DNA of 64,000 nt, taken from the NCBI GenBank assembly GCA_016699105.1, contig CP064960.1, positions 593,034-657,033 on the forward strand. The letters run 5' to 3'. This document shows, piece after piece, positions 1-64,000 of the stretch. The notes under the pieces are model-generated. The model ran no database searches. It was not told where the DNA came from and was given only the letters and a program-made list of their open reading frames with translations. The DNA comes from a bacterium (GTDB taxonomy: Bacteria > Patescibacteriota > Saccharimonadia > UBA4664). Positions within the stretch are counted from its first letter, which is position 1; each line of letters starts with the position of its first letter. A program made the position numbers and the translations under genes.

Positions 1-53
1 CAGCTTATGGAGCGTGTGGCGCGGTCGCTGGACTCGTTACAACCGGGGCCAGT

Positions 54-845
54 TTGAGTGCCCAGTCGGGAGAAACTGGTTTTTCTATCGTCAATGGCGC
101 CAATGGTGCTCCATATCTGACCCGGGCTAGTACCAGCGTCACAGCACTGACACCGGTGAGCTATACCTTGAGTGGTATCACCAATCCAAGTGCCAATAAC
201 ACCCAATATTGGACGCGAATTTATACCTATGCCAGCACTGATACCACAGGCGGTAGCACCGATGATGGGGTAGTAGCATGGAGTACAGCCCAGGCGATTA
301 CGGTTAGTGGCGTCATGCCGGAATCGCTTGTTTTCTGTGTCGGAACCGGCGGTACGAATTGTACTAATATGGTGGGCAGTACGGTGGATTTGGGGACATT
401 TTCGCCCATGGCTACTAATTCTGGTTTTAGCCTCATGAGTGCCAGTACCAATGCGGCCAGTGGGTATGTGATTACCCTGACTGGAACGGTGCCCACCAGT
501 GGGTTAAGTAATATTGCAGCCATGGGTACTCAGGCGTTGAATTCCAGTGGTTGTACGCCGACCTGTGCATCAAGTATTGGAAGTCCGCAATTTGGCACCA
601 ATGTCCGGTCAAACTCAGCTCCAAGCATTGGAAATGACGTAACGGGAACGGGCACTGGTACCGGTGTCGGAGGTTATAATACTGTGAATGCATTTCGATT
701 TTTTAGTGGTGACACGGTAGCTTCAGCAGGCGGTGTTACTCCCAGTAATCTGTATACCAATTCCTATATTGTGAACGTGGGTGGCGATCAGGCGGCTGGC
801 ACTTATACGGCCACTATGACCTATATTTGTACGGCGACATTTTAG
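54..845 (+). CDS. Secreted repeat-containing cell-surface protein, paralog 1 of a tandem pair (WxL-like/csc-type surface protein?)
   Basis: 263-aa ORF rich in Thr/Ser/Gly/Asn. Shares blocks with the next ORF (GANGxPYLTR, SYTL..ITNP..NT.Y..RI.TY, FCVGT..NCT, identical C-terminus GxYTATMTYICTA[ST]F). No catalytic motifs. Family assignment is inference. Confidence 0.55.
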   Translation: MSAQSGETGFSIVNGANGAPYLTRASTSVTALTPVSYTLSGITNPSANNTQYWTRIYTYASTDTTGGSTDDGVVAWSTAQAITVSGVMPESLVFCVGTGGTNCTNMVGSTVDLGTFSPMATNSGFSLMSASTNAASGYVITLTGTVPTSGLSNIAAMGTQALNSSGCTPTCASSIGSPQFGTNVRSNSAPSIGNDVTGTGTGTGVGGYNTVNAFRFFSGDTVASAGGVTPSNLYTNSYIVNVGGDQAAGTYTATMTYICTATF

Positions 846-851
846 GTTGTT

Positions 852-1886
852 ATGACTAGGAGTCGTACTCTGACACGCTGGCAGCGGGCACGTTGGGTGT
901 TGGCGACGGTTTTTTTGATGGGCTCAACTCCAGTGAGTGCGGCTGGTCTGGCACCGCGAAATGTACAAGTGGGATCAAGCGGACCGGGCGTAACTACAAG
1001 TTATGTGATCAATGCCACGACGGCAACCAGCGACCTGGTGGGTTCGATTAGCTTTGAATTTTGTGTTGATGCGGTGGGTTCGTGTGTCTTGCCATCCGGA
1101 GTTGTGACGACGGGAGCAACTTTGGGCACACAATCCGGCGCCACCGGATTTACATTGATGGCAGGTGCCAACGGTCGACCATATCTCACGCGGGTTGCCG
1201 CCAGTGTGAACGATAATGAGCCGCTATCATATACCTTGAATAACATCACCAATCCCACTGCTACCAACACGAGCTATTTTGTGCGAATTACAACGTATAC
1301 GGCTAGTGATGGCGTCACTGGACCGGTTGATAATGGGACGGTTGCACTGAGTACCGCCGAACCGGTACAACTGACTGGTGTGACGCCGGAGATATTGGTG
1401 TTTTGTGTGGGCACGACGATTGTGGGAAATTGTACAACCATCGCCGGAGATACGATCGACTTTGGAGATTTCTCGCCAACCTCAACCCGAACGGGTACCA
1501 GTGTGATGCAAGCGCAAACCAATGCGGCCGGTGGTTACGTGATCACGGTCAATGGTTCGACTTTGGCATCGGGTATAAACACCATACCAGCACTGGCTAC
1601 GCAAACGACAAGTATTATTGGAACGAGTCAGTTTGGCATGAATCTGCGGGCGAATGGGACGCCAGTTGTCGGTACCAACCCTACAGGCGTTGGTATTGGC
1701 GGAGTAGTCGCCAATTATAATACGCCCAATTTGTGGCGCTATGGCAGTGGCGAGGCGGTGGCCAGTGCGCCGTCACCGACCAACGAAAATACCTATACAT
1801 CGAGTTACATTGTAAATATTGGAGGGGCACAAGCTGCTGGTGTTTATACCGCGACGATGACGTACATTTGCACTGCAAGCTTCTAA
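852..1886 (+). CDS. Secreted repeat-containing cell-surface protein, paralog 2 (tandem duplicate of 54..845)
   Basis: 344 aa. N-terminal signal peptide (MTRSRTLTRWQRARWVLATVFLMGSTPVSAAG). Same conserved blocks and C-terminal motif as paralog 1. Confidence 0.6.
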   Translation: MTRSRTLTRWQRARWVLATVFLMGSTPVSAAGLAPRNVQVGSSGPGVTTSYVINATTATSDLVGSISFEFCVDAVGSCVLPSGVVTTGATLGTQSGATGFTLMAGANGRPYLTRVAASVNDNEPLSYTLNNITNPTATNTSYFVRITTYTASDGVTGPVDNGTVALSTAEPVQLTGVTPEILVFCVGTTIVGNCTTIAGDTIDFGDFSPTSTRTGTSVMQAQTNAAGGYVITVNGSTLASGINTIPALATQTTSIIGTSQFGMNLRANGTPVVGTNPTGVGIGGVVANYNTPNLWRYGSGEAVASAPSPTNENTYTSSYIVNIGGAQAAGVYTATMTYICTASF

Positions 1887-1898
1887 TGCTATAAAATA

Positions 1899-2907
1899 AT
1901 GATAATGAACCAATTGAGGCATGGGTTTGGCAGGAAAGTGGTGGTCGTATGGGCTGCCGTGTTGATGTTGGGTGCGCCTGCACCAGTATTGGGTGTAGCA
2001 GCAACCAACCCGGCCAATAGCGGACAAGGCTTGGAAATTTCGCCACCCGTTGTCGAATTGCAGGCTGATCCTGGTCAGACCGTGACAACAGCCATATCTA
2101 TTCGTAATGTCACTAAAGGTGCTTTGCTTGTGAAGGCCAAAACTGACGATTTTGGGGCGGGTGATGACGAATCAGGACAACCGCAGCTACTCTTAGATAC
2201 CGAAGGTCAAAGCCGATTTTCGCTGAAATATTGGGTGAGTTCGGTGACTGATTTGACGCTGGCAGCCGGTGAACTCAAGAAGAACCAGATTACGATCAAA
2301 GTGCCTAAAAATGCTGAACCGGGTGGGCACTTTGGAGTGGTGCGCTTTACGGCAGTTCCGCCTGAGCTTGAAGGCACCGGTGTGGCATTATCAGCTAGTG
2401 TGGGCACATTGATACTGGTGCGGGTCGGTGGAAATATCACAGACAAATTATCACTCGAAGAATTTTCCACCGGACGATGGAAAGGTGAGGGTCGGTCGTG
2501 ACTAAAACCGGATTCTTTGAGTACGGTCCTGTAGCTTTTGTAGTGAGACTCAAGAATGAAGGCTCAGTTCACGAGAAGCCTAAAGGTACTATCACGGTTA
2601 GCAATACGTTTGGTAAGCAAAGTAGGAAGTATCAACGTCAACGATAAAGGGCGGCAATGTATTGCCTGATAGTGTGCGACGATTTGAACAAGAACTGGCC
2701 AGCAAGCGTCTGTTTGGACGCTATGTGGCCAAGCTTGATTTGAGCTATGCGACTGATCAAAAACTGACGGCTACCAAGACGTTTTGGGTGATTCCGTGGA
2801 AACTGATTGCACTTGGTCTGATTGGTCTTGTGGCAATGGTGTGGATCGCGCGCCTGGCGATCAAACGATACAACCGGCATATTATCAATCAAGCCCGCCG
2901 CCGTTAG
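1899..2907 (+). pseudogene. DUF916-like cell-surface protein (signal peptide, N-terminal beta-rich domain, C-terminal TM anchor), split over three reading frames by two frameshifts (~2470-2505 and ~2626-2644; the second lies at a tcaacgtcaacg tandem hexamer, not a homopolymer)
   Basis: Piece 1 (1899..2501): signal peptide plus ISPPVVELQADPGQTVTTAISIRNVTKGALLVKAKTDDF, resembling the DUF916 N-terminal pattern. Piece 2 (frame +2, 2501..2647): GFFEYGPVAFVVRLKNEGSVHEKPKGTITVSN. Piece 3 (2662..2907, TTG start): C-terminal TM helix IPWKLIALGLIGLVAMVWIARLAIKRYNRH. The combined ~336 aa length fits CscA/DUF916 proteins. The frameshifts are probably sequencing artifacts. Confidence 0.45.
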
Positions 2908-2908
2908 G

Positions 2909-3850
2909 ATGCCGGTTATGGCTTTCTTAGCTCATCACCACAGTGGCCGGGTGAGGCCTCATCATCATACATCGTACGCTGCATTGACGTTTATGATTAT
3001 CTTGACTGGTGTGCTCGTGGCAGCTTCAGGATGGGCGGCGCAAGCGGCGACACCGGCAGTTAACCCGCAGAGTGGATCGGTCGGGTTATCGGGCGTCGTG
3101 CGCGGTCCAGCTCCCAGCACAGCCGCATTGATCTTGGTACCTACAAGCGGAACGAGTACGAGTGTAGTCCCAATTACCGTACGCGGAACCTGTCCGGCAA
3201 ATACCTTTGTGAGTGTTATGAAAAATGGGGTTTTTGGTGGAGCCACGACGTGCCAAGAAGATGGCACATTTAGCCTGTTGGTGGACTTGTTTGCCGGCCG
3301 TAATGAGTTGGTCGCCAAAGTGAGCGATGCACTTGGTCAGTATGGCCCCGATTCGGCGACGGTTGTGATTACCTACAATGCGCCAAATGTGGGAGCGGGT
3401 AGTAGCGCGTCGCAGCGACAATTATTTTTGAATATGGCGGTGACAGTTGTTGGTGGTAATCCGGAAGAAGTTATCCGGCGGACAATTTCAATAGTAGGCG
3501 GATCGGCTCCGTATGCAGTTAGTTGGGACTACGGCGATGGAGAAACGGGCTTGGTGACAGCGACAAGTGAAGGTGATGTCACTAATGGTCATGCCTACGA
3601 TCGGCCTGGTTATTACACTGTGGTCGTAAAGGTGACTGATAGCCGGGGAAACTCAGCTTACTTACAGTTCATCACAATCGTTAACGGCGCGTTAACGACA
3701 GCAGGAGGGGCTTCTGCGACTAATACGGACACAGCAGGTTATGTACAATTAGCTTGGCCGCTTTTGGGATTTGCATTGTTGTTGGTTTTAGCATTCTGGC
3801 TGGGGGAGTGGCGGGAATCACGTAAGTTGGCTGCCGCGGCAGCTGTATAA
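2909..3850 (+). CDS. PKD-domain surface protein with C-terminal transmembrane anchor
   Basis: PKD signature VSWDYGDGETG...VTNGHAYDRPGYYTVVVKVTDSRGNSA. Hydrophobic C-terminus AWPLLGFALLLVLAFWLGEW. The ATG at 2909 lies right after the previous gene's stop; the ORF-track start at 2822 overlaps that gene. Confidence 0.6.
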   Translation: MPVMAFLAHHHSGRVRPHHHTSYAALTFMIILTGVLVAASGWAAQAATPAVNPQSGSVGLSGVVRGPAPSTAALILVPTSGTSTSVVPITVRGTCPANTFVSVMKNGVFGGATTCQEDGTFSLLVDLFAGRNELVAKVSDALGQYGPDSATVVITYNAPNVGAGSSASQRQLFLNMAVTVVGGNPEEVIRRTISIVGGSAPYAVSWDYGDGETGLVTATSEGDVTNGHAYDRPGYYTVVVKVTDSRGNSAYLQFITIVNGALTTAGGASATNTDTAGYVQLAWPLLGFALLLVLAFWLGEWRESRKLAAAAAV

Positions 3851-3954
3851 CCGTTAATACGTGTATGTAGACAAATACATACAAGGCGAAAAAATCATTT
3901 AACTACGCATGCTTCCAGTATAGGTAGGACTTAATTTGGTGGCAATAAATCTGG

Positions 3955-3960
3955 TATAAT
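3955..3960 (+). promoter_or_regulatory. Extended -10 promoter element (TGgTATAAT) for parA, only ~11 nt from the start codon (leaderless-type)
   Basis: Sequence ctgGTATAATgagtgctagatATG. The TGn extension is directly upstream of a perfect TATAAT. There is no SD sequence between the -10 and the ATG at 3972. Confidence 0.35.
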
Positions 3961-3971
3961 GAGTGCTAGAT

Positions 3972-4781
3972 ATGAGGGAAAAGGTGGCTCAGCAGACGAA
4001 AGTGTTGGCGTTAGCTAACCAGAAGGGTGGTGTGGGTAAAACCACAACCACAATTAATCTGGGTGCTTATTTGGCAGCTGCCGGACAGCGGGTGCTGATT
4101 GTCGATTTAGATCCTCAGGGCAATACTTCGAGCGGTTTGGGGCTTGTGACGAGTAAACTGCATGGTGACTTGTATGATGTGTTGATGGAAGATGTGGCGA
4201 TTGCGGCTGTAGTACAGGAGACCATCACTAAAGGATTGGCGGTAGTGCCAGCAAGTCCAATACTAGCAGCGGCAGAGGTGGAGATGGTGGCAGTACCTCA
4301 GCGTGAGTTTAAGCTTAAAAAAGCACTCGAAAACATAAAAGGAGAGTATGACTACATACTGATCGACTGTCCACCAAGTTTGGGGATACTCACTGTCAAT
4401 GGTTTGGTGGCAGCTGATGAAATTATTATTCCGGTTCAAGCTGAATTTTATGCGCTGGAAGGCTTGGGTCATTTGGTACAGACCGTGCAGCGCGTGCGGC
4501 GGGGCTTGAATCCGAAGCTCGGGCTTTTGGGAGTATTACTTACCATGCACAATGGCCGGACGACTTTGAGCACCCAGGTTCATGAGGAAGTCCGGCGGCA
4601 TTTCCCAGATAAACTATTTGAGACAGTTATACCGCGTAATGTGCGGCTGGCTGAAGCGCCTAGTCACGGCGTAAGCATAATGCAGTATGATGGGTGGAGT
4701 AAGGGTGCGCGCAGTTATAAAGCGCTGGCCAAAGAAGTGCAAAAAAGGGTGAAACAAGCAGAAAGGGTGACAACAACATGA
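3972..4781 (+). CDS. parA: Chromosome partitioning ATPase ParA/Soj
   Basis: Deviant Walker A NQKGGVGKTTT, LIVDLDPQGN, CPPSLG motifs. ATG at 3972 preferred over the GTG at 3963 of the ORF track. Confidence 0.9.
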   Translation: MREKVAQQTKVLALANQKGGVGKTTTTINLGAYLAAAGQRVLIVDLDPQGNTSSGLGLVTSKLHGDLYDVLMEDVAIAAVVQETITKGLAVVPASPILAAAEVEMVAVPQREFKLKKALENIKGEYDYILIDCPPSLGILTVNGLVAADEIIIPVQAEFYALEGLGHLVQTVQRVRRGLNPKLGLLGVLLTMHNGRTTLSTQVHEEVRRHFPDKLFETVIPRNVRLAEAPSHGVSIMQYDGWSKGARSYKALAKEVQKRVKQAERVTTT

Positions 4782-5728
4782 GTGAAATACGCAAACGCGG
4801 TTTAGGACGAGGTTTTGATTCGCTTATTCCTGAAGGAATGGTTGAAACTGAGTTTGACGTGACGGCACCGGTAGACGAGAGTGGTGCCAGAGTTAGTGGC
4901 GATACCATTCAACAACTTGACCCCTTTTTACTCGATCCGAATCCGCATCAGCCGCGTAAAAATTTCGAAGAAGCGGCTCTCGAAGCTTTGGCTGCAAGTA
5001 TTCGAGTACACGGGATATTGCAGCCGTTAGTTGCTACGCGGAAAGGTGACCGGTTCGAGCTGATTGCGGGTGAGCGCCGGTTGCGAGCCGCTCGACTAGC
5101 AGGTCTGACACGTGTTCCAGTGATTTTGCGGACGTTTGATGAACAGGAAAAACTCGAGCTAGCCTTAATTGAGAATATTCAGCGGGCTGAACTTAACCCC
5201 ATCGAATTGGCGACAGCTTATCGCAAACTAGCCGACGAATTTAATCAAACTTATGATGATATCGGTCAAAAAATTGGTAAGAGTTCATCGGCTATCGCTA
5301 ATACAGTGCGCCTACTCAACCTGAGCGCCGATGCTAAGCGCGCGATTGTTGACGGTATCATTTCAGAGGCACACGGGCGTGTGATCTTGTCGTTGGAGGA
5401 CGAGGATAAACGGGCCGAAATTTTGCGACTGATTCTCAAGTATAAATGGACCCAAAAACAAGCTGACGAATTTGCGCGAGGTTACCGCGGTCCCAGAGGA
5501 TCGAAGATGCTGGCGCAAGCTCGATTGAATGAGATAGAGGCTTGGCAGACTGATTTGGAAAAGTATCTTAATGCTTCGGTCAAACAAACAAGATTAGCTC
5601 GCGGTAAAGGCAAAATCATTATTGAGTACAATTCCGCTCAGGAACTTGACCGGATTTACCGGCTCATCCGTCACAATAGTGTAGCGTCAAAGCACCACGG
5701 CAGCGACGGTATCGTCAAACAGACGTGA
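4778..5728 (+). CDS. parB: Chromosome partitioning protein ParB/Spo0J
   Basis: ParB box GILQPLVATRKGDRFELIAGERRLRAARLAGLTRVPV with HTH. ATGA overlap with the parA stop. Confidence 0.9.
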   Translation: MSEIRKRGLGRGFDSLIPEGMVETEFDVTAPVDESGARVSGDTIQQLDPFLLDPNPHQPRKNFEEAALEALAASIRVHGILQPLVATRKGDRFELIAGERRLRAARLAGLTRVPVILRTFDEQEKLELALIENIQRAELNPIELATAYRKLADEFNQTYDDIGQKIGKSSSAIANTVRLLNLSADAKRAIVDGIISEAHGRVILSLEDEDKRAEILRLILKYKWTQKQADEFARGYRGPRGSKMLAQARLNEIEAWQTDLEKYLNASVKQTRLARGKGKIIIEYNSAQELDRIYRLIRHNSVASKHHGSDGIVKQT

Positions 5729-5744
5729 ATCTATAGATTTCAGT

Positions 5745-6538
5745 TTATAAAACTTTAACTTGATCGAGTGGCAAGAGTCGCAATACGGCATTGCCGATAA
5801 TGTAGCTTGAAGGTAGTTGACCCCATTCGCGGGAGTCAAATGAGGCGCCGGGTATGCGGTTGTCTCCGACCACGAAGACATTGCCTTTTTGGACGGTTTC
5901 ATCAACATTTCCCTGAGTACTTGTATCAGTACTTTCGTAGCTCGTATCGGGATCATAACCATCGGGGTGCTTGTCGTTGTAGACGGTTATTTTACCTTCT
6001 TTGACAACTACTCGGTCGCCAGGGACACCAATAACGCGTTTGACAAAAACTTCACTGGGTTTCTTGGGATAATGGAAGACGATTATCTGCCCAGCTTTGG
6101 GGATGTATGCGCTATCTTTATTGAAAGTTCTTTGGATCAAAGATGAAGTGTAGCCAATCTTGGAAACAATTAAATAATCGGCGTCGTGCAAGGTAGTGGA
6201 CATGCTACTTCCCATGACGTGATAGGCTTGAAAGACAAAAAATGAAGGACAAACACGACAGCCATCGGGAACAAGAACCATGAGGCGATAATGCCCATGA
6301 CATGCCAAAATTTACCAGCAACGTTGGTTAGTGTCCCAGACGCCGTTTCGACATCGGTGGTAGCCTGAATACCAGGACCTTGTACATCAGAAAGCGTTTG
6401 AGCCAGCATTGGTGACATGTCACTCGATGACGGAGTGGGTGGCGCCGGACGGACGGGTGCTGGGCTACCCTGGGCCGGTATAATTAAGCCGTCAGGACCG
6501 ACAACAGGCTTGCGAGATGGGTTAGTAGGTGAATCCAT
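5745..6538 (-). CDS. lepB: Signal peptidase I (LepB) with a 1-nt frameshift at an A6/T6 homopolymer (~6236-6241) separating the N-terminal TM segment from the catalytic domain
   Basis: Catalytic frame has FFVFQAYHVMGSSMSTTLHD (S box), VIGVPGDRV, GDNRIPGASFDSREWG (box E). The upstream TM helix GIIASWFLFPMAVVFVLHF sits in the adjacent frame (the 3' end of ORF 6170..6943). Adding one T restores ...VLHFFVFQAYHVMGSSM, matching B. subtilis SipS topology. The N-terminal Pro-rich extension and exact start are uncertain. Confidence 0.75.
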
Positions 6539-6597
6539 ATACAGTATGAGTATAGGGGGGTAGCCGGGGAGCACAAGGGTGGTTATACTAGTAGGTA

Positions 6598-8139
6598 ATG
6601 GATACGTTTCATGTGAATCGGCGGCGGCAGCTCGATGGCCCCCAACCAAGAAACCGCCTGGTACGACCTGTACCCGACGCGCCTGCCCCTGATAGAGTGG
6701 TGGCTTCGACGGTTGAGCTATCTGAAAATGAATCAACTTTGCCGGTTGTTGACGACAAGCTGTTTGAGTATCGCCGCCGACATAAGCCAAAGAAGCTCCA
6801 AGGCAAAGGCTGGAAAATCGCCAAATGGGTAGTGCTTGTGTTGCTTGTCGGAGGCTTGGTGGCTGGTGGTTGGTTTGGTTGGCGCGCCTGGCAAGCGACC
6901 AAAAACATCTTCGGAAATGGCGGCGGTTCAGGAGCTTTGGCATTACAAGACTCCTTTGATCTGACCCAACTCAAAGGTGAGGGGGACGGTCGCGTCAATA
7001 TTTTGCTTTTGGGCATTGGTGGTGAAGGCCACGAAGGGCCAAACTTATCCGATACCATCATGGTTGTTAGTATTGATCCCAAAACGAAAAATACAGCAAT
7101 GTTGTCGATCCCGCGTGACTTGTATGTGAAATTACCCGGTGTCGGTCAATATGGCACTCAATATGGCAAAGTAAATGCAGCGAACGTTTATGGCGGTGCC
7201 GAATATGCGGCCAAAGTAATTCAGACCGTTATTGGAGTGCCACTACACTACTACGTCGTGATGGACTTTTCCGGATTTAAACAAGCGGTTGACGCGGTCG
7301 GCGGCATTGATATTGATGTTCCTGAGGCTATTAATGATCCCGATTATCCATGTGACAATGGACGATCGGTCTGCGGGTTTAAGTTGGCAGCCGGAAAACA
7401 ACATATGAATGGCACGATCGCGCTCAAGTATGCCCGATCTCGCAAGAGCACCAGTGATTTTGACCGGGCAGCCCGGCAACAGCAGGTGATTGGGGCGCTG
7501 CGCGATAAGAGTTTGCAGCTATCAACACTCACGAATCCCGTTAAATTGATCGGCTTGATTGAAGCTCTTGGTACCCATGTGAAATCAAATTTGCAGACCA
7601 ATGAGATTAAAAAATTGGCGGCTATTGCAAAAGATGTCGATATGTCGAAAGTCAGCAAAGAAGTGCTCGATACAGATAGGCCGGAATCCTTGCTTCAGGG
7701 GGGAGTAAATATCATACCTGAGGCAGGTTATATCGAGGTACCAAAGTTGGGCACATTTAGCTACGGTGATATTCATGACTACGTTAAAAATATTTTTGCT
7801 GACGGATATATCCTGGAAGAAAATGCAATTGTTGAAGTCCAAAATGGATCTGGAATTCCAGGTTTGGCGGGGGCTGTCACGAAAAGCTTAAAAAGTGCAC
7901 ATTATAATCTGACAAATGCTTCGAATGCTAATGACTATTTCGCTAAAACGGTGATATATGATTACTCTGGTGGCAAGATGCCTTATACGCTAAACTATCT
8001 CGAGAATCGATTTAATGTAAAAGCGCAGAGTGCATCGGTTCCGGTAATGTCACCGGCTGCTGACGGCTCGATTCCGTCGGCACCTCAAATAAGGATTATA
8101 CTTGGCAGTGACTATTCTACAAACGCGTCTACAAATTAG
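6598..8139 (+). CDS. LCP family (LytR-CpsA-Psr) cell-envelope polymer transferase with C-terminal LytR_C domain
   Basis: N-terminal TM (WVVLVLLVGGLVAGGWFGW). Core RVNILLLGIGGEG...SDTIMVVSIDPKTKNTAMLSIPRDLYV...VIGVPLHYYVVMDFSGFKQAVDAVGGIDIDV. Confidence 0.8.
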   Translation: MDTFHVNRRRQLDGPQPRNRLVRPVPDAPAPDRVVASTVELSENESTLPVVDDKLFEYRRRHKPKKLQGKGWKIAKWVVLVLLVGGLVAGGWFGWRAWQATKNIFGNGGGSGALALQDSFDLTQLKGEGDGRVNILLLGIGGEGHEGPNLSDTIMVVSIDPKTKNTAMLSIPRDLYVKLPGVGQYGTQYGKVNAANVYGGAEYAAKVIQTVIGVPLHYYVVMDFSGFKQAVDAVGGIDIDVPEAINDPDYPCDNGRSVCGFKLAAGKQHMNGTIALKYARSRKSTSDFDRAARQQQVIGALRDKSLQLSTLTNPVKLIGLIEALGTHVKSNLQTNEIKKLAAIAKDVDMSKVSKEVLDTDRPESLLQGGVNIIPEAGYIEVPKLGTFSYGDIHDYVKNIFADGYILEENAIVEVQNGSGIPGLAGAVTKSLKSAHYNLTNASNANDYFAKTVIYDYSGGKMPYTLNYLENRFNVKAQSASVPVMSPAADGSIPSAPQIRIILGSDYSTNASTN

Positions 8140-8152
8140 GAACCAACATATT

Positions 8153-8689
8153 GTGCAGATTGCATGGGCGTTGGCTGTCGGTGGTGTTGTCTTGGTACTT
8201 GCTCCCAAACAAGGATGGTGGTGGTTAGCGTTAGCCATAGTAACGGGAATTGAACTATTAGCCGCTTGGGGTAGAAGACAGATAGTATCGCAGTTAATGA
8301 TACCGGTGGTAATGGCCGCGTGTGTCGTCCTTGTGATGACACTTGTACCGCGATTAGCTAGTCAGATATCGTTAGCGTTAGTATATATTGTTTGGCGATG
8401 GTGGTGGTCAACAGGTGAAGCTGGTCGGGCAAATTTACCAAATTTGTTAGTGTTACAGACTATGATTAGTTTAGCTGTTTTTTTAATGGCAGTAGTATGG
8501 CGTGTTCCTTCATGGTTTGCAGAATTGCTAATGTGGGGACTTTCATACACTACGGTACTAACAGTTATGAGTACTCGAAGGGAACAAAGTGCAAGATTGC
8601 TAGCAGCTAGTTGGGCACTTATTGTTACTCAGCTGACTTGGTTGCTCCAGATATGGTTGTTTACCTACACTGTTCAAGGGGGTATGTGA
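8153..8689 (+). CDS. Polytopic membrane protein, unknown function
   Basis: Four or five hydrophobic helices, Trp-rich. GTG start at 8153 preceded by AGGAA (10-nt spacing). The ORF-track start at 8102 overlaps the LCP gene. Confidence 0.45.
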   Translation: MQIAWALAVGGVVLVLAPKQGWWWLALAIVTGIELLAAWGRRQIVSQLMIPVVMAACVVLVMTLVPRLASQISLALVYIVWRWWWSTGEAGRANLPNLLVLQTMISLAVFLMAVVWRVPSWFAELLMWGLSYTTVLTVMSTRREQSARLLAASWALIVTQLTWLLQIWLFTYTVQGGM

Positions 8690-8862
8690 TGATACCTCAA
8701 GGAGTATTGGTTATAACGGCAATGGGATATTGTTTTGGCTCAATTTACATGTCGGCTCGAGCAGGCAGCTTGAGTCGCGGACGGTTGATGGAATTTCTCG
8801 CAATTGGGATCGTTATAATTATCATGGTTGTCTCAGGTACTTCTTGGAAAGGTGCCATATAA
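8689..8862 (+). CDS. Small (57-aa) membrane protein, unknown function
   Basis: ATG overlaps the upstream stop (ATGTGATG). AGGGGG RBS. Two hydrophobic helices. Confidence 0.35.
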   Translation: MIPQGVLVITAMGYCFGSIYMSARAGSLSRGRLMEFLAIGIVIIIMVVSGTSWKGAI

Positions 8863-8905
8863 TAGAATTGGTTAAGGATAACAGCTATTACTATAGTGAG
8901 GACGT

Positions 8906-10117
8906 ATGACAGATCGATTTGAACCATGGGAACATGAAAAGCGTGATCAATCGCCTCGTGCGGTTGATGTGGATACTGAAAAACCGGTTCAGCAGCAACG
9001 ATGGCATTTCCGAGCCATTCGCAATGCAGGCGTCATGGTGCTGGTGGGTGCATTGGCCGGAGCTGGCGGTGCTTATGGATATACTCATTATTTGGCAGCT
9101 TCGATTCCGGTAGATCGCAAACAATTGATTATTGAAGAGAGCTCGGCGGTGATTGATGTTGCTACGCAGCTTTCACCCAGCGTGGTAAGTATTACCTCCA
9201 AAACTGTCGCCCGGGGATTTTTTGGATACTCGCAGGAAGTTGAAGGGGCCGGTACGGGTATGGTTCTGACGGCCGATGGACTCATACTGACGAATCGGCA
9301 TGTGGTTGATGATACGACGGCTACTTATACTGTCGTCATGAACGACGGTAAAACGTACCCGGCGACGGTGGTCTCGCGTGACACCAAAAATGATGTAGCG
9401 TTCGTGCGCGTTGAAGCCAAAGATCTGACGCCTGTGAATATCGGAGATTCCGGTAAATTGAAAGTGGGACAACAAGTGGTGGCAATCGGAAACGCCTTGG
9501 GGCAATTCCAAAACTCTGTCACCGAAGGTATTATTTCGGGCGTATCGCGAGGAATTACCGCTGGTTCGGGGTCGGCTTATAGTGGCATGACCGAAGAACT
9601 ATCCAATCTACTGCAGACCGATGCGGCGATCAACTCCGGCAATTCCGGTGGTCCGCTGGTCGATCTGGAAGGTCAAGTGATCGGCATGAATACGGCGGTG
9701 GCGGGATCGGGAGCGCAGAATATTGGATTTGCCATACCGATCAATGACATTAAACCGTTAATTGAAAGTGTGAAATCAAAGGGACGGATCGTACGGCCGT
9801 ATCTGGGAGTGCGCTATGTTGCTTTGACGCGCCAAGTGGCTACCTTAAATAACCTAACAGTGTCTGATGGCGCTTGGATTCAAGCTTCAGGAGACGCTAA
9901 CCCAGGGGTTGTAAGTGGTTCACCGGCCGAAAAAGCCGGAGTCAAAGAGGGCGACATCATAACCAAGATTGGCGATGATACGGTTGATGCAACGCATAGT
10001 TTGCAGTCTCTCATCGGTAAATACAAAACTGGTGATAAGGTGAAGCTGACTATAATTCGCGATAGTGCGACAGTTACGGTTGAAGCAACATTGGAAGATG
10101 CGCCCGCCGGGAGCTAA
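8906..10117 (+). CDS. htrA: HtrA/DegP-family trypsin-like serine protease with C-terminal PDZ domain
   Basis: Catalytic triad context GLILTNRHVV, NDVAFVRV, NSGNSGGPLVD. N-terminal TM. PDZ domain near the C-terminus. GAGGA RBS. Confidence 0.85.
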   Translation: MTDRFEPWEHEKRDQSPRAVDVDTEKPVQQQRWHFRAIRNAGVMVLVGALAGAGGAYGYTHYLAASIPVDRKQLIIEESSAVIDVATQLSPSVVSITSKTVARGFFGYSQEVEGAGTGMVLTADGLILTNRHVVDDTTATYTVVMNDGKTYPATVVSRDTKNDVAFVRVEAKDLTPVNIGDSGKLKVGQQVVAIGNALGQFQNSVTEGIISGVSRGITAGSGSAYSGMTEELSNLLQTDAAINSGNSGGPLVDLEGQVIGMNTAVAGSGAQNIGFAIPINDIKPLIESVKSKGRIVRPYLGVRYVALTRQVATLNNLTVSDGAWIQASGDANPGVVSGSPAEKAGVKEGDIITKIGDDTVDATHSLQSLIGKYKTGDKVKLTIIRDSATVTVEATLEDAPAGS

Positions 10118-10122
10118 TTATT

Positions 10123-10941
10123 TTAGCGAAATCCGAGGATGAAATAGCCTTGTTCGAAAGCTTTGAGTCGAGATTTGGCGGCTAGTGCCATGAGGTGGTC
10201 GTGTTGCCATGGGTCACATTCGGTAAAAACATGGCCATGAGGAGCCAAATGCTGCGGCAATTCGTTTAAAAACCGGCGGTAGAGATCGAGACCATCGGTG
10301 CCGCCAAAGAGCGCGATTGCTGGTTCTTTGGTGACTTCCAACATGAGATCGGCGTCGGTCTGAAGATAGGGTAAATTGGTGACGACGGTATCAAATTTGC
10401 CGGTGACTTCATGCCATAAGTCTGACTCAATAAAGCAGATATCAACACCATGTTTGCGCGCATTTTGACGAGCTACAGCTAGCTCAGTATGAGTGATGTC
10501 GGTGGCAGTTATATGGAGATCTGGCCGATTTTTGGCGATGGCGATGGCGATGGCGCCAGAACCGGTGCCAATATCTATGAGGCGGCCATTTTGGGGAGTG
10601 TATTTGATAGCCCATTCAACCATTTGCTCGGTTTCAACGCGGGGAGTCAGTACATCTGGGGTGATAATAAAATCGAGACCATAAAATTCGCGGGTGCCAG
10701 TCAAGTGGACGACGGGTGTATGGTTGAGCCTTTGATCAATGAGATGTTGGAATTGTGATAGTTGGTCGGGAGTAAGGACGTAGTCGTCATGGGCATGGAT
10801 CCAGGTACGCGGTTGAGCTAAGACATGAGCCAAGAGTAATTCGGCATCGAGGCGGGCACCAGCGATCGGTTTAGCTTCGAGCTGGATAATGGCTTCAGCT
10901 AAGCTGTGCTTGAGTGAGTTTTGAGCAGTTGGTAAAGGCAT
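10123..10941 (-). CDS. prmC: Release-factor glutamine N5-methyltransferase PrmC/HemK
   Basis: SAM motif IDIGTGSGAIAIA and catalytic NLPY (NPPY variant). Sits downstream of prfA. The Met at 10941 gives an 11-nt gap to the SpoU gene; the longer ORF start at 11076 overlaps it. Confidence 0.8.
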   Translation of the reverse strand: MPLPTAQNSLKHSLAEAIIQLEAKPIAGARLDAELLLAHVLAQPRTWIHAHDDYVLTPDQLSQFQHLIDQRLNHTPVVHLTGTREFYGLDFIITPDVLTPRVETEQMVEWAIKYTPQNGRLIDIGTGSGAIAIAIAKNRPDLHITATDITHTELAVARQNARKHGVDICFIESDLWHEVTGKFDTVVTNLPYLQTDADLMLEVTKEPAIALFGGTDGLDLYRRFLNELPQHLAPHGHVFTECDPWQHDHLMALAAKSRLKAFEQGYFILGFR

Positions 10942-10952
10942 AAGATAAAGAA

Positions 10953-11771
10953 TTAATTTAAAGTTTGTTGCGATTGTCGTTGACGTACCACTTCGTACGC
11001 CAGAACGACGGTAGCAGCGGCTACGTTGAGCGAATCGGCAAGTCCGAGCATAGGCAAGCGAACCGGTTGGTCGCAAGCATCTTGCCAGGTGTCGGATAGC
11101 CCGTATTGTTCACTGCCCAAAATGATAGCGGTGGGTTTCGTGAGGTCAGGTGTGGTGTACGATTGTTTGGCTTGGACAATGGCGGCTACAGTTTGAACAT
11201 GGTTTTTCTTCAAGAATGTGATGACTTCGCCGGTAGCGGCAATCACAGTAGGTACTTTAAACATAACACCAGTAGAGGCGCGTACCACATTGGGGTTAAA
11301 CAAATCGGTTACGGGGTCACACACGATGACAGCGTCGGCGCCGGTGGCATCTGCAGACCTGAGAATTGTGCCAAGGTTGCCAGGTTTTTCAATTGATTCG
11401 GCGACAATGATAAAGGGATTGGCAGAAAGTACTAGCTTATCTAAGCTCGTGTGCCATTGGCGACCGACGGCTAAGAGTCCCTCGGGCTTGTCGCGATAGG
11501 CAGCTTTGATGAGGGCGGTGGAACTGAGCTGGATGACTTGGGCGCCAGTCGCGGCAGCTCGAGCAACTAAGGCCGGTTCATTGGTGCCCAGATACAATTC
11601 GGGACAATAGTACAACGTTAGTAGCGGAAAATCACTATCGAGCGCGCGGGTAATTGCGCGGTAGCCTTCAATTAAAAATAATTCCTGGTCGTCGCGTTCG
11701 GAGCGTTTGCGCAAGGCATACAAATTTTTTATAACCGGATTGGCGGTACTGGTGATGACGGGAGTATTCAT
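10953..11771 (-). CDS. SpoU/TrmH-family RNA 2'-O-methyltransferase
   Basis: SPOUT motifs: ...[28 protein letters not shown]..., [14 protein letters not shown]. Start overlaps the prfA stop by 4 nt. Confidence 0.8.
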
Positions 11772-12847
11772 TGGCCGGCTTGTTCGAGTTTGAGTCGTAA
11801 GTCTTCAGCCTGTAAAGCATCGAGCATGTCCGCAATATTGCCGAGCATATAACCGGGCAAACCGTGTTGGGTACGGCCGATACGATGGTCTGTGACCCGG
11901 TCTTGAGGGTAGTTGTAGGTGCGGATTTTTTCACTGCGGTCACCGGTGCCAATTTGTGACAAGCGGGCTTCGCGGCCAGCGCGCTCGGCTTCTTCACGTT
12001 GGATAGCCAGTAGCCGGGAGCGTAAGACATTCATGGCTTTGAGCTTATTTTTGAGCTGTGACTTTTCGTCTTGGCAGGTGACTACAAGACCCGAGGGGAG
12101 GTGAGTGATGCGGACCGCAGAATCGGTGGTGTTAACGCTTTGACCGCCGTGTCCGGAGCTACGATAGACGTCAATGCGCAAGTCGGCATCATTGATCTCG
12201 ATATCGGTTTCTTCGGCTTCGGCTAACACGGCCATTGTCACAGTCGAGGTGTGGATGCGACCGCCGGATTCGGTTTCGGGGACACGTTGCACGCGATGAA
12301 CACCGGATTCATATTTGAGCAGACCGTAGGCGCCCGCACCTTTGACTTCAAAAATAATTTCTTTGTAACCACCTACATCACTGGGTGATTCGCTGATAAG
12401 TTCGATACGCCAGCCGGGTTTGGTCTCGACAAACCGGTTATACATGCGATAGAGTTCACCAGCAAACAATGAAGCTTCGTCGCCGCCCGCACCAGCGCGG
12501 ATTTCAATAATGGCGGTTTTGGCGTCGGCGGGATCTTTGGGGACCAAGGCAATGCGCAGTAAATCGTTGATACGATTCAACTCTTCTTCAAATTCCGGTA
12601 TTTCGGCTTTAGCCAGTTCACCAAGTTCTGGATCGGTGGCCATTTCGTGAGACTGGGCTAAATGATCAGCTGTCTGGGCGCGTTGGTCATAAAGGGCCAA
12701 GAGGGGAGCTATTTCGGCCTGGCGTTTTGCCAATGTAATCATCTGAGGAGTACCCAAAATCGCCGGCTCGGTCAGCTGGGTGGCTAGACTGGCGGCTTCG
12801 GCTCGAAATTTAGCTTCGGTGGGATCGGTTGATGGATTCATAACCAT
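11768..12847 (-). CDS. prfA: Peptide chain release factor 1
   Basis: GGQ motif ([23 protein letters not shown]) and RF1-type P-x-T tripeptide region ([14 protein letters not shown]). Confidence 0.9.
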
Positions 12848-12909
12848 ATATTTATATCATAATTTGGTGGTAATGCCGAGGTTTTGGCAGGAGGTATTAA
12901 GGGTTGGGT

Positions 12910-12943
12910 GGAGCTGGCTGGACTTGGTAGTCCAGCCAGCTCC
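12910..12943. repeat. Perfect 15-bp inverted repeat / stem-loop (ggagctggctggact-tggt-agtccagccagctcc), probable terminator/insulator at the left edge of the GC-rich cassette
   Basis: Seen directly. Lies immediately 3' of the stop of the 12950..14071 gene on the minus strand. No U-tract on either side. Confidence 0.6.
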
Positions 12944-12949
12944 GGATCG

Positions 12950-14071
12950 TTACTTCTTGATGCGCTGGCGGATCTCGATGATTCTGGCGAATTTATCCGA
13001 AATGGTGAAACGGAGATCACCAATCTCGATGGTGCGCCTGAAGAAGAACTGCAGGTTAGTGCTCGTTCCCCAGCTACCACTATTGGGATCAGCCATGGGT
13101 CGTCCGGCATATCCGCGCCGTTCCTGCCAGGTGCTAATCAACGGTGATCGCATTTCGGCACCATCTGACTTGAAGCGAATGCCGAGACTGGGCACGATTG
13201 CGTAGCGGTCGACTTCCAGCTCGATCAACATGGGCTCGACAGTCCAGCCTTCGGCGTCAACCTCAGGTTCTGGCGCATCAGCTAGCTGGATGCTGGCTTG
13301 GATGTGGTCTTGGTTGATCTCAGTCGCCTGGAAGGTACCTCGGATACCGGGCGCTAGCTCGTAAGCGACGCCAGGATCGAACCTGATGTAGCTATGCTGC
13401 CAGCCCTGGTTGGGTGACAGCTGCTCCATCTCGATGAGGTTCCGGTTTTCCCTTCCGCAACTCCTGATCCGCACGTCAGAGGTTACATATACCCACTCAG
13501 TGCCGATAGCTATCGACTGCGGCGGCTGCCACTTGGTGATCGGAATCGGTGCTTCGAACGTGCCTCGCCAGAATGTGAAACCACCACCTTGCGACGAAAT
13601 TCGAAGCTTGAGCGTCGGATCTGCCAGAGTGAACTCCATTTCGTTGACTTCCGGGTATTTCACGCAGTTTTGGCAGCTGTATCCGTGATGCGGGTTGGCA
13701 CAGACTGTGAATCCTTGGAGAGTTGTACCGCAATTGTAGGTGTTATTGACGATGTGCCGTTTGTACGTGACACCGTCGCGAACGACAGTGTTGTGGTAGC
13801 CATGTTCGTACTTGCCCCAAACTGGTTCAACAGCCATGGCAAACCGGTAGTCGGCGCGGCAACGGAATTCCCACCGGTGGTAGGTAGCGCCCGGCACCGT
13901 GTAGGTTCGCGCCTGGACGCCAGGAGCGATGTCGATCCATGCACCCTGCGAATCGGTGAAGAGTCGCGGGGTGTTCCACTCACGCTGTGGATGCAACTGA
14001 GTGGCGCGGCGAACGAGCAGGCCGAAGCCGAACGAAAATACTTCATCTTGCATCTCAACGCCGTCTACCAC
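12950..14071 (-). CDS. Hypothetical protein (373 aa), no recognisable domain; part of a GC-rich two-gene cassette
   Basis: Long ORF with strong GC3 bias (codon usage distinct from flanking core genes). No signal peptide or TM. Contains HHGYSCQNC and several Cys/His residues. Overlapping opposite-strand ORFs are attributed to high GC. Confidence 0.55.
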   Translation of the reverse strand: MVDGVEMQDEVFSFGFGLLVRRATQLHPQREWNTPRLFTDSQGAWIDIAPGVQARTYTVPGATYHRWEFRCRADYRFAMAVEPVWGKYEHGYHNTVVRDGVTYKRHIVNNTYNCGTTLQGFTVCANPHHGYSCQNCVKYPEVNEMEFTLADPTLKLRISSQGGGFTFWRGTFEAPIPITKWQPPQSIAIGTEWVYVTSDVRIRSCGRENRNLIEMEQLSPNQGWQHSYIRFDPGVAYELAPGIRGTFQATEINQDHIQASIQLADAPEPEVDAEGWTVEPMLIELEVDRYAIVPSLGIRFKSDGAEMRSPLISTWQERRGYAGRPMADPNSGSWGTSTNLQFFFRRTIEIGDLRFTISDKFARIIEIRQRIKK

Positions 14072-14138
14072 AATTTGCCAGTGGTGATCAGCTCCAGGGA
14101 AGTAGACACAGCTTCGTTCGGTGGGCGCTGGCTTGCGC

Positions 14139-14633
14139 CTAGCCTTTGAATGGTTCGCCCCAACTCAGCTCTTCGCTGGGCTGGTTGTCTTCCGGCCGGC
14201 GCCACTGGATGTACACCTGGCGCTGAGAGCCGTCGACAGCATCGGTGACGATAATGCGAACGTCTCGGTCGATGGCCTGCCAGTTGTCACTCGGCATGAA
14301 TGTGCGGGGCGAGTGATACCGGCAGTCGTAGGTGTGCTGGTGAGTGCGGTTGCACTGACGAGCGGTGCGCACTTCGACGTTGCCGTCGGGAGTGGTGCGC
14401 AACACAGCACTGGCGGAGTAGTTGGCGTCCAGCGGACGCCAAGGTCGTCCGAACCAGCGGGCGAAGGGGTCGTCCCAGTCGGTGGTGGGCTCGATGAGCG
14501 CACGCAGGGCGGGCACGACCAGATCTTGGGTGCCAGGCACGTTAAGGGCAGAAATTTCACGTGGTGACAAGCCACTCATTCCTCGCAGCAGTTCTAGTAA
14601 GGATCCGAATCTGGCGTCGAAGAGTCCGGTCAT
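14139..14633 (-). CDS. Hypothetical protein (164 aa), first gene of the GC-rich cassette
   Basis: ATG at 14633 with AAAGGG about 10 nt upstream. GC3-rich. No recognisable motifs. Lies 67 nt upstream of the 373-aa gene on the same strand. Confidence 0.5.
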   Translation of the reverse strand: MTGLFDARFGSLLELLRGMSGLSPREISALNVPGTQDLVVPALRALIEPTTDWDDPFARWFGRPWRPLDANYSASAVLRTTPDGNVEVRTARQCNRTHQHTYDCRYHSPRTFMPSDNWQAIDRDVRIIVTDAVDGSQRQVYIQWRRPEDNQPSEELSWGEPFKG

Positions 14634-14689
14634 GATGACGGAACCCTTTCTTGAGTCTACCGTCGGCTGGCCACATTGGCTGACCTTTA

Positions 14690-14740
14690 GGAAACGGCTG
14701 GCTGGCTATTTGCAATGCAAATTACCAATCAGCCGTTTCC
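14690..14740 (-). promoter_or_regulatory. Nested palindrome (11-bp arms ggaaacggctg/cagccgtttcc enclosing the 7-1-7 palindrome ATTTGCAaTGCAAAT) in the 5' region of the cassette operon; candidate operator or 5'-UTR structure
   Basis: Seen in sequence. Lies between the predicted promoter (14780-14808) and the cassette start codon at 14633. Confidence 0.45.
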
Positions 14741-14779
14741 TATATACGCATATCTAACATATCAAGAAACAACTGCTAT

Positions 14780-14808
14780 ACCATATCATATTGTGACTAA
14801 TAAGTCAA
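14780..14808 (-). promoter_or_regulatory. Sigma70-type promoter for the cassette: TTGACT-N17-TATGGT on the minus strand
   Basis: Minus-strand read: TTGACTtattagtcacaatatgaTATGGT. -35 is at 14803-14808, -10 at 14780-14785, with a 17-nt spacer. Confidence 0.45.
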
Positions 14809-14840
14809 TTTTGATGTGGGTGTTTGCAGGCTGAACAATC

Positions 14841-14868
14841 AAAAAAGCCCTGGCGGGCTTTTTAAGAT
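14841..14868 (-). terminator. Rho-independent terminator downstream of rpmE (bidirectional: AAAAAAGCCCtggcGGGCTTTTT)
   Basis: GC stem flanked by an A-run and a T-run, immediately 3' of the rpmE stop at 14882. Confidence 0.7.
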
Positions 14869-14881
14869 GATAATTTGGAGA

Positions 14882-15175
14882 TTAAGCTTCTGGTGTGTCG
14901 GTTGTGACGTCGCTTTTAGCTTTGCGGGCAGCCACTTTGGCGGCTTTGGCAGTTTTGGCATGCGTACGGTCAGCGGCTGCAGCTTGCAGGGCCTTGAATC
15001 GATCGACGCGGCCGGCGGTGTCGACCAGTTTTTGCTTACCCGTGTAGAAGGGGTGGCAATTGGAGCAAATTTCCACGGTAATGGCTTCGACGGTTGATAT
15101 CGTCGTAAATGCGGTATTGCAACCGTTGCAATTAACCTTGGTCTCGAATGTCTTGGGGTGAATGCCAGATTTCAT
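14882..15175 (-). CDS. rpmE: 50S ribosomal protein L31 with Lys/Ala-rich C-terminal extension
   Basis: [48 protein letters not shown], the L31 Zn-ribbon (CxxC...CxxH). Internal Met chosen; the ORF-track start lies 31 codons upstream. Confidence 0.85.
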
Positions 15176-15258
15176 AACTTGATGATTGTATCTAATAAAT
15201 GTGTATAAGTCAATGGGTTGCCCCCGGGATGTCACGAGGGACATCCCGGGGGAGGGGA

Positions 15259-15933
15259 CTAGCCGCAAATAGCCTTCAGGCGGTTGAGATACTCGCTTTC
15301 GGCCAGGAAGCGATTGGCAGCCTCGACTACACCAATGTCGCGGATTGCCCGTGAATGGTGGGTAATGCCAGTTTTGTCACCGGGTCGACTCAGTGCGGCT
15401 TTGTACCACATCTTCACCAACGAGGAACCCTTACCGTACTTGGCGAGGGCTTCATCACTGGTGATGGTCGCGTGAGTCTTACCCTGTAGGTCTGCACGAC
15501 AGGCTGTGGCGTCAGCTGGGATACCAATCAGATAATGACGCGGCGCAGCCTTGCGGTCTTGGCTGGTTCCAGGATCGTCATTGATTGATCGCTTGTGGGT
15601 CTCCCAGAACACCCGGCGCAGCTCCAGCTGTGGTTTCGTCAGTGTTACAGCTGCCGGCGGAGAACTAGCTGGAACCGAACTCGTGGATGTAGTGTCGGCC
15701 GGAGCTGCTGCAGCAGCTGGATCGGTAGTAGACGGTTCGACCTTGCTGGTTTCGATGGGGGCAGCCTCCGTAGTACTGGCAGCAGCGACTGTGGGAACGA
15801 CGCTCTCCTCGGCAGCAAACGCAGCTGCCGTGGTGCCATTGACCGGCACCGGATCGTTGCCGGAAGTACAGCCGCTTGTTATGAAAACGACGGCGATGGC
15901 GGCGGGTACTACGAGGTATCGCATGCGACGCAT
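15259..15933 (-). CDS. Lipoprotein with Ala/Pro/Thr-rich linker and ~120-aa C-terminal domain of unknown function
   Basis: Signal peptide plus lipobox (AVVFITSGC). Low-complexity linker (AAAFAAEE...[15 protein letters not shown]). GC-rich. Confidence 0.6.
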
Positions 15934-16045
15934 GTCGAGTCCTTTCTCAAGGATAGTTGAAGGATTTGCATGTCAATTGAACGGCTAGATCGACGTTATA
16001 ATAGTATTAGTATCTTACAAATATTAAATTCTGGCCGTTAATTAC

Positions 16046-16074
16046 TTGTCAATTAATGGTGAATCAGGTATGAT
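16046..16074 (+). promoter_or_regulatory. rpsB promoter TTGTCA-N17-TATGAT followed by an ~80-nt structured leader (possible S2 autoregulatory element)
   Basis: Hexamers seen in sequence. The leader contains hairpin CACTGCC...GGCAGTG (16110-16140) and AAAAGGAGA RBS before the ATG at 16162. Confidence 0.45.
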
Positions 16075-16161
16075 TTGGGACGTTTAGTACTTTATTGAAG
16101 CAGCACTGCCGTAATCCTCCCGCTCGGGTGGCAGTGTGAAGTATCCAAAAGGAGACAATTA

Positions 16162-16884
16162 ATGTCCGAGGTTAACCTCAAAGAATTATTGGAGGCTGGT
16201 GCGCATTTTGGCCATCAGACTCGTCGGTGGAACCCCAAGATGAAGCCATATATATATGGTGCGCGGGGTGGTGTGCATATTATTGACTTGACCAAGACAG
16301 CACCAATGCTTGAGGCAGCTATCAAGTTTGCCAAGCAGGTGACGTCTGAGGGTGGCAGTGTGTTGTTTGTGGGCACCAAGCGTCAAGCAGCGCCGGTTGT
16401 CAAAGAAGCCGCCGAAAATGCTGGCATGCCATACGTCACTGAACGTTGGTTAGGTGGTATGTTGACCAATTTCCGGACCATCCGCTCGCGGGTAACCCGG
16501 CTCAAAAAACTAGAAGCCGGTTTGGAAAGTGGCGATTACGCGACCAAATACAATAAGAAAGAGCTGTTGGACTTCACCAATGAAGTTGCTGCTTTGAATC
16601 GAATTTTCAGCGGCATCAAGAATATGGACGGGGTGCCCGGTGCAATGTTTGTAATTGATGCTCCGCAAGAAGGCATCGCCATTGCTGAGGCTCGAAAACT
16701 CCACATTCCCGTGATTGCCATCGCCGATTCAAACTCTAATCCTGATGTCATGGACTACCCGATTCCGGGCAACGACGACGCTATCAAGTCGATCAAGGTG
16801 CTCGCCGGAGCCATCGGTGCCGCGGCCGCAGAAGGCGCCAAGCTCTATGCTTCCCGCGCCAAAGAGACGTCCGAAAAAGAATAA
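16162..16884 (+). CDS. rpsB: 30S ribosomal protein S2
   Basis: LLEAGAHFGHQTRRWNPKMKPYIYGARGGVHIIDL. Confidence 0.95.
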   Translation: MSEVNLKELLEAGAHFGHQTRRWNPKMKPYIYGARGGVHIIDLTKTAPMLEAAIKFAKQVTSEGGSVLFVGTKRQAAPVVKEAAENAGMPYVTERWLGGMLTNFRTIRSRVTRLKKLEAGLESGDYATKYNKKELLDFTNEVAALNRIFSGIKNMDGVPGAMFVIDAPQEGIAIAEARKLHIPVIAIADSNSNPDVMDYPIPGNDDAIKSIKVLAGAIGAAAAEGAKLYASRAKETSEKE

Positions 16885-16937
16885 TATTGTTATTCAATAC
16901 AGTTGTTCAATATACGTAAATTGGAGGATTACCAGAT

Positions 16938-17525
16938 ATGGCAGTGAACATTAAAGATATTCAAAAATTGCGTCAACAAACTGGCGCCGGCATGATGAAG
17001 GCCAAAGAAGCCTTAGAAAGCACCGATGGTGATTTTGACAAAGCCATCATTTACCTACGCGAAAAAGGTGAGGCCACCGCAGCCAAAAAAAGTGAACGCG
17101 AAGCCCGGGCTGGTTTGATTGAAACTTATGTCCACGGTGGTCGCATTGGTGTGATTGTCGAAATCAACTGTGAAACCGATTTTGTGGCGCGAACGGTAGA
17201 ATTCAAGGAATTTGCTCGCGATGTGGCAATGCATATTGCTGCGACCAACCCAGAATACTTGTCGCTCGAAGCAGTTCCGGCCGAAGTTGTGGAACAAGAA
17301 CGCTCAATATATCGGAAAGAAGTCGCGGGTAAGCCAGAGCAAATTGTAGACAAAATTGTCGAGGGCAAGTTGGCTAAGTTTTATGAAAATTCTTGCCTGA
17401 TGCAGCAAGTCTTCATTAAAGATCCAGACATGACTGTGACAAAGCTGACATCCAATTTGGTGGCAAAGTTAGGTGAAAACATTGTGATTAGGCGGTATGA
17501 TAGGTTTGAATTAGGAGCAAATTGA
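16938..17525 (+). CDS. tsf: Elongation factor Ts
   Basis: LRQQTGAGMMKAKEAL UBA-like N-terminus. The dimerisation core is truncated (195 aa). Confidence 0.9.
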   Translation: MAVNIKDIQKLRQQTGAGMMKAKEALESTDGDFDKAIIYLREKGEATAAKKSEREARAGLIETYVHGGRIGVIVEINCETDFVARTVEFKEFARDVAMHIAATNPEYLSLEAVPAEVVEQERSIYRKEVAGKPEQIVDKIVEGKLAKFYENSCLMQQVFIKDPDMTVTKLTSNLVAKLGENIVIRRYDRFELGAN

Positions 17526-18082
17526 TGCGCGAACTGGCTCAAAAAGTCACCCCTAAACTAGATAAGGCGATCGCTCATTTCGAAGGCGAGCTGTCATCTA
17601 TTCGAACCGGCCGGGCGCACGTGGGCATGCTCGACGGGGTAATGGTCGAAAGCTATGGCACCATACAGCCGTTGAAAGCGGTCGCTAGCATTACGGTGCC
17701 AGATGGTCATAGTTTGGCCGTGACACCATGGGATAAGGGTATGTTGTCGGTAGTGGAAAAGGCTATCCGTGATAACCAAGCCTTAGGCTTAAACCCGATG
17801 AATGATGGCGCAGTCGTACGTATGAACGTACCATCATTGACCGAAGAGCGCCGTCGCGACATGGTGAAATTGTTGGGGACGAAAGTTGAAGACTGCCGGG
17901 TCGCCATGCGCAATGCCCGTCATGAGGTATTGGGTGAGGCCAAACGCATGGTCCAGGCAAAAGAGGCTACCCAAGACGATGTTAAATCTTTGGAGCAAGA
18001 TTTAAGCAAATTGCTCGATAAATATCAGGCCAAACTCGAAGAGCTTGAGACTGCAAAAACCAAGGAGTTGATGGCCGTCTAA
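17522..18082 (+). CDS. frr: Ribosome recycling factor
   Basis: SIRTGRAHVGMLDGVMVESYG...ITVPDGHSLAVTPWDK. Directly coupled to tsf, with no pyrH in between. Confidence 0.9.
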   Translation: MMRELAQKVTPKLDKAIAHFEGELSSIRTGRAHVGMLDGVMVESYGTIQPLKAVASITVPDGHSLAVTPWDKGMLSVVEKAIRDNQALGLNPMNDGAVVRMNVPSLTEERRRDMVKLLGTKVEDCRVAMRNARHEVLGEAKRMVQAKEATQDDVKSLEQDLSKLLDKYQAKLEELETAKTKELMAV

Positions 18083-18783
18083 TGCACGATTCGGCCACCG
18101 CGGCATTACCAAGCCACGTGGGTTTTATTGTCGATGGCAATCGACGGTGGGCGACTGCTCAGGGTATACCGAAGCTTCAAGGCCATAAACGAGGCATGGA
18201 AAATTTGCGTGCCCGCGTGAGCCAAGCTCGTAAATTGGGCATCCAATATGTGTCTGCGTTTATTTTTTCTACCGAAAATTGGCAACGTTCAGCCGAAGAA
18301 GTGGCATACCTCATGGATTTGTTCGTCTGGTACGCCGACAAAGAATTGAAGCAGCTGTCTGAAGAAAATATAAAAATTGTATTTCTGGGAACAAGTGATC
18401 GGTTACCCGCCAAAGTTCTGGCAGCTATGGACCGGGCCGAAGCTCGGACGAAACAATTTGACGGCATGACGTTGGCATTGTGTTTAAACTATGGTGGCCA
18501 ACAAGAATTAGCTGATGCTATGTCACGGCTTGTGAGTGATGGTGTGGCTGCCAGCGAAATAAATTCGACAACGTTGGCGAACTATCTCTATCATCCTGAA
18601 ATCCCTCCAGTTGATTTGATTATTCGGACTTCGGGAGAGCAGCGATTGAGTAACTTTATGCTGTGGCGAGCAGCTTATGCTGAATTGTATTTCACGACGA
18701 AAGCCTGGCCAGATTTCGCAGAAGCAGACTTACTCGTCGCATTGGCTGACTATGCAAATCGTCACCGACGACACGGTAAATAG
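18082..18783 (+). CDS. uppS: Undecaprenyl-diphosphate synthase (cis-isoprenyl transferase)
   Basis: GFIVDGNRRWA, FSTENWQRSAEEV, RTSGEQRLSNFMLWRAAYAELYF. Confidence 0.9.
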   Translation: MHDSATAALPSHVGFIVDGNRRWATAQGIPKLQGHKRGMENLRARVSQARKLGIQYVSAFIFSTENWQRSAEEVAYLMDLFVWYADKELKQLSEENIKIVFLGTSDRLPAKVLAAMDRAEARTKQFDGMTLALCLNYGGQQELADAMSRLVSDGVAASEINSTTLANYLYHPEIPPVDLIIRTSGEQRLSNFMLWRAAYAELYFTTKAWPDFAEADLLVALADYANRHRRHGK

Positions 18784-18798
18784 GGTACAATAGTATCT

Positions 18799-19902
18799 AT
18801 GATGATTTATATTGCTGTTATCCTCCTATTTTCGTTACTGGTAATTATTCATGAGTGGGGTCACTTTATGGCGGCCCGACGCGGTGGCGTGACGGTCGAA
18901 GAATTTGGAGTAGGCTTTCCGCCAAAAGTTTGGGGAAAAGTGCGCCGTGGGGTGCTGTATTCGATAAATCTACTGCCTTTGGGTGGGTTTGTACGTCTCA
19001 AGGGCGAAGACGGCGATGATACTTCAAAAGGATCATTTGGCGCCGCTAAAACTTGGACTAAAACCAAGATCTTGCTGGCTGGTGTGGTCATGAATTTGAT
19101 CACTGCGGTTGTGCTGTTTTATGGCTTGGCTGTCACAGGCATGCCGGGATTGGGTAGCTTGGAGCCCGGTTTTTTGGCGCATACGTATTCGCAAGCACCG
19201 AAGCTGGTGGTGGCGGATGTTGCCAAGGATTCGCCAGCCGCCCAAGCTGGTATCAAGAACGGCGAATATATTGTGTCGGCCAACGACAAAGCGATGGCAA
19301 CTAATGACGATTTGCGGACATTCACCAAAGACAACGCTGGCCAGACAGTCAAACTGATCATTGAAAAAGGTGGTGAAGGTACCCGTGAAGTCATGGTCAA
19401 ATTGCGGGATCCCGGCTCGACACAAGGTTATTTGGGAGTTGTAGGTCAACAAGATTACAAGCTGAAGTACGACCCTATTACGGCCGTTGCGGCAGCTGTT
19501 TGGGTCACCGGTGCCTTGTTCTTTGCCACCATTGTGGGTGTATTCAAACTCTTGGTTGGGATACCGATGTTGGTGATTGGACTCTTCTCGAGTTCGGTGC
19601 CGGCTGCAGCCGCCGAAGCCGCTGGACCGTTGGGTATCTTGTTCATTTTCAAGAGTATTTCGACGTTGGGTATTAGTTATGTCACGTTGCTGCTAGCTAA
19701 CATTGCGGTGGCTCTAGCGGCATTCAACGTTTTGCCGTTGCCGGCGCTTGATGGTGGTCGATTGGCACTTATTTGGTGGCAGCGATTGACTGGACGTAAA
19801 ATTAGCGCCGACACTGAAGCACAAATTCATGGCATCGGCTTTATGGTTTTGCTCGGATTGATGGCATTGATTACGGTGTATGACTTCCGCAAGTTCTTCT
19901 AA
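18799..19902 (+). CDS. rseP: RIP site-2 zinc metalloprotease RseP (M50 family) with PDZ domain
   Basis: HEWGHFMAAR (HExxH), LPLGGFVRL, a PDZ segment, then C-terminal TMs. Confidence 0.85.
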   Translation: MMIYIAVILLFSLLVIIHEWGHFMAARRGGVTVEEFGVGFPPKVWGKVRRGVLYSINLLPLGGFVRLKGEDGDDTSKGSFGAAKTWTKTKILLAGVVMNLITAVVLFYGLAVTGMPGLGSLEPGFLAHTYSQAPKLVVADVAKDSPAAQAGIKNGEYIVSANDKAMATNDDLRTFTKDNAGQTVKLIIEKGGEGTREVMVKLRDPGSTQGYLGVVGQQDYKLKYDPITAVAAAVWVTGALFFATIVGVFKLLVGIPMLVIGLFSSSVPAAAAEAAGPLGILFIFKSISTLGISYVTLLLANIAVALAAFNVLPLPALDGGRLALIWWQRLTGRKISADTEAQIHGIGFMVLLGLMALITVYDFRKFF

Positions 19903-20638
19903 GGCTCTAGCTTGGAGCGCTTATATTGAGCGATTGCCTTGGCAAGCTCGGGATGTCTTATATTTTGGCCTCGTATGGTTAAGCGCCCAGTACATCGTAA
20001 TGAAGGTACTGGTTTGGTCCGGGTCGGTGTGGCTAGCACCGGGTCGACTGATACAGTCGGCCTACAACGGTGAAGTAGCATCGCTGTTTGTCTTGGCAGC
20101 TGTGCAAGCGTCAATCAGCGGCTTGCTATTGTGGTGGTGGTTGAGACGGTATCGGGTTGGCATACAAGCATTGGGCTGGCGACCGGTACCGGTCTGGCGC
20201 ACGATCAAGTTTGTCTTGGTTGTATTGGTTGGGTTTATCGTACTCGCGTCGACAGCTATTTGGCTGATATCACAGCTTGTCCCAGCATTTGACGCCAACC
20301 AAGCACAGATGAATCAGTTCTCGGCGGTCCAGACGTCGAGCGATTGGATTTTGGCAATACTGGCGATGGTAGTATTGCCGCCAATAATGGAAGAGAGTAT
20401 TTTTCGAGGATTAGCTTATACGGCCTTGGCTAAACGATGGGGGAGCGTGATGGGCGCAGTCGGTTCGTCGGCATTGTTTGCGCTGGCTCATGGTCAGGCC
20501 AATGTGGGGGTCTACACGTTTGTTTTGGGCTTATTGCTGTGCTGGCTATACCGACGGTTTGATAGTATTGTACCGGGGGTTATGGTACATATGGTTAATA
20601 ATGCCTTAGCCTATTGGGCGTTGATGTCGACTGGTTAG
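19880..20638 (+). CDS. CPBP family intramembrane glutamic endopeptidase (CAAX protease/Abi-like)
   Basis: Motifs EESIFRG (EExxxR) and FALAHG (FxxxH). Polytopic. Start uncertain; the ORF-track start overlaps rseP by 23 nt. Confidence 0.7.
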   Translation: MTSASSSKALAWSAYIERLPWQARDVLYFGLVWLSAQYIVMKVLVWSGSVWLAPGRLIQSAYNGEVASLFVLAAVQASISGLLLWWWLRRYRVGIQALGWRPVPVWRTIKFVLVVLVGFIVLASTAIWLISQLVPAFDANQAQMNQFSAVQTSSDWILAILAMVVLPPIMEESIFRGLAYTALAKRWGSVMGAVGSSALFALAHGQANVGVYTFVLGLLLCWLYRRFDSIVPGVMVHMVNNALAYWALMSTG

Positions 20639-20654
20639 TTGGCTTTTTGACAAA

Positions 20655-20880
20655 TGCCGTTAAAACTCGGTATTCTTATGACACAAAGCAATGAAAGGGT
20701 ATCCCGCCCTGGAGCTGACGGCGACGAGCCGTTCCGGGTTCCGCCCGTTACTGCGGGAATTAAGGTCTAGGCTTTGTCCAGACAAAGACAAGATGGTACC
20801 ACGAGAAACGCCTCGTTCTTGTCCCAAAGTGTCCTATTTAATCGTAGGCGCGGAGTGGGTGAGAACGTTTTTTAATTCAA
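20655..20880 (+). promoter_or_regulatory. Candidate T-box riboswitch leader of proS
   Basis: ~230-nt untranslated leader before an aminoacyl-tRNA synthetase gene. Contains F-box-like CCGUUA (20745-20750). T-box-like AGAUGGUACCACGAG (20791-20805; consensus GGGUGGUACCGCG, UGGU bulge complementary to the ACCA end of tRNA-Pro). A possible antiterminator-strand hairpin CTTTGTCcagACAAAG. A short terminator-like hairpin ACGAGaaacgcCTCGT plus U-rich tail. Not folded or aligned computationally. Confidence 0.4.
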
Positions 20881-20895
20881 TTGGAGAAAAAGTTT

Positions 20896-22611
20896 ATGCG
20901 CATGACACAACTATTTGGTCGGCCGAGTAAAACTGAAGGAACTGATTATGAAATTGCTTCACATAAGCTTTTAGTTCAGGCTGGTTTTATCAGGGAAAGT
21001 ACGGCTGGACGTTACTTTATGTTGCCCCTGGGTATGGCAGTACATCACAAAGTAGCCGACATTGTCCGGCGCCAGATGAATAAAACTGGAGCTCAAGAAA
21101 TTGTGACCCCGGTGCTGCACCCCCTCGAGCTGTGGGCAGAGACGAACCGGACAACCACCGCCGGGTTTGAATTGATGAAAGTTCGAGATCGCCGAGGTGC
21201 CGATTTTGCCTTGGGTGGCACGGCAGAAGAAATGGCCGTCGATCTCGTGCGCAAGTTCAACTTGAGCTACAAAGACTTACCGTTTCAGGTGTATCAGTTT
21301 TCGATGAAGTTTCGTGATGAAATGCGGGCTCGAGGAGGCCTACTACGAGTACGCGAATTTGTGATGAAAGATGGGTATAGTTTTTCGACCAAAGAGCAAT
21401 TTACGGCTATTTATGACCGAATGCGGGACTGCTATACCGATATTTTTACTGAACTGGGATTAAAAACTGATGTGGTGGCCGCAGACAATGGTTATATTGG
21501 CGGAGAATACTGCCACGAATTTGTAGCGCCGGCCGAGAGCGGTGAGAGCCGGTATTTTGTGGATGAAAAAAGTGGCTACGCGGCCCATGAAGATGTGGCG
21601 ACATTTGTGCAGGAATCGCCAAACGATCATGAAACGCTGCGACCAATGAAGCCAATTGAGGCTAAACGCGGCCGAACTATGAAGGATGGTATTGCCCATC
21701 ACGGCTTGGAAGACTGGCGCCAAATCAAAGATGTTTTGTTTGTGGATGAACCAAGTGACCGCTATATTCTGGCAGTCATAAGGGGAGATCTGGATGTCAA
21801 TGAAACGAAATTGATGCAACTAGCGAAAGCTTGGGGTATGCGATTGGCTACCGATGACGAAGTCCGCCATGACGTCGGTAGTGAGCCGGGCTTCTTGTCA
21901 CCGGTTGGTATTGCTAAAAAAGGCATCAAAACTGGTCGCCGCATCGTTGTAGTAGCCGATGACAGCCTTAAACTTATCCATAATATGTATGGCGGTGCCA
22001 ATGCTAAGCACCAAGATCTGGTGGACATCAACTATGCCCGAGATTGGGAGCCGGATATTACTGGTGACATTGCCATGGCTAAAGCGGGCATGATGAGTAA
22101 TGAAGGCGGCAAATTGATCGAGCGGCGAGGTATCGAAGTGGGCAACATATTCCAACTTGGTTATCACTACACCAAGCTTATGAGCGGTGCTGAATATACC
22201 GATGCGTCCGGTGTCCGGCAGCCCTACTATATGGGTTGTTATGGGATCGGTATTGGCCGAACGATGGCTGCCATCGTTGAAGCCCATCATGATGAACGAG
22301 GCATCGTCTGGCCAGCGGCGGTCGCGCCATATGCGGCGACAGTGGTGAGGCTTGGCAATGATGAATCAATTGTAAAAGCGGCTGATGAGCTGGTAGTCAA
22401 AATGGAAGCCTCTGGAATAGATGTCTTATACGATGACCGTGATGTTTCGGCTGGGATTAAATTTGCCGACGCCGATTTGATTGGTTTGCCTTGGCGCATT
22501 ACGGTCAGTGCAAAAACCATAGCCGCCGGGAATAAGGCTGAACTGAAGCGTCGAACCGCTAGTGAAACGAACTTGGTAGACTTGGCAGCAGTGACGGCAG
22601 CTATCTCATAG
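20896..22611 (+). CDS. proS: Prolyl-tRNA synthetase (bacterial-type class II)
   Basis: N-terminus MRMTQLFGRPSK...SHKLLVQAGFIRESTAGRYFMLPLG with class II motifs. GGAG RBS 9 nt upstream of the ATG at 20896. Confidence 0.9.
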   Translation: MRMTQLFGRPSKTEGTDYEIASHKLLVQAGFIRESTAGRYFMLPLGMAVHHKVADIVRRQMNKTGAQEIVTPVLHPLELWAETNRTTTAGFELMKVRDRRGADFALGGTAEEMAVDLVRKFNLSYKDLPFQVYQFSMKFRDEMRARGGLLRVREFVMKDGYSFSTKEQFTAIYDRMRDCYTDIFTELGLKTDVVAADNGYIGGEYCHEFVAPAESGESRYFVDEKSGYAAHEDVATFVQESPNDHETLRPMKPIEAKRGRTMKDGIAHHGLEDWRQIKDVLFVDEPSDRYILAVIRGDLDVNETKLMQLAKAWGMRLATDDEVRHDVGSEPGFLSPVGIAKKGIKTGRRIVVVADDSLKLIHNMYGGANAKHQDLVDINYARDWEPDITGDIAMAKAGMMSNEGGKLIERRGIEVGNIFQLGYHYTKLMSGAEYTDASGVRQPYYMGCYGIGIGRTMAAIVEAHHDERGIVWPAAVAPYAATVVRLGNDESIVKAADELVVKMEASGIDVLYDDRDVSAGIKFADADLIGLPWRITVSAKTIAAGNKAELKRRTASETNLVDLAAVTAAIS

Positions 22612-22616
22612 CGGAA

Positions 22617-23357
22617 TTATGAGCTACTGCGTACGATAACGCTCAACAAAGCGACGTAAGATTTTCTCGGCTCAGTAATCGTGGCCGAGTGGGCGATGGC
22701 GACGAGCCGGTTAAGCTCGGCCGGCTCAAAGTAACCAGCGTGTTTATAGATGTTGACTCGAAGTTCAAGACCATGGGCATCAAGTTCGGGGTGGAACTGG
22801 GTGGCATAGACATTGCGACCGACCCGAAACATTTGGATGGGGCAAGCCGCTGAGCTAGCTAACAGTATCGCTGACGGCGGCAAAACTTCGCAAGCTTCTT
22901 TGTGCCCCACAAAAGCCAAAAAGATGGAATCTAGATCGGCAAGTATCGGATCAGATTGGCCGGCAGGTGTCAGGGTGATGGTCACTGGAGCGACAGATTC
23001 TGCGTAGCGACGGCTTACAGTACCGCCAAGTGCTGCAGTCAACAAGCCTACGCCTAAGCAAGCGCCTAAAAACGGAAAATCTCTTTGGACAATCTCGGCT
23101 AATAGCTTGTACAGTTTGGGTTCGAACGCTATTTCAGCCGGAGACTTGGCAGAGGGAGGGTCAGTCACGTTTCCGGGGCCGCCACCCAAAATAATGCCGG
23201 AATATTCGTCAAGATCAAGGTCTTTGAGCTCACCTTTATCGAGGGCTAGCCGCATGAGCTGATGTGGCTGGAGGTGGCCGAAATGACAAAAAGCCTCATA
23301 TTCATTATCGGCTGCGGCTGCTTCGGGACGGCTTTGCAAAAGTAAAAACGGCTTCAT
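22617..23357 (-). CDS. Class I glutamine amidotransferase-like protein (GATase1)
   Basis: Nucleophile elbow GACLGVGLL and HPE (QFHPELD) catalytic triad context. Confidence 0.65.
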   Translation of the reverse strand: MKPFLLLQSRPEAAAADNEYEAFCHFGHLQPHQLMRLALDKGELKDLDLDEYSGIILGGGPGNVTDPPSAKSPAEIAFEPKLYKLLAEIVQRDFPFLGACLGVGLLTAALGGTVSRRYAESVAPVTITLTPAGQSDPILADLDSIFLAFVGHKEACEVLPPSAILLASSAACPIQMFRVGRNVYATQFHPELDAHGLELRVNIYKHAGYFEPAELNRLVAIAHSATITEPRKSYVALLSVIVRSSS

Positions 23358-24490
23358 ATCTTAGCCCATTCTTCTATAAATCGTCGCAAAATCTGGTAGT
23401 AGATAGTCAGATCATCAAGATCGATCCATTCCTGGTCTGAGTGATGATCGCCGCCAGTTGACCGGGTGGTGATGACCTGGATGCCAGCGGCAACGAAATG
23501 TCGGGCATCAGAACTGGCATGCGATAACGTAGATGAAAGCTTATGGCCCGTGATTTGCGCGGCAATATCGGCAAACAGTTGGAGTGCGCCGTCAGAGCGC
23601 AATTCAAATGCGGGTTCGGCCACTAGTCGCGTGATCTCAATCCCAGGGAAGGCGTTTGCCAAATCAGTTATTTCTTGGTGTCTGGTGCTGATGAGTTCGC
23701 CGGGAACTAACCTAATATCGATGTGAGCGATAGCGCGTTCGGCTACCTGATTGGCGGCAGTCCCACCAGCGATCGTACCAATATTCATGGTGCTATGAGC
23801 ATGATCTGGATCGGAGCAGGGTTCGGCTGGATAGAGGTCGGCAACTGCGGCCAAAAACTGGGTAAGTTTGCCAATAGCATTGTCGCCCAGCCATAAACGG
23901 GAAGCGTGAGCCGATGTACCGGTAGCAGTAATTTGATACCAGATGATGCCTTTGGCTTTGAGTTCGATGTCCCAATTGGTGCCACCGTCAGGTAAGATCA
24001 TGGCTTGTCCGCGATATCCACTTTCGACCAGCCAGCGGGCGCCATCAAAACCGCCAACCTCTTCGTCGCTGGTTATCATCAAGCCAAGATCGTACTGGTG
24101 CAGGCTTGAACCGAGTTGTTGAAGGGTATAAATAAAGACCGCCAAGGCAGACTTCATGTCGGATGTACCGCGGCCATACAACCGATTGCCGTTTAGCTTG
24201 GGATTAAAGACGTCAGGATCACCGGGAACTACATCCATATGACCAGCTAGCCAGAGCCGGGGAGCTTTTGGGTTGGTGACAGCTATGGTGGTAGCAATCA
24301 GAGTAGGTACCCCATTATATTCGAGTCGCTTGATCTGAAGCGGTAAGTTAGTTAGTTGAGCCTCGACCCAATCGAGAGCAGCTGAATTTGTGGCCAGATC
24401 TCCAGAAATAGTGGGCATACGCACCAGATGCTCTAATAGCGTAGTGATGGCGGATTTGTCAGATTGGTGAGATTGGTGTTTTTGATGCAT
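23354..24490 (-). CDS. M20-family metallopeptidase (ArgE/DapE/acetylornithine deacetylase-like)
   Basis: GHMDVVPGD, LYGRGTSDMK, SDEEVGG metal-binding motifs. Overlaps the GATase1 start by 4 nt. Confidence 0.8.
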   Translation of the reverse strand: MHQKHQSHQSDKSAITTLLEHLVRMPTISGDLATNSAALDWVEAQLTNLPLQIKRLEYNGVPTLIATTIAVTNPKAPRLWLAGHMDVVPGDPDVFNPKLNGNRLYGRGTSDMKSALAVFIYTLQQLGSSLHQYDLGLMITSDEEVGGFDGARWLVESGYRGQAMILPDGGTNWDIELKAKGIIWYQITATGTSAHASRLWLGDNAIGKLTQFLAAVADLYPAEPCSDPDHAHSTMNIGTIAGGTAANQVAERAIAHIDIRLVPGELISTRHQEITDLANAFPGIEITRLVAEPAFELRSDGALQLFADIAAQITGHKLSSTLSHASSDARHFVAAGIQVITTRSTGGDHHSDQEWIDLDDLTIYYQILRRFIEEWAKI

Positions 24491-24529
24491 AGAAATATCA
24501 GATAATTATAACAATTGAGACAAAGTTTT

Positions 24530-24612
24530 GGCACCGGAATTGACTGTTGCCTTGTGGGCTGTAGTCAACTCCGGTGCCGGGTGCCGCCTCGTGCCTTGTG
24601 GGCGTCGGCGGC
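24530..24612. repeat. Two tandem GC-rich stem-loops sharing the loop motif GCCTTGTGGGC, between the ATP-grasp gene and the M20 peptidase gene
   Basis: Hairpin 1 has 15-bp arms (ggcaccggaattgac / gtcaactccggtgcc, one mismatch) with a loop containing gccttgtgggc (24549-24559). Hairpin 2 is GCCGCC...GGCGGC with a loop containing the same 11-mer (24593-24603). Confidence 0.5.
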
Positions 24613-24624
24613 GCGCAAGTAGTG

Positions 24625-25788
24625 TTAGTGAGAGGGACTTAAAAGTACTCCGGACAGAATCGAACGGGCTTGAGCCATCAAATGCTCGACATCGGCTTCG
24701 GTGATGCCTATGGCATAGGTTATGGCTTTGCCAGTGCCCAACAGACGTGGTCCAACGGGCAGGATTCCGGTATACCCATCAAACAGGATGCCTGCCGCCC
24801 GATATAGGTCGTGTATTCTCGGCCACGTGAGATCTGTCGCACAAGGTAAATTGTCACTCATGATGACTAGTGGTGCACCATGATGGCGTAATACCTGGGC
24901 CAAGACCGCCAGCGGGTACATAGCTCCAGTTACACGTCCATTGGCCTCAAGGACAAACAATTGACTTCGGTGTTCACCAGTATCTGGTCGTATGAAGTCA
25001 AAACCGATATACCCACGGTAGCCGAGTCGGTGCAATTCACCAGCGGCAATTAGCGCGCGTTGGACAAGGGCATCGATGGTTGATGGATTCAAGCCTGTCG
25101 TAGCTGATGTTGAAATGACGTTGCCATTATGGGTACTTTGATTACCGATGATTTGCCGGGTGATGGCTAGAAACTGCGGTCCACCTTCGGTAATTTCCAG
25201 TTGCACCGAAAATGACGAATGTGGCATGTAAGCACGTTCGACGATAATTTCATCGGTATATCCCGAGTCGGTCAACCGACTAAGCAGTTGAGACAACACA
25301 ACAGGCCAATTCTTCTGGTTGACGATTTCAATACCTTCACCGGTTGCCAGGTTGGCGGCTTTGACGGCGGCCGACTGGTAGCGCTTGGTGTAGGCTTCAC
25401 CCGACTGCGCAATGGCGATACGTTGCTGGAAATCGTGTGTGGAGTGAGCCGGAAAGGAGATTTGTCCCCACCCTTCAAAATGCCGTCTAAGCCAGCCTTT
25501 GTGGTTGACTTGGGCTGCAAGTTTAGGTGATGGTCCCCAAACCACATTTTGGTATTGGTGATTCAAGCTATCCACCAAGTGCCGGACGCTGGCCGTCGGC
25601 AGGAAAAACTCGAAGAGTTGGCCGTGTTTGAGATCGCGCAGCATAGCAGCTGGACAACTAGCCAATAGCGTACCCGTCACCGGTACTTGGATTACCCGGC
25701 CATGGGCTGGCGCACCGATGTCGACTCGTGCTAGAAATTGCAGATATCCGGGGTCGATGCCATCGGCAATGACGACGGTGCCGGGCAT
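24625..25788 (-). CDS. ATP-grasp superfamily ligase, unknown substrate (start uncertain; the ORF extends to 26127)
   Basis: C-terminal ATP-grasp signatures GYRGYIGFDFIRPDTGE and FVLEANGRVTG (E-x-N Mg-binding motif). The Met at 25788 was chosen because the 26127 start overlaps mreB. Confidence 0.55.
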   Translation of the reverse strand: MPGTVVIADGIDPGYLQFLARVDIGAPAHGRVIQVPVTGTLLASCPAAMLRDLKHGQLFEFFLPTASVRHLVDSLNHQYQNVVWGPSPKLAAQVNHKGWLRRHFEGWGQISFPAHSTHDFQQRIAIAQSGEAYTKRYQSAAVKAANLATGEGIEIVNQKNWPVVLSQLLSRLTDSGYTDEIIVERAYMPHSSFSVQLEITEGGPQFLAITRQIIGNQSTHNGNVISTSATTGLNPSTIDALVQRALIAAGELHRLGYRGYIGFDFIRPDTGEHRSQLFVLEANGRVTGAMYPLAVLAQVLRHHGAPLVIMSDNLPCATDLTWPRIHDLYRAAGILFDGYTGILPVGPRLLGTGKAITYAIGITEADVEHLMAQARSILSGVLLSPSH

Positions 25789-26199
25789 AAGTAACGCCCG
25801 GTCGGCATAATGGCCCAAACCGGCATTCTCTAAACTCGGGTATGGATCCCGCACGTCGTGGACGCGAAACAGGTTAGAACTGAGAAATTGGGCGCTGTTG
25901 AGGTCAGTACTCAGGGGCAGCACGTGAGCTCCTCTCGCTAAATTTGCAAGGTACGAGTCCAAACGAAAACCGCTCCGGTAAGGGAGCGGCGGCGGTGAAG
26001 CGTTGGTTTGGTTTAGACTAAACGCGACCAGCCACCACACGGCAGCAAAATAATCTCGACCAAACGAGCTTGGCGGTTGATTAAGCTGATAGTGGTTGCG
26101 GTCATGGGGACAGTTTACTGGCAGCATGGGGTCAACGTCAAGCTAAACGGAACGTACTTACCTTGCTCCTATCTGCAGGCGACTGGTACACTGGAGGGT

Positions 26200-27252
26200 A
26201 TGATTAACCGTTTACTCGGTCGGGTATCGCACGACATCGGCATTGATTTGGGCACCGCTAACACCTTGGTATATGTGCGGGGTAAAGGCATTGTGATTAA
26301 TGAACCGAGCGTAGTGGCGATCAACGTCAAGACGAAGCAAATATTGGCAATCGGTGATGAAGCCAAAAAAATGGTCGGCAAAACACCCGCGAATATTGTG
26401 GCGACCCGGCCCTTGGTCGATGGAGTCGTCAGCGACTTCGAAGTCACCGAGCAAATGTTGCGATACTTTATCAATAAGGTCCACAAAGAAACCTATAGTT
26501 TGTGGCCGCGGCCCCGGGTCGTTGTTGGTATACCTTCGGGCGTTACCGAAGTGGAAAAGCGAGCGGTCGAAGATGCCTCGACGAATGCTGGTGCCCGTCA
26601 AACATTTTTGATCGAAGAACCAATGGCGGCAGCAATTGGTAGCCGATTGCCCATTCAAGATGCCGCCGGCAGTATGATCGTAGACATTGGCGGGGGTACG
26701 ACGGAAGTGGCTATCATTAGCCTGGGCGGAATTGTGGCGAGTAGGAGTTTGCGTATTGCCGGAGATGAATTGAGCGAAGATATTATTTTGTATGCGCGTG
26801 AAGAATTCAATTTGCAGATCGGTGAACGAACTGCCGAAAACATTAAGATTGCCATTGGTACAACTTCGCCGGTAGCTGGATTGAAGGATGTGCCGATGCG
26901 CGGGCGCGATCTGGTGACTGGTCTGCCCAAAGAAATCATGATAACTCCAGATCAAGTGCGAGCGGCATTGGCTAGGAGTGTTCGCGAAATAGTTGACGCG
27001 GTCAAACTAACGATTGAAGAAACACCACCAGAACTGGTGGCAGATATTATGGAGCGGGGAATTTATTTAGCTGGAGGTGGTGCGCTGCTCAAAGGACTGG
27101 ATGCTACACTCCATCGCGAAACCAAGATGCCCGTGAAAATTGCCGAAGATCCGTTAACGGCTGTTGCTCGAGGAACTGGGTTAGTTCTAGAAGACATTGA
27201 TGCGCTCAAGGACGTACTGGTTCCGACCCAGTTTGGCAAAATTCCACGATGA
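26200..27252 (+). CDS. mreB: Rod shape-determining protein MreB
   Basis: Actin fold motifs DIGIDLGTANTLVYV, VVGIPSGVTEVEKRAV, MIVDIGGGTTEVAIIS. Internal Met at 26200 preferred over 26077. Confidence 0.9.
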   Translation: MINRLLGRVSHDIGIDLGTANTLVYVRGKGIVINEPSVVAINVKTKQILAIGDEAKKMVGKTPANIVATRPLVDGVVSDFEVTEQMLRYFINKVHKETYSLWPRPRVVVGIPSGVTEVEKRAVEDASTNAGARQTFLIEEPMAAAIGSRLPIQDAAGSMIVDIGGGTTEVAIISLGGIVASRSLRIAGDELSEDIILYAREEFNLQIGERTAENIKIAIGTTSPVAGLKDVPMRGRDLVTGLPKEIMITPDQVRAALARSVREIVDAVKLTIEETPPELVADIMERGIYLAGGGALLKGLDATLHRETKMPVKIAEDPLTAVARGTGLVLEDIDALKDVLVPTQFGKIPR

Positions 27253-28043
27253 GGCGAGGAAGCTGGCGCAACCGGATAGTAGTTTTGGTGGCAACAGTAG
27301 CTTGCATCGTCGGTTTGGAGCGATTGGGGGCTTTATGGCCGGTGCATTGGTTATGGGGGCATACTGTAGCTCCAATTGGTGGATTGATAGCAGGAGGCGG
27401 TCAGGATGTCGGTAAGACGTTGACGAATTGGACTCGTATCAAAGACTTGGCGGTTGAGAATAGCCGTCTGGAATTGGAAAATGCTAACTTGCGGCAGCGA
27501 CTAGCGGCCGATGCCGAAACTCAACGAGATAACGAAATATTGCGTCGTGAACTGGGTCTGGCTGCAGCTTCCGTGATACGGCAAGTCAATGCCGAAGTAG
27601 TGGCAGCAGCACCAGATTCATATCGCCAATATGTCTGGATTAATAAAGGTAGTAGCGAGAATTTGAAGAATGGTTATGCGGTGATGAGTGCTGGAAGCTT
27701 AATTGGAGTTTTGAGTGAAGTTCAGACGCACGCGGCGCGAGTAACGTTGGTGAGTGACCCTGATTTTCGCTTGGCCGCCAAAGATCAGGACACCAATGCT
27801 GCCGGCATATTGATTGGACAGCTTGGCGGTGGTTTGGTTTTGGAAAAAATCGGTCAGTCTGATAGCGTCAAGCCGGGAGACACCGTAACAACGAGTGGCT
27901 TGGGTGGCGAAGTACCGGCTGGGTTATATATCGGCCAGATCGAATCGGTTGATGCCAAGTCTGACGTTGTCTTTCAATCGGCTCGGTTAGTGTCGATGGT
28001 GCGACCGCGTGACTTGAGGTTTGTGGCGGTAGTACTACCATGA
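27249..28043 (+). CDS. mreC: Rod shape-determining protein MreC
   Basis: N-terminal TM, a coiled-coil (LENANLRQRLAADAETQRDNEILRREL), and a C-terminal beta domain. Coupled to mreB. Confidence 0.8.
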   Translation: MRRGSWRNRIVVLVATVACIVGLERLGALWPVHWLWGHTVAPIGGLIAGGGQDVGKTLTNWTRIKDLAVENSRLELENANLRQRLAADAETQRDNEILRRELGLAAASVIRQVNAEVVAAAPDSYRQYVWINKGSSENLKNGYAVMSAGSLIGVLSEVQTHAARVTLVSDPDFRLAAKDQDTNAAGILIGQLGGGLVLEKIGQSDSVKPGDTVTTSGLGGEVPAGLYIGQIESVDAKSDVVFQSARLVSMVRPRDLRFVAVVLP

Positions 28044-28522
28044 AGTGGTGGCTGGCAGTATTGCTGGCAGCCTGGTTACAGGCAGCTTGGTTGCCATTTA
28101 TCCGACCATTTGATGTAGTGCCAAACCTCGTCTTGGCTGTGATAGTGTTGGGGACTTTGCGCTTGTCGGTGAGTGCAGGATTGGGGATAGCAATTGTTGG
28201 CGGATTGCTCCTTGATTTGGCTGGTGGAGGTTGGTTCGGTTGGTCTATGCTGGTATTAACGGCGGTAGTGTTGGTGATCGGTTTTGTAAATATTCAAGTC
28301 GGATGGGAGGTCGACGGTTGGTGGGTGCCAGTTTTGGTGACGGTAGTTGCGACGGCAGTCATAGCTTGCGGGATTTGGTTATCAGTGTTGGCACAAGGTG
28401 GTCAGATTGAGTGGTCAGTGGTTTTGAAAAGTTTGTTGCTTGAATTGGTTACCAATATTGTAGTGGTACTGTTTGGCCGGATGCTTATCGATAGGCGGTG
28501 GTCGGTCAAAGGGGGGATGTAA
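28040..28522 (+). CDS. mreD: Rod shape-determining protein MreD
   Basis: 160-aa polytopic membrane protein immediately after mreC. Confidence 0.7.
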   Translation: MKWWLAVLLAAWLQAAWLPFIRPFDVVPNLVLAVIVLGTLRLSVSAGLGIAIVGGLLLDLAGGGWFGWSMLVLTAVVLVIGFVNIQVGWEVDGWWVPVLVTVVATAVIACGIWLSVLAQGGQIEWSVVLKSLLLELVTNIVVVLFGRMLIDRRWSVKGGM

Positions 28523-28523
28523 T

Positions 28524-30554
28524 ATGGCTGGCCGTTCACTATTTGGATATTTGGAAGACAGGAGCCGAAGTATGCTGCGAGGGGGCCGGGATTTGTCGGT
28601 GCATGAACGATGGACCGAAAGTATTTTACCAGCCGATGCCGATGCCGGTTTGCCGGAAGGCGAGACCAGCCGGCGACCGTTGGCAGGACTTGGTCTGGTA
28701 ATAGTAGCGGCACTTGTGATTCTCATCGTCAGATTATTTGTATTGCAAGTTATCCAGGGCGAACGCAATTTGGCGGTTGCAGAAGGTAATCGAGTACATG
28801 AGCGGGTGGCACGGGCGCCGCGCGGTGTGATCTACGATCGTAACCGTCGGGAATTGGTGCGTAATCAAGCAAGTTTTGATATTACGGCTATACCACAAAA
28901 TTTGCCTCGTGATGATGCTGCCCGACAACAAGTTTATGACAAGGTCGCTCGTATGATCGGTATAGCGCCGGCAGACGTCCAAACGAAAGCCGAGGAATTG
29001 TGCCTCACATCGCCACGACCCCAGTGCTTGCGGAGCCCGTTGCCGGTATTGGTGGCGGCTGGAGTGACGAAGGATCAGGCTTTGTTGATAGAACAAGCAG
29101 GCGTTGAATTGCCTGGTATTGCACTCGATGTAAACCCCGTTCGTCAGTACCTTGACGAAGGATTGTTATCGGTATTTCTCGGCTATACTGGTCGTGTCAA
29201 TGCTCAAGAAGCAGCTACCCATGCCAATTACGGTTCAACAGATCTCATTGGAAAACTCGGCGTTGAACTGCAGTATGAGCAAGATCTGGGGGGCCAAAAC
29301 GGTGGCGAGCGGACGGAAGTCGACGCCACTGGAAAACCAGTGCGCTTATTGGCCAGCAAGGACCCACAGTCTGGCAATAGTTTGTTTTGTCGATAGATTT
29401 TGAATTGCAGAAGAAATTGGCGGCGGCCATAAATAGTCAGATGGTAGCGTCGGGAGCAAAGCGCGCAACTGGAGTGGCAATCCAGCCGCAGACAGGGGAG
29501 GTGTTAGCGGCTGTTAGTTTGCCGAGCTATGACAACAATTTGTTTAGTGTCGGTATTTCACAAGCTGACTATGACCGATTGCGTGACGATCCGGGACAAC
29601 CATTATTCAACAAGGTAGTATCAGGCGGATTTGCGCCTGGCTCGACGATCAAGCCGTTTGGGGCAGCCGCCGCACTGCAGGAAGGAATTATTTCGACAGC
29701 CACAACTATAAACGACACAGGATTGCTAGTGGTACCAAATCAATATGACCCAGCCAAGCCGGCACTATATTATGGCTGGGAACGAACCAATGGTCTAGGG
29801 CCAGTTAATGTGTTGTCGGCAATTGCGCGTAGTTCTGACATTTTCTTTTATGAAGTGATGGGTGGATTTACTGATTTTCTCAAGTATCTGGGTATTGATA
29901 AATTAGCTGAGTATTATCAAAAATTTGGACTCGGTGAACGATCGGGAATTGATATACCAGGCGAAATTTGGAAGAGTTCCCACACGGGAATGGAAAAAGC
30001 AATTATCTGGTGAAGCATGGTATCAAGGTGACACGTACAATGTGTCAGTCGGACAAGGAGATCTACTGGTTTCGCCTTTTCAAATGGTGCTAGCAACCGC
30101 AGCCGTGGCCAATGGCGGTAAATTGATGCAACCCTATGTTGTTAGCCATGTACTTGATGCCGTTACGGGTAAATCTGAAGCCACCAAGCCGGTTGTGCGT
30201 CGCGAGGGATTTATCAGTAACACAAACTTAGATATCGTGAGACGCGGAATGTGGATGGCTGTTAATGACCCGTTTGGTACAGCTTGTTGCAAGATAAAAG
30301 AAGAAGTACCTGTGTCAGTAGCTGCCAAAACTGGTACAGCCGAAACAGTTATTCATGATGCCGGTAAAGATGCCAGTGATCAATCAAAACCAAATGCATG
30401 GTTTGAGGCTTTTGCGCCCTTCGAGAATCCACAAATTGCAATAGTTGTACTTGTGGAAAACTCTGGTGAAGGTTCACAATATGCAGTACCTGCAGTGCGT
30501 GAAACCCTACGATGGTATTTCACTGAAGGCGGCGGAAAAGGTGTGGCCAGATAG
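28524..30554 (+). CDS. mrdA: Penicillin-binding protein 2 (elongasome transpeptidase), split into three ORFs by two single-base deletions (T-run ~29380-29390; A-run ~29963-29969)
   Basis: N-terminal TM plus dimerisation domain. The transpeptidase motifs continue across the frames (...SGNS|FVLSIDFELQ...; ...GIDIPGE|FGRVPTREWKK...; ...SVGQGD...KTGTAE). A KTG box is present. Confidence 0.8.
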
Positions 30555-30671
30555 AACACTAAAGGTTTGCAATGTTTGACAACAGTAACTCTTGACGTGA
30601 GCGCCGACATGCGCGAACATTGGTAAGCATCAGCTTGTCCGCTGATACACAATTTTCAAATTTAGCTAACT

Positions 30672-30696
30672 CGGGGCAACCCCGGGGATTTTTTTC
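30672..30696 (+). terminator. Rho-independent terminator after mrdA (GGGGcaaCCCCgggga + T7)
   Basis: GC hairpin followed by a 7-T run. Confidence 0.7.
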
Positions 30697-30739
30697 GCTC
30701 AAAATTTGGCACATTTGCCACTGATAAGGAGGTACCACA

Positions 30740-31204
30740 ATGGGTACAACAAACGAATTTCATTTAACCGCCGACGGATTGGCAGCACTCAAAGTAGAGC
30801 TGGCAGAATTGGTTGGCTCGAAGCGCAGCGAGATAGCAGAACGGCTCAAAGAAGCCAAAGCCGATGGTGATCTCAGTGAAAACGCGATGTATGACGCCGC
30901 CCGTGATGAGCAGAGCTTCGTCGAAGGCCGGATAGCCGAAATCGAGCACATTCTCAAGCATGCTACGGTAATTGCTCACAAGAGCAAAGGTATTGTTGCT
31001 CTAGGTTCTAAAGTGCATGTAGAAATTGAAGATGGTGAACAGCATTATGTAATTGTCGGCTCGACTGAAGCCAATCCTGATGAAGGTAAAATCTCCGATC
31101 AATCTCCGATTGGCCAAGCGCTCATTGGAAAAAAAGCTGGAGAAGAAGTAACGGTAGATGTACCATCAGGCACCATTACCTACGTTATCCGAGGAATAGA
31201 GTAG
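30740..31204 (+). CDS. greA: Transcription elongation factor GreA
   Basis: N-terminal coiled-coil with DLSENAMYDAARDEQ. C-terminal FKBP-like domain. AAGGAGG RBS. Confidence 0.9.
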   Translation: MGTTNEFHLTADGLAALKVELAELVGSKRSEIAERLKEAKADGDLSENAMYDAARDEQSFVEGRIAEIEHILKHATVIAHKSKGIVALGSKVHVEIEDGEQHYVIVGSTEANPDEGKISDQSPIGQALIGKKAGEEVTVDVPSGTITYVIRGIE

Positions 31205-31229
31205 CTTCAGATTGTAGTTAAATGGTAGA

Positions 31230-32807
31230 ATGTTCGCCATGACGGAATCAACTAGCCAATATTGGCTTGATCAATTTACAACTGAAGTGGTGGCTCAGCA
31301 TCCGGTTGGGGAGATCCTGGTATCGAGCGGTATTTCGCCGTCCGCTTCATATCATATTGGGCATTTTCGTGAAGCCCTGACAGCTGACGCTATAGCTTGG
31401 TCGTTGCGCCAAAATGGTCGTCAGGCGAAACATATACACATAGTAGATAATTTTGATCCCTTGCGTAAGCGGTATCATTTTTTACCAGAACGCTTTGAAC
31501 AATTCGTCGGATGGCCAATCTGCCTGGTTCCAGATCCATTTGATTGCCATCCATCATATGCTCAACACTACGCAGCCGAGTTCAAATCAGCGGCAGCCCA
31601 GATGGGCGTAGAAATGGATGTCATCTATTCGTATGAAGAATTTTATGCAAATGGCAAAATGGCACCTTTTATCGAGCAGGCAATGGCGGGGTTGGACAAA
31701 ATTCGGCACATTTTTGCTGAAGTTTCTCAGCGCGAGTTAGCTCCAGATTGGGTACCTTTGCAAATATTAAGTGATGCCAAAAACTTCAATGAATGGCGAT
31801 TTGAGAGTATAGATACAAAAACTAAAACGCTCGATTACCGAGATAGTCACGGTAAGATTGGTTCGATGCGCTATGATGACGGTCGCGTAAAACTCAACTG
31901 GCGACTGGATTGGCCCGCTCGTTGGGCACTGCTTGGCGTTGATGTCGAGCCTTATGGCAAAGAGCACGCTACAAAGGGCGGATCATATGATACGGGTGCG
32001 CGGTTTGTCCAAGAGGTATTTGCCGCTAAGGCGCCGACACCTTTGCCGTACGATACTATCAATATGGTGGGTGATACCAAAAAAATGAGTTCAAGTTTGG
32101 GTAATCTGGTGACGCCCGCTCAAGCTCTCGAAATTATGCCAGCTGAAATATTGCGGTATTTTATCTTGAAATCATTACCGAAACGAGTAGTTTATTTCGA
32201 TCCAGGCATTGGTTTATACAATTTAGTCGACGAATATGCCAAATTGGATGAGGCCGTTCAAGCTGGTCACCACCCTGAATTTGAGCAAGCCTATCAAGTG
32301 GCTGCGGCTCATGCCGGTGAACGTGTCATATCGACCATCCCTTTTAATCATTTAGTGAGTGTCTATCAAGCAGCCCGCAGCGATATTCATGTGGTGCAGG
32401 CAATATTAGAGCGAGGTGGTTACGCGGAGCAAGTCAAACGTGAATGGCCAGTCATTAAACGTGAGCTAGCGTTTGTGGCTCATTGGCTAGCAAATCATGC
32501 GCCTGACAGTGTCAAATTTGCTATCCAGGAGGAATTGCCGAAGTTAAATTTATCAACCCATCAACAAACATTTTTGGCGCGATTAGCTGATACAATTGCT
32601 GTTGAACATAATCTCAATGGGCAAGGGATGCATGATGCAATATATGCCGCCAGTGTGAGTGCGGAATTGAAGCCAGCCCAAGCTTTTCTGACCTTATATC
32701 AAGTTATACTGGGGCAAGATAAAGGCCCCAAAGCCGGCTGGTTTTTGGCGACACTTGACCAAAATTGGTTAGTTTTGCGGTTGCAAACGGCGGCTGCCAT
32801 ACGCTAG
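31230..32807 (+). CDS. lysS: Class I (archaeal-type) lysyl-tRNA synthetase
   Basis: HIGH motif (SASYHIGHFREA) and KMSSS motif with class-I LysRS architecture. Not the class II LysS. Confidence 0.8.
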   Translation: MFAMTESTSQYWLDQFTTEVVAQHPVGEILVSSGISPSASYHIGHFREALTADAIAWSLRQNGRQAKHIHIVDNFDPLRKRYHFLPERFEQFVGWPICLVPDPFDCHPSYAQHYAAEFKSAAAQMGVEMDVIYSYEEFYANGKMAPFIEQAMAGLDKIRHIFAEVSQRELAPDWVPLQILSDAKNFNEWRFESIDTKTKTLDYRDSHGKIGSMRYDDGRVKLNWRLDWPARWALLGVDVEPYGKEHATKGGSYDTGARFVQEVFAAKAPTPLPYDTINMVGDTKKMSSSLGNLVTPAQALEIMPAEILRYFILKSLPKRVVYFDPGIGLYNLVDEYAKLDEAVQAGHHPEFEQAYQVAAAHAGERVISTIPFNHLVSVYQAARSDIHVVQAILERGGYAEQVKREWPVIKRELAFVAHWLANHAPDSVKFAIQEELPKLNLSTHQQTFLARLADTIAVEHNLNGQGMHDAIYAASVSAELKPAQAFLTLYQVILGQDKGPKAGWFLATLDQNWLVLRLQTAAAIR

Positions 32808-32869
32808 ACTAGTCGTCTGGATCGACACAATCCGAATCTGCCGATCTTGATCCCGATCAGCGAAAATAG

Positions 32870-33526
32870 GTGACGGTCATGTTGCAGCTAGACCATGTTG
32901 CGGCAACTGAATTTTGGCGTGACGCTCGGGAACGACCAGCAGTAACCGGAATGACCTACAAGGGTTGGACTGATGGAAGTTCGAACCGGGGCGACATCAA
33001 GTATGTTCTGGCTGCCGGTGGCGATATCAAGCCGGGTGAAATCGTCAGTCTGCCTGATCCACGTTTGTACCATTATTGTTTTTGGTGCGGAATGCTGACA
33101 TACAATCGTCAATTGATGTATGAACGCATGGGTGCACGGGACTTTGTGACCGCAGTTTGGCCAATGTGTACGATGTGTAATGATGCCGCCCGCCAGGTGG
33201 GTAGGAGTTTGTTAGCGAAAGAAGTATTGCGACAGTACTTACTCTGTTGTCAAATTGAAATGAAGTCGCAACGTCTTGGTCGTCGCGATATGGACAGACA
33301 ATTGCGCCTGCGTGCAGCAATGTTTTTGCGGCAACGCAACCAACGCCAAACCGACCAACAGGCTTTGGCTGACCTATTGGCTCAGCAATACGGGCCAGTT
33401 GTTCAAGGATATCTACAAGATATCGTCAGTAACTCTGAGGCCCAACCTCAAATACAGCCACCTCGACCCGAAAGTATTATCACTGAGATTGACGATGTTT
33501 TGGCACAGCATTTCCGGCAGCAGTAA
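32870..33526 (+). CDS. Hypothetical protein with a CxxC...CxxC zinc-ribbon-like motif and basic, Gln-rich C-terminus
   Basis: Motif YHYCFWCGM...WPMCTMCND. No other motif recognised. Followed by a terminator. Confidence 0.45.
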   Translation: MTVMLQLDHVAATEFWRDARERPAVTGMTYKGWTDGSSNRGDIKYVLAAGGDIKPGEIVSLPDPRLYHYCFWCGMLTYNRQLMYERMGARDFVTAVWPMCTMCNDAARQVGRSLLAKEVLRQYLLCCQIEMKSQRLGRRDMDRQLRLRAAMFLRQRNQRQTDQQALADLLAQQYGPVVQGYLQDIVSNSEAQPQIQPPRPESIITEIDDVLAQHFRQQ

Positions 33527-33554
33527 AGGCGACAAACGTGTATCGCTGATGGAG

Positions 33555-33600
33555 CTGGAAGACCTGGCGTTTCTCGGGTCTTCCAGCCGTTTATTATCTG
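33555..33600 (+). terminator. Rho-independent terminator (CTGGAAGACC-12 nt-GGTCTTCCAG followed by a U-rich tract)
   Basis: 10-bp perfect stem, then ccgtttattatctgtt. Confidence 0.7.
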
Positions 33601-33623
33601 TTAGATTGGAGTATAATAATTAC

Positions 33624-34925
33624 ATGATTGACGTTCGACTACTACGCGACCAACTTGATGCCGTCAAGGCTGCTGCCCAGCATAAAAATGCTGAAATTAG
33701 TGCGGCCCAAATTGATGAAGTATTGGGACTTGATGGTCGCCGGCGCGAGCTACTGACTCAAATCGAGGAATTGCGTCGGCAACGAAATGGGCTGACAAAT
33801 GCTATGTCTGGTGCCAAGCCAACATCAGAACAAGTGACACAAGGCCGGGCTCTCAAAGAAGAGCTAAGTGTGTTGGATGAAGAATTTGGCAAGGTCGATG
33901 AACAGTATATGAGACTGATGAAGCTCATACCAAATCTGCCGACGGGTGACGTACCAATTGGAGCTACCGAGGACGAGAATGTCGTAGCTAAAACCGTGGG
34001 TAAGCCGCGTGAGTTTGATTTCGAAATATTGAATCATTGGCAAATAGGTGAGCGTCGAGGATGGATAGACAAAGAGCGAGCTGCCAAGGTATCCGGTTCC
34101 CGCTTTGCGTACCTAAAGGGTGAGCTGGTGCGCCTGCATATGGCAATGATTGCATTTGCCATGGACGTTTTGACTGATGAATCTGTTTTGCAGCGGATTG
34201 CTGCAGACGCCGGGTTGAAAGTTAGTACGAAACCGTTTGTACCGGTATTACCGCCGCTCCTCATCAAGACTGAACCTTATGACGCTATGGATCGTCTCGA
34301 ACCACGCGAAGACCGCTATAAGATCGAAGGCGATGAATTGTGGCTGCAGGGTAGTGCTGAGCACGTCTTGGGTTCAATGCACGCCAACGAAATAGTGCCG
34401 GAAACAGAATTGCCAATTCGCTATGCCGGTTATGCCACCAGTTTTCGCAAAGAGGCAGGTACATACGGCAAAGATATGGAAGGTATCTTGCGATTGCATC
34501 AGTTCGACAAGCTGGAAATGGAGTCATTGACGACCGCTGAAGTCTCGCGCGATGAACATCTGTTTTTGATAGCAATTCAAGAATACTTAGTGCAGCAACT
34601 GGAAATCCCATATCAAGTAGTCATGAAATGTACCGCCGATATTGGCAAACCTAATGCCCGTGGCGTGGACATCGATTGTTGGCTACCAGGTCAAGGAAAG
34701 TATCGTGAAACCCATACCGCCGATTACATGACCGACTATCAAGCTCGGCGACTACAGACCCGAGTGCGCCGCACCAGTGGAGAAGTGGAGTTAGTGCACA
34801 CCAACGATGCCACTGCCTTGTCGCAACGACCTTTGATTGCATTATTGGAGAACCATCAGCAAGCCGATGGCACCATCAAAGTGCCAAAAGCGCTCGTGAA
34901 ATATTACGGTAAGGAGGTAGTGTAA
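33624..34925 (+). CDS. serS: Seryl-tRNA synthetase
   Basis: N-terminal coiled-coil arm (MIDVRLLRDQLDAV...) and class II core. A TATAAT box lies 7 nt upstream of the ATG, so the mRNA may be leaderless. Confidence 0.85.
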   Translation: MIDVRLLRDQLDAVKAAAQHKNAEISAAQIDEVLGLDGRRRELLTQIEELRRQRNGLTNAMSGAKPTSEQVTQGRALKEELSVLDEEFGKVDEQYMRLMKLIPNLPTGDVPIGATEDENVVAKTVGKPREFDFEILNHWQIGERRGWIDKERAAKVSGSRFAYLKGELVRLHMAMIAFAMDVLTDESVLQRIAADAGLKVSTKPFVPVLPPLLIKTEPYDAMDRLEPREDRYKIEGDELWLQGSAEHVLGSMHANEIVPETELPIRYAGYATSFRKEAGTYGKDMEGILRLHQFDKLEMESLTTAEVSRDEHLFLIAIQEYLVQQLEIPYQVVMKCTADIGKPNARGVDIDCWLPGQGKYRETHTADYMTDYQARRLQTRVRRTSGEVELVHTNDATALSQRPLIALLENHQQADGTIKVPKALVKYYGKEVV

Positions 34926-35285
34926 ATGAAAGTTGACATAACCGGCCGCAATTTTGAAGTAGAGGCCAAACTTCAAGCGTATGTCCAAGAAAAAATTGGT
35001 GGATTAGATAAATTCATCGCCCGCAATGACCAATCAGTAGCCCGAGCAACTGTTGTTCTCGAAGAAGACGCCAGTGGTCGCGAAGACAACCGGTTTGTCT
35101 GTGACGCCGTTGTCAGTCTGCCCAAACAGCAACTCGTGGCCCGAGAGGGGACAGTCAATATGTTTGCGGCTGTCGACATTGTCGAAGCCAAGTTGACTAG
35201 TCAACTGGGTAAATATAAGGCTAAGCATCATGAAGCCGTCCGGCGGGGGAAGCTCTTGAGTAAGTGGATGGGACAATCTGAATAA
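34926..35285 (+). CDS. hpf: Ribosome hibernation-promoting factor (short HPF/RaiA)
   Basis: MKVDITGRNFEVEAKLQAYVQEKI...; the hpf-secA order matches Firmicutes-like synteny. Confidence 0.85.
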   Translation: MKVDITGRNFEVEAKLQAYVQEKIGGLDKFIARNDQSVARATVVLEEDASGREDNRFVCDAVVSLPKQQLVAREGTVNMFAAVDIVEAKLTSQLGKYKAKHHEAVRRGKLLSKWMGQSE

Positions 35286-37902
35286 GTGAAGGCATTTATC
35301 GATAAGTTACTGGGAGATCGTAACGCCCGGGAAGTCAAACGCGCACTCGCTGCCATTGGTAAAGTCAGTGATTTTGATGAGCAATTCCGCAAGCTCAGCG
35401 ATGATGCTTTGCGCGCTAAAACTGATGAATTTCGGGAACGACTGAAGACGGGCATCAAGCTTGAACAGATCTTACCAGAAGCCTTTGCGGCGGTGCGGGA
35501 AGCAGCTAGCCGCAGCATCGGACAGCGGCATTATGATGTGCAGCTGGTGGGTGCTTTGGTGTTACACCAAGGAAAATCGCCGAAATGCGCACCGGTGAAG
35601 GTAAAACGTTGGTGGCGACAGCACCATCGTATCTGAATGCCTTAAGTGGCAAAGGGTGCATGTGGTAACGGTAAACGATTATCTGGCCAGTTTGCATGGC
35701 GGTTGGATGGGTCGGGTTTATTATGCCCTAGGACTATCGACCGGTGTGATCGTTCATGACACAGCCTACATTTATGACCCGGATTTTGTCAGCGAATCCC
35801 ACGACGACGAGCGACTCAATCATTTGCGACCAGTGACGCGAGCCGAAGCCTATCGGGCCGACATCACATATGGTACGAACAATGAATTTGGTTTTGATTA
35901 TTTGCGCGACAATATGGTGGATGACTTAGCTAAAATGGTCCAACGACCGCTGCATTATGCCATCGTTGATGAAGTTGACTCTATCTTGATCGATGAAGCG
36001 CGCACGCCGCTGATTATATCGGCTCCAGCCAATGAAGCTACCGACAAGTATTACGAGTTTGCGCGCTTGGCGGCAGGTTTGAAACCAGAGGATCATTATA
36101 CGGTTGATGAAAAGCTCAAAGCTGTCAGTTTGACCGATGATGGTGTCGAACAAATTGAACGAGCGCTGGGTGTGGACAATGTCTACGAAGCAGGCCGCAT
36201 CGATGACGTTCATCACATCGAGCAAGCTGTGCGGGCGCGGGGCTTGTATCAGCGAGATCGCGATTATGTCGTCCGTGACGGCGAGATTATTATTGTCGAT
36301 GAGTTTACAGGCCGATTGATGCCTGGCCGACGTTGGAGTGAGGGACTGCATCAAGCAGTTGAAGCCAAAGAGGGAGTTCAGATCCAACAGGAATCATTGA
36401 CGCTGGCGACGATTACGTTCCAAAATTATTTCCGATTGTATGAAAAGTTATCGGGTATGACCGGTACTGCTATGACCGAAGCCGAAGAGTTCGGTAAAAT
36501 TTATCAGCTTGATGTGGTCATAATTCCGACTAACCAACCGATGGTGCGCCAAGATTTGCCTGACCGTATTTATAAATCTGAAGACGGCAAATTCCGAGCA
36601 GTAGCGGCAGCCGTGGCAGAGCGCCATGCGGCTGGCGAGCCAGTCTTAATTGGTACTGTTTCCATCGCCAAGAATGAACGATTAAGCCAATATTTGACCG
36701 ATTTAAATGTGCCTCACAAAGTCTTAAATGCCAAGAACAATGAAGCTGAAGCCGCTATTGTGGCGGCGGCAGGTCAGCGCGGCGCTGTTACTCTGGCCAC
36801 AAACATTGCTGGCCGCGGTACCGATATTATGTTGGAAGCAGGCGTTGCCGACCTTGGTGGATTGCACGTCCTGGGTACCGAGCGTCATGAGAGCCGCCGT
36901 ATCGACAATCAGCTGCGTGGTCGCAGTGGTCGCCAAGGTGATCCGGGATCAAGTCAGTTTTATGTTTCCCTCGAAGACGATCTCATGCGAATCTTTGGTT
37001 CCGAGCGTTTGGCTGGACTCATGGATACTTTGGGTTTGGACGATACGATTCCAATTGAAAACAAGCTTGTCAGTCGTAGCCTGGAGAGTGCACAAAAGAA
37101 AGTCGAAGGTCACAACTTCGACACTCGTAAACAGCTGGTTGAGTATGACGATGTCATGAATCGGCATCGTGAAGTCATATATAGCCGCAGGCGGAAAGCA
37201 TTGGCGGCGGATTCGATCAAAGATGACATCTTAACCATGATTGAAAGTCAGGTCAAAGCGCTGGTGACGGTGCATACCAACGAGCGGACGGGGGAGATGG
37301 ATGAAGTGGCTTTACGCGAAGCTATCACTAATCTAGTACCAATGGACGATGATTTGGCTCAAGCAATAGCGGCTGCCCACCCAACGGAAATCAGCGCGCT
37401 CGTGCAAGAGCGGGCGGAGACTACTTATACGAGCAGACAAGAACAATACGGCCCCGAAGTAATGCGGATGCTGGAACGGTATGTCTATGTGTCGGCACTG
37501 GATCGGTTATGGATTGATCATTTGGACGCCATGGAGAACTTGCGGGGCGGTATTGGTCTGCGAGCGATTGGTCAGCGCGATCCGCTGGTGGAGTACAAGC
37601 GTGAAGGTTATCGGATGTTTAAGCAGCTATTAAATCTACTTGATGCTGAGATTGCCAGTACTATTTTCAAAATGGTCGTGCGGCAAGAAGCGCCGCCAGT
37701 AGATGCACCAATTGAAACGGCGCTGACCAAAGCGGCCGAGCAAGCGGTTGGGCGGGGCGGTGCGACCGATCCTGAAAGTTTGGCGGCAGAAGGATCGGCT
37801 CAGTCGCGAGGCTCGAGAGCACAACGACGACTGAAATCCCCCGGTGCTTTACCGGTGTCGGCCACCAAAGCGACCAATAAAAAACGCAAAAAAAGGCGGT
37901 AA
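35286..37902 (+). CDS. secA: Preprotein translocase ATPase SecA, interrupted by two single-base homopolymer deletions (A-run 35573-35576; G-run 35654-35656)
   Basis: The N-terminal ORF ends in garbage after HQGK. Restoring one A gives [31 protein letters not shown] (Walker A). Restoring one G joins it to [11 protein letters not shown]... (ORF 35656..37902) carrying the [18 protein letters not shown] motor motifs. Confidence 0.9.
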
Positions 37903-37904
37903 CA

Positions 37905-39242
37905 ATGACACGTTCCAAACGCTACGAGGGTAAGCGAGTTGGTATCGTCGGATATGGCGTGGAAGGGCGGGTTTCAGCGCAATACTGGCGCCGCCAAGGG
38001 GCTCACGTAACCATATTTGATGGCAATGACCAGTTAGAAGTACCGACAGGCATGTCGGCGGTAGTGGGCGACAACTATCTAGATAATTTTGATGGTTTTG
38101 ATGTACTGGTACATTCACCGGGTATCCGACCTGACCGACTGGTAACATCGACGCATCAACATCAAATTGTCACAAGTGCGACGGCCGAGTTTTTTCGGCA
38201 TTGCCCGGCACCCATTATTGGTGTGACCGGTACCAAAGGCAAAGGAACGACCAGTACTTTAGTTACGAAACTACTGGAAGCAGCAGGTTATAAAGTGTGG
38301 TTGGGTGGTAATATTGGCCAACCGGCGCTGGAATTTATTGATGATATCACCGCACAAGACAAAGTTGTGTTGGAATTATCAAGTTTTCAATTGATGGATC
38401 TACCGCAAAGTCCGCAAACAGCGGTCTGTTTGATGATGGTGCCAGAGCATTTGGATTGGCATACTGATATCGAGGAGTATATTGCAGCCAAGGGCAATAT
38501 AACGCGCTATCAGACGGCGCAAGATATGGTTATTTACCATGGGAGCAATGACTGGAGCCGACAGGTAGCTGAGTTGTCTATAGGTCACAAAACGACATAC
38601 ATGAAGCAGCCAGGTGCCTACATTGATAATGATGCAGTGATGATGGCTGGTCAGCGTATTTGTGGCACGAATGATGTTGGGCTGGTGGGGGCACACATGC
38701 TGGAAAACATCTGTGCTGCTGTGACGGCGGTTTGGGATATGGTGCATCACGATGCTTGTTTGATCGCCAAAGTCATTAAAGATTTCAAAGGGCTGCCGAT
38801 GCGGCTTGAACCTATGGAACGAGTTGATGGGGTAGTGTACGTCAATGATTCATATTCAACGAACCAATACGCCACTATGGCGGCACTGACAAGTTTTGAG
38901 CAAGCGCCCATTGTGATATTGGGTGGATTCGATCGCGGTATCGATCTAACACCCATGATAACCGCGGTGGCTGAATATGCGCCTAGAGGCGTGGTGACTA
39001 TTGGCCAGACGGCAACCATTATCAGAGATGGCTTGCATCAACGTGGACATGACTTGGTAGTAAATGGCGGTTCAACCATGACCGAGATTGTGGCGGCAGC
39101 AGCCAAAATGGCGCAATCAGGTGATGTGGTAATTTTGTCGCCAGGTTGCGCATCATTCGACATGTTTAAGAATTTTAAAGATAGAGGAGAACAGTTCCGG
39201 CGCGCTGTGGCTGGACTGCCTGGAAAACATGAAGCAATATAA
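37905..39242 (+). CDS. murD: UDP-N-acetylmuramoyl-L-alanine--glutamate ligase MurD
   Basis: Rossmann N-terminus VGIVGYGVEGR and Mur ligase P-loop GVTGTKGKGTT. Confidence 0.85.
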   Translation: MTRSKRYEGKRVGIVGYGVEGRVSAQYWRRQGAHVTIFDGNDQLEVPTGMSAVVGDNYLDNFDGFDVLVHSPGIRPDRLVTSTHQHQIVTSATAEFFRHCPAPIIGVTGTKGKGTTSTLVTKLLEAAGYKVWLGGNIGQPALEFIDDITAQDKVVLELSSFQLMDLPQSPQTAVCLMMVPEHLDWHTDIEEYIAAKGNITRYQTAQDMVIYHGSNDWSRQVAELSIGHKTTYMKQPGAYIDNDAVMMAGQRICGTNDVGLVGAHMLENICAAVTAVWDMVHHDACLIAKVIKDFKGLPMRLEPMERVDGVVYVNDSYSTNQYATMAALTSFEQAPIVILGGFDRGIDLTPMITAVAEYAPRGVVTIGQTATIIRDGLHQRGHDLVVNGGSTMTEIVAAAAKMAQSGDVVILSPGCASFDMFKNFKDRGEQFRRAVAGLPGKHEAI

Positions 39243-40467
39243 AACGTTTCGCTTTATTGATGTAGTTTGGCAAGAATCGACAAGATCCGTCGTCATGCGC
39301 TATGGGTTGGATGATGAGATCATATTTAAGGATACCGTTGTATTCGAGTTTGATCTCAGTTCAAAATTCAACCGTGAATTGCTCGAGCGCGCCATGCGCA
39401 GCTTATGGCTGGTCAATGGAGTTTCATACTACAAAGCGGCTCTGACTCCGAAGATTGATGCGCAAGCGGCTCATTTGACCGCGGCAGAAGCCGAGTTTTT
39501 GTCGACTACCTACCGGCTGGGGCTGGGGCAACTGTGCTATGAACACAAACTTCCTCTCGATAGAGTTGCAGTTTTTAAGCCGATTATAGGCGCAGTTGCA
39601 ACTCCAGTGGCGGCAACTGGGTTGAGCGGAAGTGTCGTGGGATTGGGCGGTGGCAAAGATTCGCTCGTGACGACCACCATACTCGAAAAAATGGGGGAGG
39701 AGTTTGTCACATTTAGTGCCACCTACATGCCGGAAGAAAATGGAGCTTTAGCTCAGTTGGCAGAAGTCATTGGCAAGCCCCATCTGGTGATTCGGCGGCG
39801 ATTCGACCCGCAGTTGGCGCAGCTCAACCGCGATGGCGCCTACAATGGTCATGTGCCAGTGACGGCGATCATTACGCTGATCGGCTTAGTCGCTGCCATC
39901 TTGACTGGGCGGAGGCAAGTAATCATGAGCAATGAGGCTTCTGCGGGAGAAGGCAATGTCGAATGGGATGGTGTCATGGTTAACCATCAGTATTCCAAAA
40001 CACTGGCCTATGAACGACTTTTGAGTGAGCATATAACGAGCAGTGTTTCGCCCGACTTGCAGGTATTCTCATTATTGAGGCCACTCGGTGAGTTGCAAAT
40101 CGCCAAATTATTTGCGGCTGGACCAATGCAGCGTTACCAGGGACTATATTCGTCGTGTAATCGTAATTTCAAAGCGGATGCCGGCGCATTTGGTTGGTGC
40201 GGTGAGTGCTCGAAATGTGCATTTGTGTATTTGATCTTGTCTCCATTTGTATCAAAGAAAGATTTGCGAATGGTCTTTGGTGCCGATTTATTGACTCTGC
40301 CCGCCTTGCAAACTACATTTCGTGAGCTATTTGGTATTAGTGGTCACAAACCTTTCGAATGCGTGGGTGAGATTGCGAATGCCGCGCGGCAGCAACGCAA
40401 GCATTTAAGTCGGGCGATTATCCGGAACTCGCCGATTTTCAAGTACCGGCTACTGATTTCGACATGA
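39229..40467 (+). CDS. PP-loop (adenine-nucleotide alpha-hydrolase superfamily) ATP pyrophosphatase-like protein with C-terminal Cys cluster; translationally coupled to murD
   Basis: PP-loop VVGLGGGKDS at about residue 140. C-terminal GWCGECSKCAFVYL (QueC-like Cys motif). 130-aa N-terminal domain of unknown type. Overlaps murD by 14 nt. Confidence 0.5.
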   Translation: MKQYKTFRFIDVVWQESTRSVVMRYGLDDEIIFKDTVVFEFDLSSKFNRELLERAMRSLWLVNGVSYYKAALTPKIDAQAAHLTAAEAEFLSTTYRLGLGQLCYEHKLPLDRVAVFKPIIGAVATPVAATGLSGSVVGLGGGKDSLVTTTILEKMGEEFVTFSATYMPEENGALAQLAEVIGKPHLVIRRRFDPQLAQLNRDGAYNGHVPVTAIITLIGLVAAILTGRRQVIMSNEASAGEGNVEWDGVMVNHQYSKTLAYERLLSEHITSSVSPDLQVFSLLRPLGELQIAKLFAAGPMQRYQGLYSSCNRNFKADAGAFGWCGECSKCAFVYLILSPFVSKKDLRMVFGADLLTLPALQTTFRELFGISGHKPFECVGEIANAARQQRKHLSRAIIRNSPIFKYRLLIST

Positions 40468-40528
40468 AGCAATGGCACGATCATCTATTACCAGAACGCT
40501 ATGAAGCTGCCCTAAAAGTAGCGTTTGC

Positions 40529-41812
40529 ATGAAACATACAATTAGCCAACACAACTTATCTTCAGGAGCCAAAGGCTTATTGGTCGAGGTGCCCGGCAGC
40601 CAGGTTATTGATCTAGAGGTACGATTTAACTCGGGTTATGTTTTTGGCGGTAGAGATCGGTATGAAACGCCGCATGTGTTAGAGCACTTGCTAGCTACAA
40701 CCAGTGCCAAATATCCGAAATCGAACCAATTTATGATTGAGGCATCGAAAAACGGGGCTTATGTAAATGCCTATACGACGGCCAGGTCAAACGGTTACAC
40801 CTATGAATTGGCCGAGTTTGAACTCGACCGCATGCTTGATTTGGTCGAAGAACAACTGGCTCGACCCCTGTTTACCCGAGAACATTTAACGGCAGAACTT
40901 GGCAATGTCAAAGAAGAACTGTCACGAAACACAACACAACCGGCGGCTGTGTGTGCCTTGTCGTTGGCCGCTGCAACTCAACCTGACCAATATCAGTATT
41001 ATGACGATCGCATCGATCAATTGGCCGATATTAGCTTGGTTGACATTCAGAAGCACTTTAGTGCGACACATGCGGCGGCAAACGCGCGTTTTTTTGTCGG
41101 TGGGGCTTTGCGCGGACGGTCAAACGAAATACTCGAGCGATTAGAGAAGCTGTTTCGTGAGGTCCCAGAAGGCCAGCGGTTACAACACAAAGCAAGTCCA
41201 GTGAAACCAGGTCTATCGGTGGTACAAGTTCAGCGCGATATCAACCAGCTGTATTACCGGCTTGAGCGGCAATTACCAGAGCAGTCATGGCAGAATCGTC
41301 GTGCCTTGGCGGTATTGCGGTCTATTTTGGTTGGGACCATGGGTTCACGCATTTTAGGAGCTGCTCGAACTCGAGGTTTGGCCTATACGGTGGGAGCTGC
41401 TAATCAAACCGAACCTGGTTTGAGTGTATTTAGTTTCCAGGGTTTCGTGACTGTTGATAACTCTGTAGCACTGTTTGAATTGATTGCTGATCAGATACAA
41501 CGAGTGGCTCATAATGGCGTGACGGCTGATGAAGTGGCGGTGGCAACCCAATTTATGATCGGTAGTGTCCTGCGTAGTACGCAAACGGTCGGTGATGTCC
41601 TTGGATGGTATGTGGATAACTATGACGGCTGGGAAGAAATCAAAGACATGCAACAAGAAATTGTGGCTCTGCGGGCGGTTTCACCAGATGAAGTTCAGGA
41701 AGCAGCTCGGACATTATTAGCAGATGGTAACTTTGCCTGGAGCTTAGTGGGGCCAACAAAAAATACCTTAACAAGCACCCTACAGCAGGCATTAGGGGAG
41801 TGGGCAATCTAG
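40529..41812 (+). CDS. M16-family (insulinase/pitrilysin-like) zinc peptidase
   Basis: Inverted zinc motif HVLEHLL (HxxEH). Confidence 0.7.
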   Translation: MKHTISQHNLSSGAKGLLVEVPGSQVIDLEVRFNSGYVFGGRDRYETPHVLEHLLATTSAKYPKSNQFMIEASKNGAYVNAYTTARSNGYTYELAEFELDRMLDLVEEQLARPLFTREHLTAELGNVKEELSRNTTQPAAVCALSLAAATQPDQYQYYDDRIDQLADISLVDIQKHFSATHAAANARFFVGGALRGRSNEILERLEKLFREVPEGQRLQHKASPVKPGLSVVQVQRDINQLYYRLERQLPEQSWQNRRALAVLRSILVGTMGSRILGAARTRGLAYTVGAANQTEPGLSVFSFQGFVTVDNSVALFELIADQIQRVAHNGVTADEVAVATQFMIGSVLRSTQTVGDVLGWYVDNYDGWEEIKDMQQEIVALRAVSPDEVQEAARTLLADGNFAWSLVGPTKNTLTSTLQQALGEWAI

Positions 41813-41984
41813 TTACATGTGTTAGAAATTATTGACACAATCATTCATCTGTGTTAACTTGTTTAATGTAACTTGGCACTCGGATAGGTATTGATAACGT
41901 GTCGGTGGTTGATATGTGCCGCCCATGTATCGCCGCCGGCACGGTATTCGTACCCGTCCGAATTGTGTAATTGACGCCATAGTT

Positions 41985-42016
41985 TACAAGACTCCCTCTT
42001 ACGAGGGAGTCTTGTA
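41985..42016 (+). terminator. Strong stem-loop (14-bp perfect stem TACAAGACTCCCTC-ttac-GAGGGAGTCTTGTA) downstream of the M16 peptidase gene and upstream of mraZ
   Basis: Seen in sequence. The downstream tract cgUUgUacgggUcgUgUUUgUgg is only moderately U-rich. Confidence 0.5.
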
Positions 42017-42056
42017 CGTTGTACGGGTCGTGTTTGTGGATAAGATAATGCTAGAC

Positions 42057-42104
42057 AGTGGGTAAGTAGCCAGCATATACTGAATCCAGTGGGTTGCAGT
42101 GGGT
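42057..42104 (+). promoter_or_regulatory. Putative MraZ operator: three direct repeats AGTGGGT (42057, 42088, 42098), the last two exactly 10 bp apart, about 30-70 bp upstream of mraZ
   Basis: Repeats seen in sequence. MraZ proteins are known to bind direct (T)GGGN-type repeats in the mraZ/dcw promoter region. A perfect DnaA-box-like TGTGGATAA also sits at about 42033-42041. Confidence 0.5.
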
Positions 42105-42131
42105 AGCGAACCTGACGGTAAATATCACAAT

Positions 42132-42490
42132 ATGGATTATTTTGAACGCAAACTCGACGACAAAAACCGCCTGACTATTCCGGCAGAATTGCGACACGAG
42201 TTTGAAGCGGGCAATGTGATAATTACTCGAGGCTTCGCCAACTACCTGCATCTGTACACTGAAAAACTTGGAATGAGGCAATGGAACCGGCGCTCAAAGG
42301 CAATATACTCGACGAGCGTACGGCCGATCTGAACGTCCAGTTTCGGACGGGTAAAACAGCTAGCCATCTCGACGCCAAACAAGGGCGGATTGTGGTGGAA
42401 CAGCACTTGCTCGACTATGCCGGCATTGACCGCGACATCGTGGCGGTGCGGGCAGGCAGCTACTGGCGCCTCATGGCCAAAACCCACTAA
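42132..42490 (+). CDS. mraZ: Transcriptional regulator MraZ, split by a single-base deletion in an A-run (42263-42267)
   Basis: First repeat MDYFERKLDDKNRLTIPAELRHEF...NVIITRG, second repeat DAKQGRIVVEQHLLDYAGIDRDIVAVRAGSYWRL. Adding one A joins LHLYTEK|TWNEAMEPALKG. Confidence 0.8.
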
Positions 42491-42847
42491 TTTCTTTGGT
42501 TTATTTATCAAAATAAAGAACCTTCAAAACCAAAACAAACATTTCAAGAGCAGCTACTTGGCAGTCAACAAATCGGACCCAAAGGCGGCCGATCCCAAAA
42601 CAGCCTGGTACCTTTCGTCTCGTAAAAACTCCACCTCACAACACACTCTTTTGAAAGGAATTATTTTACCTGCAAAATGCTTATGCATTACGGTAGGCGA
42701 GTAATTCCTTATCTCACATGCGTATGCCTCACTCGCACAGTTAGGCATACTGCGAACTCAAATCACTCACTGGTTTACCAGTGACGAAAACCAAAAAAAC
42801 CAAAAAACAAAACGTTGACTGCTAAGTAGTTGAGCTCGAAAATAAAA

Positions 42848-42874
42848 AATAACCCGCATAACATGCGGGTTATT
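42848..42874 (+). other. Perfect 12-bp hairpin AATAACCCGCAT-aac-ATGCGGGTTATT in the rsmH 5' region, at the end of a 400-nt A-rich mraZ-rsmH intergenic region
   Basis: Seen in sequence. No U-tract. It lies inside the N-terminal extension of the ORF-track rsmH ORF, which argues the real start is the downstream Met. Confidence 0.45.
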
Positions 42875-42901
42875 GAGTATGTAACGTATATAATGATTTC
42901 G

Positions 42902-43828
42902 ATGACGAATCTGCATACGCCCGTATTACTCAATCAAGTCTTAGAAATATTAGATCCACAAGTGGGTCAGAAATATTTGGATGCAACGGCTGGACTGGGT
43001 GGACACGCCCAGGCAATCCTCGAACGGACTCAATCGCCACAAGAGGCAGTGCTGGTTGATCAAGACGCCACGGCCATAGCGGTATTGGAGGAGAAATTTC
43101 CACAGGCGACAGTTGTACAGACGGATTTTGCTTCGGCGGCACAGTCGTTGCTCGATGAAGGTCGACAGTTTGATTTGATACTCATGGACTTGGGGGTATC
43201 GTCGCCGCAACTAGATCGGGCGGAGAGGGGATTTAGCTTCCGGTACGAGGGACCACTTGATATGCGCATGGACCAGACAGCAGAACTGTCGGCCGATCAA
43301 GTGGTTAATACTTATACACAGGTAGAACTCGAGCGGATACTGTATGAATTTGGCGAAGAGCCACGGGCTCGGGCGGTCGCGGCCGCAATTGTAGCAGCGC
43401 GACCCCTGCGGACAACTCAAGAGTTGGCTGCGGTTGTACGCCGAGCCGCGTTTCGACCCAAAGAAATTGATGCAGCCACCAAGACTTTTCAGGCGATTAG
43501 ACTTGCTGTAAATAATGAACTAGACACGCTTGCACAAACTGTGCCGCTTATGGTAGAGTTGCTAGTACCAGGCGGAAAGCTGGTTATCATAAGCTTTCAC
43601 TCCCTGGAGGATCGAATCGTTAAACTGTACTTTGACCGAGAAACGAAATCCTGCATCTGCCCACCGAAACAGCCGATCTGTACGTGTGAGCACCAACCAA
43701 CACTGGAAAAAATTACCAGGAAACCATTGGTAGCGGATGCATCTGAAATAGCTTTCAATCCACGAGCCCGTAGCGCAAAGCTGCGAGCCGTCGAAAAAAT
43801 AAACAAAAACAAAAGGAGGGACAGCTAA
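42902..43828 (+). CDS. rsmH: 16S rRNA (cytosine1402-N4)-methyltransferase RsmH/MraW
   Basis: HTPVLLNQVLEILDP...YLDATAGLGGHAQAIL SAM motif. A TATATAAT box sits 7 nt upstream of the ATG at 42902. Confidence 0.85.
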   Translation: MTNLHTPVLLNQVLEILDPQVGQKYLDATAGLGGHAQAILERTQSPQEAVLVDQDATAIAVLEEKFPQATVVQTDFASAAQSLLDEGRQFDLILMDLGVSSPQLDRAERGFSFRYEGPLDMRMDQTAELSADQVVNTYTQVELERILYEFGEEPRARAVAAAIVAARPLRTTQELAAVVRRAAFRPKEIDAATKTFQAIRLAVNNELDTLAQTVPLMVELLVPGGKLVIISFHSLEDRIVKLYFDRETKSCICPPKQPICTCEHQPTLEKITRKPLVADASEIAFNPRARSAKLRAVEKINKNKRRDS

Positions 43829-44027
43829 TGTCTGTCACCATTCGCCAGCTTGGAAAGAAACAAGCTCAAAAAGTGCTAGTACGCGTACGGGTTTCGTAAA
43901 CCTGTTGCGCTATTTGGTGTGTGGCCGTCAAGAACTGATTAATACAAAAAATTATTAATCGATTCATTCGGCGGCCACCACCGGCTCTATATTAAAATAA
44001 ATAAAAACAAAATAAAGGAGACGCGCT

Positions 44028-44348
44028 TTGTCATCTGCGGTTGTAACAGCGCGGCGAAACCAGAATTTGTACCGGCAACCGGCGACGGTGGTACTGGGTC
44101 CGACATCGGCTACTTTTGTCGTAGTAGCGATAGTTGGGGTGTTGGCTTTGCTTTACTTACATCAAATTACTAAGACAGGAGCCCTGGGATATAAAGTTAC
44201 CGATTTGGCAAGAACTCGTGACGCTGTGGCTGCTCAGAAACAAGACTTGAGTGTCGAAGCTGCCAGGTTGCAGTCAATCGCCGCAACCAAGTCGTCACCA
44301 GTGGCAGCTGGAATGGTGCCTCAAGCTCAGGTATCGTATGCCAAGTGA
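44028..44348 (+). CDS. ftsL: Cell division protein FtsL (bitopic, coiled-coil)
   Basis: 106 aa with a single TM (FVVVAIVGVLALLYL) followed by a coiled-coil. TTG start with AAGGAG RBS. Sits between rsmH and ftsI. Confidence 0.65.
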   Translation: MSSAVVTARRNQNLYRQPATVVLGPTSATFVVVAIVGVLALLYLHQITKTGALGYKVTDLARTRDAVAAQKQDLSVEAARLQSIAATKSSPVAAGMVPQAQVSYAK

Positions 44349-46091
44349 CACCCATTCGTGAAGGACTAATTTGGAGAGGGCGCTTACGGTACCTGCAATT
44401 TGGCACCGTGGTACTAGCGGGCGTACTCATTGGCCGGTTGGGTTATTTGCAAATTGTGCAGCATGATAAATATCAAGCACAAGCGGCTGAAGAGCATACC
44501 CGTAAGTACCAAATTCCTTCAACGAGGGGTGAAATCTATGCCTATGATGGCTCCACAGTCGTGCCGCTGGTTTTAAACCAGACCATGCATTTATTGTATG
44601 TTGATCCTCGTTACGTGGATGACCGCGATGGTGTGGCCGCAAAATTGGCTGAAGTTACCGGAGCTAAGGCCGCTGATTATCGCTCGCGTATTGATAAGGG
44701 TATCGAATACGCTATCTTGGAGCGTCGCATTAGCAATGATATTGCGACCAAGGTTCGAGAGCTGGGTATAAAGGCGTTGGATTGACGCCGACTGCTTACC
44801 GGACCTATCCCGAAAGCAGCTTGGCAGCTCAAGTGTTGGGATTTGTAAACGCTGATGGTATCGGTCAATACGGTATTGAAGGCTTTTAAACGAACAATTA
44901 GCTGGACAGCCGGGACAATTGGCGGCTAAGACTGATACGAGAGGCATACCAATAGCTACTGCTGATAACATAGTCAAACCGCCGCAAAACGGTATCAATT
45001 ATGCACTGACTATCGATCGCAATATTCAAGCCATGGCTGAGCAACGCTTAGCTGAACAGATAACTGCGGTCAAAGCTAAATCCGGAAGCATTATTATTAT
45101 GGATACCGATGGGGCCGTGCGGGCGATGGCTAATTTCCCGACATTTGATCCCAACGCATATTCGTCGGTTACTGATTACAGTGTTTTTATGAATCAAACG
45201 GTGAGCAGCCAATTTGAACCTGGTTCGGGCATGAAAGCCTTTGCTATGGCTATTGGTCTGGATCAGCAAAAGATTACGCCCGATACGACCTATGATGACA
45301 CGGGATCGGTTAAAGTGGCTGATAAAGTGATTAATAACGCCGAAGGCGACAAGCCTGGTGCTGGTAAGTCGATGACGGTCGTACTGCGAGACTCGCTCAA
45401 TACCGGAATGGTATTCGTGCTCAAGATGATTGGTGGCAATGCTGATGCAATTACATCGACTGGTAAGAAATTAGTCTACGAGTATTACACCAAGCATTTT
45501 GGATTTGGGGAGCGCACTGGTATTGAACAAGCAGCTGAGGCTGCTGGATCGCTGCCACCAGCCAATCGTGATGATGTGACCTATGCCAACATGGTATTTG
45601 GGCAAGGTTTGAGTGTCACCATGATTCAAATGACCACAGCTATGGCTGCCATTGCCAATGGGGGCACGTTATATCAACCCCGGTTGGTAGCGGGCGAGGT
45701 CAAAGCTGACGGATCGGTGCTGCCGACTTCATCCAAAATCTTACGGTCCTCGGTCATCAGCCAAAAAACGGCTCAAGATCTAGGTACAATGCTCCAAGTA
45801 GTAGTGCAACGCGGAAGTGGTTACCGGGCTGGGCAAATGAATCCTGGGTATAAGATTGCCGGTAAAACCGGTACGGCGCAAATTCCCCGGCCAGACGGCA
45901 AAGGCTACATTGACGGCGCCAATATTGGATCATTTGTCGGCTATGCGCCAGCTGATAACCCCCGATTTGTCGTCATGGTGCGGATTAACGAGCCGGGTGT
46001 GCCCGGATTTGCCGAGACCACTACCGTGCCCGTTTTTGGCGATGTCTGTAAGTGGTTGTTTAAGTATTACGCCATTGCGCCGACAAGCTAG
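44345..46091 (+). CDS. ftsI: Septal peptidoglycan transpeptidase (class B PBP, FtsI-like), split into three ORFs by two single-base deletions (G-run ~44773; T-run ~44884-44887)
   Basis: Continuous reading VRELGIK|GVGLTPTAYRTYPESSLAAQVLGF...GIEG|FLNEQLAGQPGQLAAKTDTRG... Transpeptidase boxes SxN (SLN) and KTGTA are present. Confidence 0.8.
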
Positions 46092-46122
46092 TGAATATTT
46101 TGTTAAAATACCAAGGTAACCT

Positions 46123-47184
46123 ATGAACTTTTCTGATTTTTGGCCGACCAATTTCATCCACGCTCAAGAAGTGACCTCGTTGTCGCGCCTGGGTATGATG
46201 GCGTTTGGCGCATTCGTGTTGTCGATGCTCCTGGTCCCGGTCTATACCAAGCTAGCGTTCAAATACAAATTGTGGAAACAGCCTCGATCAACAGCTATCA
46301 CGGGTGAGGCGGCTCCGGTGTATCAACGACTCCATGCCGCAAAGCACCAACGCAATATTCCAACCATGGGTGGCGCAGTGCTGATATTAGCCGTTGCGGT
46401 GATAACGTTGTTACTTAACCTATCGCGTAATCAAACCTATCTGCCGTTGGCTGTGTTTGTGGCCGCAGGTCTTGTAGGGTTGTTTGACGACTATCTCAAT
46501 ATTCGGTCGGAAGGGCTGGGTATTGCCGGCATGCGCGGCAAAATTAAATTTAGCTTGATATTTGGTATCGCCTTATTGGGCGCATTGTATTTTTACTACA
46601 AATTGGGCTACAACATGATTCATGTGCCGGCAGTTGGTGACTTTACTATCGGCTGGCTCTATATTCCGCTCTTTATTGCCGTGGTGGTATCGACAGCCAA
46701 TGCCGTCAATATAACCGATGGATTGGACGGTCTGTCGGGTGGATTGTTGTCTACGGCATTCTCGATATTTGCGGTCATCGCTTATTTTCAGGGAAGCTAT
46801 GGAATCGCGGGATTTTGTATGGCAATCGTAGGTGTACTGCTGACCTATACGTGGTTTAGTATTTATCCAATTCGTTTTTTCATGGGTGATAGTGGGGCGT
46901 TTGCCTTTGGTACGACGCTTGGTGTGATAGCAATGCTGACTAATAGTGTGTTTGTGTTACCGATTGTAGCGGCTGTATTTGTAGCCGAAGCCGGGTCGAG
47001 TGTGATCCAGATACTTTCGAAACGATTCTGGGGACGAAAAGTCTTTATATCGGCGCCGCTTCACCATCATTTGGAGGCTATCGGCTGGCCAGAAACCAAA
47101 GTGACAATGCGACTATGGGTGATTGGTCAGGTCGTAGGTGCACTTGGCTTAATTCTAGCGTTATTGGGCAATAGAGTACCATGA
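46123..47184 (+). CDS. mraY: Phospho-N-acetylmuramoyl-pentapeptide transferase MraY
   Basis: NAVNITDGLDGLSGG and the polytopic architecture. Confidence 0.9.
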   Translation: MNFSDFWPTNFIHAQEVTSLSRLGMMAFGAFVLSMLLVPVYTKLAFKYKLWKQPRSTAITGEAAPVYQRLHAAKHQRNIPTMGGAVLILAVAVITLLLNLSRNQTYLPLAVFVAAGLVGLFDDYLNIRSEGLGIAGMRGKIKFSLIFGIALLGALYFYYKLGYNMIHVPAVGDFTIGWLYIPLFIAVVVSTANAVNITDGLDGLSGGLLSTAFSIFAVIAYFQGSYGIAGFCMAIVGVLLTYTWFSIYPIRFFMGDSGAFAFGTTLGVIAMLTNSVFVLPIVAAVFVAEAGSSVIQILSKRFWGRKVFISAPLHHHLEAIGWPETKVTMRLWVIGQVVGALGLILALLGNRVP

Positions 47185-48412
47185 ACCAGTCTGAACAATT
47201 GCCAGCCCGGACGCATAAGCCTGATTATATTTTGGCGATTGCTGTCATAGTGCTATTGGTAGTTGGTTTGGTTGTCATGTACTCTATTAGCCCGATATTG
47301 AGCTATAAGCAGTTGGGCGACGTCGAAAGTAACCGCTTTTTCGGCAAGCAAGCCTTGGTGGCGTTAGGCGGTATCAGCGCATTGGTGCTAATGTCATATA
47401 TCCGCTATGATCGCTGGCGGCGCTGGGGTCAATGGGTTCTGTTGGCGGCTGGGGTTATGACTGTGGCTCTGCTAGTGCCCGGGTTGTCGCAACATACGAA
47501 TGGTGCCACACGCTGGCTCAATTTGGGACCGTTATCGATACAGCCAGCTGAGGTGTTGAAACTGGGAATTGTCTTATATTTGGCGTTGTGGCTGGAACGG
47601 CGTAAAGATGAACTCAAATCACTCGCCGACGGCATTATGCCTTTTTTGATTATGACTGGTGTAATTGGTTTTGCGGTGGTGGTGATGCAACGCGATATGG
47701 GTACTATGCTAGTACTTGGAGCAGTGATGTTGGGCATGTATTACGTCGCGGGTATGCGTCGGCGCCATTTACTCGCAGTTGTGGCGACTGCTGGTGTAGC
47801 GGGTTGGTTGGCTATTACTATGTTTCCCCATCGGATGGAACGAGTAGTGACATTTTTGAATCCTCGATGTGATGACCCTACATATGCCCTCAACGATTCA
47901 CATCATATTTGCCAAGCACTGCTTGGGGTGGGAAGTGGTGGATTCTTTGGCGTTGGGCTTGGGCACAGTATTCAGGTATATGGTTACCTACCCGAAGCGG
48001 CCAACGACTCGATATTTTCAGTGGTAGCGGAAGAGTTTGGATTAGTTGGGGCATCGCTCATTGTGGTGTTATTTATGGTGGTAGCATGGCGAAGTTTTGC
48101 GATTGCCCGGTGGGCGCCAGATATTTTGGAAGGCTAGTGTCGGTTGGTATTGGCTTGTGGCTAGTTACTCAAGCAGTTGTTAATATTGGCGCAATGCTAG
48201 CTTTGGTGCCATTGACCGGCATTCCATTACCTTTTATTTCATTTGGTGGGACCAACTTATTGGTATCATTAGTAGCAGTAGGCATTTTGCTGAATATTTC
48301 TAAATACACCGTTAGAGAGGGTAGTCATGAAAGTGGCTCTGAGCGGCGGCGGGTCGGCCGGGCACATAATGCCAGCGCTGGCCGTGTGCGACGCCTTACA
48401 ATCGCTCCATAA
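47181..48412 (+). CDS. ftsW: SEDS-family peptidoglycan glycosyltransferase FtsW, split by a single-base deletion in a T-run (48124-48127)
   Basis: C-terminal GIPLPFISFGGTNLL lies in the second frame. Adding one T joins ...APDIFGRLVSVGIGLWL. The end is uncertain; the current frame overlaps murG by ~85 nt. Confidence 0.75.
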
Positions 48413-49493
48413 AGGAGTAGAACTGCTCTATATCGGTCAAGCCGATAGTATGGAAGAGCGGATTGTGCGGGCTAAAGGCCTAGCATTTGCGCCCGTGCGC
48501 GCTGGAAAGTTTCGGCGCCGGCATTTCGATTCGGGTGTGGCTAAACTACTCAATCACCAGACACTTGGCCCAAATAGTCGTGACGCTTTCCGAACTGTCG
48601 CTGGTGTACATGACGCCTGGAATGTCATACGACGTTTTAAACCAGATGTAACTTTTATCAAAGGCGGTTTTGTGGGAGTACCAGTGGGACTGGCGGCTCG
48701 TATGTTGGGAGTTCCATATATTATTCATGAATCCGATGTATCACCAGGGTTGGCAAATCGGTTGCTTGGTCGTTGGGCGGCGGCTATCGCCACTGGCTTC
48801 CCAGCTAAATATTATAGTCAATGGCAGGACAAACACGTGGAATTTGTGGGAAACCCGGTGCGACCGGAAATTATGGCGGCTCATCGACTCGCTGGTCTAG
48901 CCAAATTCAAACTTGATGAGAGTCAGCCAGTACTATTGATCACTGGTGGCTCGCAAGGTTCTCGGGAAATCAACGAGGCGGTTTTAGCCGGGCTCGATGA
49001 ATTACTTGAATTGGCACAGATCATTCACGTGACCGGCGAATCGGAATTTGAACGGGTGCAATTTAATCTGAACCGCCAAGCAAGTCAGCCCGATCCGGCA
49101 CGTTATAAAGTATCAGCCTTCTTAAATGCTGAGATGCCGCTGGCACTGGCAGCAGCAGATGTGGTAGTCTGTCGGGCTGGCATGAATACCGTGGCCGAAC
49201 TTGCAGTACTGGAGAAACCGACCATACTAATACCGAACACAGATATGGCAGCGCATCAAATGGCCAACGCGCGGGTGTTGGCGCGGGCAGGGGCAGCCAG
49301 AGTATTGTCAGGCGATTCGGTGACAGCCGCCAAGCTGGTAGGGGAGGTAAGACTCATTCTAAGTGACGAAGCTGAGCAACAGCGTTTAGCCAAGGCCATT
49401 GGTAGCTTCGCCAGTCGACAGGCAGCCGAGGATTTAGCTCAACTTATCCTTAAAATTGGTGCAGCTTCGACCAAAGAGGGGAGTGGGGTATGA
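48327..49493 (+). CDS. murG: UDP-GlcNAc:lipid I N-acetylglucosaminyltransferase MurG
   Basis: N-terminus MKVALSGGGSAGHIMPALAV and C-terminal GT-B domain. GAGAGGG RBS. Confidence 0.9.
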   Translation: MKVALSGGGSAGHIMPALAVCDALQSLHKGVELLYIGQADSMEERIVRAKGLAFAPVRAGKFRRRHFDSGVAKLLNHQTLGPNSRDAFRTVAGVHDAWNVIRRFKPDVTFIKGGFVGVPVGLAARMLGVPYIIHESDVSPGLANRLLGRWAAAIATGFPAKYYSQWQDKHVEFVGNPVRPEIMAAHRLAGLAKFKLDESQPVLLITGGSQGSREINEAVLAGLDELLELAQIIHVTGESEFERVQFNLNRQASQPDPARYKVSAFLNAEMPLALAAADVVVCRAGMNTVAELAVLEKPTILIPNTDMAAHQMANARVLARAGAARVLSGDSVTAAKLVGEVRLILSDEAEQQRLAKAIGSFASRQAAEDLAQLILKIGAASTKEGSGV

Positions 49494-50307
49494 ACGGTCA
49501 ACGCCGGGTCGTGCGTACTGCTCGCGGTGTCTATGGCCGGTCGGTGCCGCTTGCGTCTCCATCCAAACGTCGGGTGCGGTTCGAGTTTGGCTGGACAGTC
49601 AGCCAACGCTTGCGCCGGTTAGCAATTTTACTGGTCGTGGCTGGAGTCTTAGCTGGTGCTGGTATCTGGCTGGTATCGGTACGATCAGTCCAGGTGCGAG
49701 CCGCTGATCAGCAGGATACAATTACCAAGGACATTTGGCAGCATTTAAATGACGGTTGGTGGCCAGCCAATCTCGTGACATTGGATGAAGCGGCATTGGA
49801 ATCAGCTATTCGCGAAGTCCATCCTGTGGTGAAGGATCTCCAATTTAAGCGCCAATGGCCCAGTACCTTGGTGGTAACGGCTGAGCTAAAATCACCGCAA
49901 CTTGTCTGGTATTCGGAAGTCAACTAGCAGTACTCGATGCTGATGGCACAGCCATTGGCGGAATGAGCGCGGCTGATGCCAAATTGCCTGTCGTCTATGA
50001 TGGCAGCAATCTGCCAGTTGAGCCAGGACAGCAAGTAGTGCGGGCCCAGTTTGTGACCTATATTCATGAACTGACGGCAGGGTTAGCTAGTAGGGGAGTT
50101 GGTATTAACAAATTGCGGGTAGGCCAGACGACACTGGATTTGACGGTTGAAACCAATAAGACGTACCAACTCGTTTTCGATACGTCACGTCTAGCAGGGG
50201 AGGGGCTTAGGGATTATGATGCCGTAATTAAATCAGCGACCAACTTGAAGAAACCTATCAATGAATACATTGATTTACGCATTAGTGGTAAGGCGTACTA
50301 TAAGTAG
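49490..50307 (+). CDS. ftsQ: Cell division protein FtsQ/DivIB (POTRA domain), split by a single-base deletion (~49922)
   Basis: N-terminal TM (LAILLVVAGVLAGAGIWLV), POTRA-like region, then C-terminal beta domain in the second ORF. Adding one A joins WYSEV|KLAVLDADGTAIGG. Confidence 0.65.
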
Positions 50308-50689
50308 TAGGCGACCAAAAAGAGTACTCCTCTCTCCCCTTGTCCAGTTCGGTTTTTGTACTTATGAAAATGGAGGTTTAGGCACATAAGTGCGCATTAA
50401 TTCGCTCATCACTGACTAAAAGTTAAGCGAAACTAGATAAAAGACGCCAAAAATGACTAAAAAAGTTCGTAAATAATCAACAGATATTTAAGTGATTAAA
50501 CGGTACTTTTGAGCGCTTTGTAAGCGAGTTGTCGCAAAATATACATTGTGCGACGTTATGCTATCTCACGTTTTCGGGTACGAGTATTGGTCTTTTACCA
50601 TTATTAGACCTGAACTAACCCTCATTTAAGCTTATGTTGGCGTTCTGTTGTGGTGATTCTACCTACTTTGGTGTGGTGGGTATTTGACC

Positions 50690-53400
50690 CTATCGTCGGA
50701 AACTAACTGCCTCACCTGCGGCTAGCTGGGACTTGTCGGTGGTGTTTCCGGAATGGGGGAGTCTGGCTGGTCGGGCGTCGGGTCGTTGACGAGGACGCGC
50801 GGCGTTGGCGTTGGTGTATGAGTTATCTCCCCTGCTCTGGTTTGATCTCGGGGCGTAACTTGGTCGGTTTGACGATGAGGGGGCATTGCTCGTACTGGGA
50901 TTGCGGAGTGACCCGATAAATTCTTTGTTCGTATTTTGTTCCCGAGCTTCGGCTGCTAATTCTTCGGGATCAGCAGTTCGTTGTCTGATATCCTGTTCGA
51001 CTTCAAGCCGTGGTGTAGCTATGAGCTGGCGGTTACCATCAATTATTTGAGCTGTTAAGTCAGCTTCAGGATCGGGCATGCGGAGCGTTGTTGCTGAGAA
51101 TGCTACTGCTTTTTCGCCATTGATAATCATATTAATGAAGATGCTTTGATTATGTAGCCGAGTTAAGTCAGCTGCTTCAAAAACGGGCTCGAAATACTTA
51201 CCCAAAATCGCTGAATCACCAGGCCCAACACGGAAGCTAATCATGGTACCAACGTTTCCGAAGACCGCGTCACGGACGACTTCTGGCATTTGAGCTACAT
51301 ATTGATTGGCTACCGTTAAGTTGAGTCCATACTTGCGAGCTTCAGATAAAATGACGGCAAATGAATCGGTGGCAAAGTTTTGGAATTCGTCGACGTAGAG
51401 ATAGAAGGGTCGCCGGTCTTCCATGGGGACATCGGCCCGGCTCATGGCTGCAAGCTGTATCTTAGTAACCATGAGGGCGCCCAAAATGGCGGCGTTATCC
51501 TCCCTACTTGCCCACGCGAGAGGTTTACAAGCAAGATCTTGCCTTCATCCATGATGTCTGATATTGAAGGCACTTTTTGCTGGCCGATGATGTTACGTAC
51601 CAAGGGGTTCGCCACAAAGGCACCGACTTTGTTTAAGATAGGTGCGACTGCTTCTGAGGCAAATTTTTCATTCCAGGACGCAAATTCGATGGTCCAAAAG
51701 TTCTTGACGATAGGGTCTTTGATCTCTCGGATGACGCGTTTGCGGAAGGTTTTTCGGTAAGCATTCGCGGGATATCGAGCATGGTGGCACCGTCGTAATC
51801 AATGAGCGCCAACAAGGTGTACCGGAGGATGTATTCAAGCCGCGGTCCCCAAGAATCAAACATTCGTTTGAGTACGCCGACTAATTCGGACGATACGTGA
51901 TCGCGCATAGCGGGATCGGTAACTTCCATTGGGTTAAAGGCTATAGGAAAGTCGCGGTCAGCGGGATTGAGATAAACCACATCTTTGACGCGATGAGCAG
52001 GAATATAACGCATGATGTCTGTAACAAAATCACCGTGTGGATCGACAATGGCAAAGCCAACATCGTGATAGATATCAGACAGTGTCAACAATTGAAGTAG
52101 GAATGATTTTCCTGCGCCCGTTTGACCAACAATATACATATGCCGTCCGCGGTCGCGGCGTTTGATGCCAAATTTGAGTCGTTGACCGCGGAAATTGGTC
52201 ATCCCAAATAGACTTATTTCTAGGGCTTCGGCAGATCCTTCCACAGGAACACTCGACGGCGGCTCACTAGTCTTAGCGGTTGTCCAGACGATATTGGGGT
52301 AGCCACAGTTTTGTGAGGTAGATGGTATAACGATGCTAATTCTTCGATATTGAGGATATAGCCGGGATCATAAAACAATCGCGACCGAAAGTCTTCCAGA
52401 AAATCGAGCGAATCATAGGTCTTGGCTACGGCAAAACCATTGAGGTTTGTGGTATTAAACTGTTTGAAGCCACCAACGATGGCTTGGAGTCGCTGCCGGG
52501 CAACAATTTCGTCAGGACCTAAGATGGCGATCCGAATCTTGACTTGATAACCAAGCTTGGTTATTTTTCTTCAATAGCCTTGATGACGCCTTGTTGACCT
52601 GGGCTGAGTTCAACCTTGGCTTCGGCGGTTTTAGTATCGGAGGTAGGAGGTTCATATAAGGCTCGGATGAAGTTGGATAGCACATAAATGGGTACTTGTA
52701 ACAAGCCATCGGTGAGTTTGGACAGCCAATCTTTTTTGGGTCCACCTTTGATAGTTTCAATGTAGTCTTTGCCCTGATCTTGCCAAGAGTCGTCGATGGG
52801 ACGGGCGAGAATCTGAATCCAAACCTCTTCACCGCTCGCTTCCAACTTGGCTAGTACGCCCGTAATGCCGGCTAGCGGGTCAACTTCAAACGACGCAAAC
52901 GTTTTAACGGGTAGTACCGTGTCTTTAGTTAATCCAAGCTCGGCGCCGTAAATAGCCCGTTCCCCTACTTCGGTTAGCGAGTAGTCATCAGCGTTTTCCT
53001 TGATTTGGACTGTCGGGTATTGGGCATAAATCTGACTTTCTAGGAAATCTTTAAGGTGGCGTGGTACCCACACGTAAAACTGGATTGAACTATAATGAGC
53101 AACAATTTCGAAACTGACGTGTTCTTGGGCTTGACTCCCCTTCAGATCACTATCTGGTCGCAAAATACCGTGTAGTGATGCAAACATCTGCTCAGCTGAT
53201 AATTCTTTCTTCTCATTGTCTTTAGGGACATCAATACGCAAGAGGATACTATCGTAAAGGTCTGGCTTGGCGGCAGATGTGGTACTTGACGAAACGCGAT
53301 TTCTATTTTGAAGTATTAGATAACCAAAAACGGCCACGACTATAACCCAGCCGTAGAACTTGAATAATAATAATCCAATCACCTGAAAAATCAGGGTCAA
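50690..53400 (-). CDS. Type IV secretion coupling protein-like ATPase (VirD4/TraG/TraD family, with TraG-D_C-type C-terminal region) carrying an N-terminal membrane domain; fragmented by about four single-base frameshifts (~51502-51504, ~51750-51754, ~52270-52300, ~52564-52568)
   Basis: Walker A MYIVGQTGAGKS and VDPHGDF. Walker B / TraG-D_C block PFYLYVDEFQNF...SEARKYGLNLTVANQ. Homopolymer corrections give a continuous reading (MLTEK|TFRKRVIREIKDPIVKNF...; ...NLSRGQVG|EDNAAILGALMV...). The upstream 279-aa TM-containing ORF (52561..53400) joins in frame if an A5 run is A6, and the downstream frame has no start codon of its own. Family assignment is moderate; the fused architecture is inference. 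Confidence 0.6.
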
Positions 53401-53490
53401 TGGTCCTAATATAAGTGAGGTTATATTTTCGATAGCGCTTACCCTCTCCCCTATCCTACACTGTTTTGCGGGTTATTTGGGTGTTTTACG

Positions 53491-54507
53491 TCAGCTTTTG
53501 AGCTTGTAGGTAGCTTTGGCAGTACGTTCAAACTGCTCTTTTTCTTGGAGATTGAGGATAATGGTCGTTGTTTTGACCTGACGCTTGAGTAGGACTCGGC
53601 GGACAATTTCATCTTTGTGCAGTGGTTGTTCTTCGCGCAAAACACTGGCAATGATCTCGGCAACCGTACCTGGTGTATAGCCCCATTCTGCTAAAGCGTA
53701 GATACCCCGGCCAATGAGAATAAAGCGTTCATCTTTGATGAGCTCGTTGTGGACAGCTTGAACTGTGACATCACGCTTGGATACGCCCAATTGACGGACG
53801 TGTTTTGCTATCTCAGAAAAGTGTAATGGTCGTCCATGACGACCCAATACCAAGTAGGTCTTATCGCGAATACTTTTCGGGTTTACCTCAGGCCAACTTA
53901 TAAGTCCCCATTTGGTATCGAAATTGGCAAGTTTTTTACTAACCGATAAAAGCATCTCAAGCGTTTGATTCTCTAACTGCGATGGCATTTTATTGTTGAC
54001 CTTAGACAATGTCATAGGCTTGCCATAATCCTTTATGACCTTAACTGCTTCGGCAATAAGGGCAATGACTTGAGGTCGTGCATAAATGGGCTTTAGGGTG
54101 ATAGCTTGGCGTAGATCATCATCTTCTGGTATGAGTTCAACACCACTAGATAGTATGGCTAAGAATACAATGTACGGGATATCTAGATCATTGGCACCAA
54201 GCTGTATGGCGACATCATCGGCAAGCGCTATACCACCAGCATTTGCTACTATTTCTTGGAGTATATCACCAGCCTGGGCTACTTCGGATGATCCGACATT
54301 ACTCATTTTGACAATAGCGGCTTTTTCAATTTGGCGGACACGTTCACGGGTGATGCCAAAATCTGAACCAATCTTCTCGAGAGTTTGGCGACGATTCATG
54401 CCGAAACCAAACCGGCGAGAAATTATCTGTCGGTCACGGTCACGGCGCAATTCCTGAAGAATGCGTTCGACGGCGGTCTTGTAGTCGTAGGTTACTGTTG
54501 TGATCAT
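53491..54507 (-). CDS. DNA-binding protein with N-terminal sigma-70 region-4-like HTH and C-terminal winged-helix-like domain
   Basis: QTLEKIGSDFGITRERVRQIEKAAIVKM matches sigma70 region 4.2. C-terminal LHFSEIAKHVRQLGVSKRDVTVQAVHNELI resembles a wHTH. Confidence 0.5.
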   Translation of the reverse strand: MITTVTYDYKTAVERILQELRRDRDRQIISRRFGFGMNRRQTLEKIGSDFGITRERVRQIEKAAIVKMSNVGSSEVAQAGDILQEIVANAGGIALADDVAIQLGANDLDIPYIVFLAILSSGVELIPEDDDLRQAITLKPIYARPQVIALIAEAVKVIKDYGKPMTLSKVNNKMPSQLENQTLEMLLSVSKKLANFDTKWGLISWPEVNPKSIRDKTYLVLGRHGRPLHFSEIAKHVRQLGVSKRDVTVQAVHNELIKDERFILIGRGIYALAEWGYTPGTVAEIIASVLREEQPLHKDEIVRRVLLKRQVKTTTIILNLQEKEQFERTAKATYKLKS

Positions 54508-54562
54508 AATTACTCAGAATTATAAAATATCAGACGACGCGTGTCAACGATTTTACGGAAGT

Positions 54563-55438
54563 CTATAAATCTTCAGCAAAATCACGAATAATCTGCCTCA
54601 ATTCACTATTTGCTGCAGCGACTTCCAGATTGGCACGAAGCCAGTTAGCAGTATTGCCTGAGTCGAGGTAGGTGCCTTTCGTTTGGTGAACTACAATCGG
54701 TAGTTTCGAAGCTGCCATCTGAATGACATCGGTAATGTAGAGCTCTCCCGATTTGGGGTCAGGCTTAACTTTTTTAAGGAAAGGCAAAACTTGTGGGCTG
54801 ATAATGTATTTAGAAATGTTTATCAGATTTGAAGGCGCCTCACCTGGCTCGGGTTTTTCGACTATTTGCTCGAGGTATTCAAAAGAGCCTTGACGCTTGG
54901 TAGCTAATACACCGTAGCGATGCAACTGGTCGGCTGGACACTGGAGAGCGGTTACTGCCGCGTTGGCGCCACTTTGAACAAAGGTGTCAATGAGCTCGGC
55001 TGCTTCAAAGCGACCATCTGTTCGCCAGATAAAATCGTCGCCTCCGGCCACAAAAACAGCTTCATTTTTGGGCAAGTGTGGTTTGGCAACGATGAGTGGT
55101 ACAGCTGTACCATAACCAGCATTTTCGGGCTGCTCCACAAAACTAAACACTGCCTTTTGATGAATTTCTTGCAACTCACGCAAGGCCGACAATTTGCCGA
55201 GTCGGTCAAGTTGTCGCTCGAGTGCGGGATTGCCGGTGTAGTAGTCTTGCATACCATGAGAGTCGGGTCGGATGACAAAAATAATGTGAGTGATGCCACT
55301 GGCGACTAAGTCTGATACCAGGTAATCGATGACGGGCCGGTTTAAGATCGGTAATAATTCTTTTTGGATGGCAGACGTTGCTGGTAGCATGCGCGTACCA
55401 CCACCGGAGGCAAAAATGACTGCTGTTGTGACGTTCAT
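54563..55438 (-). CDS. galU: UTP--glucose-1-phosphate uridylyltransferase (GalU-like sugar nucleotidyltransferase)
   Basis: AVIFASGGGTRMLPATSAIQKELLPIL nucleotidyltransferase signature. Confidence 0.8.
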   Translation of the reverse strand: MNVTTAVIFASGGGTRMLPATSAIQKELLPILNRPVIDYLVSDLVASGITHIIFVIRPDSHGMQDYYTGNPALERQLDRLGKLSALRELQEIHQKAVFSFVEQPENAGYGTAVPLIVAKPHLPKNEAVFVAGGDDFIWRTDGRFEAAELIDTFVQSGANAAVTALQCPADQLHRYGVLATKRQGSFEYLEQIVEKPEPGEAPSNLINISKYIISPQVLPFLKKVKPDPKSGELYITDVIQMAASKLPIVVHQTKGTYLDSGNTANWLRANLEVAAANSELRQIIRDFAEDL

Positions 55439-55452
55439 AATTGATAAACTCC

Positions 55453-56451
55453 TTAACTAAAATAAGCTTGCATAATCAAGCGGGCAGTTTTGTCGGGATG
55501 ATGGCGGATGAGGGTTCGCGGAATAATCTGGTCGGCGGCAGTCAGTTTGGGGATGCTATCGGCGATGATATCACCACCAATGGGTGTAAAGTGTTGTTTG
55601 GCGAGGGTAGTTTGGTCAAAACCAACAGCATATTCCCCTGCTCGAGCATACTTATCAAGTAATTTTTGGCTCGGTTGATGTTGGTTGTAAATGACAAAGT
55701 CGAGGACCGGTTTACCGATAAAACGTTCAATTTCTGTGGCGTAGTCTTGTACCTGAAAATCGTCGGTTTGGCCAGGTTTAGTGACGAGGTTTGAAACGTA
55801 GACAATGCGAGCATTACTATTTGACAACACATCTCCTAACCCAGGTACTACTAGTGTTGGAGCCAAAGAAGCATATAAATTGCCAGGGGCTATGACGACT
55901 AAATCTGCTGTCTCAATAGCGGTTTTGGCTTCAGGATTCAACCGCGAGGTGGGCTCGAGGCTCAGTTGCGGAGGTTGACTACGGTCTATCTTGGCACTTT
56001 CGACTGTATGTTGGCCAATCACGGTAGAACCATCGGGCTGGGTCAAAACGAGCTTGCTATTAGTCAGTGTGACCGGAACGACCCGGCCGGTGATATTGAG
56101 TACCTTACTCGCAGTCCGAACTGCCTGAGCGAAATTGCCAGTTGTTTTTTCGAGAGCAGTCAAAAAGAGGTTGCCAAACGAATGACCGCCAAACGTGCCT
56201 TCGGCGAAGCGGTAGTTGAATAGGTCACGCATGATTTGATCAGACTCAGACAATGCCACTAAACATTGTCGGATATCGCCAGGCGGTAATACGCCTAGCT
56301 CATCCCTGAGACTTCCAGTTGAGCCGCCATCGTCAGACATATTGACGATGGCCGTGATGTCTCGGACATAGTTTTTAAGGCCGGTGAGTACCGTGAAGCT
56401 CCCGGTACCTCCGCCGATAACAACAACTTTGGGACCTTGGTTATGAGTCAT
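55453..56451 (-). CDS. YvcK/CofD-like gluconeogenesis factor family protein (UPF0052)
   Basis: VVIGGGTGSFTVL and GSLRDELGVLPPGDIRQCLVAL. Confidence 0.75.
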   Translation of the reverse strand: MTHNQGPKVVVIGGGTGSFTVLTGLKNYVRDITAIVNMSDDGGSTGSLRDELGVLPPGDIRQCLVALSESDQIMRDLFNYRFAEGTFGGHSFGNLFLTALEKTTGNFAQAVRTASKVLNITGRVVPVTLTNSKLVLTQPDGSTVIGQHTVESAKIDRSQPPQLSLEPTSRLNPEAKTAIETADLVVIAPGNLYASLAPTLVVPGLGDVLSNSNARIVYVSNLVTKPGQTDDFQVQDYATEIERFIGKPVLDFVIYNQHQPSQKLLDKYARAGEYAVGFDQTTLAKQHFTPIGGDIIADSIPKLTAADQIIPRTLIRHHPDKTARLIMQAYFS

Positions 56452-57843
56452 GCAGTAAGTTCCTTTTGACAGAGGTCGGCAAGATTTTTAATACTAATGC
56501 GTTGTTGTTCCATGGTGTCACGGTGGCGTACGGTGACAGTGTGGTCGGTAAGCGTATCAAAATCAATAACCCACACAAGGGGTGCCAATTTCATCTTGAC
56601 GGCGATAGCGTTTGCCAATATTACCGTTATCGTCGTAAACGACATGGCCAAATTGTTGTTTTAATTGTCGATAGACAGTTTGAGCTTGCTCAACCAGCTC
56701 GGATTTGTTACGTAGGAGAGGTGATACAGCGATTTTGATTGGTGCAAGTTCCGGTTTAAACTTGAGGACTACCCTGGTATCTCCCTCCCCGATGGTTTCC
56801 TCATGGTAAGCAGCAGCTAATACAGCGAGAAAATGTCGGTCGAGGCCAAATGTTGGCTCGAGGACGTGCGGAATATACTTTTCGCCAGAGGTTGGGTCAG
56901 TATAGGACAAATCGACTCCGGAGGCTTTGGTGTGATTGGATAAATCAAAATCGGTGCGATAAGCGATAGCGCCAAGTTCTTTGACGCCAAAGGGAAAAGC
57001 ATACTCAAGATCGATGCTTTTCTTGGAATAATGAGCCCTGTCGGCGGCGGGAACATCAAGTTCATGGATATCGGCTTTAGCCAGACCAAGCCGCTCAAAC
57101 CAGGTGTAATACAGTTCCATGAGTCGTTTAAACTCCCCTTCCCATGAGTCGGGCTTAATGAAATATTCAAATTCCATAATTTCGAGTTCACGGACGCGAA
57201 AAATGAAGTCTTTGGCGGTTATTTCATTGCGGAAGTTCTTGCCTATTTGGGCTAACCCAAATGGTAGCCTGGGGTGAAGGCTATCGAGGACATTTTTGAA
57301 GTTTACGAACATTCCTTGAGCAGTCTCAGGTCGTAAATAGACGCGAGCGGAGGTGTCGTCGACCGGTCCGATCTGCGTTTTGAACATCATATTAAACGTG
57401 CGCACATTGCTTAAGGCATTTCCATCAGGGCTTTTAAGCTTCAATTCCTTAATTTTGGCATCCATTTGAGGCACTGTTAAGCTAGCGGCGTCATCAACGC
57501 CGTTATCTTCAAGTAAATGGTCGGCGCGGAAGCGTTTATTGGTAACTAAATCTTCCACTAATGGATCTTCGAATCCAGCGCCGGTATGGCCACTGGCTTC
57601 CCAGACGCGCGCGTTCATCAGGATGGCTGTATCTAGACCGAACATATTGTCTTGTTCAGTCACGAAATGCTTCCACCATAAGTCTTTGATATTGTTTTTG
57701 AGCAGGACACCATATGGGCCATAGTCCCAGGTGCCGCCCAAGCCACCATAAATCTCTGAACCTTGGAATATAAATCCTCGCCGCTTGGTTAGTGCTACAA
57801 GGGTTTCGAGGGTGACATGTGAGGTCTGTTTCATGGTGTGCAT
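56448..57843 (-). CDS. glyQS: Glycyl-tRNA synthetase (alpha2, eukaryote/archaeal-like GlyQS), split by a frameshift at a G/C homopolymer (~56579-56582)
   Basis: Class II core in ORF 56563..57843. The C-terminal anticodon-binding part (IDFDTLTDHTVTVRHRDTMEQQRI) is in ORF 56448..56651. The junction DEIGTP|LVWVIDFD parallels human DEIGVAFGVTIDFD. Confidence 0.85.
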
Positions 57844-57882
57844 TGTATCACGATGGGCGTGCGGTGAAAGGTTTTTTTGGTA

Positions 57883-58590
57883 TTAGGTAGCTCGGACATG
57901 CTCAGCAAAGAATTGCCGAGCATGGGGCAAGGTCAAAGTGGCAAGTGTTTCGGCTCCAACAATATGAGACACTATCTGATATGGTTGGTGGCTCATGAGG
58001 CGCCAAAGTTTGATGCTTGCAGTTGATATGTCGGCTGCACCGGGTAATGCGCAATATTGGCAGACTAAGCCTCCGCGATGAGGGTCGAAATGATACTGAC
58101 GGTCAGCTGTATCATGCCCACACAACAAACAGCCACTCAGTTCGGGTTGGTAACCTAAACTCGATGCTACTTGTAACCGATACCATAATTCGACGAGTGC
58201 GGGAGGGCTGCCGGCATCGAGCTCACTAATAAGTGTTTTGAGTGCTAAGTAAGCGGGTGCCTGAGGCTGACCAGTTTCAAGTAAGCGTTCGAGTAGAACC
58301 GCCAGCGTTAACGCTGGATCGAGCAGTTGCCAATTTTTTGCTAGTTGGTGCGGATAATATAGCAAGCGGGCACCAGTAATGACATCTATGTTACTACGGC
58401 CAGTAGTGAGGCTGAGCATCACGGTACCAAGCGGCTCTAGATGACCAGCCAGTCGGCTTTTTATCTTGCGGACGCCGCGCGCGACAGCGCTGATTTTACC
58501 GTAATCAGGAGTGATAAATCGAATAATTCGATCCGACTCACCAAAATTAGTACGCCCAATAACCAAACCGGTTGTTTGGTAGCTCGGCAT
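57883..58590 (-). CDS. recO: DNA repair protein RecO
   Basis: N-terminal OB fold and Zn finger CLLCGHD...CQYC. Confidence 0.8.
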   Translation of the reverse strand: MPSYQTTGLVIGRTNFGESDRIIRFITPDYGKISAVARGVRKIKSRLAGHLEPLGTVMLSLTTGRSNIDVITGARLLYYPHQLAKNWQLLDPALTLAVLLERLLETGQPQAPAYLALKTLISELDAGSPPALVELWYRLQVASSLGYQPELSGCLLCGHDTADRQYHFDPHRGGLVCQYCALPGAADISTASIKLWRLMSHQPYQIVSHIVGAETLATLTLPHARQFFAEHVRAT

Positions 58591-58608
58591 GCTAATGTTG
58601 ACTCCTAA

Positions 58609-59022
58609 TTATTTATTGGTTGACGGCGGTTGGTTCTGCTGCCGGTGGTTGCCCATCACTTTCACGGCTTTGGCAACGACTTCATCGGGTGTGTGATGAC
58701 TCTTAATTAGGTAATCATTGACGCCGAGAGCTTTGGCTAGCTCTTGATTCATGTCTACCTCGGCCTGGCCCAAGTTGGTTAGCAGAATGACGGGAATCTG
58801 GCGTAAATTAGGTTGCTTCTTGATCTCTTTGAGTACATGAAAACCGTTGAGTTTGGGCATAAGAATATCGAGTAAGATGAGATCCGGTTCAAACTCTTCG
58901 AGCACTTTAAGGCAGTCTTCACCGTTAGTGGCTACCTTGACGTCGTGTCCTTCGAGTTCAAATTTAGCTTGGTACATTTCTACCAGGATTGTATCGTCTT
59001 CTACTAGCAAAATCTTGGCCAT
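58609..59022 (-). CDS. Single-domain response regulator (CheY-like receiver only)
   Basis: MAKILLVEDD...LLDILMPKLNG...LLTNLGQ (phospho-acceptor Asp context), K (LIKSH). No output domain. Confidence 0.8.
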   Translation of the reverse strand: MAKILLVEDDTILVEMYQAKFELEGHDVKVATNGEDCLKVLEEFEPDLILLDILMPKLNGFHVLKEIKKQPNLRQIPVILLTNLGQAEVDMNQELAKALGVNDYLIKSHHTPDEVVAKAVKVMGNHRQQNQPPSTNK

Positions 59023-59065
59023 GAATCCTCCTAAAGCGTCCCTGTGCACTTCTAGTGTAGCGGAC

Positions 59066-61356
59066 TTAGCCTATCAAGGGAAGTTGTTTTGCAATCGGTA
59101 TCGTAAACGAGAATTTGCTTCCCTTACCTTCTGCTGATGTTGCCCAAATGCGTCCATTATGACTCTCGACTAAGCTTTTGACGATATACAATCCTAAACC
59201 CGTTCCGCCAGCCTGGACACTCAAAGGGTTGTAGATTCGGCCAAATTTTGTAAATAGACGATTGATTTGAGATTTGTTGATTCCCACACCGTGGTCAGAA
59301 ATAGTTGTAAGGAGATTATCCCCTGGACTTTGCACGTAATATCAACTTCAGTACCGTTGGGTGAATATTTGATGGCGTTGTCAATGAGATTGAGTATTAT
59401 TTGATGAAGTCTGGTTTCATCTGCTAAAACGAGTGGTAATCGGCTACGTCGACGAATATTGATGAGTACTTGCTTAGCAGCGCCTTTGGCTGCAAGTTCG
59501 GCGACAACTTCATTGACGACAGCGTCCATTGAGATTGGCGCAATGGTGAGGCTGATTTTGCCAGATTCGATATATGTTGCATCCATAAGATCTTCGACCA
59601 AATCGATCATACGTTGATTGCTTTGGTAGACTCGGCTCAAATAATGAAATTGTTTGGCACTGAGTTCGCCGAAGTCTTGCTTAAGCGTCATTGATAGAAA
59701 TCCTTTGATCGCAGTGAGCGGCGTGCGTAGCTCGTGAGATACTATTGAAATAAAATCTGATTTAATTTCTTCTACTTCACGGTCTTTGGTGGTATCACGG
59801 ATAATAGCTATGCCGGAGGTGACTACATCCGAATCGTCAAAAATGGGCGAATAGCTAATTTCAGTCCAAATGCGGTTACCAAGTCGATTTTCGATAAGCT
59901 GTTCACTATTTGTGATAGTCGTGCCTGTTTTTAGTACTTGCTCAAGGGTTGGTATGCCGGCGTTGGCTGTTTCTGGGCCGACTGTTTTGATCACCTTTCC
60001 GAATGCCTTGCCAATGGCATCGGTTGCTTGATATCCAGTAATAGTTGTCGATGCCGGGTTGAAGCCAACAATGGTCCCCTTCTGGTCGAAAATAACTATA
60101 CCTTCTTCGGTAAATCGAAAGACTGCTTCCCAGCGTTCACGACGGGCATTGACGTCGTTGTACAGGGTGGCATTCTCGCAAATGACGGCTAAACGTGTGG
60201 CTGCTAAACGTAATAGCCGTAAGTCATGGTCATCATAGGTATGCTCACGACTAACGATAATTACACCTAAGCTTTTGGAATGATGAATAATTGGCAGCGC
60301 AAGACTTGCTTTTGAAGTATCGATGGTTATGATCGGTTTACGACCAGCGAAAGCTTGAGTAACTACATGGTGCTGGTTCAACGAAAATGTACTTGGTAAA
60401 TGTGAAGTTTGATTGTGGTTTGACGCTAGCTGTAGTAGTTGTTGGTTTGGCTCATAAATGTAAATTCCGACTGATGTTGAATCAAGTAAATTGGCGATTT
60501 TTTGGACATACTTTTGATAGATACTATCTAGATTGAAACCTACTATAGCTGAAAGTTCGGCCAGCTGTGACAACTCACGCAAGTGTCGTTGCGCTTTCGT
60601 AGCCATTGCTCCCGCTTCGATGGTTTTGTCGGTGAGGGCAGTGACATCTCTAGCGGCTGCCATCGCGCCAATAACTTCATTATTTATGACGACTGGGCCA
60701 AATGACACTTGGATATGGCGTCCGGTGTCGATTATATCCAGATACAGAACTGATCGTTGTCCGAGCATGACTCGTTCTAGTATTTCCCGAACTTCAGTGT
60801 CAAAGGCAACTTGATGTGCCGAAGTTGTTCGCGTAAAAATAGGTAATCCTACAGGTGACTGATTGATGTCAAATACAATTTGCCATTCTGTATTCGCCTC
60901 GACGACTATACCTTGTTTATCAACCATAACTACGCCATCTTGGAGGTGGTTTATCATTGTTGTCAGTTTTAACTTTTCCAAGTAAAGCGGCGTAATATCG
61001 TGAACAGCAATGACTACAGTTTTTTGTTGCTCATCAGAACTCATGTATTGGCTCATTTGGGCTTCATAGTGTAAACCTGGTGATTGTGTTTGAGAAAAAG
61101 AACAACTACTTACTTGGCCCTTGAACGCTAGGTCTATACATTTTTCGGCCGCTTTGATATCGATTTTTAGATCGGCATTTTGCGAGATACTAGCGAAATC
61201 TGGGTGTTTTCTTAGTCCAGAAGTAGTTAGATCCCATATCTGGCAGGCAGCTGGATTGGCATAAACAACTTGTTTGTGAACATCAACGATCAGTATGCCG
61301 TCGCGAAGCGTACTGGCAAGGGATTGATCGGACAAATTAAGCTTGTTTTTAGCCAT
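59066..61356 (-). CDS. Sensor histidine kinase with PAS/GAF-type sensory domains, split by a single-base deletion in a G/C-run (59310-59313)
   Basis: H-box SHELRTPLTAIKGF and N-box LNLIDNAIKYSP. The G1/G2 boxes (DHGVGI, GGTGLGLYIVKSLVESHNG) are in the downstream ORF. Adding one G gives KVQGDNLLTTISDHGVGI. Confidence 0.8.
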
Positions 61357-61412
61357 TAGCCACCTTCCTCCTCTTACCCTAGCATCTGGCGGCTGCTTAA
61401 CTCAAGATTCGA

Positions 61413-62102
61413 CTATGGAATAATGCGGGATTGCGTCAGGATTTCATTAAATTGGCTGGCGTAGTTTTTATTTTCGGAATTGAATAAAATCACTTTGTCA
61501 CGAACTGGCACGATGACCTGTCGGATCGTTTTCTTGTCGCTAAAGGTACCGGTAACGTCAAAAGCCGGCAATCCAGATACTGTGGTGACCGATTTTTTGA
61601 GCTTGCCATTTTTGACCTGGGAATCAATAGTGCCCATAAATTGGTTTTGAGTTTGTTCGAGTAGAATAATGCGGGCAGCATTTGGTTCGGCGGCCGAGTT
61701 GGTGGTTTTGACAAACTCGGGATTAAGTTGCAAGTTTACTTGGGTACCAGATGATTTTTCTTCGACAAAGCTCGCCCAGCTTTTGGGAAACTTGACTTCA
61801 AATGAGCCAAAAGATACGGGGGCGGTGTACGAGCGATAGGGGTTTTCAGCTTGCAGAGTGTAGGCTGCATCATCGGCTTCTTTTTGCTCGGCTTTAGCGG
61901 CGGTGACGGCGTCGGTGACTTTACTGATTAAAGTTTTTTTGGCTTCGGTGGCTTGGCTATAAAACAGGGCAGCCATGATGCCAAATACCATGGTTCCTAG
62001 ACCAAACAGGATTGCTACGATCAAGGTAACCGGCGGTCCCGACTTTTTGGGTGCCATGGCTTGAAATAAAGGGCTTGGTGGTGGTGCTTGGGTAGGAGGC
62101 AT
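61413..62102 (-). CDS. Membrane-anchored hypothetical protein (Pro-rich N-terminus, single TM, extracytoplasmic domain)
   Basis: TM PVTLIVAILFGLGTMVFGIMAALF. No recognised motif. Confidence 0.45.
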   Translation of the reverse strand: MPPTQAPPPSPLFQAMAPKKSGPPVTLIVAILFGLGTMVFGIMAALFYSQATEAKKTLISKVTDAVTAAKAEQKEADDAAYTLQAENPYRSYTAPVSFGSFEVKFPKSWASFVEEKSSGTQVNLQLNPEFVKTTNSAAEPNAARIILLEQTQNQFMGTIDSQVKNGKLKKSVTTVSGLPAFDVTGTFSDKKTIRQVIVPVRDKVILFNSENKNYASQFNEILTQSRIIP

Positions 62103-62148
62103 ATAATAACTGTTTAAAACAGACCTTATTACTGCTTATGCTACTAGA

Positions 62149-62652
62149 CTACCTGGACTTTGGCAATTGGGCTGGAAATTGGTAGACGGCTGATGTGGCA
62201 TTTTGCCTGATTGGTTTTGACTCTGGTAGTGCAAACACATATGAGACAACCAACGTTGGTTGGGTAATGTCACGGCGTAGTTTTTGTTCGAGTTTGGGCA
62301 TATAGCGAGCAATGAGAAAGACGTATATGGCGTCGGCCGGTGGCAACTTGATCTGCCAAAAGTTAGCCAGATGGATGGTGACGAGCGTACGGTAACGCCA
62401 GCAGACTATTCTCGAAATAATGACCAGTAATGGGTTAATCTCATACCCGATTCCGCGAATACCCTGCTTGGCAGCAGCAAATAATAACCGGCCGTCACCG
62501 GAACCAAGATCAATAATGGTTTGGCCGGGTTTTAGATTGGCGAGGGCAAGTAATTGGCGACGGTCACTTGCCAGAATTGGAAGGTATGGTGCCCCGAGCC
62601 AGGCTCCAAGACCGAAACTAGCAACTAAGGCCAAAATGATAAACGGCCACAT
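62149..62652 (-). CDS. Class I SAM-dependent methyltransferase with N-terminal TM helix
   Basis: Motif I IIDLGSGDGRLL and post-I acidic residue (GYEIN). Confidence 0.6.
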   Translation of the reverse strand: MWPFIILALVASFGLGAWLGAPYLPILASDRRQLLALANLKPGQTIIDLGSGDGRLLFAAAKQGIRGIGYEINPLLVIISRIVCWRYRTLVTIHLANFWQIKLPPADAIYVFLIARYMPKLEQKLRRDITQPTLVVSYVFALPESKPIRQNATSAVYQFPAQLPKSR

Positions 62653-62669
62653 ATCGTTAATAAATCTAC

Positions 62670-62933
62670 CTAAAATAGGTTAGTTTGGTCATCGGTATCA
62701 CTGTCGGACGGTTCGACTACAGTTTCGTTGGGTTCAGTAGTGTAGCGAGCGCGAATCTTTTCGACCCGGTTTTCGACTAACTGCAGATGTTGACGCAATT
62801 CTTGAGCCAGCTCCATCCCCCGTTCAAATTTGGCAATGCCTTGATCGAGGTCGGCGTCACTGGATTCAAACCACGAAGTTATTGATTCGAGTTCGGCGAG
62901 ATGTTTGCTAAATTCGTAGGGTTTGGGACTCAT
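62670..62933 (-). CDS. xseB: Exodeoxyribonuclease VII small subunit
   Basis: 87 aa, helical, FESSDADLDQGIAKFERGMELAQELRQHL. Overlaps xseA by 4 nt. Confidence 0.8.
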   Translation of the reverse strand: MSPKPYEFSKHLAELESITSWFESSDADLDQGIAKFERGMELAQELRQHLQLVENRVEKIRARYTTEPNETVVEPSDSDTDDQTNLF

Positions 62934-64000
62934 GTGGTAACCTCGGCTGATAGCTGATCTTCGGCTAATTGTATCATGATTGCATCGCCAGGCTTGAGAT
63001 TACGGGCCGATGTGAGGATTTTGTTGTGATGTCGAACAATAGCATAGCCGCGCTTGAGGACTGCTTGGGGATTGTAGCCGGCTAACAGTTGGGTTTTGTG
63101 ATCGAGCTGCCGTCGATAATCGGTAATGAGTCTATCAATTGTAGACAAACGGGCCGCCTGCATGTTGAGCTGCATGAGTCTGGACTGACGTTGACGGTTG
63201 AGTATATCCAAACTGTGCCAAAGCCTGACTTCGGCGGTTTGAACGCGTTGACGCGGCAGTTTGAGGTAATGTTCTAGCCGAAGTAATGACTGATCGAGCT
63301 GATGGCGCTTAAGATTAATCAGGCTGTGTAAGCTGTGTGTATTCCTGGTTGCCAAGCTCGAAATTTGAGCCAGAACTTCATGGCGGTCCGGTACTACAAT
63401 GCGCGCGGCATCAGTAGGCGTGGCCGCCCGGACATCGGCCGCATAGTCGGCCAGCGAGAAATCAATCTCATGACCCACGCCCACAATGGTCGGTGTGCGG
63501 CTGGCAGCTACGGCTCGGGTGACGGGCTCAGTCGAGAAAGCCATGAGGTCTTCTAGGGAACCACCGCCTCTGATAATGACTAAAACATCGGGCGGGTTGG
63601 GTGAATGATTGAATGTTTCGATAGCCGTCACAATCTGGTCGGGTGCCGTTTGACCTTGGACCGTAACGTCTACTAGCTGTATGGTCAACCCGCCCCAACG
63701 GGTCGCCAAAATTTTGCAAAAATCAGCGTAAGCAGCGCTCGTTGAGCTGGTAATGAGCCCAATTGTTTGAGGGAATTGGGGTAATGGTCGTTTGCGGGCT
63801 GGATCAAATAAGCCTTCAGTGGTTAATTTGGCTTTGAGCAGCTCCATAGCTCGTCGTAAATGGCCTTCACCTGCCAGCTCATAGCTTTTGACGGTTAAGG
63901 AAAACTTCGAGAATTTGCCTAGTTTAGGTGTGCCGGTTAGGCGGACTTTCATGCCATCCTCTAATGGCAGTTTCAGTGCATAGACCATCATGAAACAATT
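62930..64000 (-). CDS. xseA: Exodeoxyribonuclease VII large subunit (5' end beyond the window)
   Basis: Catalytic and coiled-coil regions present. The first visible residues (VYALKLPLEDGMKVRLTG) are the end of the N-terminal OB fold, so the gene continues past 64000. Confidence 0.8.
   Translation of the reverse strand, partial: NCFMMVYALKLPLEDGMKVRLTGTPKLGKFSKFSLTVKSYELAGEGHLRRAMELLKAKLTTEGLFDPARKRPLPQFPQTIGLITSSTSAAYADFCKILATRWGGLTIQLVDVTVQGQTAPDQIVTAIETFNHSPNPPDVLVIIRGGGSLEDLMAFSTEPVTRAVAASRTPTIVGVGHEIDFSLADYAADVRAATPTDAARIVVPDRHEVLAQISSLATRNTHSLHSLINLKRHQLDQSLLRLEHYLKLPRQRVQTAEVRLWHSLDILNRQRQSRLMQLNMQAARLSTIDRLITDYRRQLDHKTQLLAGYNPQAVLKRGYAIVRHHNKILTSARNLKPGDAIMIQLAEDQLSAEVTT

Follow-up and report, generated by a model that had tools for sequence, protein, structure and literature searches.

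The membrane-anchored chaperone encoded in a pilus operon of a Saccharimonadia genome proves to be genuinely, if remotely, homologous to WxLIP, the WxL-interacting protein (DUF916-DUF3324-TM) of Gram-positive gut bacteria, as judged from profile comparison, HMM ranking and predicted structure. This link is not mentioned in the preprint that describes Pam pili (Troman et al., bioRxiv 10.64898/2026.03.03.709456) and it is the main new result presented here. The chaperone gene lies in the 64-kb stretch of DNA that was analysed as a whole (the window), in which positions 3-3850 very probably make up the downstream (3') part, about half, of the pam operon that encodes Pam pili. By its sequence matches, the cluster is a pam operon of CPR bacteria and, as a whole, it is not new, because its two tandem paralogs are Pam pilins (NF058581) and its fourth gene encodes PamR, all components of a donor-strand-exchange pilus that has already been described.

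Pam pili are thin and usher-less, are known only from the ultrasmall CPR bacteria and are built from subunits that polymerise by donor-strand exchange (Troman et al.). In Candidatus Mycosynbacter amalyticus, the components are the pilins PamA, PamB and PamE, the tip protein PamT, the chaperones PamC and PamD, which carry a C-terminal transmembrane (TM) helix, and the anchor PamR (Troman et al.). PamA/PamB filaments were seen by cryo-EM (PDB 25PZ, 25QA), the system is reported to have no trans-envelope machinery, and the assembly model of this preprint is based on AlphaFold complexes. Troman et al. ask where Pam originated and report no relatives outside CPR. Three NCBIfam models cover the system: NF058578 (PamR), NF058579 (PamT) and NF058581 (pilin C-terminal domain).

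A pilus chaperone homologous to WxLIP

Gene 3 (1899..2907, + strand, split over three frames) encodes a membrane-anchored two-domain Ig-like chaperone of the PamC/PamD type. Its architecture is that of PamC and PamD, with a signal peptide, two Ig-like domains and a C-terminal TM helix (WKLIALGLIGLVAMVWIARLAI, nt 2797-2862); the stop codon lies at nt 2905-2907. The structural model (pLDDT 82.7) shows two Ig-like domains followed by a C-terminal helix, and its best Foldseek matches are pilus chaperones and WxLIP. The top match is CfaA (1.5e-10), and the E-values for CfaA, CsuC, FimC, Caf1M, SafB, DraB, FaeE, YadV and EcpB range from 1e-10 to 1e-7. RbmA also appears among the structural matches of the gene 3 model.

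Profile comparison of the Pam chaperone with WxLIP by hhalign gave a probability of 96% (E=1e-9) with both Ig-like domains aligned, and reciprocal HMM rank tests agree. The DUF916-like domain of gene 3 (~nt 2028-2429) scores 18.5 bits with PF06030 (DUF916), below the cutoff of 27.3, and 39 of 48 chaperone homologs match this model, all of them sub-threshold. PF11797 (DUF3324) was never reported for gene 3 or the 48 homologs; 11 of 11 Firmicute WxLIP proteins, used as a positive control, match both models. The earlier note on this DNA had described gene 3 as a DUF916-type protein with a C-terminal TM anchor, a description that stands as remote homology and falls short at the Pfam thresholds. 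No NCBIfam model matched gene 3, and the 48 chaperone homologs gave no sequence match to PapD_N or PapD_C at E<=1. A first motif scan of viral contigs for WxLIP found nothing.

The operon and its neighbourhood

Genes 1 to 4 all lie on the + strand and nearly abut, with intergenic gaps of 6, 12 and 1-10 nt, in agreement with the earlier reading of four co-oriented genes for exported or anchored proteins. The cluster extends past the window start, and its upstream part was read from contig L001, an Illumina/SPAdes-style reference that is 99.6% identical to the window over an overlap of 11.9 kb. The full operon order in L001 is PamT, a 389-aa pilin, then genes 1, 2, 3 and 4. The PamT-like single-domain gene (253 aa; L001 6161-6922, just upstream of the window start) matches NF058579 with E=4e-71 and, at 239.2 bits, is 0.8 bit short of the equivalog cutoff of 240. 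The 389-aa pilin paralog, also just upstream of the window start, scores 81.3 bits with NF058581 (cutoff 55). At its downstream end, the operon is adjoined by parAB.

The genome belongs to the Saccharimonadia (CPR), so that the earlier guess of a CPR-like genome was right; the suggestion of an adhesion or host-attachment module was right too, in the sense of a surface-appendage or host-attachment module. The operon is conserved across 79 Saccharimonadia genomes, and the order PamT, one to four pilins, chaperone and PamR is found in most of these species genomes. Among the 79 related loci, 64 have an operon that starts with a PamT-like gene, and in most the gene for PamR comes after that for the chaperone. 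No usher-like gene or usher Pfam match was found in the operon or neighbouring genes. A search for a sortase or LPXTG partner had been proposed; for the LPXTG-type sorting signal the answer is negative in every frame of the 64-kb window. A scan for promoters and terminators yielded nothing exceeding shuffled expectation.

Genes 1 and 2 encode Pam pilins

Gene 1 (3..845, + strand) is a two-domain Pam pilin that matches NF058581 (CPR_Pam_pilin_C) with E=7.3e-38 and 130 bits (cutoff 55), a score obtained with the full-length protein. Its 5' end is lost at the window start, where the reading frame runs off the sequence, and the TTG at position 54 was wrongly taken as its start; the full length is 350 aa (L001 8232-9284). 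Gene 2 (852..1886, + strand, 344 aa), a two-domain Pam pilin as well (NF058581, E=1.8e-49, 167.6 bits, cutoff 55), occupies the last-pilin position directly 5' of the chaperone gene. The two proteins had been recognised as tandem paralogs, secreted and non-enzymatic, and this is correct: they share 53% identity across 281 aa (BLASTP E=2e-90) and their C-termini, AAGTYTATMTYICTATF in gene 1 and AAGVYTATMTYICTASF in gene 2, are as first read. With ...CTA[ST]F as their last residues, the pilins lack a hydrophobic tail.

The product of gene 2 comprises a signal peptide (~aa 1-31), an N-terminal beta-sandwich (aa 36-170, nt 957-1361), a conserved linker presumed to be the donor strand (~aa 171-187, nt 1362-1412) and a C-terminal acceptor domain (aa 188-344). 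In the AF2 model, the N-terminal domain is confident and has only generic Ig-like matches (YcnI, Gram-positive pilin domains, cohesins). The C-terminal domain has pLDDT<50; this poor monomer fold is consistent with a domain that stays incomplete until it receives a donor strand, and does not prove it. Conservation across 161 pilins peaks at the linker (175-187), at 221-233 and 257-266 and at the C-terminal strand (329-343), with five conserved cysteines (71, 78, 185, 194 and 340). This conservation in the linker and in core strands of the C-terminal domain matches the published account, in which the pilins are best conserved in the donated linker and in the site that binds it (Troman et al.).

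More than 965 homologs of gene 2 were found, and those with a named taxon are all Saccharimonadia; the pilin family comprises 1503 clusters at 50% identity. Pfam searches with genes 1 and 2 and 41 relatives returned neither a WxL match nor any other meaningful family, and profile searches with the pilin and chaperone alignments gave no matches in a PDB copy in which PamA/PamB (25PZ/25QA) were not found.

The pilins and the WxL domain

Clusters of the WxL type are defined by at least one WxLIP and at least two WxL proteins (Hassan, Chaudhuri & Williamson 2023). The earlier note had proposed such a csc/WxL cluster with WxL-like paralogs, which fails this family definition because PF13731 (WxL) is not matched, a Trp-x-Leu terminus is absent from the tested pilins and hhalign gives negligible probabilities. 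PF13731 matched none of 43 pilin family members at E<=10; the positive control, 17 of 17 Firmicute WxL proteins, matched it, and in turn no Pam model of NCBIfam matched these 17 proteins. None of 169 pilins from the loci and none of 150 representatives of the family has the strict terminal motif Y..T.xWxL. Aligned with hhalign, the pilin C-terminal domain and WxL reached a probability of 0.4-2.2% in four runs, in which the alignments were progressively diversified with 64 locus sequences, 150 representatives (50% identity) and 120 WxL proteins. At the sequence level, the paralogs are thus not detectably WxL domains.

With the WxL HMM, pilins score higher than background (Mann-Whitney p=4e-49), and since PamR and the chaperones do so too, part of the pilin signal is composition. 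In the reverse test, the HMM of the pilin C-terminal domain retrieves WxLIP (DUF3324 region, E ~0.003) and not WxL. The HMM ranking was consequently rejected as a sign of homology between pilins and WxL. The similarity of the terminal motifs, which the earlier note had noticed with Tyr in place of Trp, is nevertheless specific, since a WxL-derived regular expression relaxed from W to Y/F matches 133 of 169 Pam pilin tails versus 0 of 1406 other ORFs of the same loci. The common motif, Y..T[LM]T[YW].[IL], corresponds to a nine-residue C-terminal strand.

One could argue from this specific motif for a csc/WxL-type complex, in which divergent WxL-like paralogs would be held non-covalently on the cell wall next to a DUF916-type partner, as a static adhesion platform that forms no polymer. 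The remote homology of gene 3 to WxLIP speaks for it, as does a parallel cluster logic, with single-domain proteins, multi-domain proteins with a common C-terminal domain and a TM-anchored partner with two Ig-like domains. However, the PF13731 and hhalign results, the failure of the reverse test to recover WxL proteins and the missing Trp-x-Leu terminus all weigh against such a complex, the window contains no LPXTG protein, and the orthologous proteins were seen as filaments by cryo-EM. We consider it improbable and favour a Pam pilus.

Reading frames of gene 3

In the window, gene 3 occupies the frames 1899..2501, ~2490..2620 and ~2647..2907, owing to single-base indels relative to L001 at 2488 (one G fewer in a run of G), 2619 and 2646 (one additional A each); in L001 the gene is intact (321-337 aa). 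The window and L001 differ by eight indels in their 11.9-kb overlap, seven of which are homopolymer-length differences, and lepB, encoding the signal peptidase, is also broken by an indel (187 aa vs 264 aa). Because most of the indels change homopolymer length, because they are scattered along the whole overlap and because lepB is hit as well, the gene 3 frameshifts are most likely assembly errors rather than pseudogenisation. That three indels fall inside 160 nt of gene 3 might suggest a decaying operon and a strain unable to assemble its pilus. Yet all three are homopolymer-length changes, five further single-base indels are present in the next 8 kb (one of them truncating the signal peptidase), and the 99.6% identical contig keeps each affected gene intact, which makes real frameshifts very unlikely.

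Gene 4 encodes PamR

Gene 4 (2918..3850, + strand, 310 aa) encodes PamR, the RbmA-like terminator and anchor. It matches NF058578 (CPR_pilus_PamR) with E=2.6e-87 and 292.5 bits (equivalog cutoff 300) over positions 2-291 of 297. The gene starts at the ATG at 2918 or, alternatively, at the ATG at 2909; the TTG at 2822 given by the ORF finder is an unlikely start, as it overlaps gene 3. The protein contains two Ig-like domains with matches to PKD_4 (E=1.3e-8) and Glucodextran_B (E=4.7e-7), a His-rich n-region with the signal peptide (~nt 2918-3046) and a C-terminal TM helix (~nt 3749-3811), which confirms the earlier description of a PKD-domain anchored protein with a His-rich N-terminus. The His-rich stretch, located upstream of a hydrophobic stretch, reads as the n-region of the signal peptide. 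WxLIP and PamR also align in hhalign (80% probability); the alignment covers the final beta-strands plus the TM helix, and the match is probably TM-driven.

A generic set of beta-rich adhesins or S-layer-like surface proteins with no ordered assembly pathway is hardly credible in view of the strong family-specific HMM matches, the conserved order of tip, pilins, chaperone and anchor and the chaperone fold of gene 3, even if the N-terminal domain of gene 2 has only generic Ig-like matches.

Discussion

An assembly scheme for this pilus can be proposed from the published Pam system. All operon products would be exported by Sec, and the gene 3 chaperone would remain in the cytoplasmic membrane, held there by the helix at its C-terminus. 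It would lend one of its own strands to each pilin, transiently completing the open Ig-like domain at the pilin C-terminus, until this strand is displaced by the conserved linker of the following pilin (gene 2: ~aa 171-187), giving a linear fibre with PamT at its tip. Growth would stop when the N-terminal strand of PamR enters the last pilin, and the C-terminal TM helix of PamR would anchor the fibre. The fibre probably makes the first contact with the host bacterium of the epibiont.

The locus shares with the described Pam system the pilin C-terminal, PamT and PamR families, the TM-anchored chaperone architecture, a co-oriented operon without usher or sortase, and the class Saccharimonadia. 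It differs in having one chaperone gene instead of the two (PamC, PamD) of Ca. Mycosynbacter amalyticus and three pilins of similar size (344-389 aa), with no subunit of the 55-kDa size of PamA seen in the stretch. In addition, parAB follows the operon here, whereas Troman et al. stress an ATP-synthase neighbourhood.

Chaperone-usher pili of Gram-negative bacteria (Pap/Fim, CFA/I class 5, archaic Csu, Caf1) resemble this system in the PamC/D-type chaperone, since gene 3 has a two-domain PapD-like fold, and in their incomplete Ig-like subunits and donor-strand exchange, as described for Pam by Troman et al. In contrast to these pili, Pam lacks an outer membrane and an usher, its chaperone is membrane-anchored, and its two-domain pilins donate an internal linker strand instead of an N-terminal extension. 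The pilins differ from those of sortase-dependent Gram-positive pili by the absence of an LPXTG signal and of a hydrophobic tail. The gene 4 family is called RbmA-like by NCBIfam and Troman et al., and has tandem Ig/FnIII-type domains like RbmA, the biofilm matrix scaffold of Vibrio cholerae, although gene 4 differs from it by a TM helix at the C-terminus and by a PKD-type domain.

The WxL/Csc clusters of Bacilli encode small WxL proteins, large WxL proteins and WxLIP (Siezen 2006; Brinster 2007; Galloway-Pena 2015; Hassan & Williamson 2022/2023; PDB 9i1y, 9i25). WxLIP and its homolog, the gene 3 chaperone, have in common a signal peptide and a TM helix at the C-terminus, and both systems follow the same cluster grammar, in which single-domain and multi-domain proteins carry one common C-terminal domain, with a similar terminal strand motif. 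A published AlphaFold complex predicts that a strand of WxLIP occupies a gap in the beta-sandwich of WxL, which is donor-strand complementation in all but name. Nevertheless, the Pam pilins have no Trp-x-Leu motif, the locus has no LPXTG partner and belongs to another phylum, and WxL proteins are described as peptidoglycan-bound platforms whereas Pam forms filaments.

It is tempting to suggest, though we hold it somewhat less likely than the contrary, that the Pam pili of CPR and the WxL/Csc clusters of Bacilli are separate branches of a single ancient monoderm system. In such a system, a membrane-anchored PapD-like chaperone (PamC/D, the equivalent of WxLIP) would cap an incomplete beta-sandwich by donor-strand complementation; the pilin C-terminal domain would correspond to the WxL domain, PamT to small WxL proteins and two-domain pilins to large ones. 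The chaperone half of this proposal is supported, and the pilin/WxL half rests only on the cluster grammar and the specific nine-residue terminal-strand motif. If true, a common origin would contradict the report of no relatives outside CPR (Troman et al.), and WxL proteins would be chaperoned, and possibly polymerised, by strand exchange and not merely bound to peptidoglycan.

Taken alone, the locus is one further copy of an operon present in hundreds of Saccharimonadia genomes, whose pilin family is named by curated HMMs. The database homologs encountered here are all still called 'hypothetical protein', and the practical value lies in their correct annotation. The homology between the Pam chaperone and WxLIP ties together two poorly understood surface systems, and bears on the long-standing question of what WxL/Csc clusters do in Enterococcus, Listeria and Lactobacillus.

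A pam operon at the start of the window

The four-gene cluster described in the earlier note was confirmed with corrections, as the start of gene 1 lies outside the window, gene 3 is frameshifted and the cluster begins further upstream. All four genes lie on the + strand within window positions 1–3850, with spacers of 6, 12 and 1–10 nt. The translated frame of gene 1 is open from base 3, with no start inside the window; its full length of 350 aa was read in L001, a metagenomic contig with 99.57% identity to window positions 1–11882 that served as reference for the intact gene versions. Gene 2 (852–1886, 344 aa) is a paralogue of gene 1 (53% identity over 281 aa, E=2e-90), and both end with the C-terminal motif AAG[TV]YTATMTYICTA[TS]F. 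Gene 3 is not a single ORF in the window: it runs in a first frame from 1899 to 2501, then in a second, briefly in the first again and finally in a third to the stop at 2905–2907. Gene 4 reads as an ORF from its most likely start, the ATG at 2918, to 3850. The head of the operon, found in L001 (6161–8193) immediately upstream of the window start, encodes a 253-aa single-domain protein and a further paralogue of 389 aa.

Pfam gave no match in genes 1 and 2, a match below threshold to PF06030 (WxLIP_PGBD, formerly DUF916) in gene 3, and PKD and Glucodextran_B domains in gene 4. The system could be named by NCBIfam release 20, in which gene 2 belongs to NF058581, ‘Pam pilus system pilin subunit’ (167.6 bits, cutoff 55), a model that also recognizes full-length gene 1 (130 bits) and the 389-aa paralogue (81 bits). 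The 253-aa upstream protein hit the PamT model (E=4e-71), and the product of gene 4 hit ‘pilus system RbmA-like protein PamR’ (E=2.6e-87). Judged on its defining features, the locus is a pam operon and not a cluster of the WxL type, the Gram-positive surface system that combines WxL-domain proteins with the WxLIP protein (DUF916-DUF3324-TM).

The Pam system was described in Ca. Mycosynbacter amalyticus, whose PamA and PamB filaments were solved by cryo-EM (Troman et al., bioRxiv 10.64898/2026.03.03.709456). Its pilins have two domains, and the linker strand of each subunit fills in the truncated Ig-like C-terminal domain of the next; the chaperones PamC and PamD resemble FimC/PapD and carry a TM helix at the C terminus, and PamT and PamR are predicted to serve as the tip subunit and as the terminator and anchor, respectively (Troman et al., bioRxiv 10.64898/2026.03.03.709456). 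The operon of the window would assemble its pilus by the steps that we infer from this published system. In the complexes so predicted, the groove of the gene 2 C-terminal domain would be occupied by a hairpin of gene 3 (about aa 82–112) or by the linker (about aa 171–187).

Across 161 pilins, conservation is highest in the linker (aa 175–187), in the core of the C-terminal domain (221–233 and 257–266) and in the terminal strand (329–343). Such a pattern would follow if constraint acts on the donated strand and on the groove that receives it. In the AF2 monomer of gene 2, the N-terminal domain folds confidently and the C-terminal domain does not. An odd number of cysteines, five, is kept across the 161 pilins (C71, C78, C185, C194 and C340 in the numbering of gene 2, window 852–1886). 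C340 is part of the terminal strand, and C185 is located within or beside the linker strand that is presumably donated; given this placement, an inter-subunit disulfide might possibly lock the donor strand. The C-terminal end of the PamT-like protein of L001 is GTYTGGMSIVATGTF and that of the 389-aa pilin is GAYSATFTWICTGTF; the latter is the sole copy seen in which a Trp (W-I-C) occupies the place of the WxL tryptophan.

Gene 2 belongs to a family with over 965 close homologues, each labelled Saccharimonadia or unnamed; the family comprises 1503 clusters at 50% identity. The order PamT, one to four pilins, chaperone and PamR is kept in most of 79 Saccharimonadia genomes, which are species representatives. 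The operon differs among genomes in its number of two-domain pilins (1 to 4). One related locus (L006) carries two chaperone genes (7825–8787 and 11078–12040), resembling the PamC/PamD pair of M. amalyticus; in another (L032) the chaperone and PamR are 5 kb distant on the opposite strand, and in a third (L042) the gene order is rearranged. Directly 3′ of PamR in the window lie parA (3963–4781) and then parB (4778–5728), a junction that recurs in several related genomes (L004, L007, L014, L016 and L017). Throughout the 64-kb window, each 2-kb bin shows a positive GC skew.

Frameshifts and assembly quality

Alignment of the window with L001 revealed single-base indels at 2488, 2619 and 2646 in gene 3 and five more at 5737, 6236, 6565, 8677 and 10124. 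The frameshifts of gene 3 are most likely assembly errors, since seven of the eight indels are differences in homopolymer length, the signal peptidase gene is apparently broken by an indel as well (ORF 5745–6308, 187 aa versus 264 aa in L001), and gene 3 is intact in L001 (321–337 aa). The gene ending near 8689 is apparently broken in the same way. Homopolymer errors seem to have been left uncorrected in the assembly that yielded the window, and other split ORFs of the window should therefore be treated with caution. A PAS/GAF histidine kinase (59221–61356, − strand), whose HATPase_c match spans just positions 2–33 of the 111 of the profile, may likewise be an artefact, either of a frameshift or of a truncation.

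A chaperone related to WxLIP

AF2 modelled the gene 3 protein in its intact form (pLDDT 82.7) as two beta-sandwich domains followed by a long C-terminal helix. Its best Foldseek match in the PDB is the CFA/I chaperone CfaA (1.5e-10), followed by CsuC, FimC, Caf1M, SafB, DraB, FaeE, YadV and EcpB, all with E<=4e-7. The control alignments were built from 29 genuine WxL loci of metagenomes, found through the conserved WxLIP motif NQIDKxxxYFDLK; in these positive controls PF13731 matched 17 of 17 small WxL proteins, and PF06030 and PF11797 matched all 11 WxLIP. Among 48 gene 3 homologues, PF06030 matched 39, every score being below the cutoff, and PapD_N and PapD_C matched none. A profile of diverse Pam chaperones aligned with WxLIP in hhalign with 96.4% probability (E=1.3e-9) over 210 columns covering both domains, whereas eight of nine control pairs of distinct families reached at most 5.4%. 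The WxLIP HMM retrieved Pam chaperones as its ten best hits among 1575 ORFs of CPR loci, and the Pam chaperone HMM retrieved WxLIP as its fifteen best among 263 Firmicute ORFs (best 6e-10). The sub-threshold PF06030 matches, the hhalign alignment and the reciprocal HMM searches therefore identify gene 3 as a true, remote relative of WxLIP, and the assignment of this gene to DUF916 in the earlier note was correct.

The exceptional control pair was WxLIP (alignment A5) versus PamR (alignment of L004–L082), at 80% (E=1.3e-5), the match being confined to the last beta-strands and the TM helix of each. This similarity could stem from the TM helix or from a relationship between the last domain of PamR and DUF3324. 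Two WxLIP genes (4118–5227 and 6095–7147) occur together in one of the metagenomic WxL loci from Firmicutes (L089); the former, which is devoid of the NQIDK motif, scored best of the Firmicute sequences with the Pam chaperone HMM (E=6e-10) and could be used as a bridging sequence in a chaperone phylogeny.

Pilins and the WxL domain

The reading of the whole cluster as a csc/WxL cluster, with the paralogues as WxL-like proteins, was partly supported: the chaperone agrees with it, and the pilins are not detectably WxL proteins at the sequence level. No match to PF13731 was found in the Pam pilins, hhalign of their C-terminal domain against WxL gave only 0.4–2.2% probability even with both alignments enlarged, and the reverse HMM test failed. 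The resemblance of the terminal strand did stand: an expression derived from WxL proteins (Y..[TSE][LIMFV].W.L, present in 131 of 142 WxL tails), once relaxed to W/Y/F for W and L/I/V/C/M for L, occurs in 133 of 169 Pam pilin tails and in none of 1406 other ORFs of the same loci. A real Trp-x-Leu terminal motif was present in none of the pilins tested. The WxL domain has a solved structure (9i25_A), whereas the AF2 model of the pilin C-terminal domain is unreliable. In WxL clusters, one strand of WxLIP is predicted to complete a gapped WxL beta-sandwich; in the Pap and Fim systems, pilins are complemented in this way by the G1 strands of their chaperones. It is tempting to extend the chaperone link to the pilins themselves, a hypothesis that we consider tentative and rather less probable than its opposite.

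The pilins have been stated to have no homologues outside CPR, and WxL, DUF916 and Firmicutes are not mentioned in the same preprint (Troman et al., bioRxiv 10.64898/2026.03.03.709456). As a full-text literature search for WxL with Saccharibacteria or donor-strand exchange also found no paper linking Pam to WxL, the relationship between the chaperone and WxLIP is apparently a new, if modest, observation. The pam operon itself is an already described system, of which the locus of the window is one more copy. The Pam and WxL systems follow one cluster grammar, and their membrane-anchored chaperones are homologous.

Follow-up and report, generated by a model that had tools for sequence, protein, structure and literature searches.

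Reductive genomes, such as those of Mycobacterium leprae and of recent endosymbionts, accumulate true pseudogenes and contain many frameshifted open reading frames (ORFs), often at short repeats. Programmed frameshifting and transcriptional slippage are known from prfB, dnaX and the poly(A) tracts of endosymbionts, and transcriptional slippage occurs at long A/T tracts of reduced genomes. Genes are also split in under-polished assemblies. Frameshift correction has been described for activated-sludge genomes sequenced with MinION (10.1101/2020.03.12.974238, PMC7966762), and homopolymer indels are presented as requiring polishing (PMC9262707).

The window, i.e., the whole 64,000-nt stretch of DNA analysed here, is a faithful copy of the deposited single-contig Saccharimonadia MAG of 1,322,297 bp. 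The initial annotation found 11 named genes split into adjacent ORFs and attributed this to assembly indel errors rather than to pseudogenes. All of these genes are indeed interrupted at or near the places given, with fragments whose profile coordinates abut, and the attribution is upheld by intact frames in 40 conspecific contigs, a steep homopolymer dependence and synonymous-biased divergence. The broken genes of the window are thus very probably sequencing or assembly indel errors, the organism itself carrying intact genes; we infer these errors from the assemblies of other strains, not from reads of the source sample.

Comparison with conspecific assemblies

The comparison set comprises 40 independently assembled same-species contigs, with 95-99.97% nucleotide identity and from more than 25 different samples or runs, taken from ENA SPAdes and MEGAHIT assemblies and from Logan assemblies; the species is seemingly not represented in the GTDB species-representative set that was searched. 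These contigs cover 63,422 of the 64,000 nt (578 nt uncovered), and the closest of them differ from the window by 0.03-0.6% substitutions, none being 100% identical or provably the same strain. Against them, the window shows 33 small indels, 26 coding (in 15-16 genes) and 7 intergenic, so that the earlier count of about 18 frameshifts was too low, and about 35 ORF fragments stand in place of the 15-16 real genes in these 64 kb. Deletions outnumber insertions by 29 to 4, but the three coding insertions (2621, 2648 and 14147) contradict the uniform direction, under-called homopolymers, that had been proposed. Three deletions remove 2 nt (29968, 51557 and 42807, the last of them intergenic).

Each coding site is covered by 1-14 relatives, none of which supports the version of the window, and wherever 2-14 relatives cover a coding lesion every one of them contradicts it. 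None of the 40 relatives shares any of the 26 frameshifts with the window, even at 99.5-99.97% identity. Six coding lesions (those listed being 40375, 42261, 44769, 44883 and 22668) and several intergenic ones have a single relative as their support. In four multiple alignments, 25.9 kb in total, no column separates the relatives by an indel, although they differ by up to 5% substitutions, and 17 indel columns are private to the window.

Cell wall and division genes, and secA

29384..29384, + strand, mrdA/PBP2 (28473-30554; 661 aa in relatives): G1 in the window, G2 in 5/5 relatives
29967..29971, + strand, mrdA: 2-nt deletion, true TTTCGGG or TTGCTGG, TTTGG in the window (5/5 relatives)
35573..35576, + strand, secA (35286-37902; 872 aa in relatives): A4 in the window, A5 in 14/14 relatives
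35654..35656, + strand, secA: T lost outside a homopolymer, true GGTGTG, GGGTG in the window (14/14 relatives)
40375..40376, + strand, murL-like gene (39229-40532): C1 in the window, C2 in a single relative, L012, whose 434 aa the corrected gene equals
42262..42266, + strand, mraZ (42099-42490): A5 in the window, A6 in a single relative (L012)
42624..42808, intergenic, mraZ-rsmH: extra A (42624-42628), lost C (42759) and lost AC (42807) against one relative, L012, of 98.3% identity
44770..44772, + strand, ftsI (44345-46091): A3 in the window, A4 in a single relative (L012)
44884..44887, + strand, ftsI: T4 in the window, T5 in a single relative (L012)
48124..48127, + strand, ftsW (47181-48412; 410 aa in relatives): T4 in the window, T5 in 2/2 relatives
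49915..49916, + strand, ftsQ (49490-50307; 272 aa in relatives): G2 in the window, G3 in 3/3 relatives
50449..50453, intergenic A-run: A5 in the window and L019, A6 in L017, L020 and L022

The fragments of mrdA abut on the TIGR03423 profile (6-229, 230-401 and 400-592), and those of SecA match positions 2-94 and then 116 to the end of their profile. On 11 contigs there is an intact protein of 872 aa, with which corrected SecA shares 99.7% identity; the NCBI protein from the deposited assembly (QQR53207.1), annotated as SecA, is a truncated form of 746 aa with the first 126 residues missing, and the error is thereby already in public protein databases. Once corrected, mraZ encodes 130 aa with one MraZ domain match, and ftsI 582 aa with an unbroken PBP_dimer match. 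The A4, A5 and T4 runs of secA, mraZ and ftsW (35573-35576, 42262-42266 and 48124-48127) lie where they had been placed initially. The second secA site, previously read as G3 to be extended to G4, is instead the lost T, a choice that leaves the protein unchanged. The three mraZ-rsmH indels may be either errors or real polymorphism, which are not separable, and the A-run at 50449..50453 is a natural polymorphism among strains that is not window-specific.

T4 coupling ATPase, glyQS and histidine kinase

51502..51504, - strand, T4 coupling-protein-like ATPase (50690-53400): C3 in the window, C4 in 5/5 relatives
51556..51557, - strand, same gene: 2-nt deletion, GTGT contracted to GT (5/5 relatives)
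51574..51578, - strand, same gene: T5 in the window, T6 in 5/5 relatives
51750..51754, - strand, same gene: T5 in the window, T6 in 5/5 relatives
52296..52299, - strand, same gene: G4 in the window, G5 in 5/5 relatives
52564..52568, - strand, same gene: T5 in the window, T6 in 5/5 relatives
56571..56572, - strand, glyQS (56448-57843): + strand A lost outside a homopolymer, coding strand TGTGTGTGG to TGTGTGGG (12/12 relatives)
56579..56582, - strand, glyQS: G4 in the window, G5 in 12/12 relatives
59320..59323, - strand, PAS/GAF histidine kinase (59066-61356; 763 aa in relatives): C4 (+ strand) in the window, C5 in 11/11 relatives

The ATPase carries six lesions within 1.1 kb, where about four had been counted, and the third junction (~52270-52300), formerly left open, is resolved as the G4 to G5 change at 52296-52299. 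The six corrections together yield 905 aa, in which TrwB_AAD_bind matches as one stretch (12-316). Its single-base losses exceed those expected from homopolymer content (5 observed vs 1.24 expected; P = 0.009, uncorrected), and its nonsynonymous share of 0.08 indicates strong purifying selection. In glyQS, the single site first described turns out to be two 1-nt deletions spaced by 11 nt. GlyRS has 465 aa in relatives, with GTPLCVVIDFD present in 8/8 cluster members, and the corrected protein is 99.8% identical to P0242, setting aside one residue dropped in the provisional reconstruction; its fragments match positions 1-55 and 51-93 of the HGTP_anticodon profile. The fragments of the kinase abut on HATPase_c (2-33 and 35-110), and its run, once put at 59310, is the C4 of the + strand listed above.

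Surface protein, lepB and hypothetical genes

2489..2491, + strand, DUF916/WxLIP-like surface protein gene (1899-2907): 1-nt deletion, G3 in the window, G4 in 3/3 covering relatives
2619..2621, + strand, same gene: 1-nt insertion, A3 in the window, A2 in 5/5 relatives
2646..2648, + strand, same gene: 1-nt insertion, A3 in the window, A2 in 5/5 relatives
6237..6242, - strand, lepB signal peptidase (5745-6538; 264 aa in relatives): A6 in the window, A7 in 5/5 relatives
6566..6569, intergenic, lepB/lytR, outside the gene calls of relatives: G4 in the window, G5 in 5/5 relatives
8678..8682, + strand, hypothetical membrane protein gene (8102-8862; 251 aa in relatives): G5 in the window, G6 in 5/5 relatives
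14145..14147, - strand, 560-aa hypothetical (12950-14633): insertion, T3 in the window, T2 in 4/4 relatives
14644..14646, intergenic, ~14 nt upstream of the 560-aa gene: one base of CCC/TTT gone in the window (3/3 relatives)
14841..14846, intergenic: A6 in the window, A7 in a single relative (L029)
22669..22670, - strand, C-terminal end of a 246-aa gene (22617-23357): candidate lesion, G2 in the window, G3 in a single relative (L029)

The surface protein gene had been described with two sites, one of them a junction at a tcaacgtcaacg hexamer; it has three lesions, and the hexamer is rejected as one of them, as the closest relative carries it identically. Deleting one T at 14145..14147 gives 560 aa again, and the difference at 14841..14846 may be a real polymorphism. 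The lesions in murL (40375), the 251-aa hypothetical (8678-8682) and the 560-aa hypothetical (14145-14147), and possibly that at 22668, had been overlooked.

Restoration and error profile

Reverting 26 deletions and 3 insertions (29 sites) yields ORFs equal to the gene calls of relatives, with restored lengths of 872 aa for SecA, 434 for MurL, 130 for MraZ, 582 for FtsI, 410 for FtsW, 272 for FtsQ, 465 for GlyRS, 763 for the kinase and 560 for the hypothetical protein. Alignment of the split ORFs to orthologues, the check suggested initially, is gap-free against relatives for all corrected genes. Of the codon differences, a share of 0.167 is nonsynonymous in corrected genes vs 0.189 in intact ones; both sets show the same synonymous-biased divergence, and relaxed selection is not indicated.

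The predominance of homopolymers noted at first stands in 18 of 24 single-base losses, whose true run length is at least 4 (5.2% background; P = 7e-19), but not in about six lesions outside homopolymers. The loss rate per run climbs from 0.0001 at length 1 to 0.0074 at 4, 0.047 at 5, 0.10 at 6 and 0.14 at 7; lesion runs measure 1-7 nt and all four bases are represented. Classical homopolymer under-calling does not describe about one fifth of the lesions, which comprise 3-4 insertions, three losses of 2 nt and two collapses of G-T-G to GG. Among the 22 lesions with at least three relatives, 1-2 are intergenic vs 1.4 expected, coding and intergenic DNA being hit about as often as their extent predicts, with no avoidance of the former.

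The current model proposes that residual base-calling or consensus indels, at about one per 2 kb, persist in the deposited assembly. Most would be single bases dropped from homopolymers, with a chance that climbs steeply with run length, and a minority would be bases added to short runs, losses of 2 nt or a missing T between Gs. Essential genes would be broken simply in proportion to their length, and nearly every error breaks a gene because coding sequence makes up about 94% of the DNA. Gaps between sites are below 150 nt in 9 of 32 cases, a pattern that a consensus of locally poor quality would be expected to produce. The errors would presumably stem from the sequencing chemistry, or from the polishing, behind an assembly of the long-read, 454 or Ion Torrent type, and the single-contig 1.32-Mb MAG suggests long reads.

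Alternative explanations

It could be argued that a decaying lineage has undergone genuine strain-specific pseudogenisation, through real replication-slippage frameshifts at homopolymers. Real slippage likewise favours homopolymers, so that length dependence alone does not separate the two readings, every relative falls short of 100% identity with the window, and the lesion excess falls in a gene that is dispensable, the T4 coupling ATPase. Nevertheless, this is barely credible: 26 frameshifts would have to hit jointly secA, glyQS, lepB, ftsI, ftsW, mrdA and ftsQ of a 1.3-Mb genome. The first six of these are single-copy genes established as indispensable, and paralogous backups for the broken essential genes were not seen within the window. 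The NCBIfam and Pfam assignments (SecA, GlyRS, LepB, FtsI, FtsW, PBP2 and FtsQ) mark the affected genes as neither dispensable nor redundant. Moreover, only the window carries the lesions, the nonsynonymous shares do not differ in the way relaxed selection would require, and pairs or triplets within 11-130 nt are odd for independent mutations. Programmed recoding, by which ribosomal frameshifting or transcriptional slippage would restore the proteins as in endosymbiont poly(A) tracts, has the homopolymers at most sites in its favour, but its probability is close to negligible, given that the orthologous sites are in frame in all relatives, that runs of 1-7 nt fall below an A/T tract of ~9 nt and share no slippery motif, that the needed shifts are mixed (+1, -1 and 2 nt), and that 35655, 56571 and 29968 are not repeats.

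A mixed picture, in which nearly all lesions are errors but a few, in non-essential loci (the ATPase, the DUF916-like gene and intergenic A-runs), reflect genuine differences between strains or phase-variable tracts, is unlikely as well, even though the A-run at 50449-50453 varies among natural strains, the 42624-42808 and 14846 indels have one relative each, and the ATPase has its excess of lesions. The ATPase lesions are absent from 5/5 relatives and those of the DUF916-like gene from 3-5 of 5, the ATPase is under strong purifying selection, and errors also cluster elsewhere (secA and glyQS). It is very doubtful that homopolymer slippage has genuinely inactivated or phase-varied the ATPase and the surface protein here; were it so, one might suspect that an episymbiotic CPR bacterium switches a type-IV-like apparatus on and off.

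Significance and comparison with known systems

Consensus error, the preferred explanation, amounts to a data-quality caveat only: inference of pseudogenes, gene content, completeness or metabolism is unsafe on this contig before polishing. If the rate of the window holds genome-wide, the 1.32 Mb of the genome would contain about 600 lesions. The 29 corrections tabulated are directly applicable to the sequence.

The window resembles the pseudogenes of reductive genomes in its many frameshifted ORFs at short repeats, but its lesions are private to one assembly, lie in indispensable single-copy genes, come with no relaxed selection and revert exactly by conspecific comparison. With programmed frameshifting or slippage it shares the out-of-frame gene at a homopolymer whose protein is made nonetheless; here, however, the shift is not conserved, neither a slippery heptamer nor a long poly(A) is present, and the shifts vary in direction and size. 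Under-polished long-read (ONT R9, PacBio CLR) or 454/Ion Torrent assemblies differ in that about one fifth of the window lesions are not classical under-calls, but they share with it deletion-biased 1-nt indels, an error rate rising with homopolymer length, genes split regardless of essentiality, truncated proteins, and lesions that are gone in short-read assemblies.

Split reading frames in the window

According to NCBIfam and Pfam scans of its open frames, the window is a typical bacterial chromosome segment. It harbors parAB, lepB, lytR, htrA, prfA, rpsB-tsf-frr-uppS-rseP, proS, mreBCD-mrdA, greA, lysS, serS, hpf and secA, a dcw cluster (mur ligase, murL-like, mraZ, rsmH, ftsL-like, ftsI, mraY, ftsW, murG and ftsQ), and genes for a TrwB/DUF87 type-IV coupling-protein-like ATPase, a sigma factor, cofD, glyQS, recO, xseAB, a PAS/GAF histidine kinase and a receiver protein. 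Within the 64 kb, a tRNA scan found no tRNA genes and an Rfam scan no family matches. Each 2-kb bin has a positive GC skew, regardless of gene orientation, and the entire window therefore lies on one replichore. The stretch 12000-16000 has a G+C content of 54-55%, against 46-51% in the rest, and contains a gene for a 560-aa protein rich in W, C and H, without Pfam match, which is kept in all relatives.

Many of these genes are spread over adjacent ORFs that match consecutive parts of one profile, and in a three-frame reading of 35200-35900 the SecA motif is distributed across all three frames. Every gene listed as split in the initial annotation is indeed broken, and the figure of some 30 mis-annotated fragments given there is approximately correct.

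Profile matches divided between ORFs
PBP2 (TIGR03423): profile 6-229, 230-401 and 400-592, adjacent ORFs
SecA: profile 2-94, then 116-end, adjacent ORFs
HATPase_c: profile 2-33 and 35-110, adjacent ORFs
HGTP_anticodon: profile 1-55 and 51-93, adjacent ORFs
FtsQ: POTRA domain and C-terminal domain on separate ORFs
FtsW: C-terminus on a separate ORF
TrwB_AAD_bind: profile 12-163 and 212-316, separate ORFs

The ORF at 49963-50307 is the C-terminal fragment of ftsQ only, and its exact-protein look-up gave no match; neither did that of the response regulator (58609-59049), probably due to the chosen GTG start. A placement of glyQS next to secA was rejected, as 33264-34925 is serS, without frameshift, and glyQS lies at 56448-57843. 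The serS frame stays open for about 120 codons upstream, overlapping the preceding 215-aa gene, and the region 32870-34925 was discarded as a split gene, given that all relatives share the same natural 32-nt overlap with no indel.

Comparison with independent conspecific assemblies

Relatives were found by exact-protein look-ups with the intact HPF, RF-1, EF-Ts, M20 peptidase and Mur ligase of the window, and with near-identical proteins from homology searches (SecA P0121, GlyRS P0242 and P0248, ParB P0249). The 40 contigs retrieved, from ENA (SPAdes, MEGAHIT) or Logan, were assembled from more than 25 different runs; they are colinear with the window at 95-99.97% identity and jointly cover all but 578 nt of it, and none is provably of the same strain. 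More than 25 public read sets or assemblies contain the species, e.g., DRR830128-31, SRR10931992-95, SRR10932011-14, SRR5278607/10, SRR6041130/32, ERZ3602258/60, ERZ27275549/50 and ERZ23795167. Wherever covered, the relatives encode whole SecA (872 aa), PBP2 (661), MurL-like protein (434), MraZ (130), FtsI (582), FtsW (410), FtsQ (272), coupling ATPase (899-908), GlyRS (465), kinase (763), LepB (264), DUF916-like protein (321) and the hypotheticals of 251 and 560 aa.

An exact 43-mer at the secA A-run (A4, or A4 plus any base) had no match in GTDB species-representative contigs, so that the set of representatives searched includes neither the source genome nor another genome of its species; a protein-based scan of these representatives gave a best SecA match of only 79% (contig L041). 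A frameshift-laden MAG failing quality filters may be the reason for this absence. Repaired SecA matches mostly 'Candidatus Saccharimonadia' proteins, as well as NCBI QQR53207.1, a truncated, 100% identical protein of 746 aa ('MAG: ... [bacterium]') encoded on a contig of 1,322,297 bp. The latter match identifies the window as part of a CPR/Patescibacteria MAG, deposited as a single contig, whose annotation already holds the truncated SecA; the exact look-up of this protein (P0002) had no match among the indexed proteins.

Gapped blastn of each contig against the window gave 33 small indels: 23 coding deletions, 3 coding insertions and 7 intergenic indels.

Small indels of the window relative to conspecific contigs
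2491 (G lost), 2621 and 2648 (A inserted in each, A2 read as A3): DUF916-like surface protein gene
6242 (A lost): lepB
8681 (G lost): hypothetical, 251 aa
14147 (T inserted, T2 read as T3): hypothetical, 560 aa
22668 (G lost): 246-aa gene, one relative only
29384 (G lost), 29968 (2 nt lost): mrdA
35576 (A lost), 35655 (T lost): secA
40375 (C lost): murL-like gene
42261 (A lost): mraZ
44769 (A lost), 44883 (T lost): ftsI
48127 (T lost): ftsW
49916 (G lost): ftsQ
51504 (C lost), 51557 (GT lost), 51578 (T lost), 51754 (T lost), 52299 (G lost), 52568 (T lost): coupling ATPase
56571 (A lost), 56582 (G lost): glyQS
59323 (C lost): kinase
6569, 14646, 14846, 42624, 42758, 42807, 50453: intergenic indels

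At coding sites covered by several relatives (2 to 14), all of them contradict the window; a further six coding sites are covered by a single relative, each also backed by restoration of ORF length and domains. Agreement with the window occurs at one site only, the intergenic A-run 50449-50453 between ftsQ and the coupling ATPase gene, which is A5 in the window and contig L019 and A6 in L017, L020 and L022. This run is a natural polymorphism among strains and the sole indel noticed among the independent assemblies. The intergenic region between mraZ and rsmH has three indels in 185 nt (42624-42808); judged against L012, the one relative that covers it (98.3% identity), they could be either errors or real variation. 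Against L032 and L034, the divergent stretch 14262-14716 shows paired compensating indels, which were dismissed as noise of the alignment, being absent against L029.

The initial annotation had counted about 18 frameshifts, too few compared with the approximately 26 coding lesions in 15-16 genes found here. It had overlooked the murL-like gene, two hypotheticals and perhaps the site at 22668. There are two lesions in glyQS, six in the coupling ATPase gene and three in the DUF916-like gene. Not all lesions are the single-base changes that it described, as three are 2-nt deletions, and the uniform direction of under-calling is broken by three coding insertions and one intergenic one. The tandem hexamer tcaacgtcaacg to which a DUF916-like junction was assigned is intact in the closest relative, the true lesions flanking it, and the kinase run placed at 59310 is at 59320-59323.

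Reverting 26 deletions and 3 insertions gives ORF lengths equal to the relatives' gene calls, and all corrected genes align to them without gaps. TrwB_AAD_bind becomes one stretch (12-316), PBP_dimer (2-177) is continuous across both ftsI sites, and SecA is 99.7% identical to the intact 872-aa protein on 11 contigs. The GlyRS junction reads GTPLCVVIDFD in 8 of 8 cluster members; a repair by removing one G (464 aa) was wrong, as relatives show two 1-nt losses (465 aa, GTPLCVV). The relatives' 434-aa MurL-like protein (39229-40532 in the window) has precomputed Pfam matches to MurL_N and MurL_epimerase_C, and when the corrected protein of the window was scanned against Pfam, no family matched at E <= 0.001, a discrepancy that may stem from library version or threshold.

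Origin of the lesions

The lesions are almost certainly indel errors that remained in the consensus of the deposited assembly, the best explanation for them, and the diagnosis of assembly errors rather than pseudogenes was right. In four multiple alignments (25.9 kb in total), the relatives have no indel columns among themselves, private or shared, despite substitutions up to 5%, against 17 private indel columns in the window. The true run length is at least 4 in 18 of 24 single-base losses (background, 5.2% of bases; binomial P = 7e-19) and at least 5 in 14 of 24 (background, 1.8%). The loss rate per run rises monotonically over lengths 1-7 (0.0001, 0.0002, 0.0009, 0.0074, 0.047, 0.10 and 0.14), and all four bases are affected. 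The second secA lesion and one in glyQS (35654-35656 and 56571-56572), both single-base losses outside homopolymers, are not under-called runs. On the coding strand the two are alike: a T flanked by Gs and adjoining GG is dropped, leaving GGG (GGTGTG to GGGTG in secA; TGTGTGTGG to TGTGTGGG in glyQS). This resembles a systematic, k-mer-specific error of base-calling and might give a clue to the sequencing platform. Sites are also clustered, 9 of 32 successive gaps being shorter than 150 nt (about 2.4 expected), which fits patches of locally poor consensus.

Real pseudogenisation would have had to strike secA, glyQS, lepB, ftsI, ftsW and mrdA all at once in a genome of 1.3 Mb, which is not credible, and it is contradicted by the lesions being private to the window and by the absence of relaxed selection. 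Corrected genes are as synonymous-biased as intact ones (nonsynonymous share of codon differences from relatives, 0.167 and 0.189, respectively). The well-supported lesions fall in coding and intergenic DNA alike: 1-2 of 22 are intergenic, against 1.4 expected from the 6% share of such DNA. No filter has acted on them, in contrast to the natural variation between relatives, in which no coding indel was observed. The lack of conservation of the sites, the short and mixed tracts, and shifts that vary in size and direction exclude programmed recoding.

A real strain-specific lesion is a residual possibility in the coupling ATPase gene (TrwB/DUF87/DUF8128; 50690-53400, minus strand; 899-908 aa in relatives), the place in the window where it is least excluded. 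This gene carries 6 of the 26 coding lesions, and its five single-base losses exceed the 1.24 expected from homopolymer content (P = 0.009, uncorrected). Nevertheless, the gene is whole in 5 of 5 relatives and shows a strong signal of purifying selection (nonsynonymous share, 0.08), both of which favor clustered errors, and the excess is probably a patch of poor consensus. The lesion set is an ordinary artefact, and a necessary caveat for every use of the contig.

Follow-up and report, generated by a model that had tools for sequence, protein, structure and literature searches.

A predicted tRNA(Pro)-responsive T-box with an ultrashort Stem I and an intrinsic terminator upstream of proS in a bacterium of the Saccharimonadia

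Four classes of T-box RNA have been distinguished. Classes I and II carry a long Stem I with a double T-loop platform that binds the tRNA elbow, and they act on transcription; in classes III and IV, exemplified by actinobacterial ileS leaders, Stem I is short or of intermediate length, the platform is missing and control is 'mostly' translational (PMC10482949). Class III displays the Specifier in an apical loop of 5-6 nt and depends on Stem II (PMC10482949). The 'ultrashort Stem I' ileS leaders of Nocardia farcinica and Mycobacterium tuberculosis (Sherwood et al. 2015, as cited in PMC10482949 and PMC7583486) are placed in this class. Translational T-boxes have been described as having a shorter Stem I, without the elbow contact that speeds the first step of tRNA binding (PMC11297988), and a transcriptional switch has been held to need the platform for fast co-transcriptional capture of tRNA (PMC7583486). 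On this review view, a platform-less transcriptional design should work poorly (PMC7583486).

The reported distribution of T-boxes is similarly circumscribed. The discussion of phyla that accompanies the T-box database TBDB names only Firmicutes, Actinobacteria, Chloroflexi and Deinococcus-Thermus (PMC7778990), and our literature search returned no paper joining T-boxes with Saccharibacteria, Patescibacteria, the candidate phyla radiation, Parcubacteria or TM7. A few transcriptional leaders with a short Stem I may already be recorded in the earlier T-box literature.

The leader described here precedes proS in a bacterium of the Saccharimonadia (TM7, Patescibacteria; candidate phyla radiation) and lies in a 64-kb stretch of DNA that was analysed as a whole, hereafter the window. 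A first-pass annotation had proposed a T-box in a Patescibacteria-type genome, and this placement agrees with the closest relatives of the encoded ProRS, which at 89-75% identity come from MAGs bearing the name Candidatus Saccharimonadales or Saccharimonadia, with other Patescibacteria next in line. The gene encodes a bacterial-type proline--tRNA ligase whose product scores 561 bits against its NCBIfam model (cut-off 558), and it follows the gene order rpsB-tsf-frr-uppS-rseP and then a CPBP protease gene. The untranslated leader had been put at 230 nt. It does exist, with other dimensions: the gap between the end of the CPBP gene (20638) and proS measures 257 nt (20639-20895), and the transcribed leader, counted with the conserved promoter, is about 213 nt long.

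The promoter scores 10/12 in a consensus scan, and transcription is predicted to start near 20683. In four orthologous loci (L001, L002, L003 and L008) the string TTTGACA is invariant and the TAnnnT form of the -10 element is retained. No tRNA(Pro) gene was found in the window or in the 60 loci examined. Downstream of proS, the window also holds an open reading frame of 499 aa (24625-26127, -) that has no NCBIfam match at E <= 1e-10.

Features of the proS leader and its surroundings, with positions counted from the first nucleotide of the window
Feature	Positions	Strand	Sequence or basis
Promoter	20647-20676	+	-35 TTGACA 20647-52; spacer 18 nt; -10 TATTCT 20671-76
Ultrashort Stem I	20688-20715	+	Infernal alignment; basal pairs G20688-C20715 and C20689-G20714
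K-turn strands	20690-95 and 20711-13	+	AAUGAA and GGA; aligned by Infernal to T-box K-turn columns
Stem I 4-bp helix	20696-99 with 20707-10	+	AGGG with CCCU; Infernal alignment
Stem I apical loop, 7 nt	20700-06	+	UAUCCCG; shrinks to 5 nt if U20700-G20706 pair (RNAfold)
Specifier (Pro)	20703-05	+	CCC, followed by purine G20706; 3' end of apical loop
Stem II hairpin	20717-20733	+	GACGGC, pentaloop GACGA, GCCGUU
Stem IIA	20735-37 with 20745-47	+	CGG with CCG; Infernal alignment; 3 pairs covary
Stem IIB	20739-44 with 20753-58	+	loop UUCCGC with GCGGGA; 6-bp complementarity
F-box	20745-50	+	CCGUUA, exact; placed by Infernal in F-box columns
RAG purines	20762-64	+	AAG; 5' part of discriminator
Stem III	20765-20783	+	loop CUUUGU; Infernal alignment; AAAGA 20784-88 after it
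Antiterminator	20789-20821	+	A1 CAAGA with UCUUG; A2 ACGAG with CUCGU
T-box bulge, 7 nt	20794-20800	+	UGGUACC; UGGU 20794-97 complementary to tRNA 3'-ACCA end
Intrinsic terminator	hairpin 20814-20867; U6 20868-73	+	54-nt hairpin, -23.3 kcal/mol
Shine-Dalgarno	20883-86	+	GGAG; outside terminator hairpin
proS	ATG 20896, end 22611	+	bacterial-type proline--tRNA ligase, NCBIfam PRK09194

A search with Infernal in E-value mode matches the leader to the Rfam T-box model (RF00230) at 20682-20823 (+) with 51.2 bits, spanning model positions 1-219, at E = 2.2e-10 locally and 2.9e-8 for the whole 64-kb window. RF00230 is the sole Rfam family with E <= 1 anywhere in the window, and at the leader no other Rfam family appears even at E <= 10. 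At curated thresholds, Rfam yields zero matches in the 64-kb window. The score lies below the Rfam gathering threshold of 93 bits because 74 positions of the Stem I model are replaced by 5 nt, and the shortfall comes from this missing part of Stem I rather than from poor matching elsewhere. The four orthologous leaders score likewise, at 37.7-50.7 bits. The RF00230 scan recommended in the first-pass annotation thus returns a significant match, though one under the gathering threshold, and the alternative it had raised, a different RNA family, finds no match. Judged from its sequence, the leader is a genuine T-box match, above chance.

The alignment assigns a complete, compact decoding arm to the region downstream of the predicted start. 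The letters of the putative K-turn (GC-AAU-GA / GA-GC) are invariant in 14 leaders, which is sequence evidence for this fold, and all four pairs of the Stem I helix change on both sides across 96 distinct related leaders (see below). The distal double T-loop platform for the tRNA elbow is absent, its place in the model falling within the 74 positions reduced to 5 nt. A CCN specifier codon followed by a purine had been sought in Stem I, and CCC-G is indeed present, displayed by an ultrashort Stem I that had not been foreseen. Only when the codon and its purine are read as the last four letters of the loop do the relatives' loops UCCCCAG, AUUCCUA, CUUCCCA and UUUCCUG yield Pro. Other registers, namely UCC (Ser) and CCG followed by C, were considered and rejected, as they do not give Pro in relatives.

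Stem II is a hairpin of 4-6 bp in which an S-turn internal loop is not recognisable. Its inner four pairs covary in a MAFFT alignment that is independent of structure, 6/6 pairs covary in the model-fitted alignment of 96 distinct leaders, and a pentaloop of the form GA[U/A/C][G/A]A is present in 25/32 Pro-type leaders. A family-wide test of Stem IIB, based on the longest complementary run, is weakly positive (mean 3.99 vs 3.63, sd 0.10). The F-box proposed earlier is real where Infernal places it, within the pseudoknot region; a second copy of the motif, CCGTTA at 20657-62, near the start of the piece first annotated, was rejected as an F-box, sitting as it does in the promoter spacer. Further downstream, the purines, Stem III and the adenosines that follow it correspond to the discriminator motif 5'-RRRxG-Stem III-AA-3' (PMC7583486), and Stem III varies in sequence among orthologues with its pairing maintained.

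The T-box-like string AGAUGGUACCACGAG at 20791-20805 had been read from the outset as an antiterminator with a UGGU bulge. This reading is borne out: Infernal aligns the antiterminator with high posterior probability, and it is the minimum-free-energy fold of its segment (-7.1 kcal/mol). The 5' arm of the terminator is the 3' strand of the antiterminator, the common sequence being CGUUCUUG. The overlap and the U-rich tract are therefore as first described, but the hairpin is not the short one envisaged, and the U run ends 22 nt before the proS start. For transcriptional T-boxes, TBDB gives mean energies of -7.4 kcal/mol (sd 4.2) for the antiterminator and -19.5 kcal/mol (sd 7.9) for the terminator (PMC7778990 supplement), and both energies of the leader fit within these values. 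The top pair of A2 (20801/20816) is A-U in all leaders found with the search pattern described below, where the consensus has G.U, a wobble pair that has been described as the steric sensor of the aminoacyl group; two leaders, L028 and L203, have G at this place.

Set against the described classes, the leader combines a decoding arm like that of class III with a terminator switch of the class I type. With the class III ileS leaders it shares a short, platform-less Stem I with a basal K-turn, a Specifier plus purine on the 3' side of the apical loop, a Stem II, a IIA/B pseudoknot with the F-box, and a discriminator made of RAG, Stem III and the UGGN bulge. It differs from them in having an intrinsic terminator instead of a Shine-Dalgarno sequestrator, and in belonging to proline and proS in the Saccharimonadia, whereas the class III hosts are Actinobacteria. 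The apical loop has 7 nt, or 5 if its end nucleotides pair, compared with 5-6 nt in class III and 6 nt in the Ile-type relatives described below, and the small Stem II hairpin with its GANRA pentaloop contrasts with the long, S-turn-bearing Stem II of class III.

With class I (tyrS of Bacillus subtilis; RF00230) the leader has in common terminator/antiterminator control with matching energies, an aaRS gene as its target, the K-turn, the Stem II region, the F-box, Stem III and the T-box sequence. Unlike class I, it carries no S-turn Specifier internal loop, AG bulge or distal loop above the first helix, its elements from Stem I up to and including the antiterminator take up only about 140 nt compared with the 219-position model, and its A2 helix starts with A-U, not G.U. 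Class II, represented by glyQS, is likewise transcriptional and reduced in architecture, but in the opposite sense: glyQS keeps a long Stem I with the platform and drops Stem II, and the proS leader does the reverse.

Related leaders were sought at several distances. The four orthologous loci, whose ProRS are 75-89% identical to that of the window, keep the whole leader and promoter, with compensatory changes. In the more distant Saccharimonadales proS loci (in L004-L011, ProRS identity 64-68%) the leader is absent. Metagenome contigs were scanned with the antiterminator pattern CAAGRTGGNACCACGAN{4,8}CTCGTYCTTG, which matched at least 120 stretches. The innermost A1 pair, the R/Y pair of the pattern, is G-C in 85 and A-U in 11 of the distinct leaders and mismatched in none, where the pattern permitted mismatches; the rest of the antiterminator was fixed by the pattern itself and hence does not vary.

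A custom covariance model was built from 14 Pro-type leaders with the structure given by hand. It scores the leader of the window at 135 bits, finds no second copy there and aligned 99 + 30 matches. Together, the scan and the model give at least about 125 related leaders. The model also places leaders before proS or pro operons at L022, L024 and L028, three more loci from Patescibacteria genomes; L028 belongs to Levyibacteriota and has the arrangement proB-proC-proS. In 20 further loci every short-loop leader scores under the Rfam cut-off, so routine annotation would not list them.

The proposed helices were assessed by covariation in two alignments. In the MAFFT alignment, which is not fitted to structure, 92.6% of cells are paired, eight pairs change on both sides, and the covariation score is 0.186 vs 0.096 for shuffles (reached by 0/500) and 0.021-0.102 when the partners are slid. 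When the 96 distinct leaders are aligned to the model, 94.3% of cells are paired, 17/25 pairs change on both sides, and the score is 0.229 vs 0.073. In this second alignment, two-sided changes are seen at every pair of Stem II, of IIA and of the upper helix of Stem I.

An apical Stem I loop of 5-8 nt occurs in 78/127 parsed leaders, among the matches listed. Pro-type loops include UUUCCCG, UCUCCCG, UCCCCAG, AUUCCUA and CUUCCCA, Ile-type loops include AUAUCA/G, UUAUCA and CUAAUCA, and a Ser-type loop reads UGUUCCG. Among the matches listed, an amino acid was expected for 66 short-loop leaders, and in 58 of them, including 31 cases of Pro and 26 of Ile, the loop codon agrees with the gene that follows; with shuffled gene labels the agreement averages 27.9 and never exceeds 39. 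The eight discordant leaders are failures of Stem I parsing at contig ends or cases of ValRS labelled as IleRS. By Pfam, the genes after Pro-type leaders encode both types of ProRS, glutamate 5-kinase, P5C reductase, ornithine cyclodeaminase, ornithine aminotransferase and an ArgZ-like arginine dihydrolase; Ile-type leaders are followed by IleRS and the Ser-type leader by SerRS. The bulge reads UGGU in leaders for Pro, Ile, Ala and Tyr and UGGC in those for Asp/Asn and Ser, a split by amino acid that agrees with the usual discriminator bases of the tRNAs.

These features make it very probable that the leader is a T-box through which tRNA(Pro) attenuates transcription of proS, where the binding of tRNA, the sensing of its charging and the regulatory outcome are predictions from the sequence. 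The nascent RNA would fold into the K-turn, a 4-bp Stem I displaying CCC and its purine, the Stem II hairpin and the IIA/B pseudoknot, and the anticodon of tRNA(Pro), presumably GGG, would pair with CCC. Since the distal platform is absent, the tRNA would have to be captured, in the manner of class III, by the groove that Stem I, Stem II and the pseudoknot form together. An uncharged tRNA could pair through its 3'-ACCA end with UGGU and stabilise the weak antiterminator against the stronger terminator with its U6 tract, allowing RNA polymerase to continue into proS. A charged tRNA could not pair with the bulge, in which case the terminator would form and transcription would stop ahead of the start codon.

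A T-box with the same arm might instead act on translation by hiding the ribosome-binding site, as in the actinobacterial leaders of classes III and IV. Every T-box so far characterised that carries its Specifier in an apical loop acts on translation, and classes III and IV are said to 'mostly regulate translation initiation' (PMC10482949); in addition, some high-GC short-loop leaders found in the same scan (e.g. L107 and L114) have no U run. At proS, however, the U6 tract directly follows the hairpin, and the GGAG of the Shine-Dalgarno sequence lies 16 nt past the hairpin and is unpaired in both folds. The base helix of the terminator and the U run are kept in six orthologous leaders; in the four closest, the upper part of the hairpin varies yet still pairs. 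More broadly, 86/115 related leaders, vs 3/115 with shuffled downstream sequence, have a hairpin that uses the antiterminator's 3' strand and leads into a U run, and so do 56/58 of the codon-concordant short-loop leaders; in the remaining two, L024 and L168, a terminator is visible by eye beyond the criteria of the scan. Translational control of proS by this leader is on this evidence improbable.

The low Rfam score and the 74 missing model positions would also be expected of a decayed T-box that has lost the distal region of Stem I, with proS simply expressed from the promoter it has, through a leaky terminator, and the many other Saccharimonadales and Patescibacteria proS loci that have no leader could be taken to suit such a history. 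But the same architecture recurs in the 78 short-loop leaders, where the helices covary and the loop codon follows the identity of the gene, and orthologues whose ProRS have diverged by 11-25% show little or no change in the Specifier loop, K-turn, F-box and bulge. By these comparisons the short Stem I is a design, not recent damage, and a remnant seems quite improbable. It is harder still to credit that the region is a small protein-coding gene, a member of another RNA family or the terminator of the upstream gene. Open reading frames do overlap the leader (20691-20930, +, 79 aa; 20660-20827, -, 55 aa), and stretches of similar length are open in relatives; the check by longest open stretch is uninformative. 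Against coding, the orthologues differ by single-nucleotide indels within the conserved block, and the substitutions in helices are compensatory. The wider Rfam search speaks against another RNA family, and the CPBP gene has a terminator-like hairpin of its own at 20626-43.

The first-pass annotation had suggested looking for similar leaders at other aaRS genes, and the two in the window, serS (33624-34925, +) and a dimeric-type glyS (56563-57843, -), have no T-box that either Rfam or the custom model detects; within the 64-kb window T-box control is confined to proS. Elsewhere, the named relatives that carry leaders are Patescibacteria. The IleRS behind one Ile-type leader (L100) is closest to proteins named Pacebacteria, Nomurabacteria, Parcubacteria and Paceibacterota, the ProRS of contig L093 is closest to those of Colwellbacteria, Buchananbacteria and Paceibacterota, and in a Candidatus Parcubacteria MAG (GCA_041158645.1; L203) ileS is preceded by a short-loop leader of the Ile type.

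The custom model finds no T-box in the ileS loci of Nomurabacteria GW2011_GWB1_35_20 and of one Paceibacterota MAG. In a scaffold with a Colwellbacteria-named ProRS and in a Saccharimonadales MAG with an archaeal-type ProRS, only 6 and 67 nt, respectively, lie before proS, and the room is therefore too small for a T-box. The presence of T-boxes in Patescibacteria is thus patchy, a pattern that bears on whether they were inherited from an ancestor common to Gram-positive and Chloroflexi lineages or were transferred.

The evidence is evenly balanced on a broader proposal, that these RNAs form a large undescribed group in Patescibacteria (Saccharimonadia, Parcubacteria-type lineages and Levyibacteriota) that combines a class III-like arm with a terminator and controls proS, ileS and genes of proline synthesis. 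If this is true, Stem I would not have to touch the tRNA elbow for tRNA to be sensed co-transcriptionally, T-box regulation would be part of the repertoire of the candidate phyla radiation, and annotation at Rfam thresholds would overlook a whole group, the curated cut-off being a blind spot for short-loop leaders. The mechanism family itself is textbook; it is the architecture that is at odds with the stated platform rule, and these leaders appear to be widespread in a radiation with hardly any described regulatory RNA. Dozens of natural leaders that combine an apical-loop Specifier with a terminator make this kinetic rule, under which a short Stem I is acceptable only in translational control, testable with RNAs of about 190 nt (PMC7583486, PMC10482949, PMC11297988). 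With the leader, a predicted regulatory RNA of defined ligand specificity is added in lineages about whose gene regulation very little is known, and riboswitch-type parts are being sought there as genetic tools (PMC11665869).

Several observations were made on contigs that carry related leaders. The Patescibacteria-like metagenome contig L093 has two T-boxes, at 5222-5516 (-) and 8776-8944 (-). One of them has a long Stem I and scores 100 bits, above the Rfam cut-off, and is followed by open reading frames for a DAHP-synthase-like protein, prephenate dehydrogenase and an aminotransferase; T-boxes may therefore be annotated in some such genomes. The other is a short-loop Pro-type T-box with ArgZ-like, ProRS and tRNA_bind genes downstream, and the contig encodes a PF01588 tRNA-binding protein at 5562-5906 (-). 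Stand-alone tRNA-binding proteins of this family (CsaA/Trbp111-like, about 111-120 aa) are also the first or an early gene after the leader in L160, L190, L090 and L123. The position of PF01588 proteins under Pro-type T-boxes or in ProRS operons suggests a role linked to proline or tRNA(Pro).

In L137 and L144, short-loop leaders are followed by genes for membrane proteins of 86-92 aa. The L137 protein matches SemiSWEET/MtN3 (PF03083), and the L144 protein, which has no Pfam match, is similar by tblastn. The loop of L137 reads AUC-A (Ile), and the annotation as a sugar transporter is at odds with an amino-acid signal. Many Patescibacteria relatives of IleRS have a PF00300 histidine-phosphatase domain inside or beside the class I synthetase domain, examples being L201 (4280-6265), where the gene is called as two overlapping open reading frames, and L202 (3001-4788). 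Finally, the contig of L116, which bears a Pro-type leader 5' of a GNAT acetyltransferase gene, also contains a DUF3800-II RNA motif at 4339-4418 (-) that scores 65 bits (cut-off 43.2).

What the first reader, a model, noticed from the sequence alone, without database searches (positions are those of the whole stretch)
39229..40467. PP-loop ATP-pyrophosphatase-like enzyme translationally coupled to murD: candidate peptidoglycan-precursor-modifying enzyme (MurL-like glutamate epimerase?)
The gene overlaps murD by 14 nt and is therefore co-expressed with the enzyme that adds Glu to UDP-MurNAc-L-Ala. It encodes a 412-aa protein with a PP-loop (VVGLGGGKDS) and a QueC-like C-terminal Cys cluster (GWCGECSKC), a fold that adenylates carboxylates. 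The reported MurD2/MurL route (L-Glu addition followed by ATP-dependent epimerisation of the terminal Glu, my recollection of the Xanthomonas work) would need exactly such an activity next to murD. If this genome lacks glutamate racemase, this could be the D-Glu-forming step; otherwise it may be an unrelated tRNA/queuosine-type enzyme that merely sits here.
Basis: inference. Interest (0 to 1): 0.55.

Follow-up and report, generated by a model that had tools for sequence, protein, structure and literature searches.

The report
MurD2–MurL D-glutamate pathway in Saccharibacteria
The gene after murD is a clear homologue of MurL, the ATP-dependent epimerase that turns the L-glutamate on a cell-wall precursor into D-glutamate, so this small bacterium probably uses a known but rarely noticed alternative to glutamate racemase.

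Summary
It matches the NCBIfam MurL model (E=3e-96). A 97%-identical protein carries Pfam MurL_N and MurL_epimerase_C. It shares every invariant motif with MurL from clades where the enzyme was characterised.

The upstream ligase has the MurD2 residues (Glu and Arg at E. coli D182 and K348). In Saccharibacteria this locus has two forms. Arg-type murD is followed by murL in 13 of 13 loci. Lys-type murD lacks murL in 7 of 7 loci, and in two of those a murI-like gene sits beside murD.

The 412-aa ORF is cut short by a one-base deletion at 40376. The true gene is 39229..40532 (434 aa). A 98.4%-identical contig shows ten more deletions of this kind in 17.8 kb, breaking secA, ftsW and a PBP gene, so the frameshift is probably a sequencing error.

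This is a new member of a known family. I could not test whether the genome lacks murI. The searchable literature does not report MurL in the candidate phyla radiation (CPR). Interest is moderate.

The parts
37905..39242 (+). [quoted passage not shown] It starts 3 nt after the secA stop and overlaps murL by 14 nt.
   Evidence: It matches TIGR01087 murD at 334 bits and has the Mur_ligase_M and Mur_ligase_C domains. At E. coli MurD positions D182/K319/K348/A414/L416 it has E/Y/R/A/F. Arg at 348 sits in the motif GGFDRG.
39229..40376 (+). murL, first part (aa 1-382, frame 1), up to the 1-nt deletion. It contains the MurL_N domain and the PP-loop core.
   Evidence: Match to NF041275 MurL, E=3e-96, residues 3-389. 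97% identical to P0001, which carries PF26299 and PF26298.
40377..40532 (+). murL, second part (aa 384-434, read in frame 3 after restoring one C). The TGA at 40530-40532 overlaps the next gene's ATG.
   Evidence: Frame-3 translation ECRAAATQAFKSGDYPEL...KVAFA* matches the C-terminus of P0001. The deletion was located by alignment to L084.
40376..40377 (+). Frameshift site: one C is missing (GCC GAA -> GCGAA) inside the conserved KPFECVGEIxE motif.
   Evidence: blastn against L084. It is one of 11 short deletions in the window over 17.8 kb.
39634..39663 (+). PP-loop VVGLGGGKDS (aa 136-145). GGGKDS is invariant in 117 of 117 homologues.
   Evidence: In the model it lies between strand 135-138 and helix 143-154. 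hhalign places it on the QueC motif SGGQDS.
40156..40218 (+). Cys cluster C310-x13-C324-x2-C327-x2-C330, a probable metal (Zn) site.
   Evidence: C310 is Cys in 116/117, position 324 is Cys in 98 and Asp in 19, and C327 and C330 are Cys in 117/117. The cluster aligns with the C-x8-C-x2-C-x2-C cluster of E. coli QueC.
40348..40371 (+). Conserved motif KPFECVGE (K374, P375 and C378 invariant). Candidate catalytic residues lie just before the frameshift.
40529..41812 (+). M16-family peptidase-like gene, overlapping the true murL stop by 4 nt (ATGA). It is a neighbour at this locus in Saccharibacteria, not part of the pathway as far as shown.
   Evidence: Pfam Peptidase_M16 and Peptidase_M16_C. 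The same neighbour is present whether or not murL is there.

Best explanation
The two overlapping genes encode the alternative D-glutamate route of peptidoglycan synthesis first described in Xanthomonas oryzae. MurD2 (37905..39242) ligates L-glutamate, not D-glutamate, onto UDP-MurNAc-L-Ala. MurL (39229..40532 once the missing base is restored) then uses ATP to convert the terminal L-Glu to D-Glu in one direction, giving the normal substrate for MurE.

My inference on mechanism is as follows. MurL's QueC-like PP-loop domain binds ATP and adenylates the alpha-carboxylate of the terminal Glu, releasing PPi. This activation makes the C-alpha proton acidic, possibly through an oxazolone formed with the preceding amide. 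An active-site base removes the proton and it is put back on the opposite face. [quoted passage not shown] The Cys cluster most likely holds a structural Zn as in QueC.

Shown here: homology, fold, conserved motifs, gene linkage and fusions, the MurD2 residue signature, and the murL/murI alternation. Taken from the literature: the enzyme activities, measured for the Xanthomonas, Micromonospora and Salinispora enzymes. Inferred: that the Saccharibacteria proteins do the same, and the chemical details.
For: MurL homology:
- NF041275 MurL matches at E=3e-96, covering profile positions 6-389 of 447.
- The 97%-identical P0001 carries Pfam MurL_N and MurL_epimerase_C.
- Identity is 37-41% to MurL from Lysobacterales, Rhodanobacteraceae, Micromonosporaceae and Devosia, with GGGKDS, NGHxP, NHQxSK, SCN, CxKC, and P-x2-CVG followed by a Glu three residues on, all invariant.

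Fold:
- AF2 model has pLDDT 96.2 and pTM 0.94.
- Foldseek: QueC E=1.3e-4, TM 0.66.
- This agrees with the published ATP->AMP stoichiometry and proposed adenylation (PMC8788868, PMC5808125).

MurD2 signature:
- Glu and Arg at E. coli D182 and K348. Reverting these two residues in X. oryzae MurD2 (E197D/R358K) switched the enzyme to D-Glu.
- 59 of 68 MurL-adjacent MurDs have Glu plus Arg, and 68 of 68 have Arg.

Linkage:
- murD is next to murL on the same strand in 73 of 80 genomes.
- 17 fusion proteins occur among the top 150 representatives.

Natural control in Saccharibacteria:
- Arg-type murD has murL in 13 of 13 loci.
- Lys-type murD in the same secA-murD-...-M16-mraZ context has no murL in 7 of 7 loci. 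In L091 a murI homologue fills the same slot, and in L087 a murI lies beside murD.
Against: - No enzyme assay exists for any CPR member.
- The score is below the NCBIfam equivalog cutoff (322.6 against 700), although that model is built for Xanthomonadales.
- The gene as sequenced is frameshifted inside a conserved motif.
- Absence of murI or dat from this genome is untested; only the 64-kb window was searched.
- Arg at the K348 position also occurs in a canonical D-Glu MurD from Streptococcus (3lk7).
- Glu at 182 and a non-Lys at 319 also occur in Lys-type Saccharibacteria MurDs that sit beside murI. The residue signature is therefore suggestive, not proof.
- The position of E. coli A414 is Ala, not the Pro of Xanthomonas MurD2, though the review reports that reverting that Pro (P433A) left specificity unchanged.
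- The locus counts (13 of 13 against 0 of 7) are not phylogenetically independent.
Confidence: 0.85

Rival explanations
1. The murL copy in this organism is a real pseudogene. The frameshift at 40376 is genuine, and D-Glu comes from elsewhere, such as a murI in the unseen part of the genome or uptake from the host bacterium.
For: The window as given has the frameshift inside the conserved KPFECVGEIxE motif, removing nearly invariant E384 and the last 51 residues. Saccharibacteria are reduced episymbionts that lose genes (general knowledge).
Against: Ten other short deletions, mostly in homopolymer runs, occur in the same 17.8 kb relative to L084. They break secA twice, and also ftsW and a PBP gene, and these are unlikely all to be dead. 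Downstream of the shift the correct frame stays open to an ATGA overlap with the next gene and shows only 5 substitutions against P0001. The partner MurD is the Arg type, which was never found without murL (0 of 7 against 13 of 13).
Confidence: 0.07
2. The protein is a MurL-family PP-loop enzyme that does a different adenylation-dependent reaction on the muropeptide precursor in CPR bacteria. One example would be amidation of a Glu carboxylate with ammonia, as QueC, NAD synthetase and asparagine synthetase-type enzymes do, rather than epimerisation.
For: The nearest solved folds (QueC, nitrile synthetase ArtA, NAD synthetase) adenylate a carboxylate and then add ammonia. Identity to characterised-clade MurL is only 37-41%. 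No CPR enzyme has been assayed.
Against: All residues invariant in the family are shared with the Xanthomonadales and Micromonosporaceae clades, where activity was measured. The tight pairing with an Arg-type MurD, and the replacement by murI in the same slot in related genomes, point specifically to D-Glu supply.
Confidence: 0.05
3. It is an unrelated QueC/ExsB-type or tRNA-modifying PP-loop enzyme that merely sits next to a canonical murD.
For: The PP-loop fold and a QueC-like Cys cluster.
Against: There is no QueC or tRNA-modification family hit in NCBIfam or Pfam, and the best non-MurL hit is NadE at E=1e-3. hhalign to E. coli QueC gives probability 1.2%. The protein is twice the length of QueC, with extra N- and C-terminal domains. 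Linkage to murD is conserved across phyla, and fusions exist.
Confidence: 0.01

Closest known systems
[quoted passage not shown] 2017, reviewed in PMC8788868 and PMC5808125)
   Same: Same family by NCBIfam and Pfam (MurL_N + MurL_epimerase_C), the same length (about 434 aa against a 447-position model), the same invariant motifs, and the same pairing with a MurD-like ligase.
   Different: Identity to proteobacterial and actinobacterial MurL is only 37-41%, and the score is below the Xanthomonadales equivalog cutoff. The gene order is murD->murL in Saccharibacteria, whereas it is murL->murD in Xanthomonas and in every other taxon sampled. The host is a CPR bacterium, a group absent from the published distribution list. 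Activity has not been assayed.
[quoted passage not shown]
   Same: A Mur ligase of the MurD type with Glu and Arg at the positions of E. coli D182 and K348, Phe at L416, encoded next to murL.
   Different: Ala rather than Pro at the A414 position, and Tyr where most MurD2-type proteins have Ile at the K319 position. Public pipelines name these proteins D-glutamate ligase.
QueC, 7-cyano-7-deazaguanine synthase (PDB 3bl5, 2pg3), and the wider PP-loop ATP pyrophosphatase superfamily
   Different: About 16% identity and no significant sequence-family match. MurL is about twice as long, with extra N-terminal (1-125) and C-terminal helical (340-434) domains. The PP-loop reads GGGKDS rather than SGGxDS. 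The reported outcome is epimerisation, not amide or nitrile formation.
MurI glutamate racemase with canonical MurD
   Same: It supplies the same product, D-Glu at stem-peptide position 2. In related Saccharibacteria, murI occupies the very slot after murD that murL occupies here (L091).
   Different: Unrelated fold and mechanism: a cofactor-independent two-Cys racemase acting on free glutamate, and reversible. It is paired with Lys-type MurD.

Membership tests
[quoted passage not shown] | Domain architecture Pfam MurL_N (PF26299) + MurL_epimerase_C (PF26298) | tested here: met
   All 120 listed homologues carry both domains. The domain names come, on P0001 (97% identical). The local Pfam copy lacks these models, so there was no direct hit on the window protein.
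[quoted passage not shown] | NCBIfam NF041275 equivalog score at or above the curated cutoff (700 bits) | tested here: not met
   322.6 bits, E=3e-96, covering profile positions 6-389 of 447. The model is specific to Xanthomonadales, and the missing C-terminal part is the frameshifted region.
[quoted passage not shown] | Family-invariant residues shared with experimentally characterised clades (Xanthomonadales, Micromonosporaceae) | tested here: met
   GGGKDS, R190, NGHxP, NHQxSK, E262, S-LR, SCN, C-KC, and P-x2-CVG followed by a Glu three residues on, are invariant in an 19-sequence cross-phylum alignment and in 117 homologues.
[quoted passage not shown] | Encoded next to a MurD2-type ligase | tested here: met
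   14-nt overlap with murD in the window. Adjacent in 73 of 80 genomes. Fused in 17 of the top 150 representatives.
[quoted passage not shown] | Intact full-length reading frame | tested here: not met
   A 1-nt deletion at 40376 truncates the ORF at 412 aa. It is probably a sequencing artefact, given 10 further deletions in neighbouring essential genes.
[quoted passage not shown] | ATP- and Mg-dependent, one-way L->D epimerisation of the terminal Glu with AMP release | not testable with these tools
   Known only for the X. oryzae, Micromonospora and Salinispora enzymes (PMC8788868).
[quoted passage not shown] | Genome lacks glutamate racemase and D-amino-acid aminotransferase | not testable with these tools
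   tblastn with E. coli MurI finds nothing in the 64-kb window (best E=2.1). The rest of the genome is not available. dat was not searched.
MurD2 (L-Glu-adding MurD) | Glu at the position of E. coli D182 and Arg at the position of K348 (X. oryzae E197 and R358) | tested here: met
   The window has E (in VPEHLD) and R (in GGFDRG). Canonical PDB MurDs have D/K (E. coli, 7sir, 4buc) or T/R (3lk7).
MurD2 (L-Glu-adding MurD) | Pro and Phe at the positions of E. coli A414 and L416 | tested here: inconclusive
   The window has Ala and Phe. The review reports that the reverse substitutions at these two positions in X. oryzae MurD2 (P433A, F435L) left specificity unchanged, and Phe also occurs in canonical MurDs.
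MurD2 (L-Glu-adding MurD) | Uses L-Glu and not D-Glu in vitro | not testable with these tools
   Inferred only from the residues and from the Arg-type/murL against Lys-type/no-murL split in Saccharibacteria.
PP-loop ATP pyrophosphatase superfamily (QueC-like) | Rossmann-like alpha/beta fold with a PP-loop (SGGxDS) between the first strand and helix | tested here: met
QueC family proper | Significant sequence match to QueC models | tested here: not met
   No QueC hit in NCBIfam or Pfam. hhalign against E. coli QueC gives E=0.044 and probability 1.2%.

The most novel reading that the evidence does not exclude
The MurD2/MurL route is a major source of cell-wall D-glutamate across the candidate phyla radiation (Saccharibacteria, Peribacteria, Peregrinibacteria, Gracilibacteria, Parcubacteria, Uhrbacteria), not a rarity of a few proteobacterial and actinobacterial genera. 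Within Saccharibacteria it is exchanged with murI as an alternative cassette at the same site after murD, together with a Lys/Arg switch in the ligase's glutamate pocket. This would account for CPR genomes that appear to lack a glutamate racemase. It would also mean that many database entries are misnamed ('D-glutamate ligase', 'endonuclease domain-containing protein').
Probability: 0.6. Interest if true: 0.5.

Novelty: new member of a known kind. Interest (0 to 1): 0.4.

Why it matters
The pathway and both enzyme families are already described. Pfam, NCBIfam and JGI's annotation pipeline recognise MurL, so the core finding is a correct identification, not a discovery. Four points add something.

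First, the discoverers' reviews list the pathway only in some Gamma- and Alphaproteobacteria and rare actinobacteria. Here it appears in many CPR lineages and in Solirubrobacterales. No paper in the searchable library links MurL to CPR bacteria.

Second, related Saccharibacteria carry either Arg-type murD plus murL, or Lys-type murD without murL, at the same locus. In two of the latter a murI sits beside murD. This is a natural experiment that supports the assignment. It also narrows the ligase's stereo-selectivity to a few pocket positions: E. coli 322, 324, 346 and 348.

Third, those reviews state that MurL lacks known domains. The confident QueC-like PP-loop model with a Zn-type Cys cluster gives a concrete, testable basis for the proposed adenylation.

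Fourth, the adjacent ligase is routinely named a D-glutamate ligase, and NCBI names MurL homologues 'endonuclease domain-containing protein'. These annotations hide the pathway in metabolic reconstructions of reduced genomes.

Tried and rejected
- Local Pfam-A scan of the ORF: no hit, because the copy predates the MurL models.
- Sequence search of the PDB with the ORF: no hit, so no solved MurL structure matches it by sequence.
- AlphaFold database (afdb50) fold search, intended to compare with the X. oryzae MurL model: the library was not available.
- hhalign of the family profile against E. coli QueC: not significant (E=0.044, probability 1.2%). It is used only to show that the two motifs fall in register.
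- tblastn with E. coli MurI against the window: nothing, but 64 kb cannot show absence from the genome.
- Peñalver et al. 2024, the title of which (seen in a reference list) reports glutamate racemase activity in Ca. Saccharimonas aalborgensis: not held in the library. I do not know whether that study considered MurL.
- I first took the non-Lys residue at the E. coli K319 position, and Glu at D182, as MurD2 markers. I dropped them as discriminators within Saccharibacteria, because Lys-type MurDs next to murI also have Glu or Asp at 182 and Phe or Ile at 319.
- Conserved coupling of the M16 peptidase gene with murL: rejected. That gene is present at this locus with or without murL.
- A recoded or programmed frameshift in murL: rejected in favour of sequencing error, because similar deletions hit many neighbouring genes.
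Full report
OBSERVATION

The ORF at 39229..40467 (+, ATG start, 412 aa) exists and overlaps the stop of the upstream murD (37905..39242) by 14 nt.

Its 3' end is an artefact. In frame 3, the stretch 40377..40532 reads ECRAAATQAFKSGDYPEL...KVAFA*. Its TGA overlaps the ATG of the next gene as ATGA. The closest database protein, P0001 (97% identical, 434 aa), runs straight through this junction as ...PFECVGEIAECRAAATQAFK....

The contig that encodes P0001 (L084) is 98.4% identical to window 32727..50524. It differs by 275 substitutions and 12 indels. Eleven of the indels are 1-2-nt deletions in the window, mostly in homopolymer runs. They fall in secA (35577, 35656), murL (40376, CC->C), mraZ (42262), a PBP gene (44770, 44884), ftsW (48124) and further downstream. 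The corresponding ORFs in the window are visibly split, while L084 has them intact.

Restoring one C gives a 434-aa MurL that differs from P0001 at 14 residues. I conclude that the true gene is 39229..40532 and that the frameshift is very probably a sequencing error. A genuine recent pseudogene cannot be excluded without the reads.

WHAT IT IS

The protein matches NCBIfam NF041275 (MurL, UDP-N-acetyl-alpha-D-muramoyl-L-alanyl-L-glutamate epimerase). The match is E=3e-96 at 322.6 bits, residues 3-389 on profile positions 6-389 of 447. The only other hits are marginal ones to NAD synthetase over the PP-loop. The score is below the 700-bit equivalog cutoff of that Xanthomonadales-specific model.

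More than 7,900 homologues were found. All 120 listed carry PF26298 and PF26299, which are named MurL_epimerase_C and MurL_N. JGI names several of them MurL. NCBI names several 'endonuclease domain-containing protein'.

A full HMM scan of 1.84 billion cluster representatives finds 3,717 family clusters, of which 1,654 have E<=1e-30.

A scan of GTDB species genomes recovered the gene in these groups:
- CPR lineages: Saccharibacteria, Peribacteria, Peregrinibacteria, Gracilibacteria, Parcubacteria and Uhrbacteria.
- Actinomycetota: Solirubrobacterales, Acidimicrobiia and Micromonosporaceae.
- Alphaproteobacteria: Devosia, Emcibacter and Stellaceae.
- Gammaproteobacteria: Lysobacterales, Rhodanobacteraceae and others.

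The repaired window protein is 37-41% identical to MurL from Lysobacterales, Rhodanobacteraceae, Micromonosporaceae and Devosia, taxa in which the discoverers reported MurD2/MurL orthologues. Activity itself was measured for the X. oryzae, Micromonospora and Salinispora enzymes. The window protein shares every invariant motif with them: GGGKDS, NGHxP, NHQxSK, S-LR, SCN, C-KC, and P-x2-CVG followed by a Glu three residues on.

FOLD AND MECHANISM

The core, roughly residues 130-340, is therefore a PP-loop ATP pyrophosphatase domain. It is flanked by an N-terminal beta-rich domain and a C-terminal helical domain. No MurL structure has been solved as far as sequence search shows.

A profile-to-sequence alignment with E. 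coli QueC is not significant on its own (E=0.044). It does place GGGKDS on QueC's SGGQDS. It also places C310/C324/C327/C330 on QueC's Cys cluster. From my own knowledge, that cluster binds Zn in QueC. Position 324 is Cys in 98 and Asp in 19 of 117 homologues, and the other three are essentially invariant, as expected for metal ligands.

The discoverers reported that MurL consumes one ATP, forms AMP, works only from L to D, and 'lacks known conserved domains'. A PP-loop domain explains the AMP: these enzymes adenylate a carboxylate and release PPi.

My proposed sequence is adenylation of the Glu alpha-carboxylate, then loss and re-addition of the now acidic C-alpha proton (possibly through an oxazolone), then hydrolysis of the adenylate. 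This is inference. Candidate acid/base residues are the invariant H208, H253, K257, C378 and E384.

THE PARTNER LIGASE

The upstream gene is a MurD-type ligase (TIGR01087, 334 bits). Published mutagenesis of X. oryzae MurD2 identified E197 and R358, which correspond to E. coli D182 and K348, as the residues that set L-Glu specificity. The double mutant E197D/R358K switched the enzyme to D-Glu.

Aligned to E. coli MurD, the window protein has Glu and Arg at these positions, Tyr at K319, Ala at A414 and Phe at L416. Canonical MurDs with solved structures have D/K (E. coli, 7sir, Thermotoga 4buc) or T/R (Streptococcus agalactiae 3lk7). Among 68 MurDs encoded next to murL in other genomes, all have Arg and 59 have Glu plus Arg.

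LINKAGE

In 73 of 80 genomes a murD-like gene lies immediately beside murL on the same strand. Most of the seven exceptions are contigs or loci that end at murL. In eleven of the twelve loci titled Saccharibacteria or Saccharimonadales (L003) the order is murD->murL with a short overlap, as in the window. L004 shares that order. Every locus from another named taxon has murL->murD, as in Xanthomonas.

Fusions occur in both orders. Four were seen among the genome loci (L009, L024, L038, L075). Seventeen were seen among the top 150 family representatives, three as MurD-MurL and fourteen as MurL-MurD. Fourteen of the 17 match the GGx(D/E)RG pattern, and the motif search found none in the other three.

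A NATURAL CONTROL WITHIN SACCHARIBACTERIA

The 120 closest homologues of the window MurD fall into two types. Twenty-six have Arg at the position of E. coli K348, in the motif GGxDRG, and the window protein is of this type. Ninety-four have Lys, typically in the motif GGSDK followed by G or K.

I looked up seven Lys-type genes on long contigs (L086-L092). Six share the window's context, lysS-serS-hpf-secA-murD upstream, and five of these continue to an M16 gene and mraZ-rsmH. None has murL within 6-10 kb, either in the gene calls or by tblastn.

In L091 a murI homologue follows murD with a 4-nt overlap. It carries PF01177, gives E=2e-29 to E. coli MurI, and keeps both catalytic Cys motifs. It sits exactly where murL sits in the window. 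In L087 a murI is convergent with murD.

By contrast, all 13 Arg-type Saccharibacteria loci have murL. These are the window, L084, L001-L008, L010, L030 and L051.

The Arg and Lys types also differ consistently at E. coli positions 322 (Asn against Thr), 324 (hydrophobic against Glu/Asp) and 346 (Phe/Tyr/Met against Ser). These lie around the glutamate pocket. Glu at 182 and a non-Lys at 319 occur in both types, so they do not discriminate in this phylum.

The counts are not phylogenetically independent. Even so, the pattern is what one expects if murL plus Arg-type MurD, and murI plus Lys-type MurD, are alternative solutions to the same problem.

WHAT COULD NOT BE SETTLED

- There is no murI in the 64-kb window, but the rest of the genome is unavailable.
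- No CPR enzyme has been assayed.
- A 2024 paper whose title, seen in a reference list, reports an active glutamate racemase in Ca. Saccharimonas aalborgensis is not held in the library. Its title fits the Lys-type/murI configuration seen here, but I could not read it.

COMPARISON AND NOVELTY

This is a member of the known MurL family, paired with a MurD2-type ligase. Four elements are not in the searchable literature:
- the presence of the pathway across CPR phyla;
- the murL/murI alternation at one locus in Saccharibacteria;
- the QueC-like PP-loop fold of MurL;
- the MurD-MurL fusions.

These are useful refinements of a known system, not a new kind of system. I rate it a new member of a known kind, with interest 0.4.

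Noticed in passing
window 35577, 35656, 40376, 42262, 42624, 42759, 42808, 44770, 44884, 48124, 49915, 50448: Twelve indels relative to a 98.4%-identical contig (L084). Eleven are 1-2-nt deletions in the window, mostly in A, T or G runs. They split secA (two shifts), murL, mraZ, a PBP/ftsI-like gene (44345..44785 + 44919..46091) and ftsW (47181..48137 is truncated). The pattern is typical of uncorrected long-read homopolymer errors. Any ORF-based reading of this window should allow for it.
   Followed up: yes
L009, L024, L038, L075; proteins P0241, P0244, P0251 (MurD-MurL) and P0252, P0273, P0281, P0286, P0292, P0297, P0302, P0306, P0324, P0339, P0340, P0349, P0360, P0372 (MurL-MurD): Single polypeptides of about 800-910 aa fuse MurL and a MurD-type ligase, in both orders. 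Fourteen of the 17 match the GGx(D/E)RG pattern, and the motif search found none in the other three. I found no mention of such fusions in the papers searched.
   Followed up: partly
L001-L008, L010, L030, L051 and the window, against the other loci of L011-L080: Gene order is murD->murL in eleven of the twelve loci titled Saccharibacteria or Saccharimonadales; L001, L002 and L007 carry only generic titles but share that order. It is murL->murD in all other sampled taxa, including other CPR phyla, Actinomycetota and Proteobacteria. This suggests a single rearrangement, or an independent insertion after murD, in the Saccharibacteria lineage.
   Followed up: partly
L091 7296-8066; L087 11359-11991 (- strand): In related Saccharibacteria with Lys-type MurD, a glutamate racemase homologue (PF01177, 33-34% identical to E. 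coli MurI) lies directly beside murD. In L091 it occupies the slot that murL occupies in the window.
   Followed up: yes
L086 11283-12080, L090 7284-8066, L092 7349-8113, L091 8056-8853: A short-chain dehydrogenase/reductase gene (adh_short) sits between murD, or murI, and the M16 gene in several Lys-type Saccharibacteria loci. It is absent from the window. Its function is unknown.
   Followed up: no
database names: NCBI names several MurL homologues 'endonuclease domain-containing protein'. [quoted passage not shown] Both names are probably wrong for this family pair.
   Followed up: partly
window 40529-41812: An M16-family (insulinase-like) peptidase gene is overlapped by the true murL stop (ATGA). 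It is a constant neighbour between murD and mraZ in 6 of the 8 looked-up Saccharibacteria contigs (L084, L086 and L088-L090, L092), whether or not murL is present. Its role next to the division and cell-wall gene cluster is unexplained.
   Followed up: partly
window 40198-40200 (C324 codon); alignment A1: The second ligand of the Cys cluster is Asp instead of Cys in 19 of 117 homologues, for example FWDGKCAKC in the oral Saccharibacteria locus L005. This is compatible with a metal site but was not examined further.
   Followed up: no
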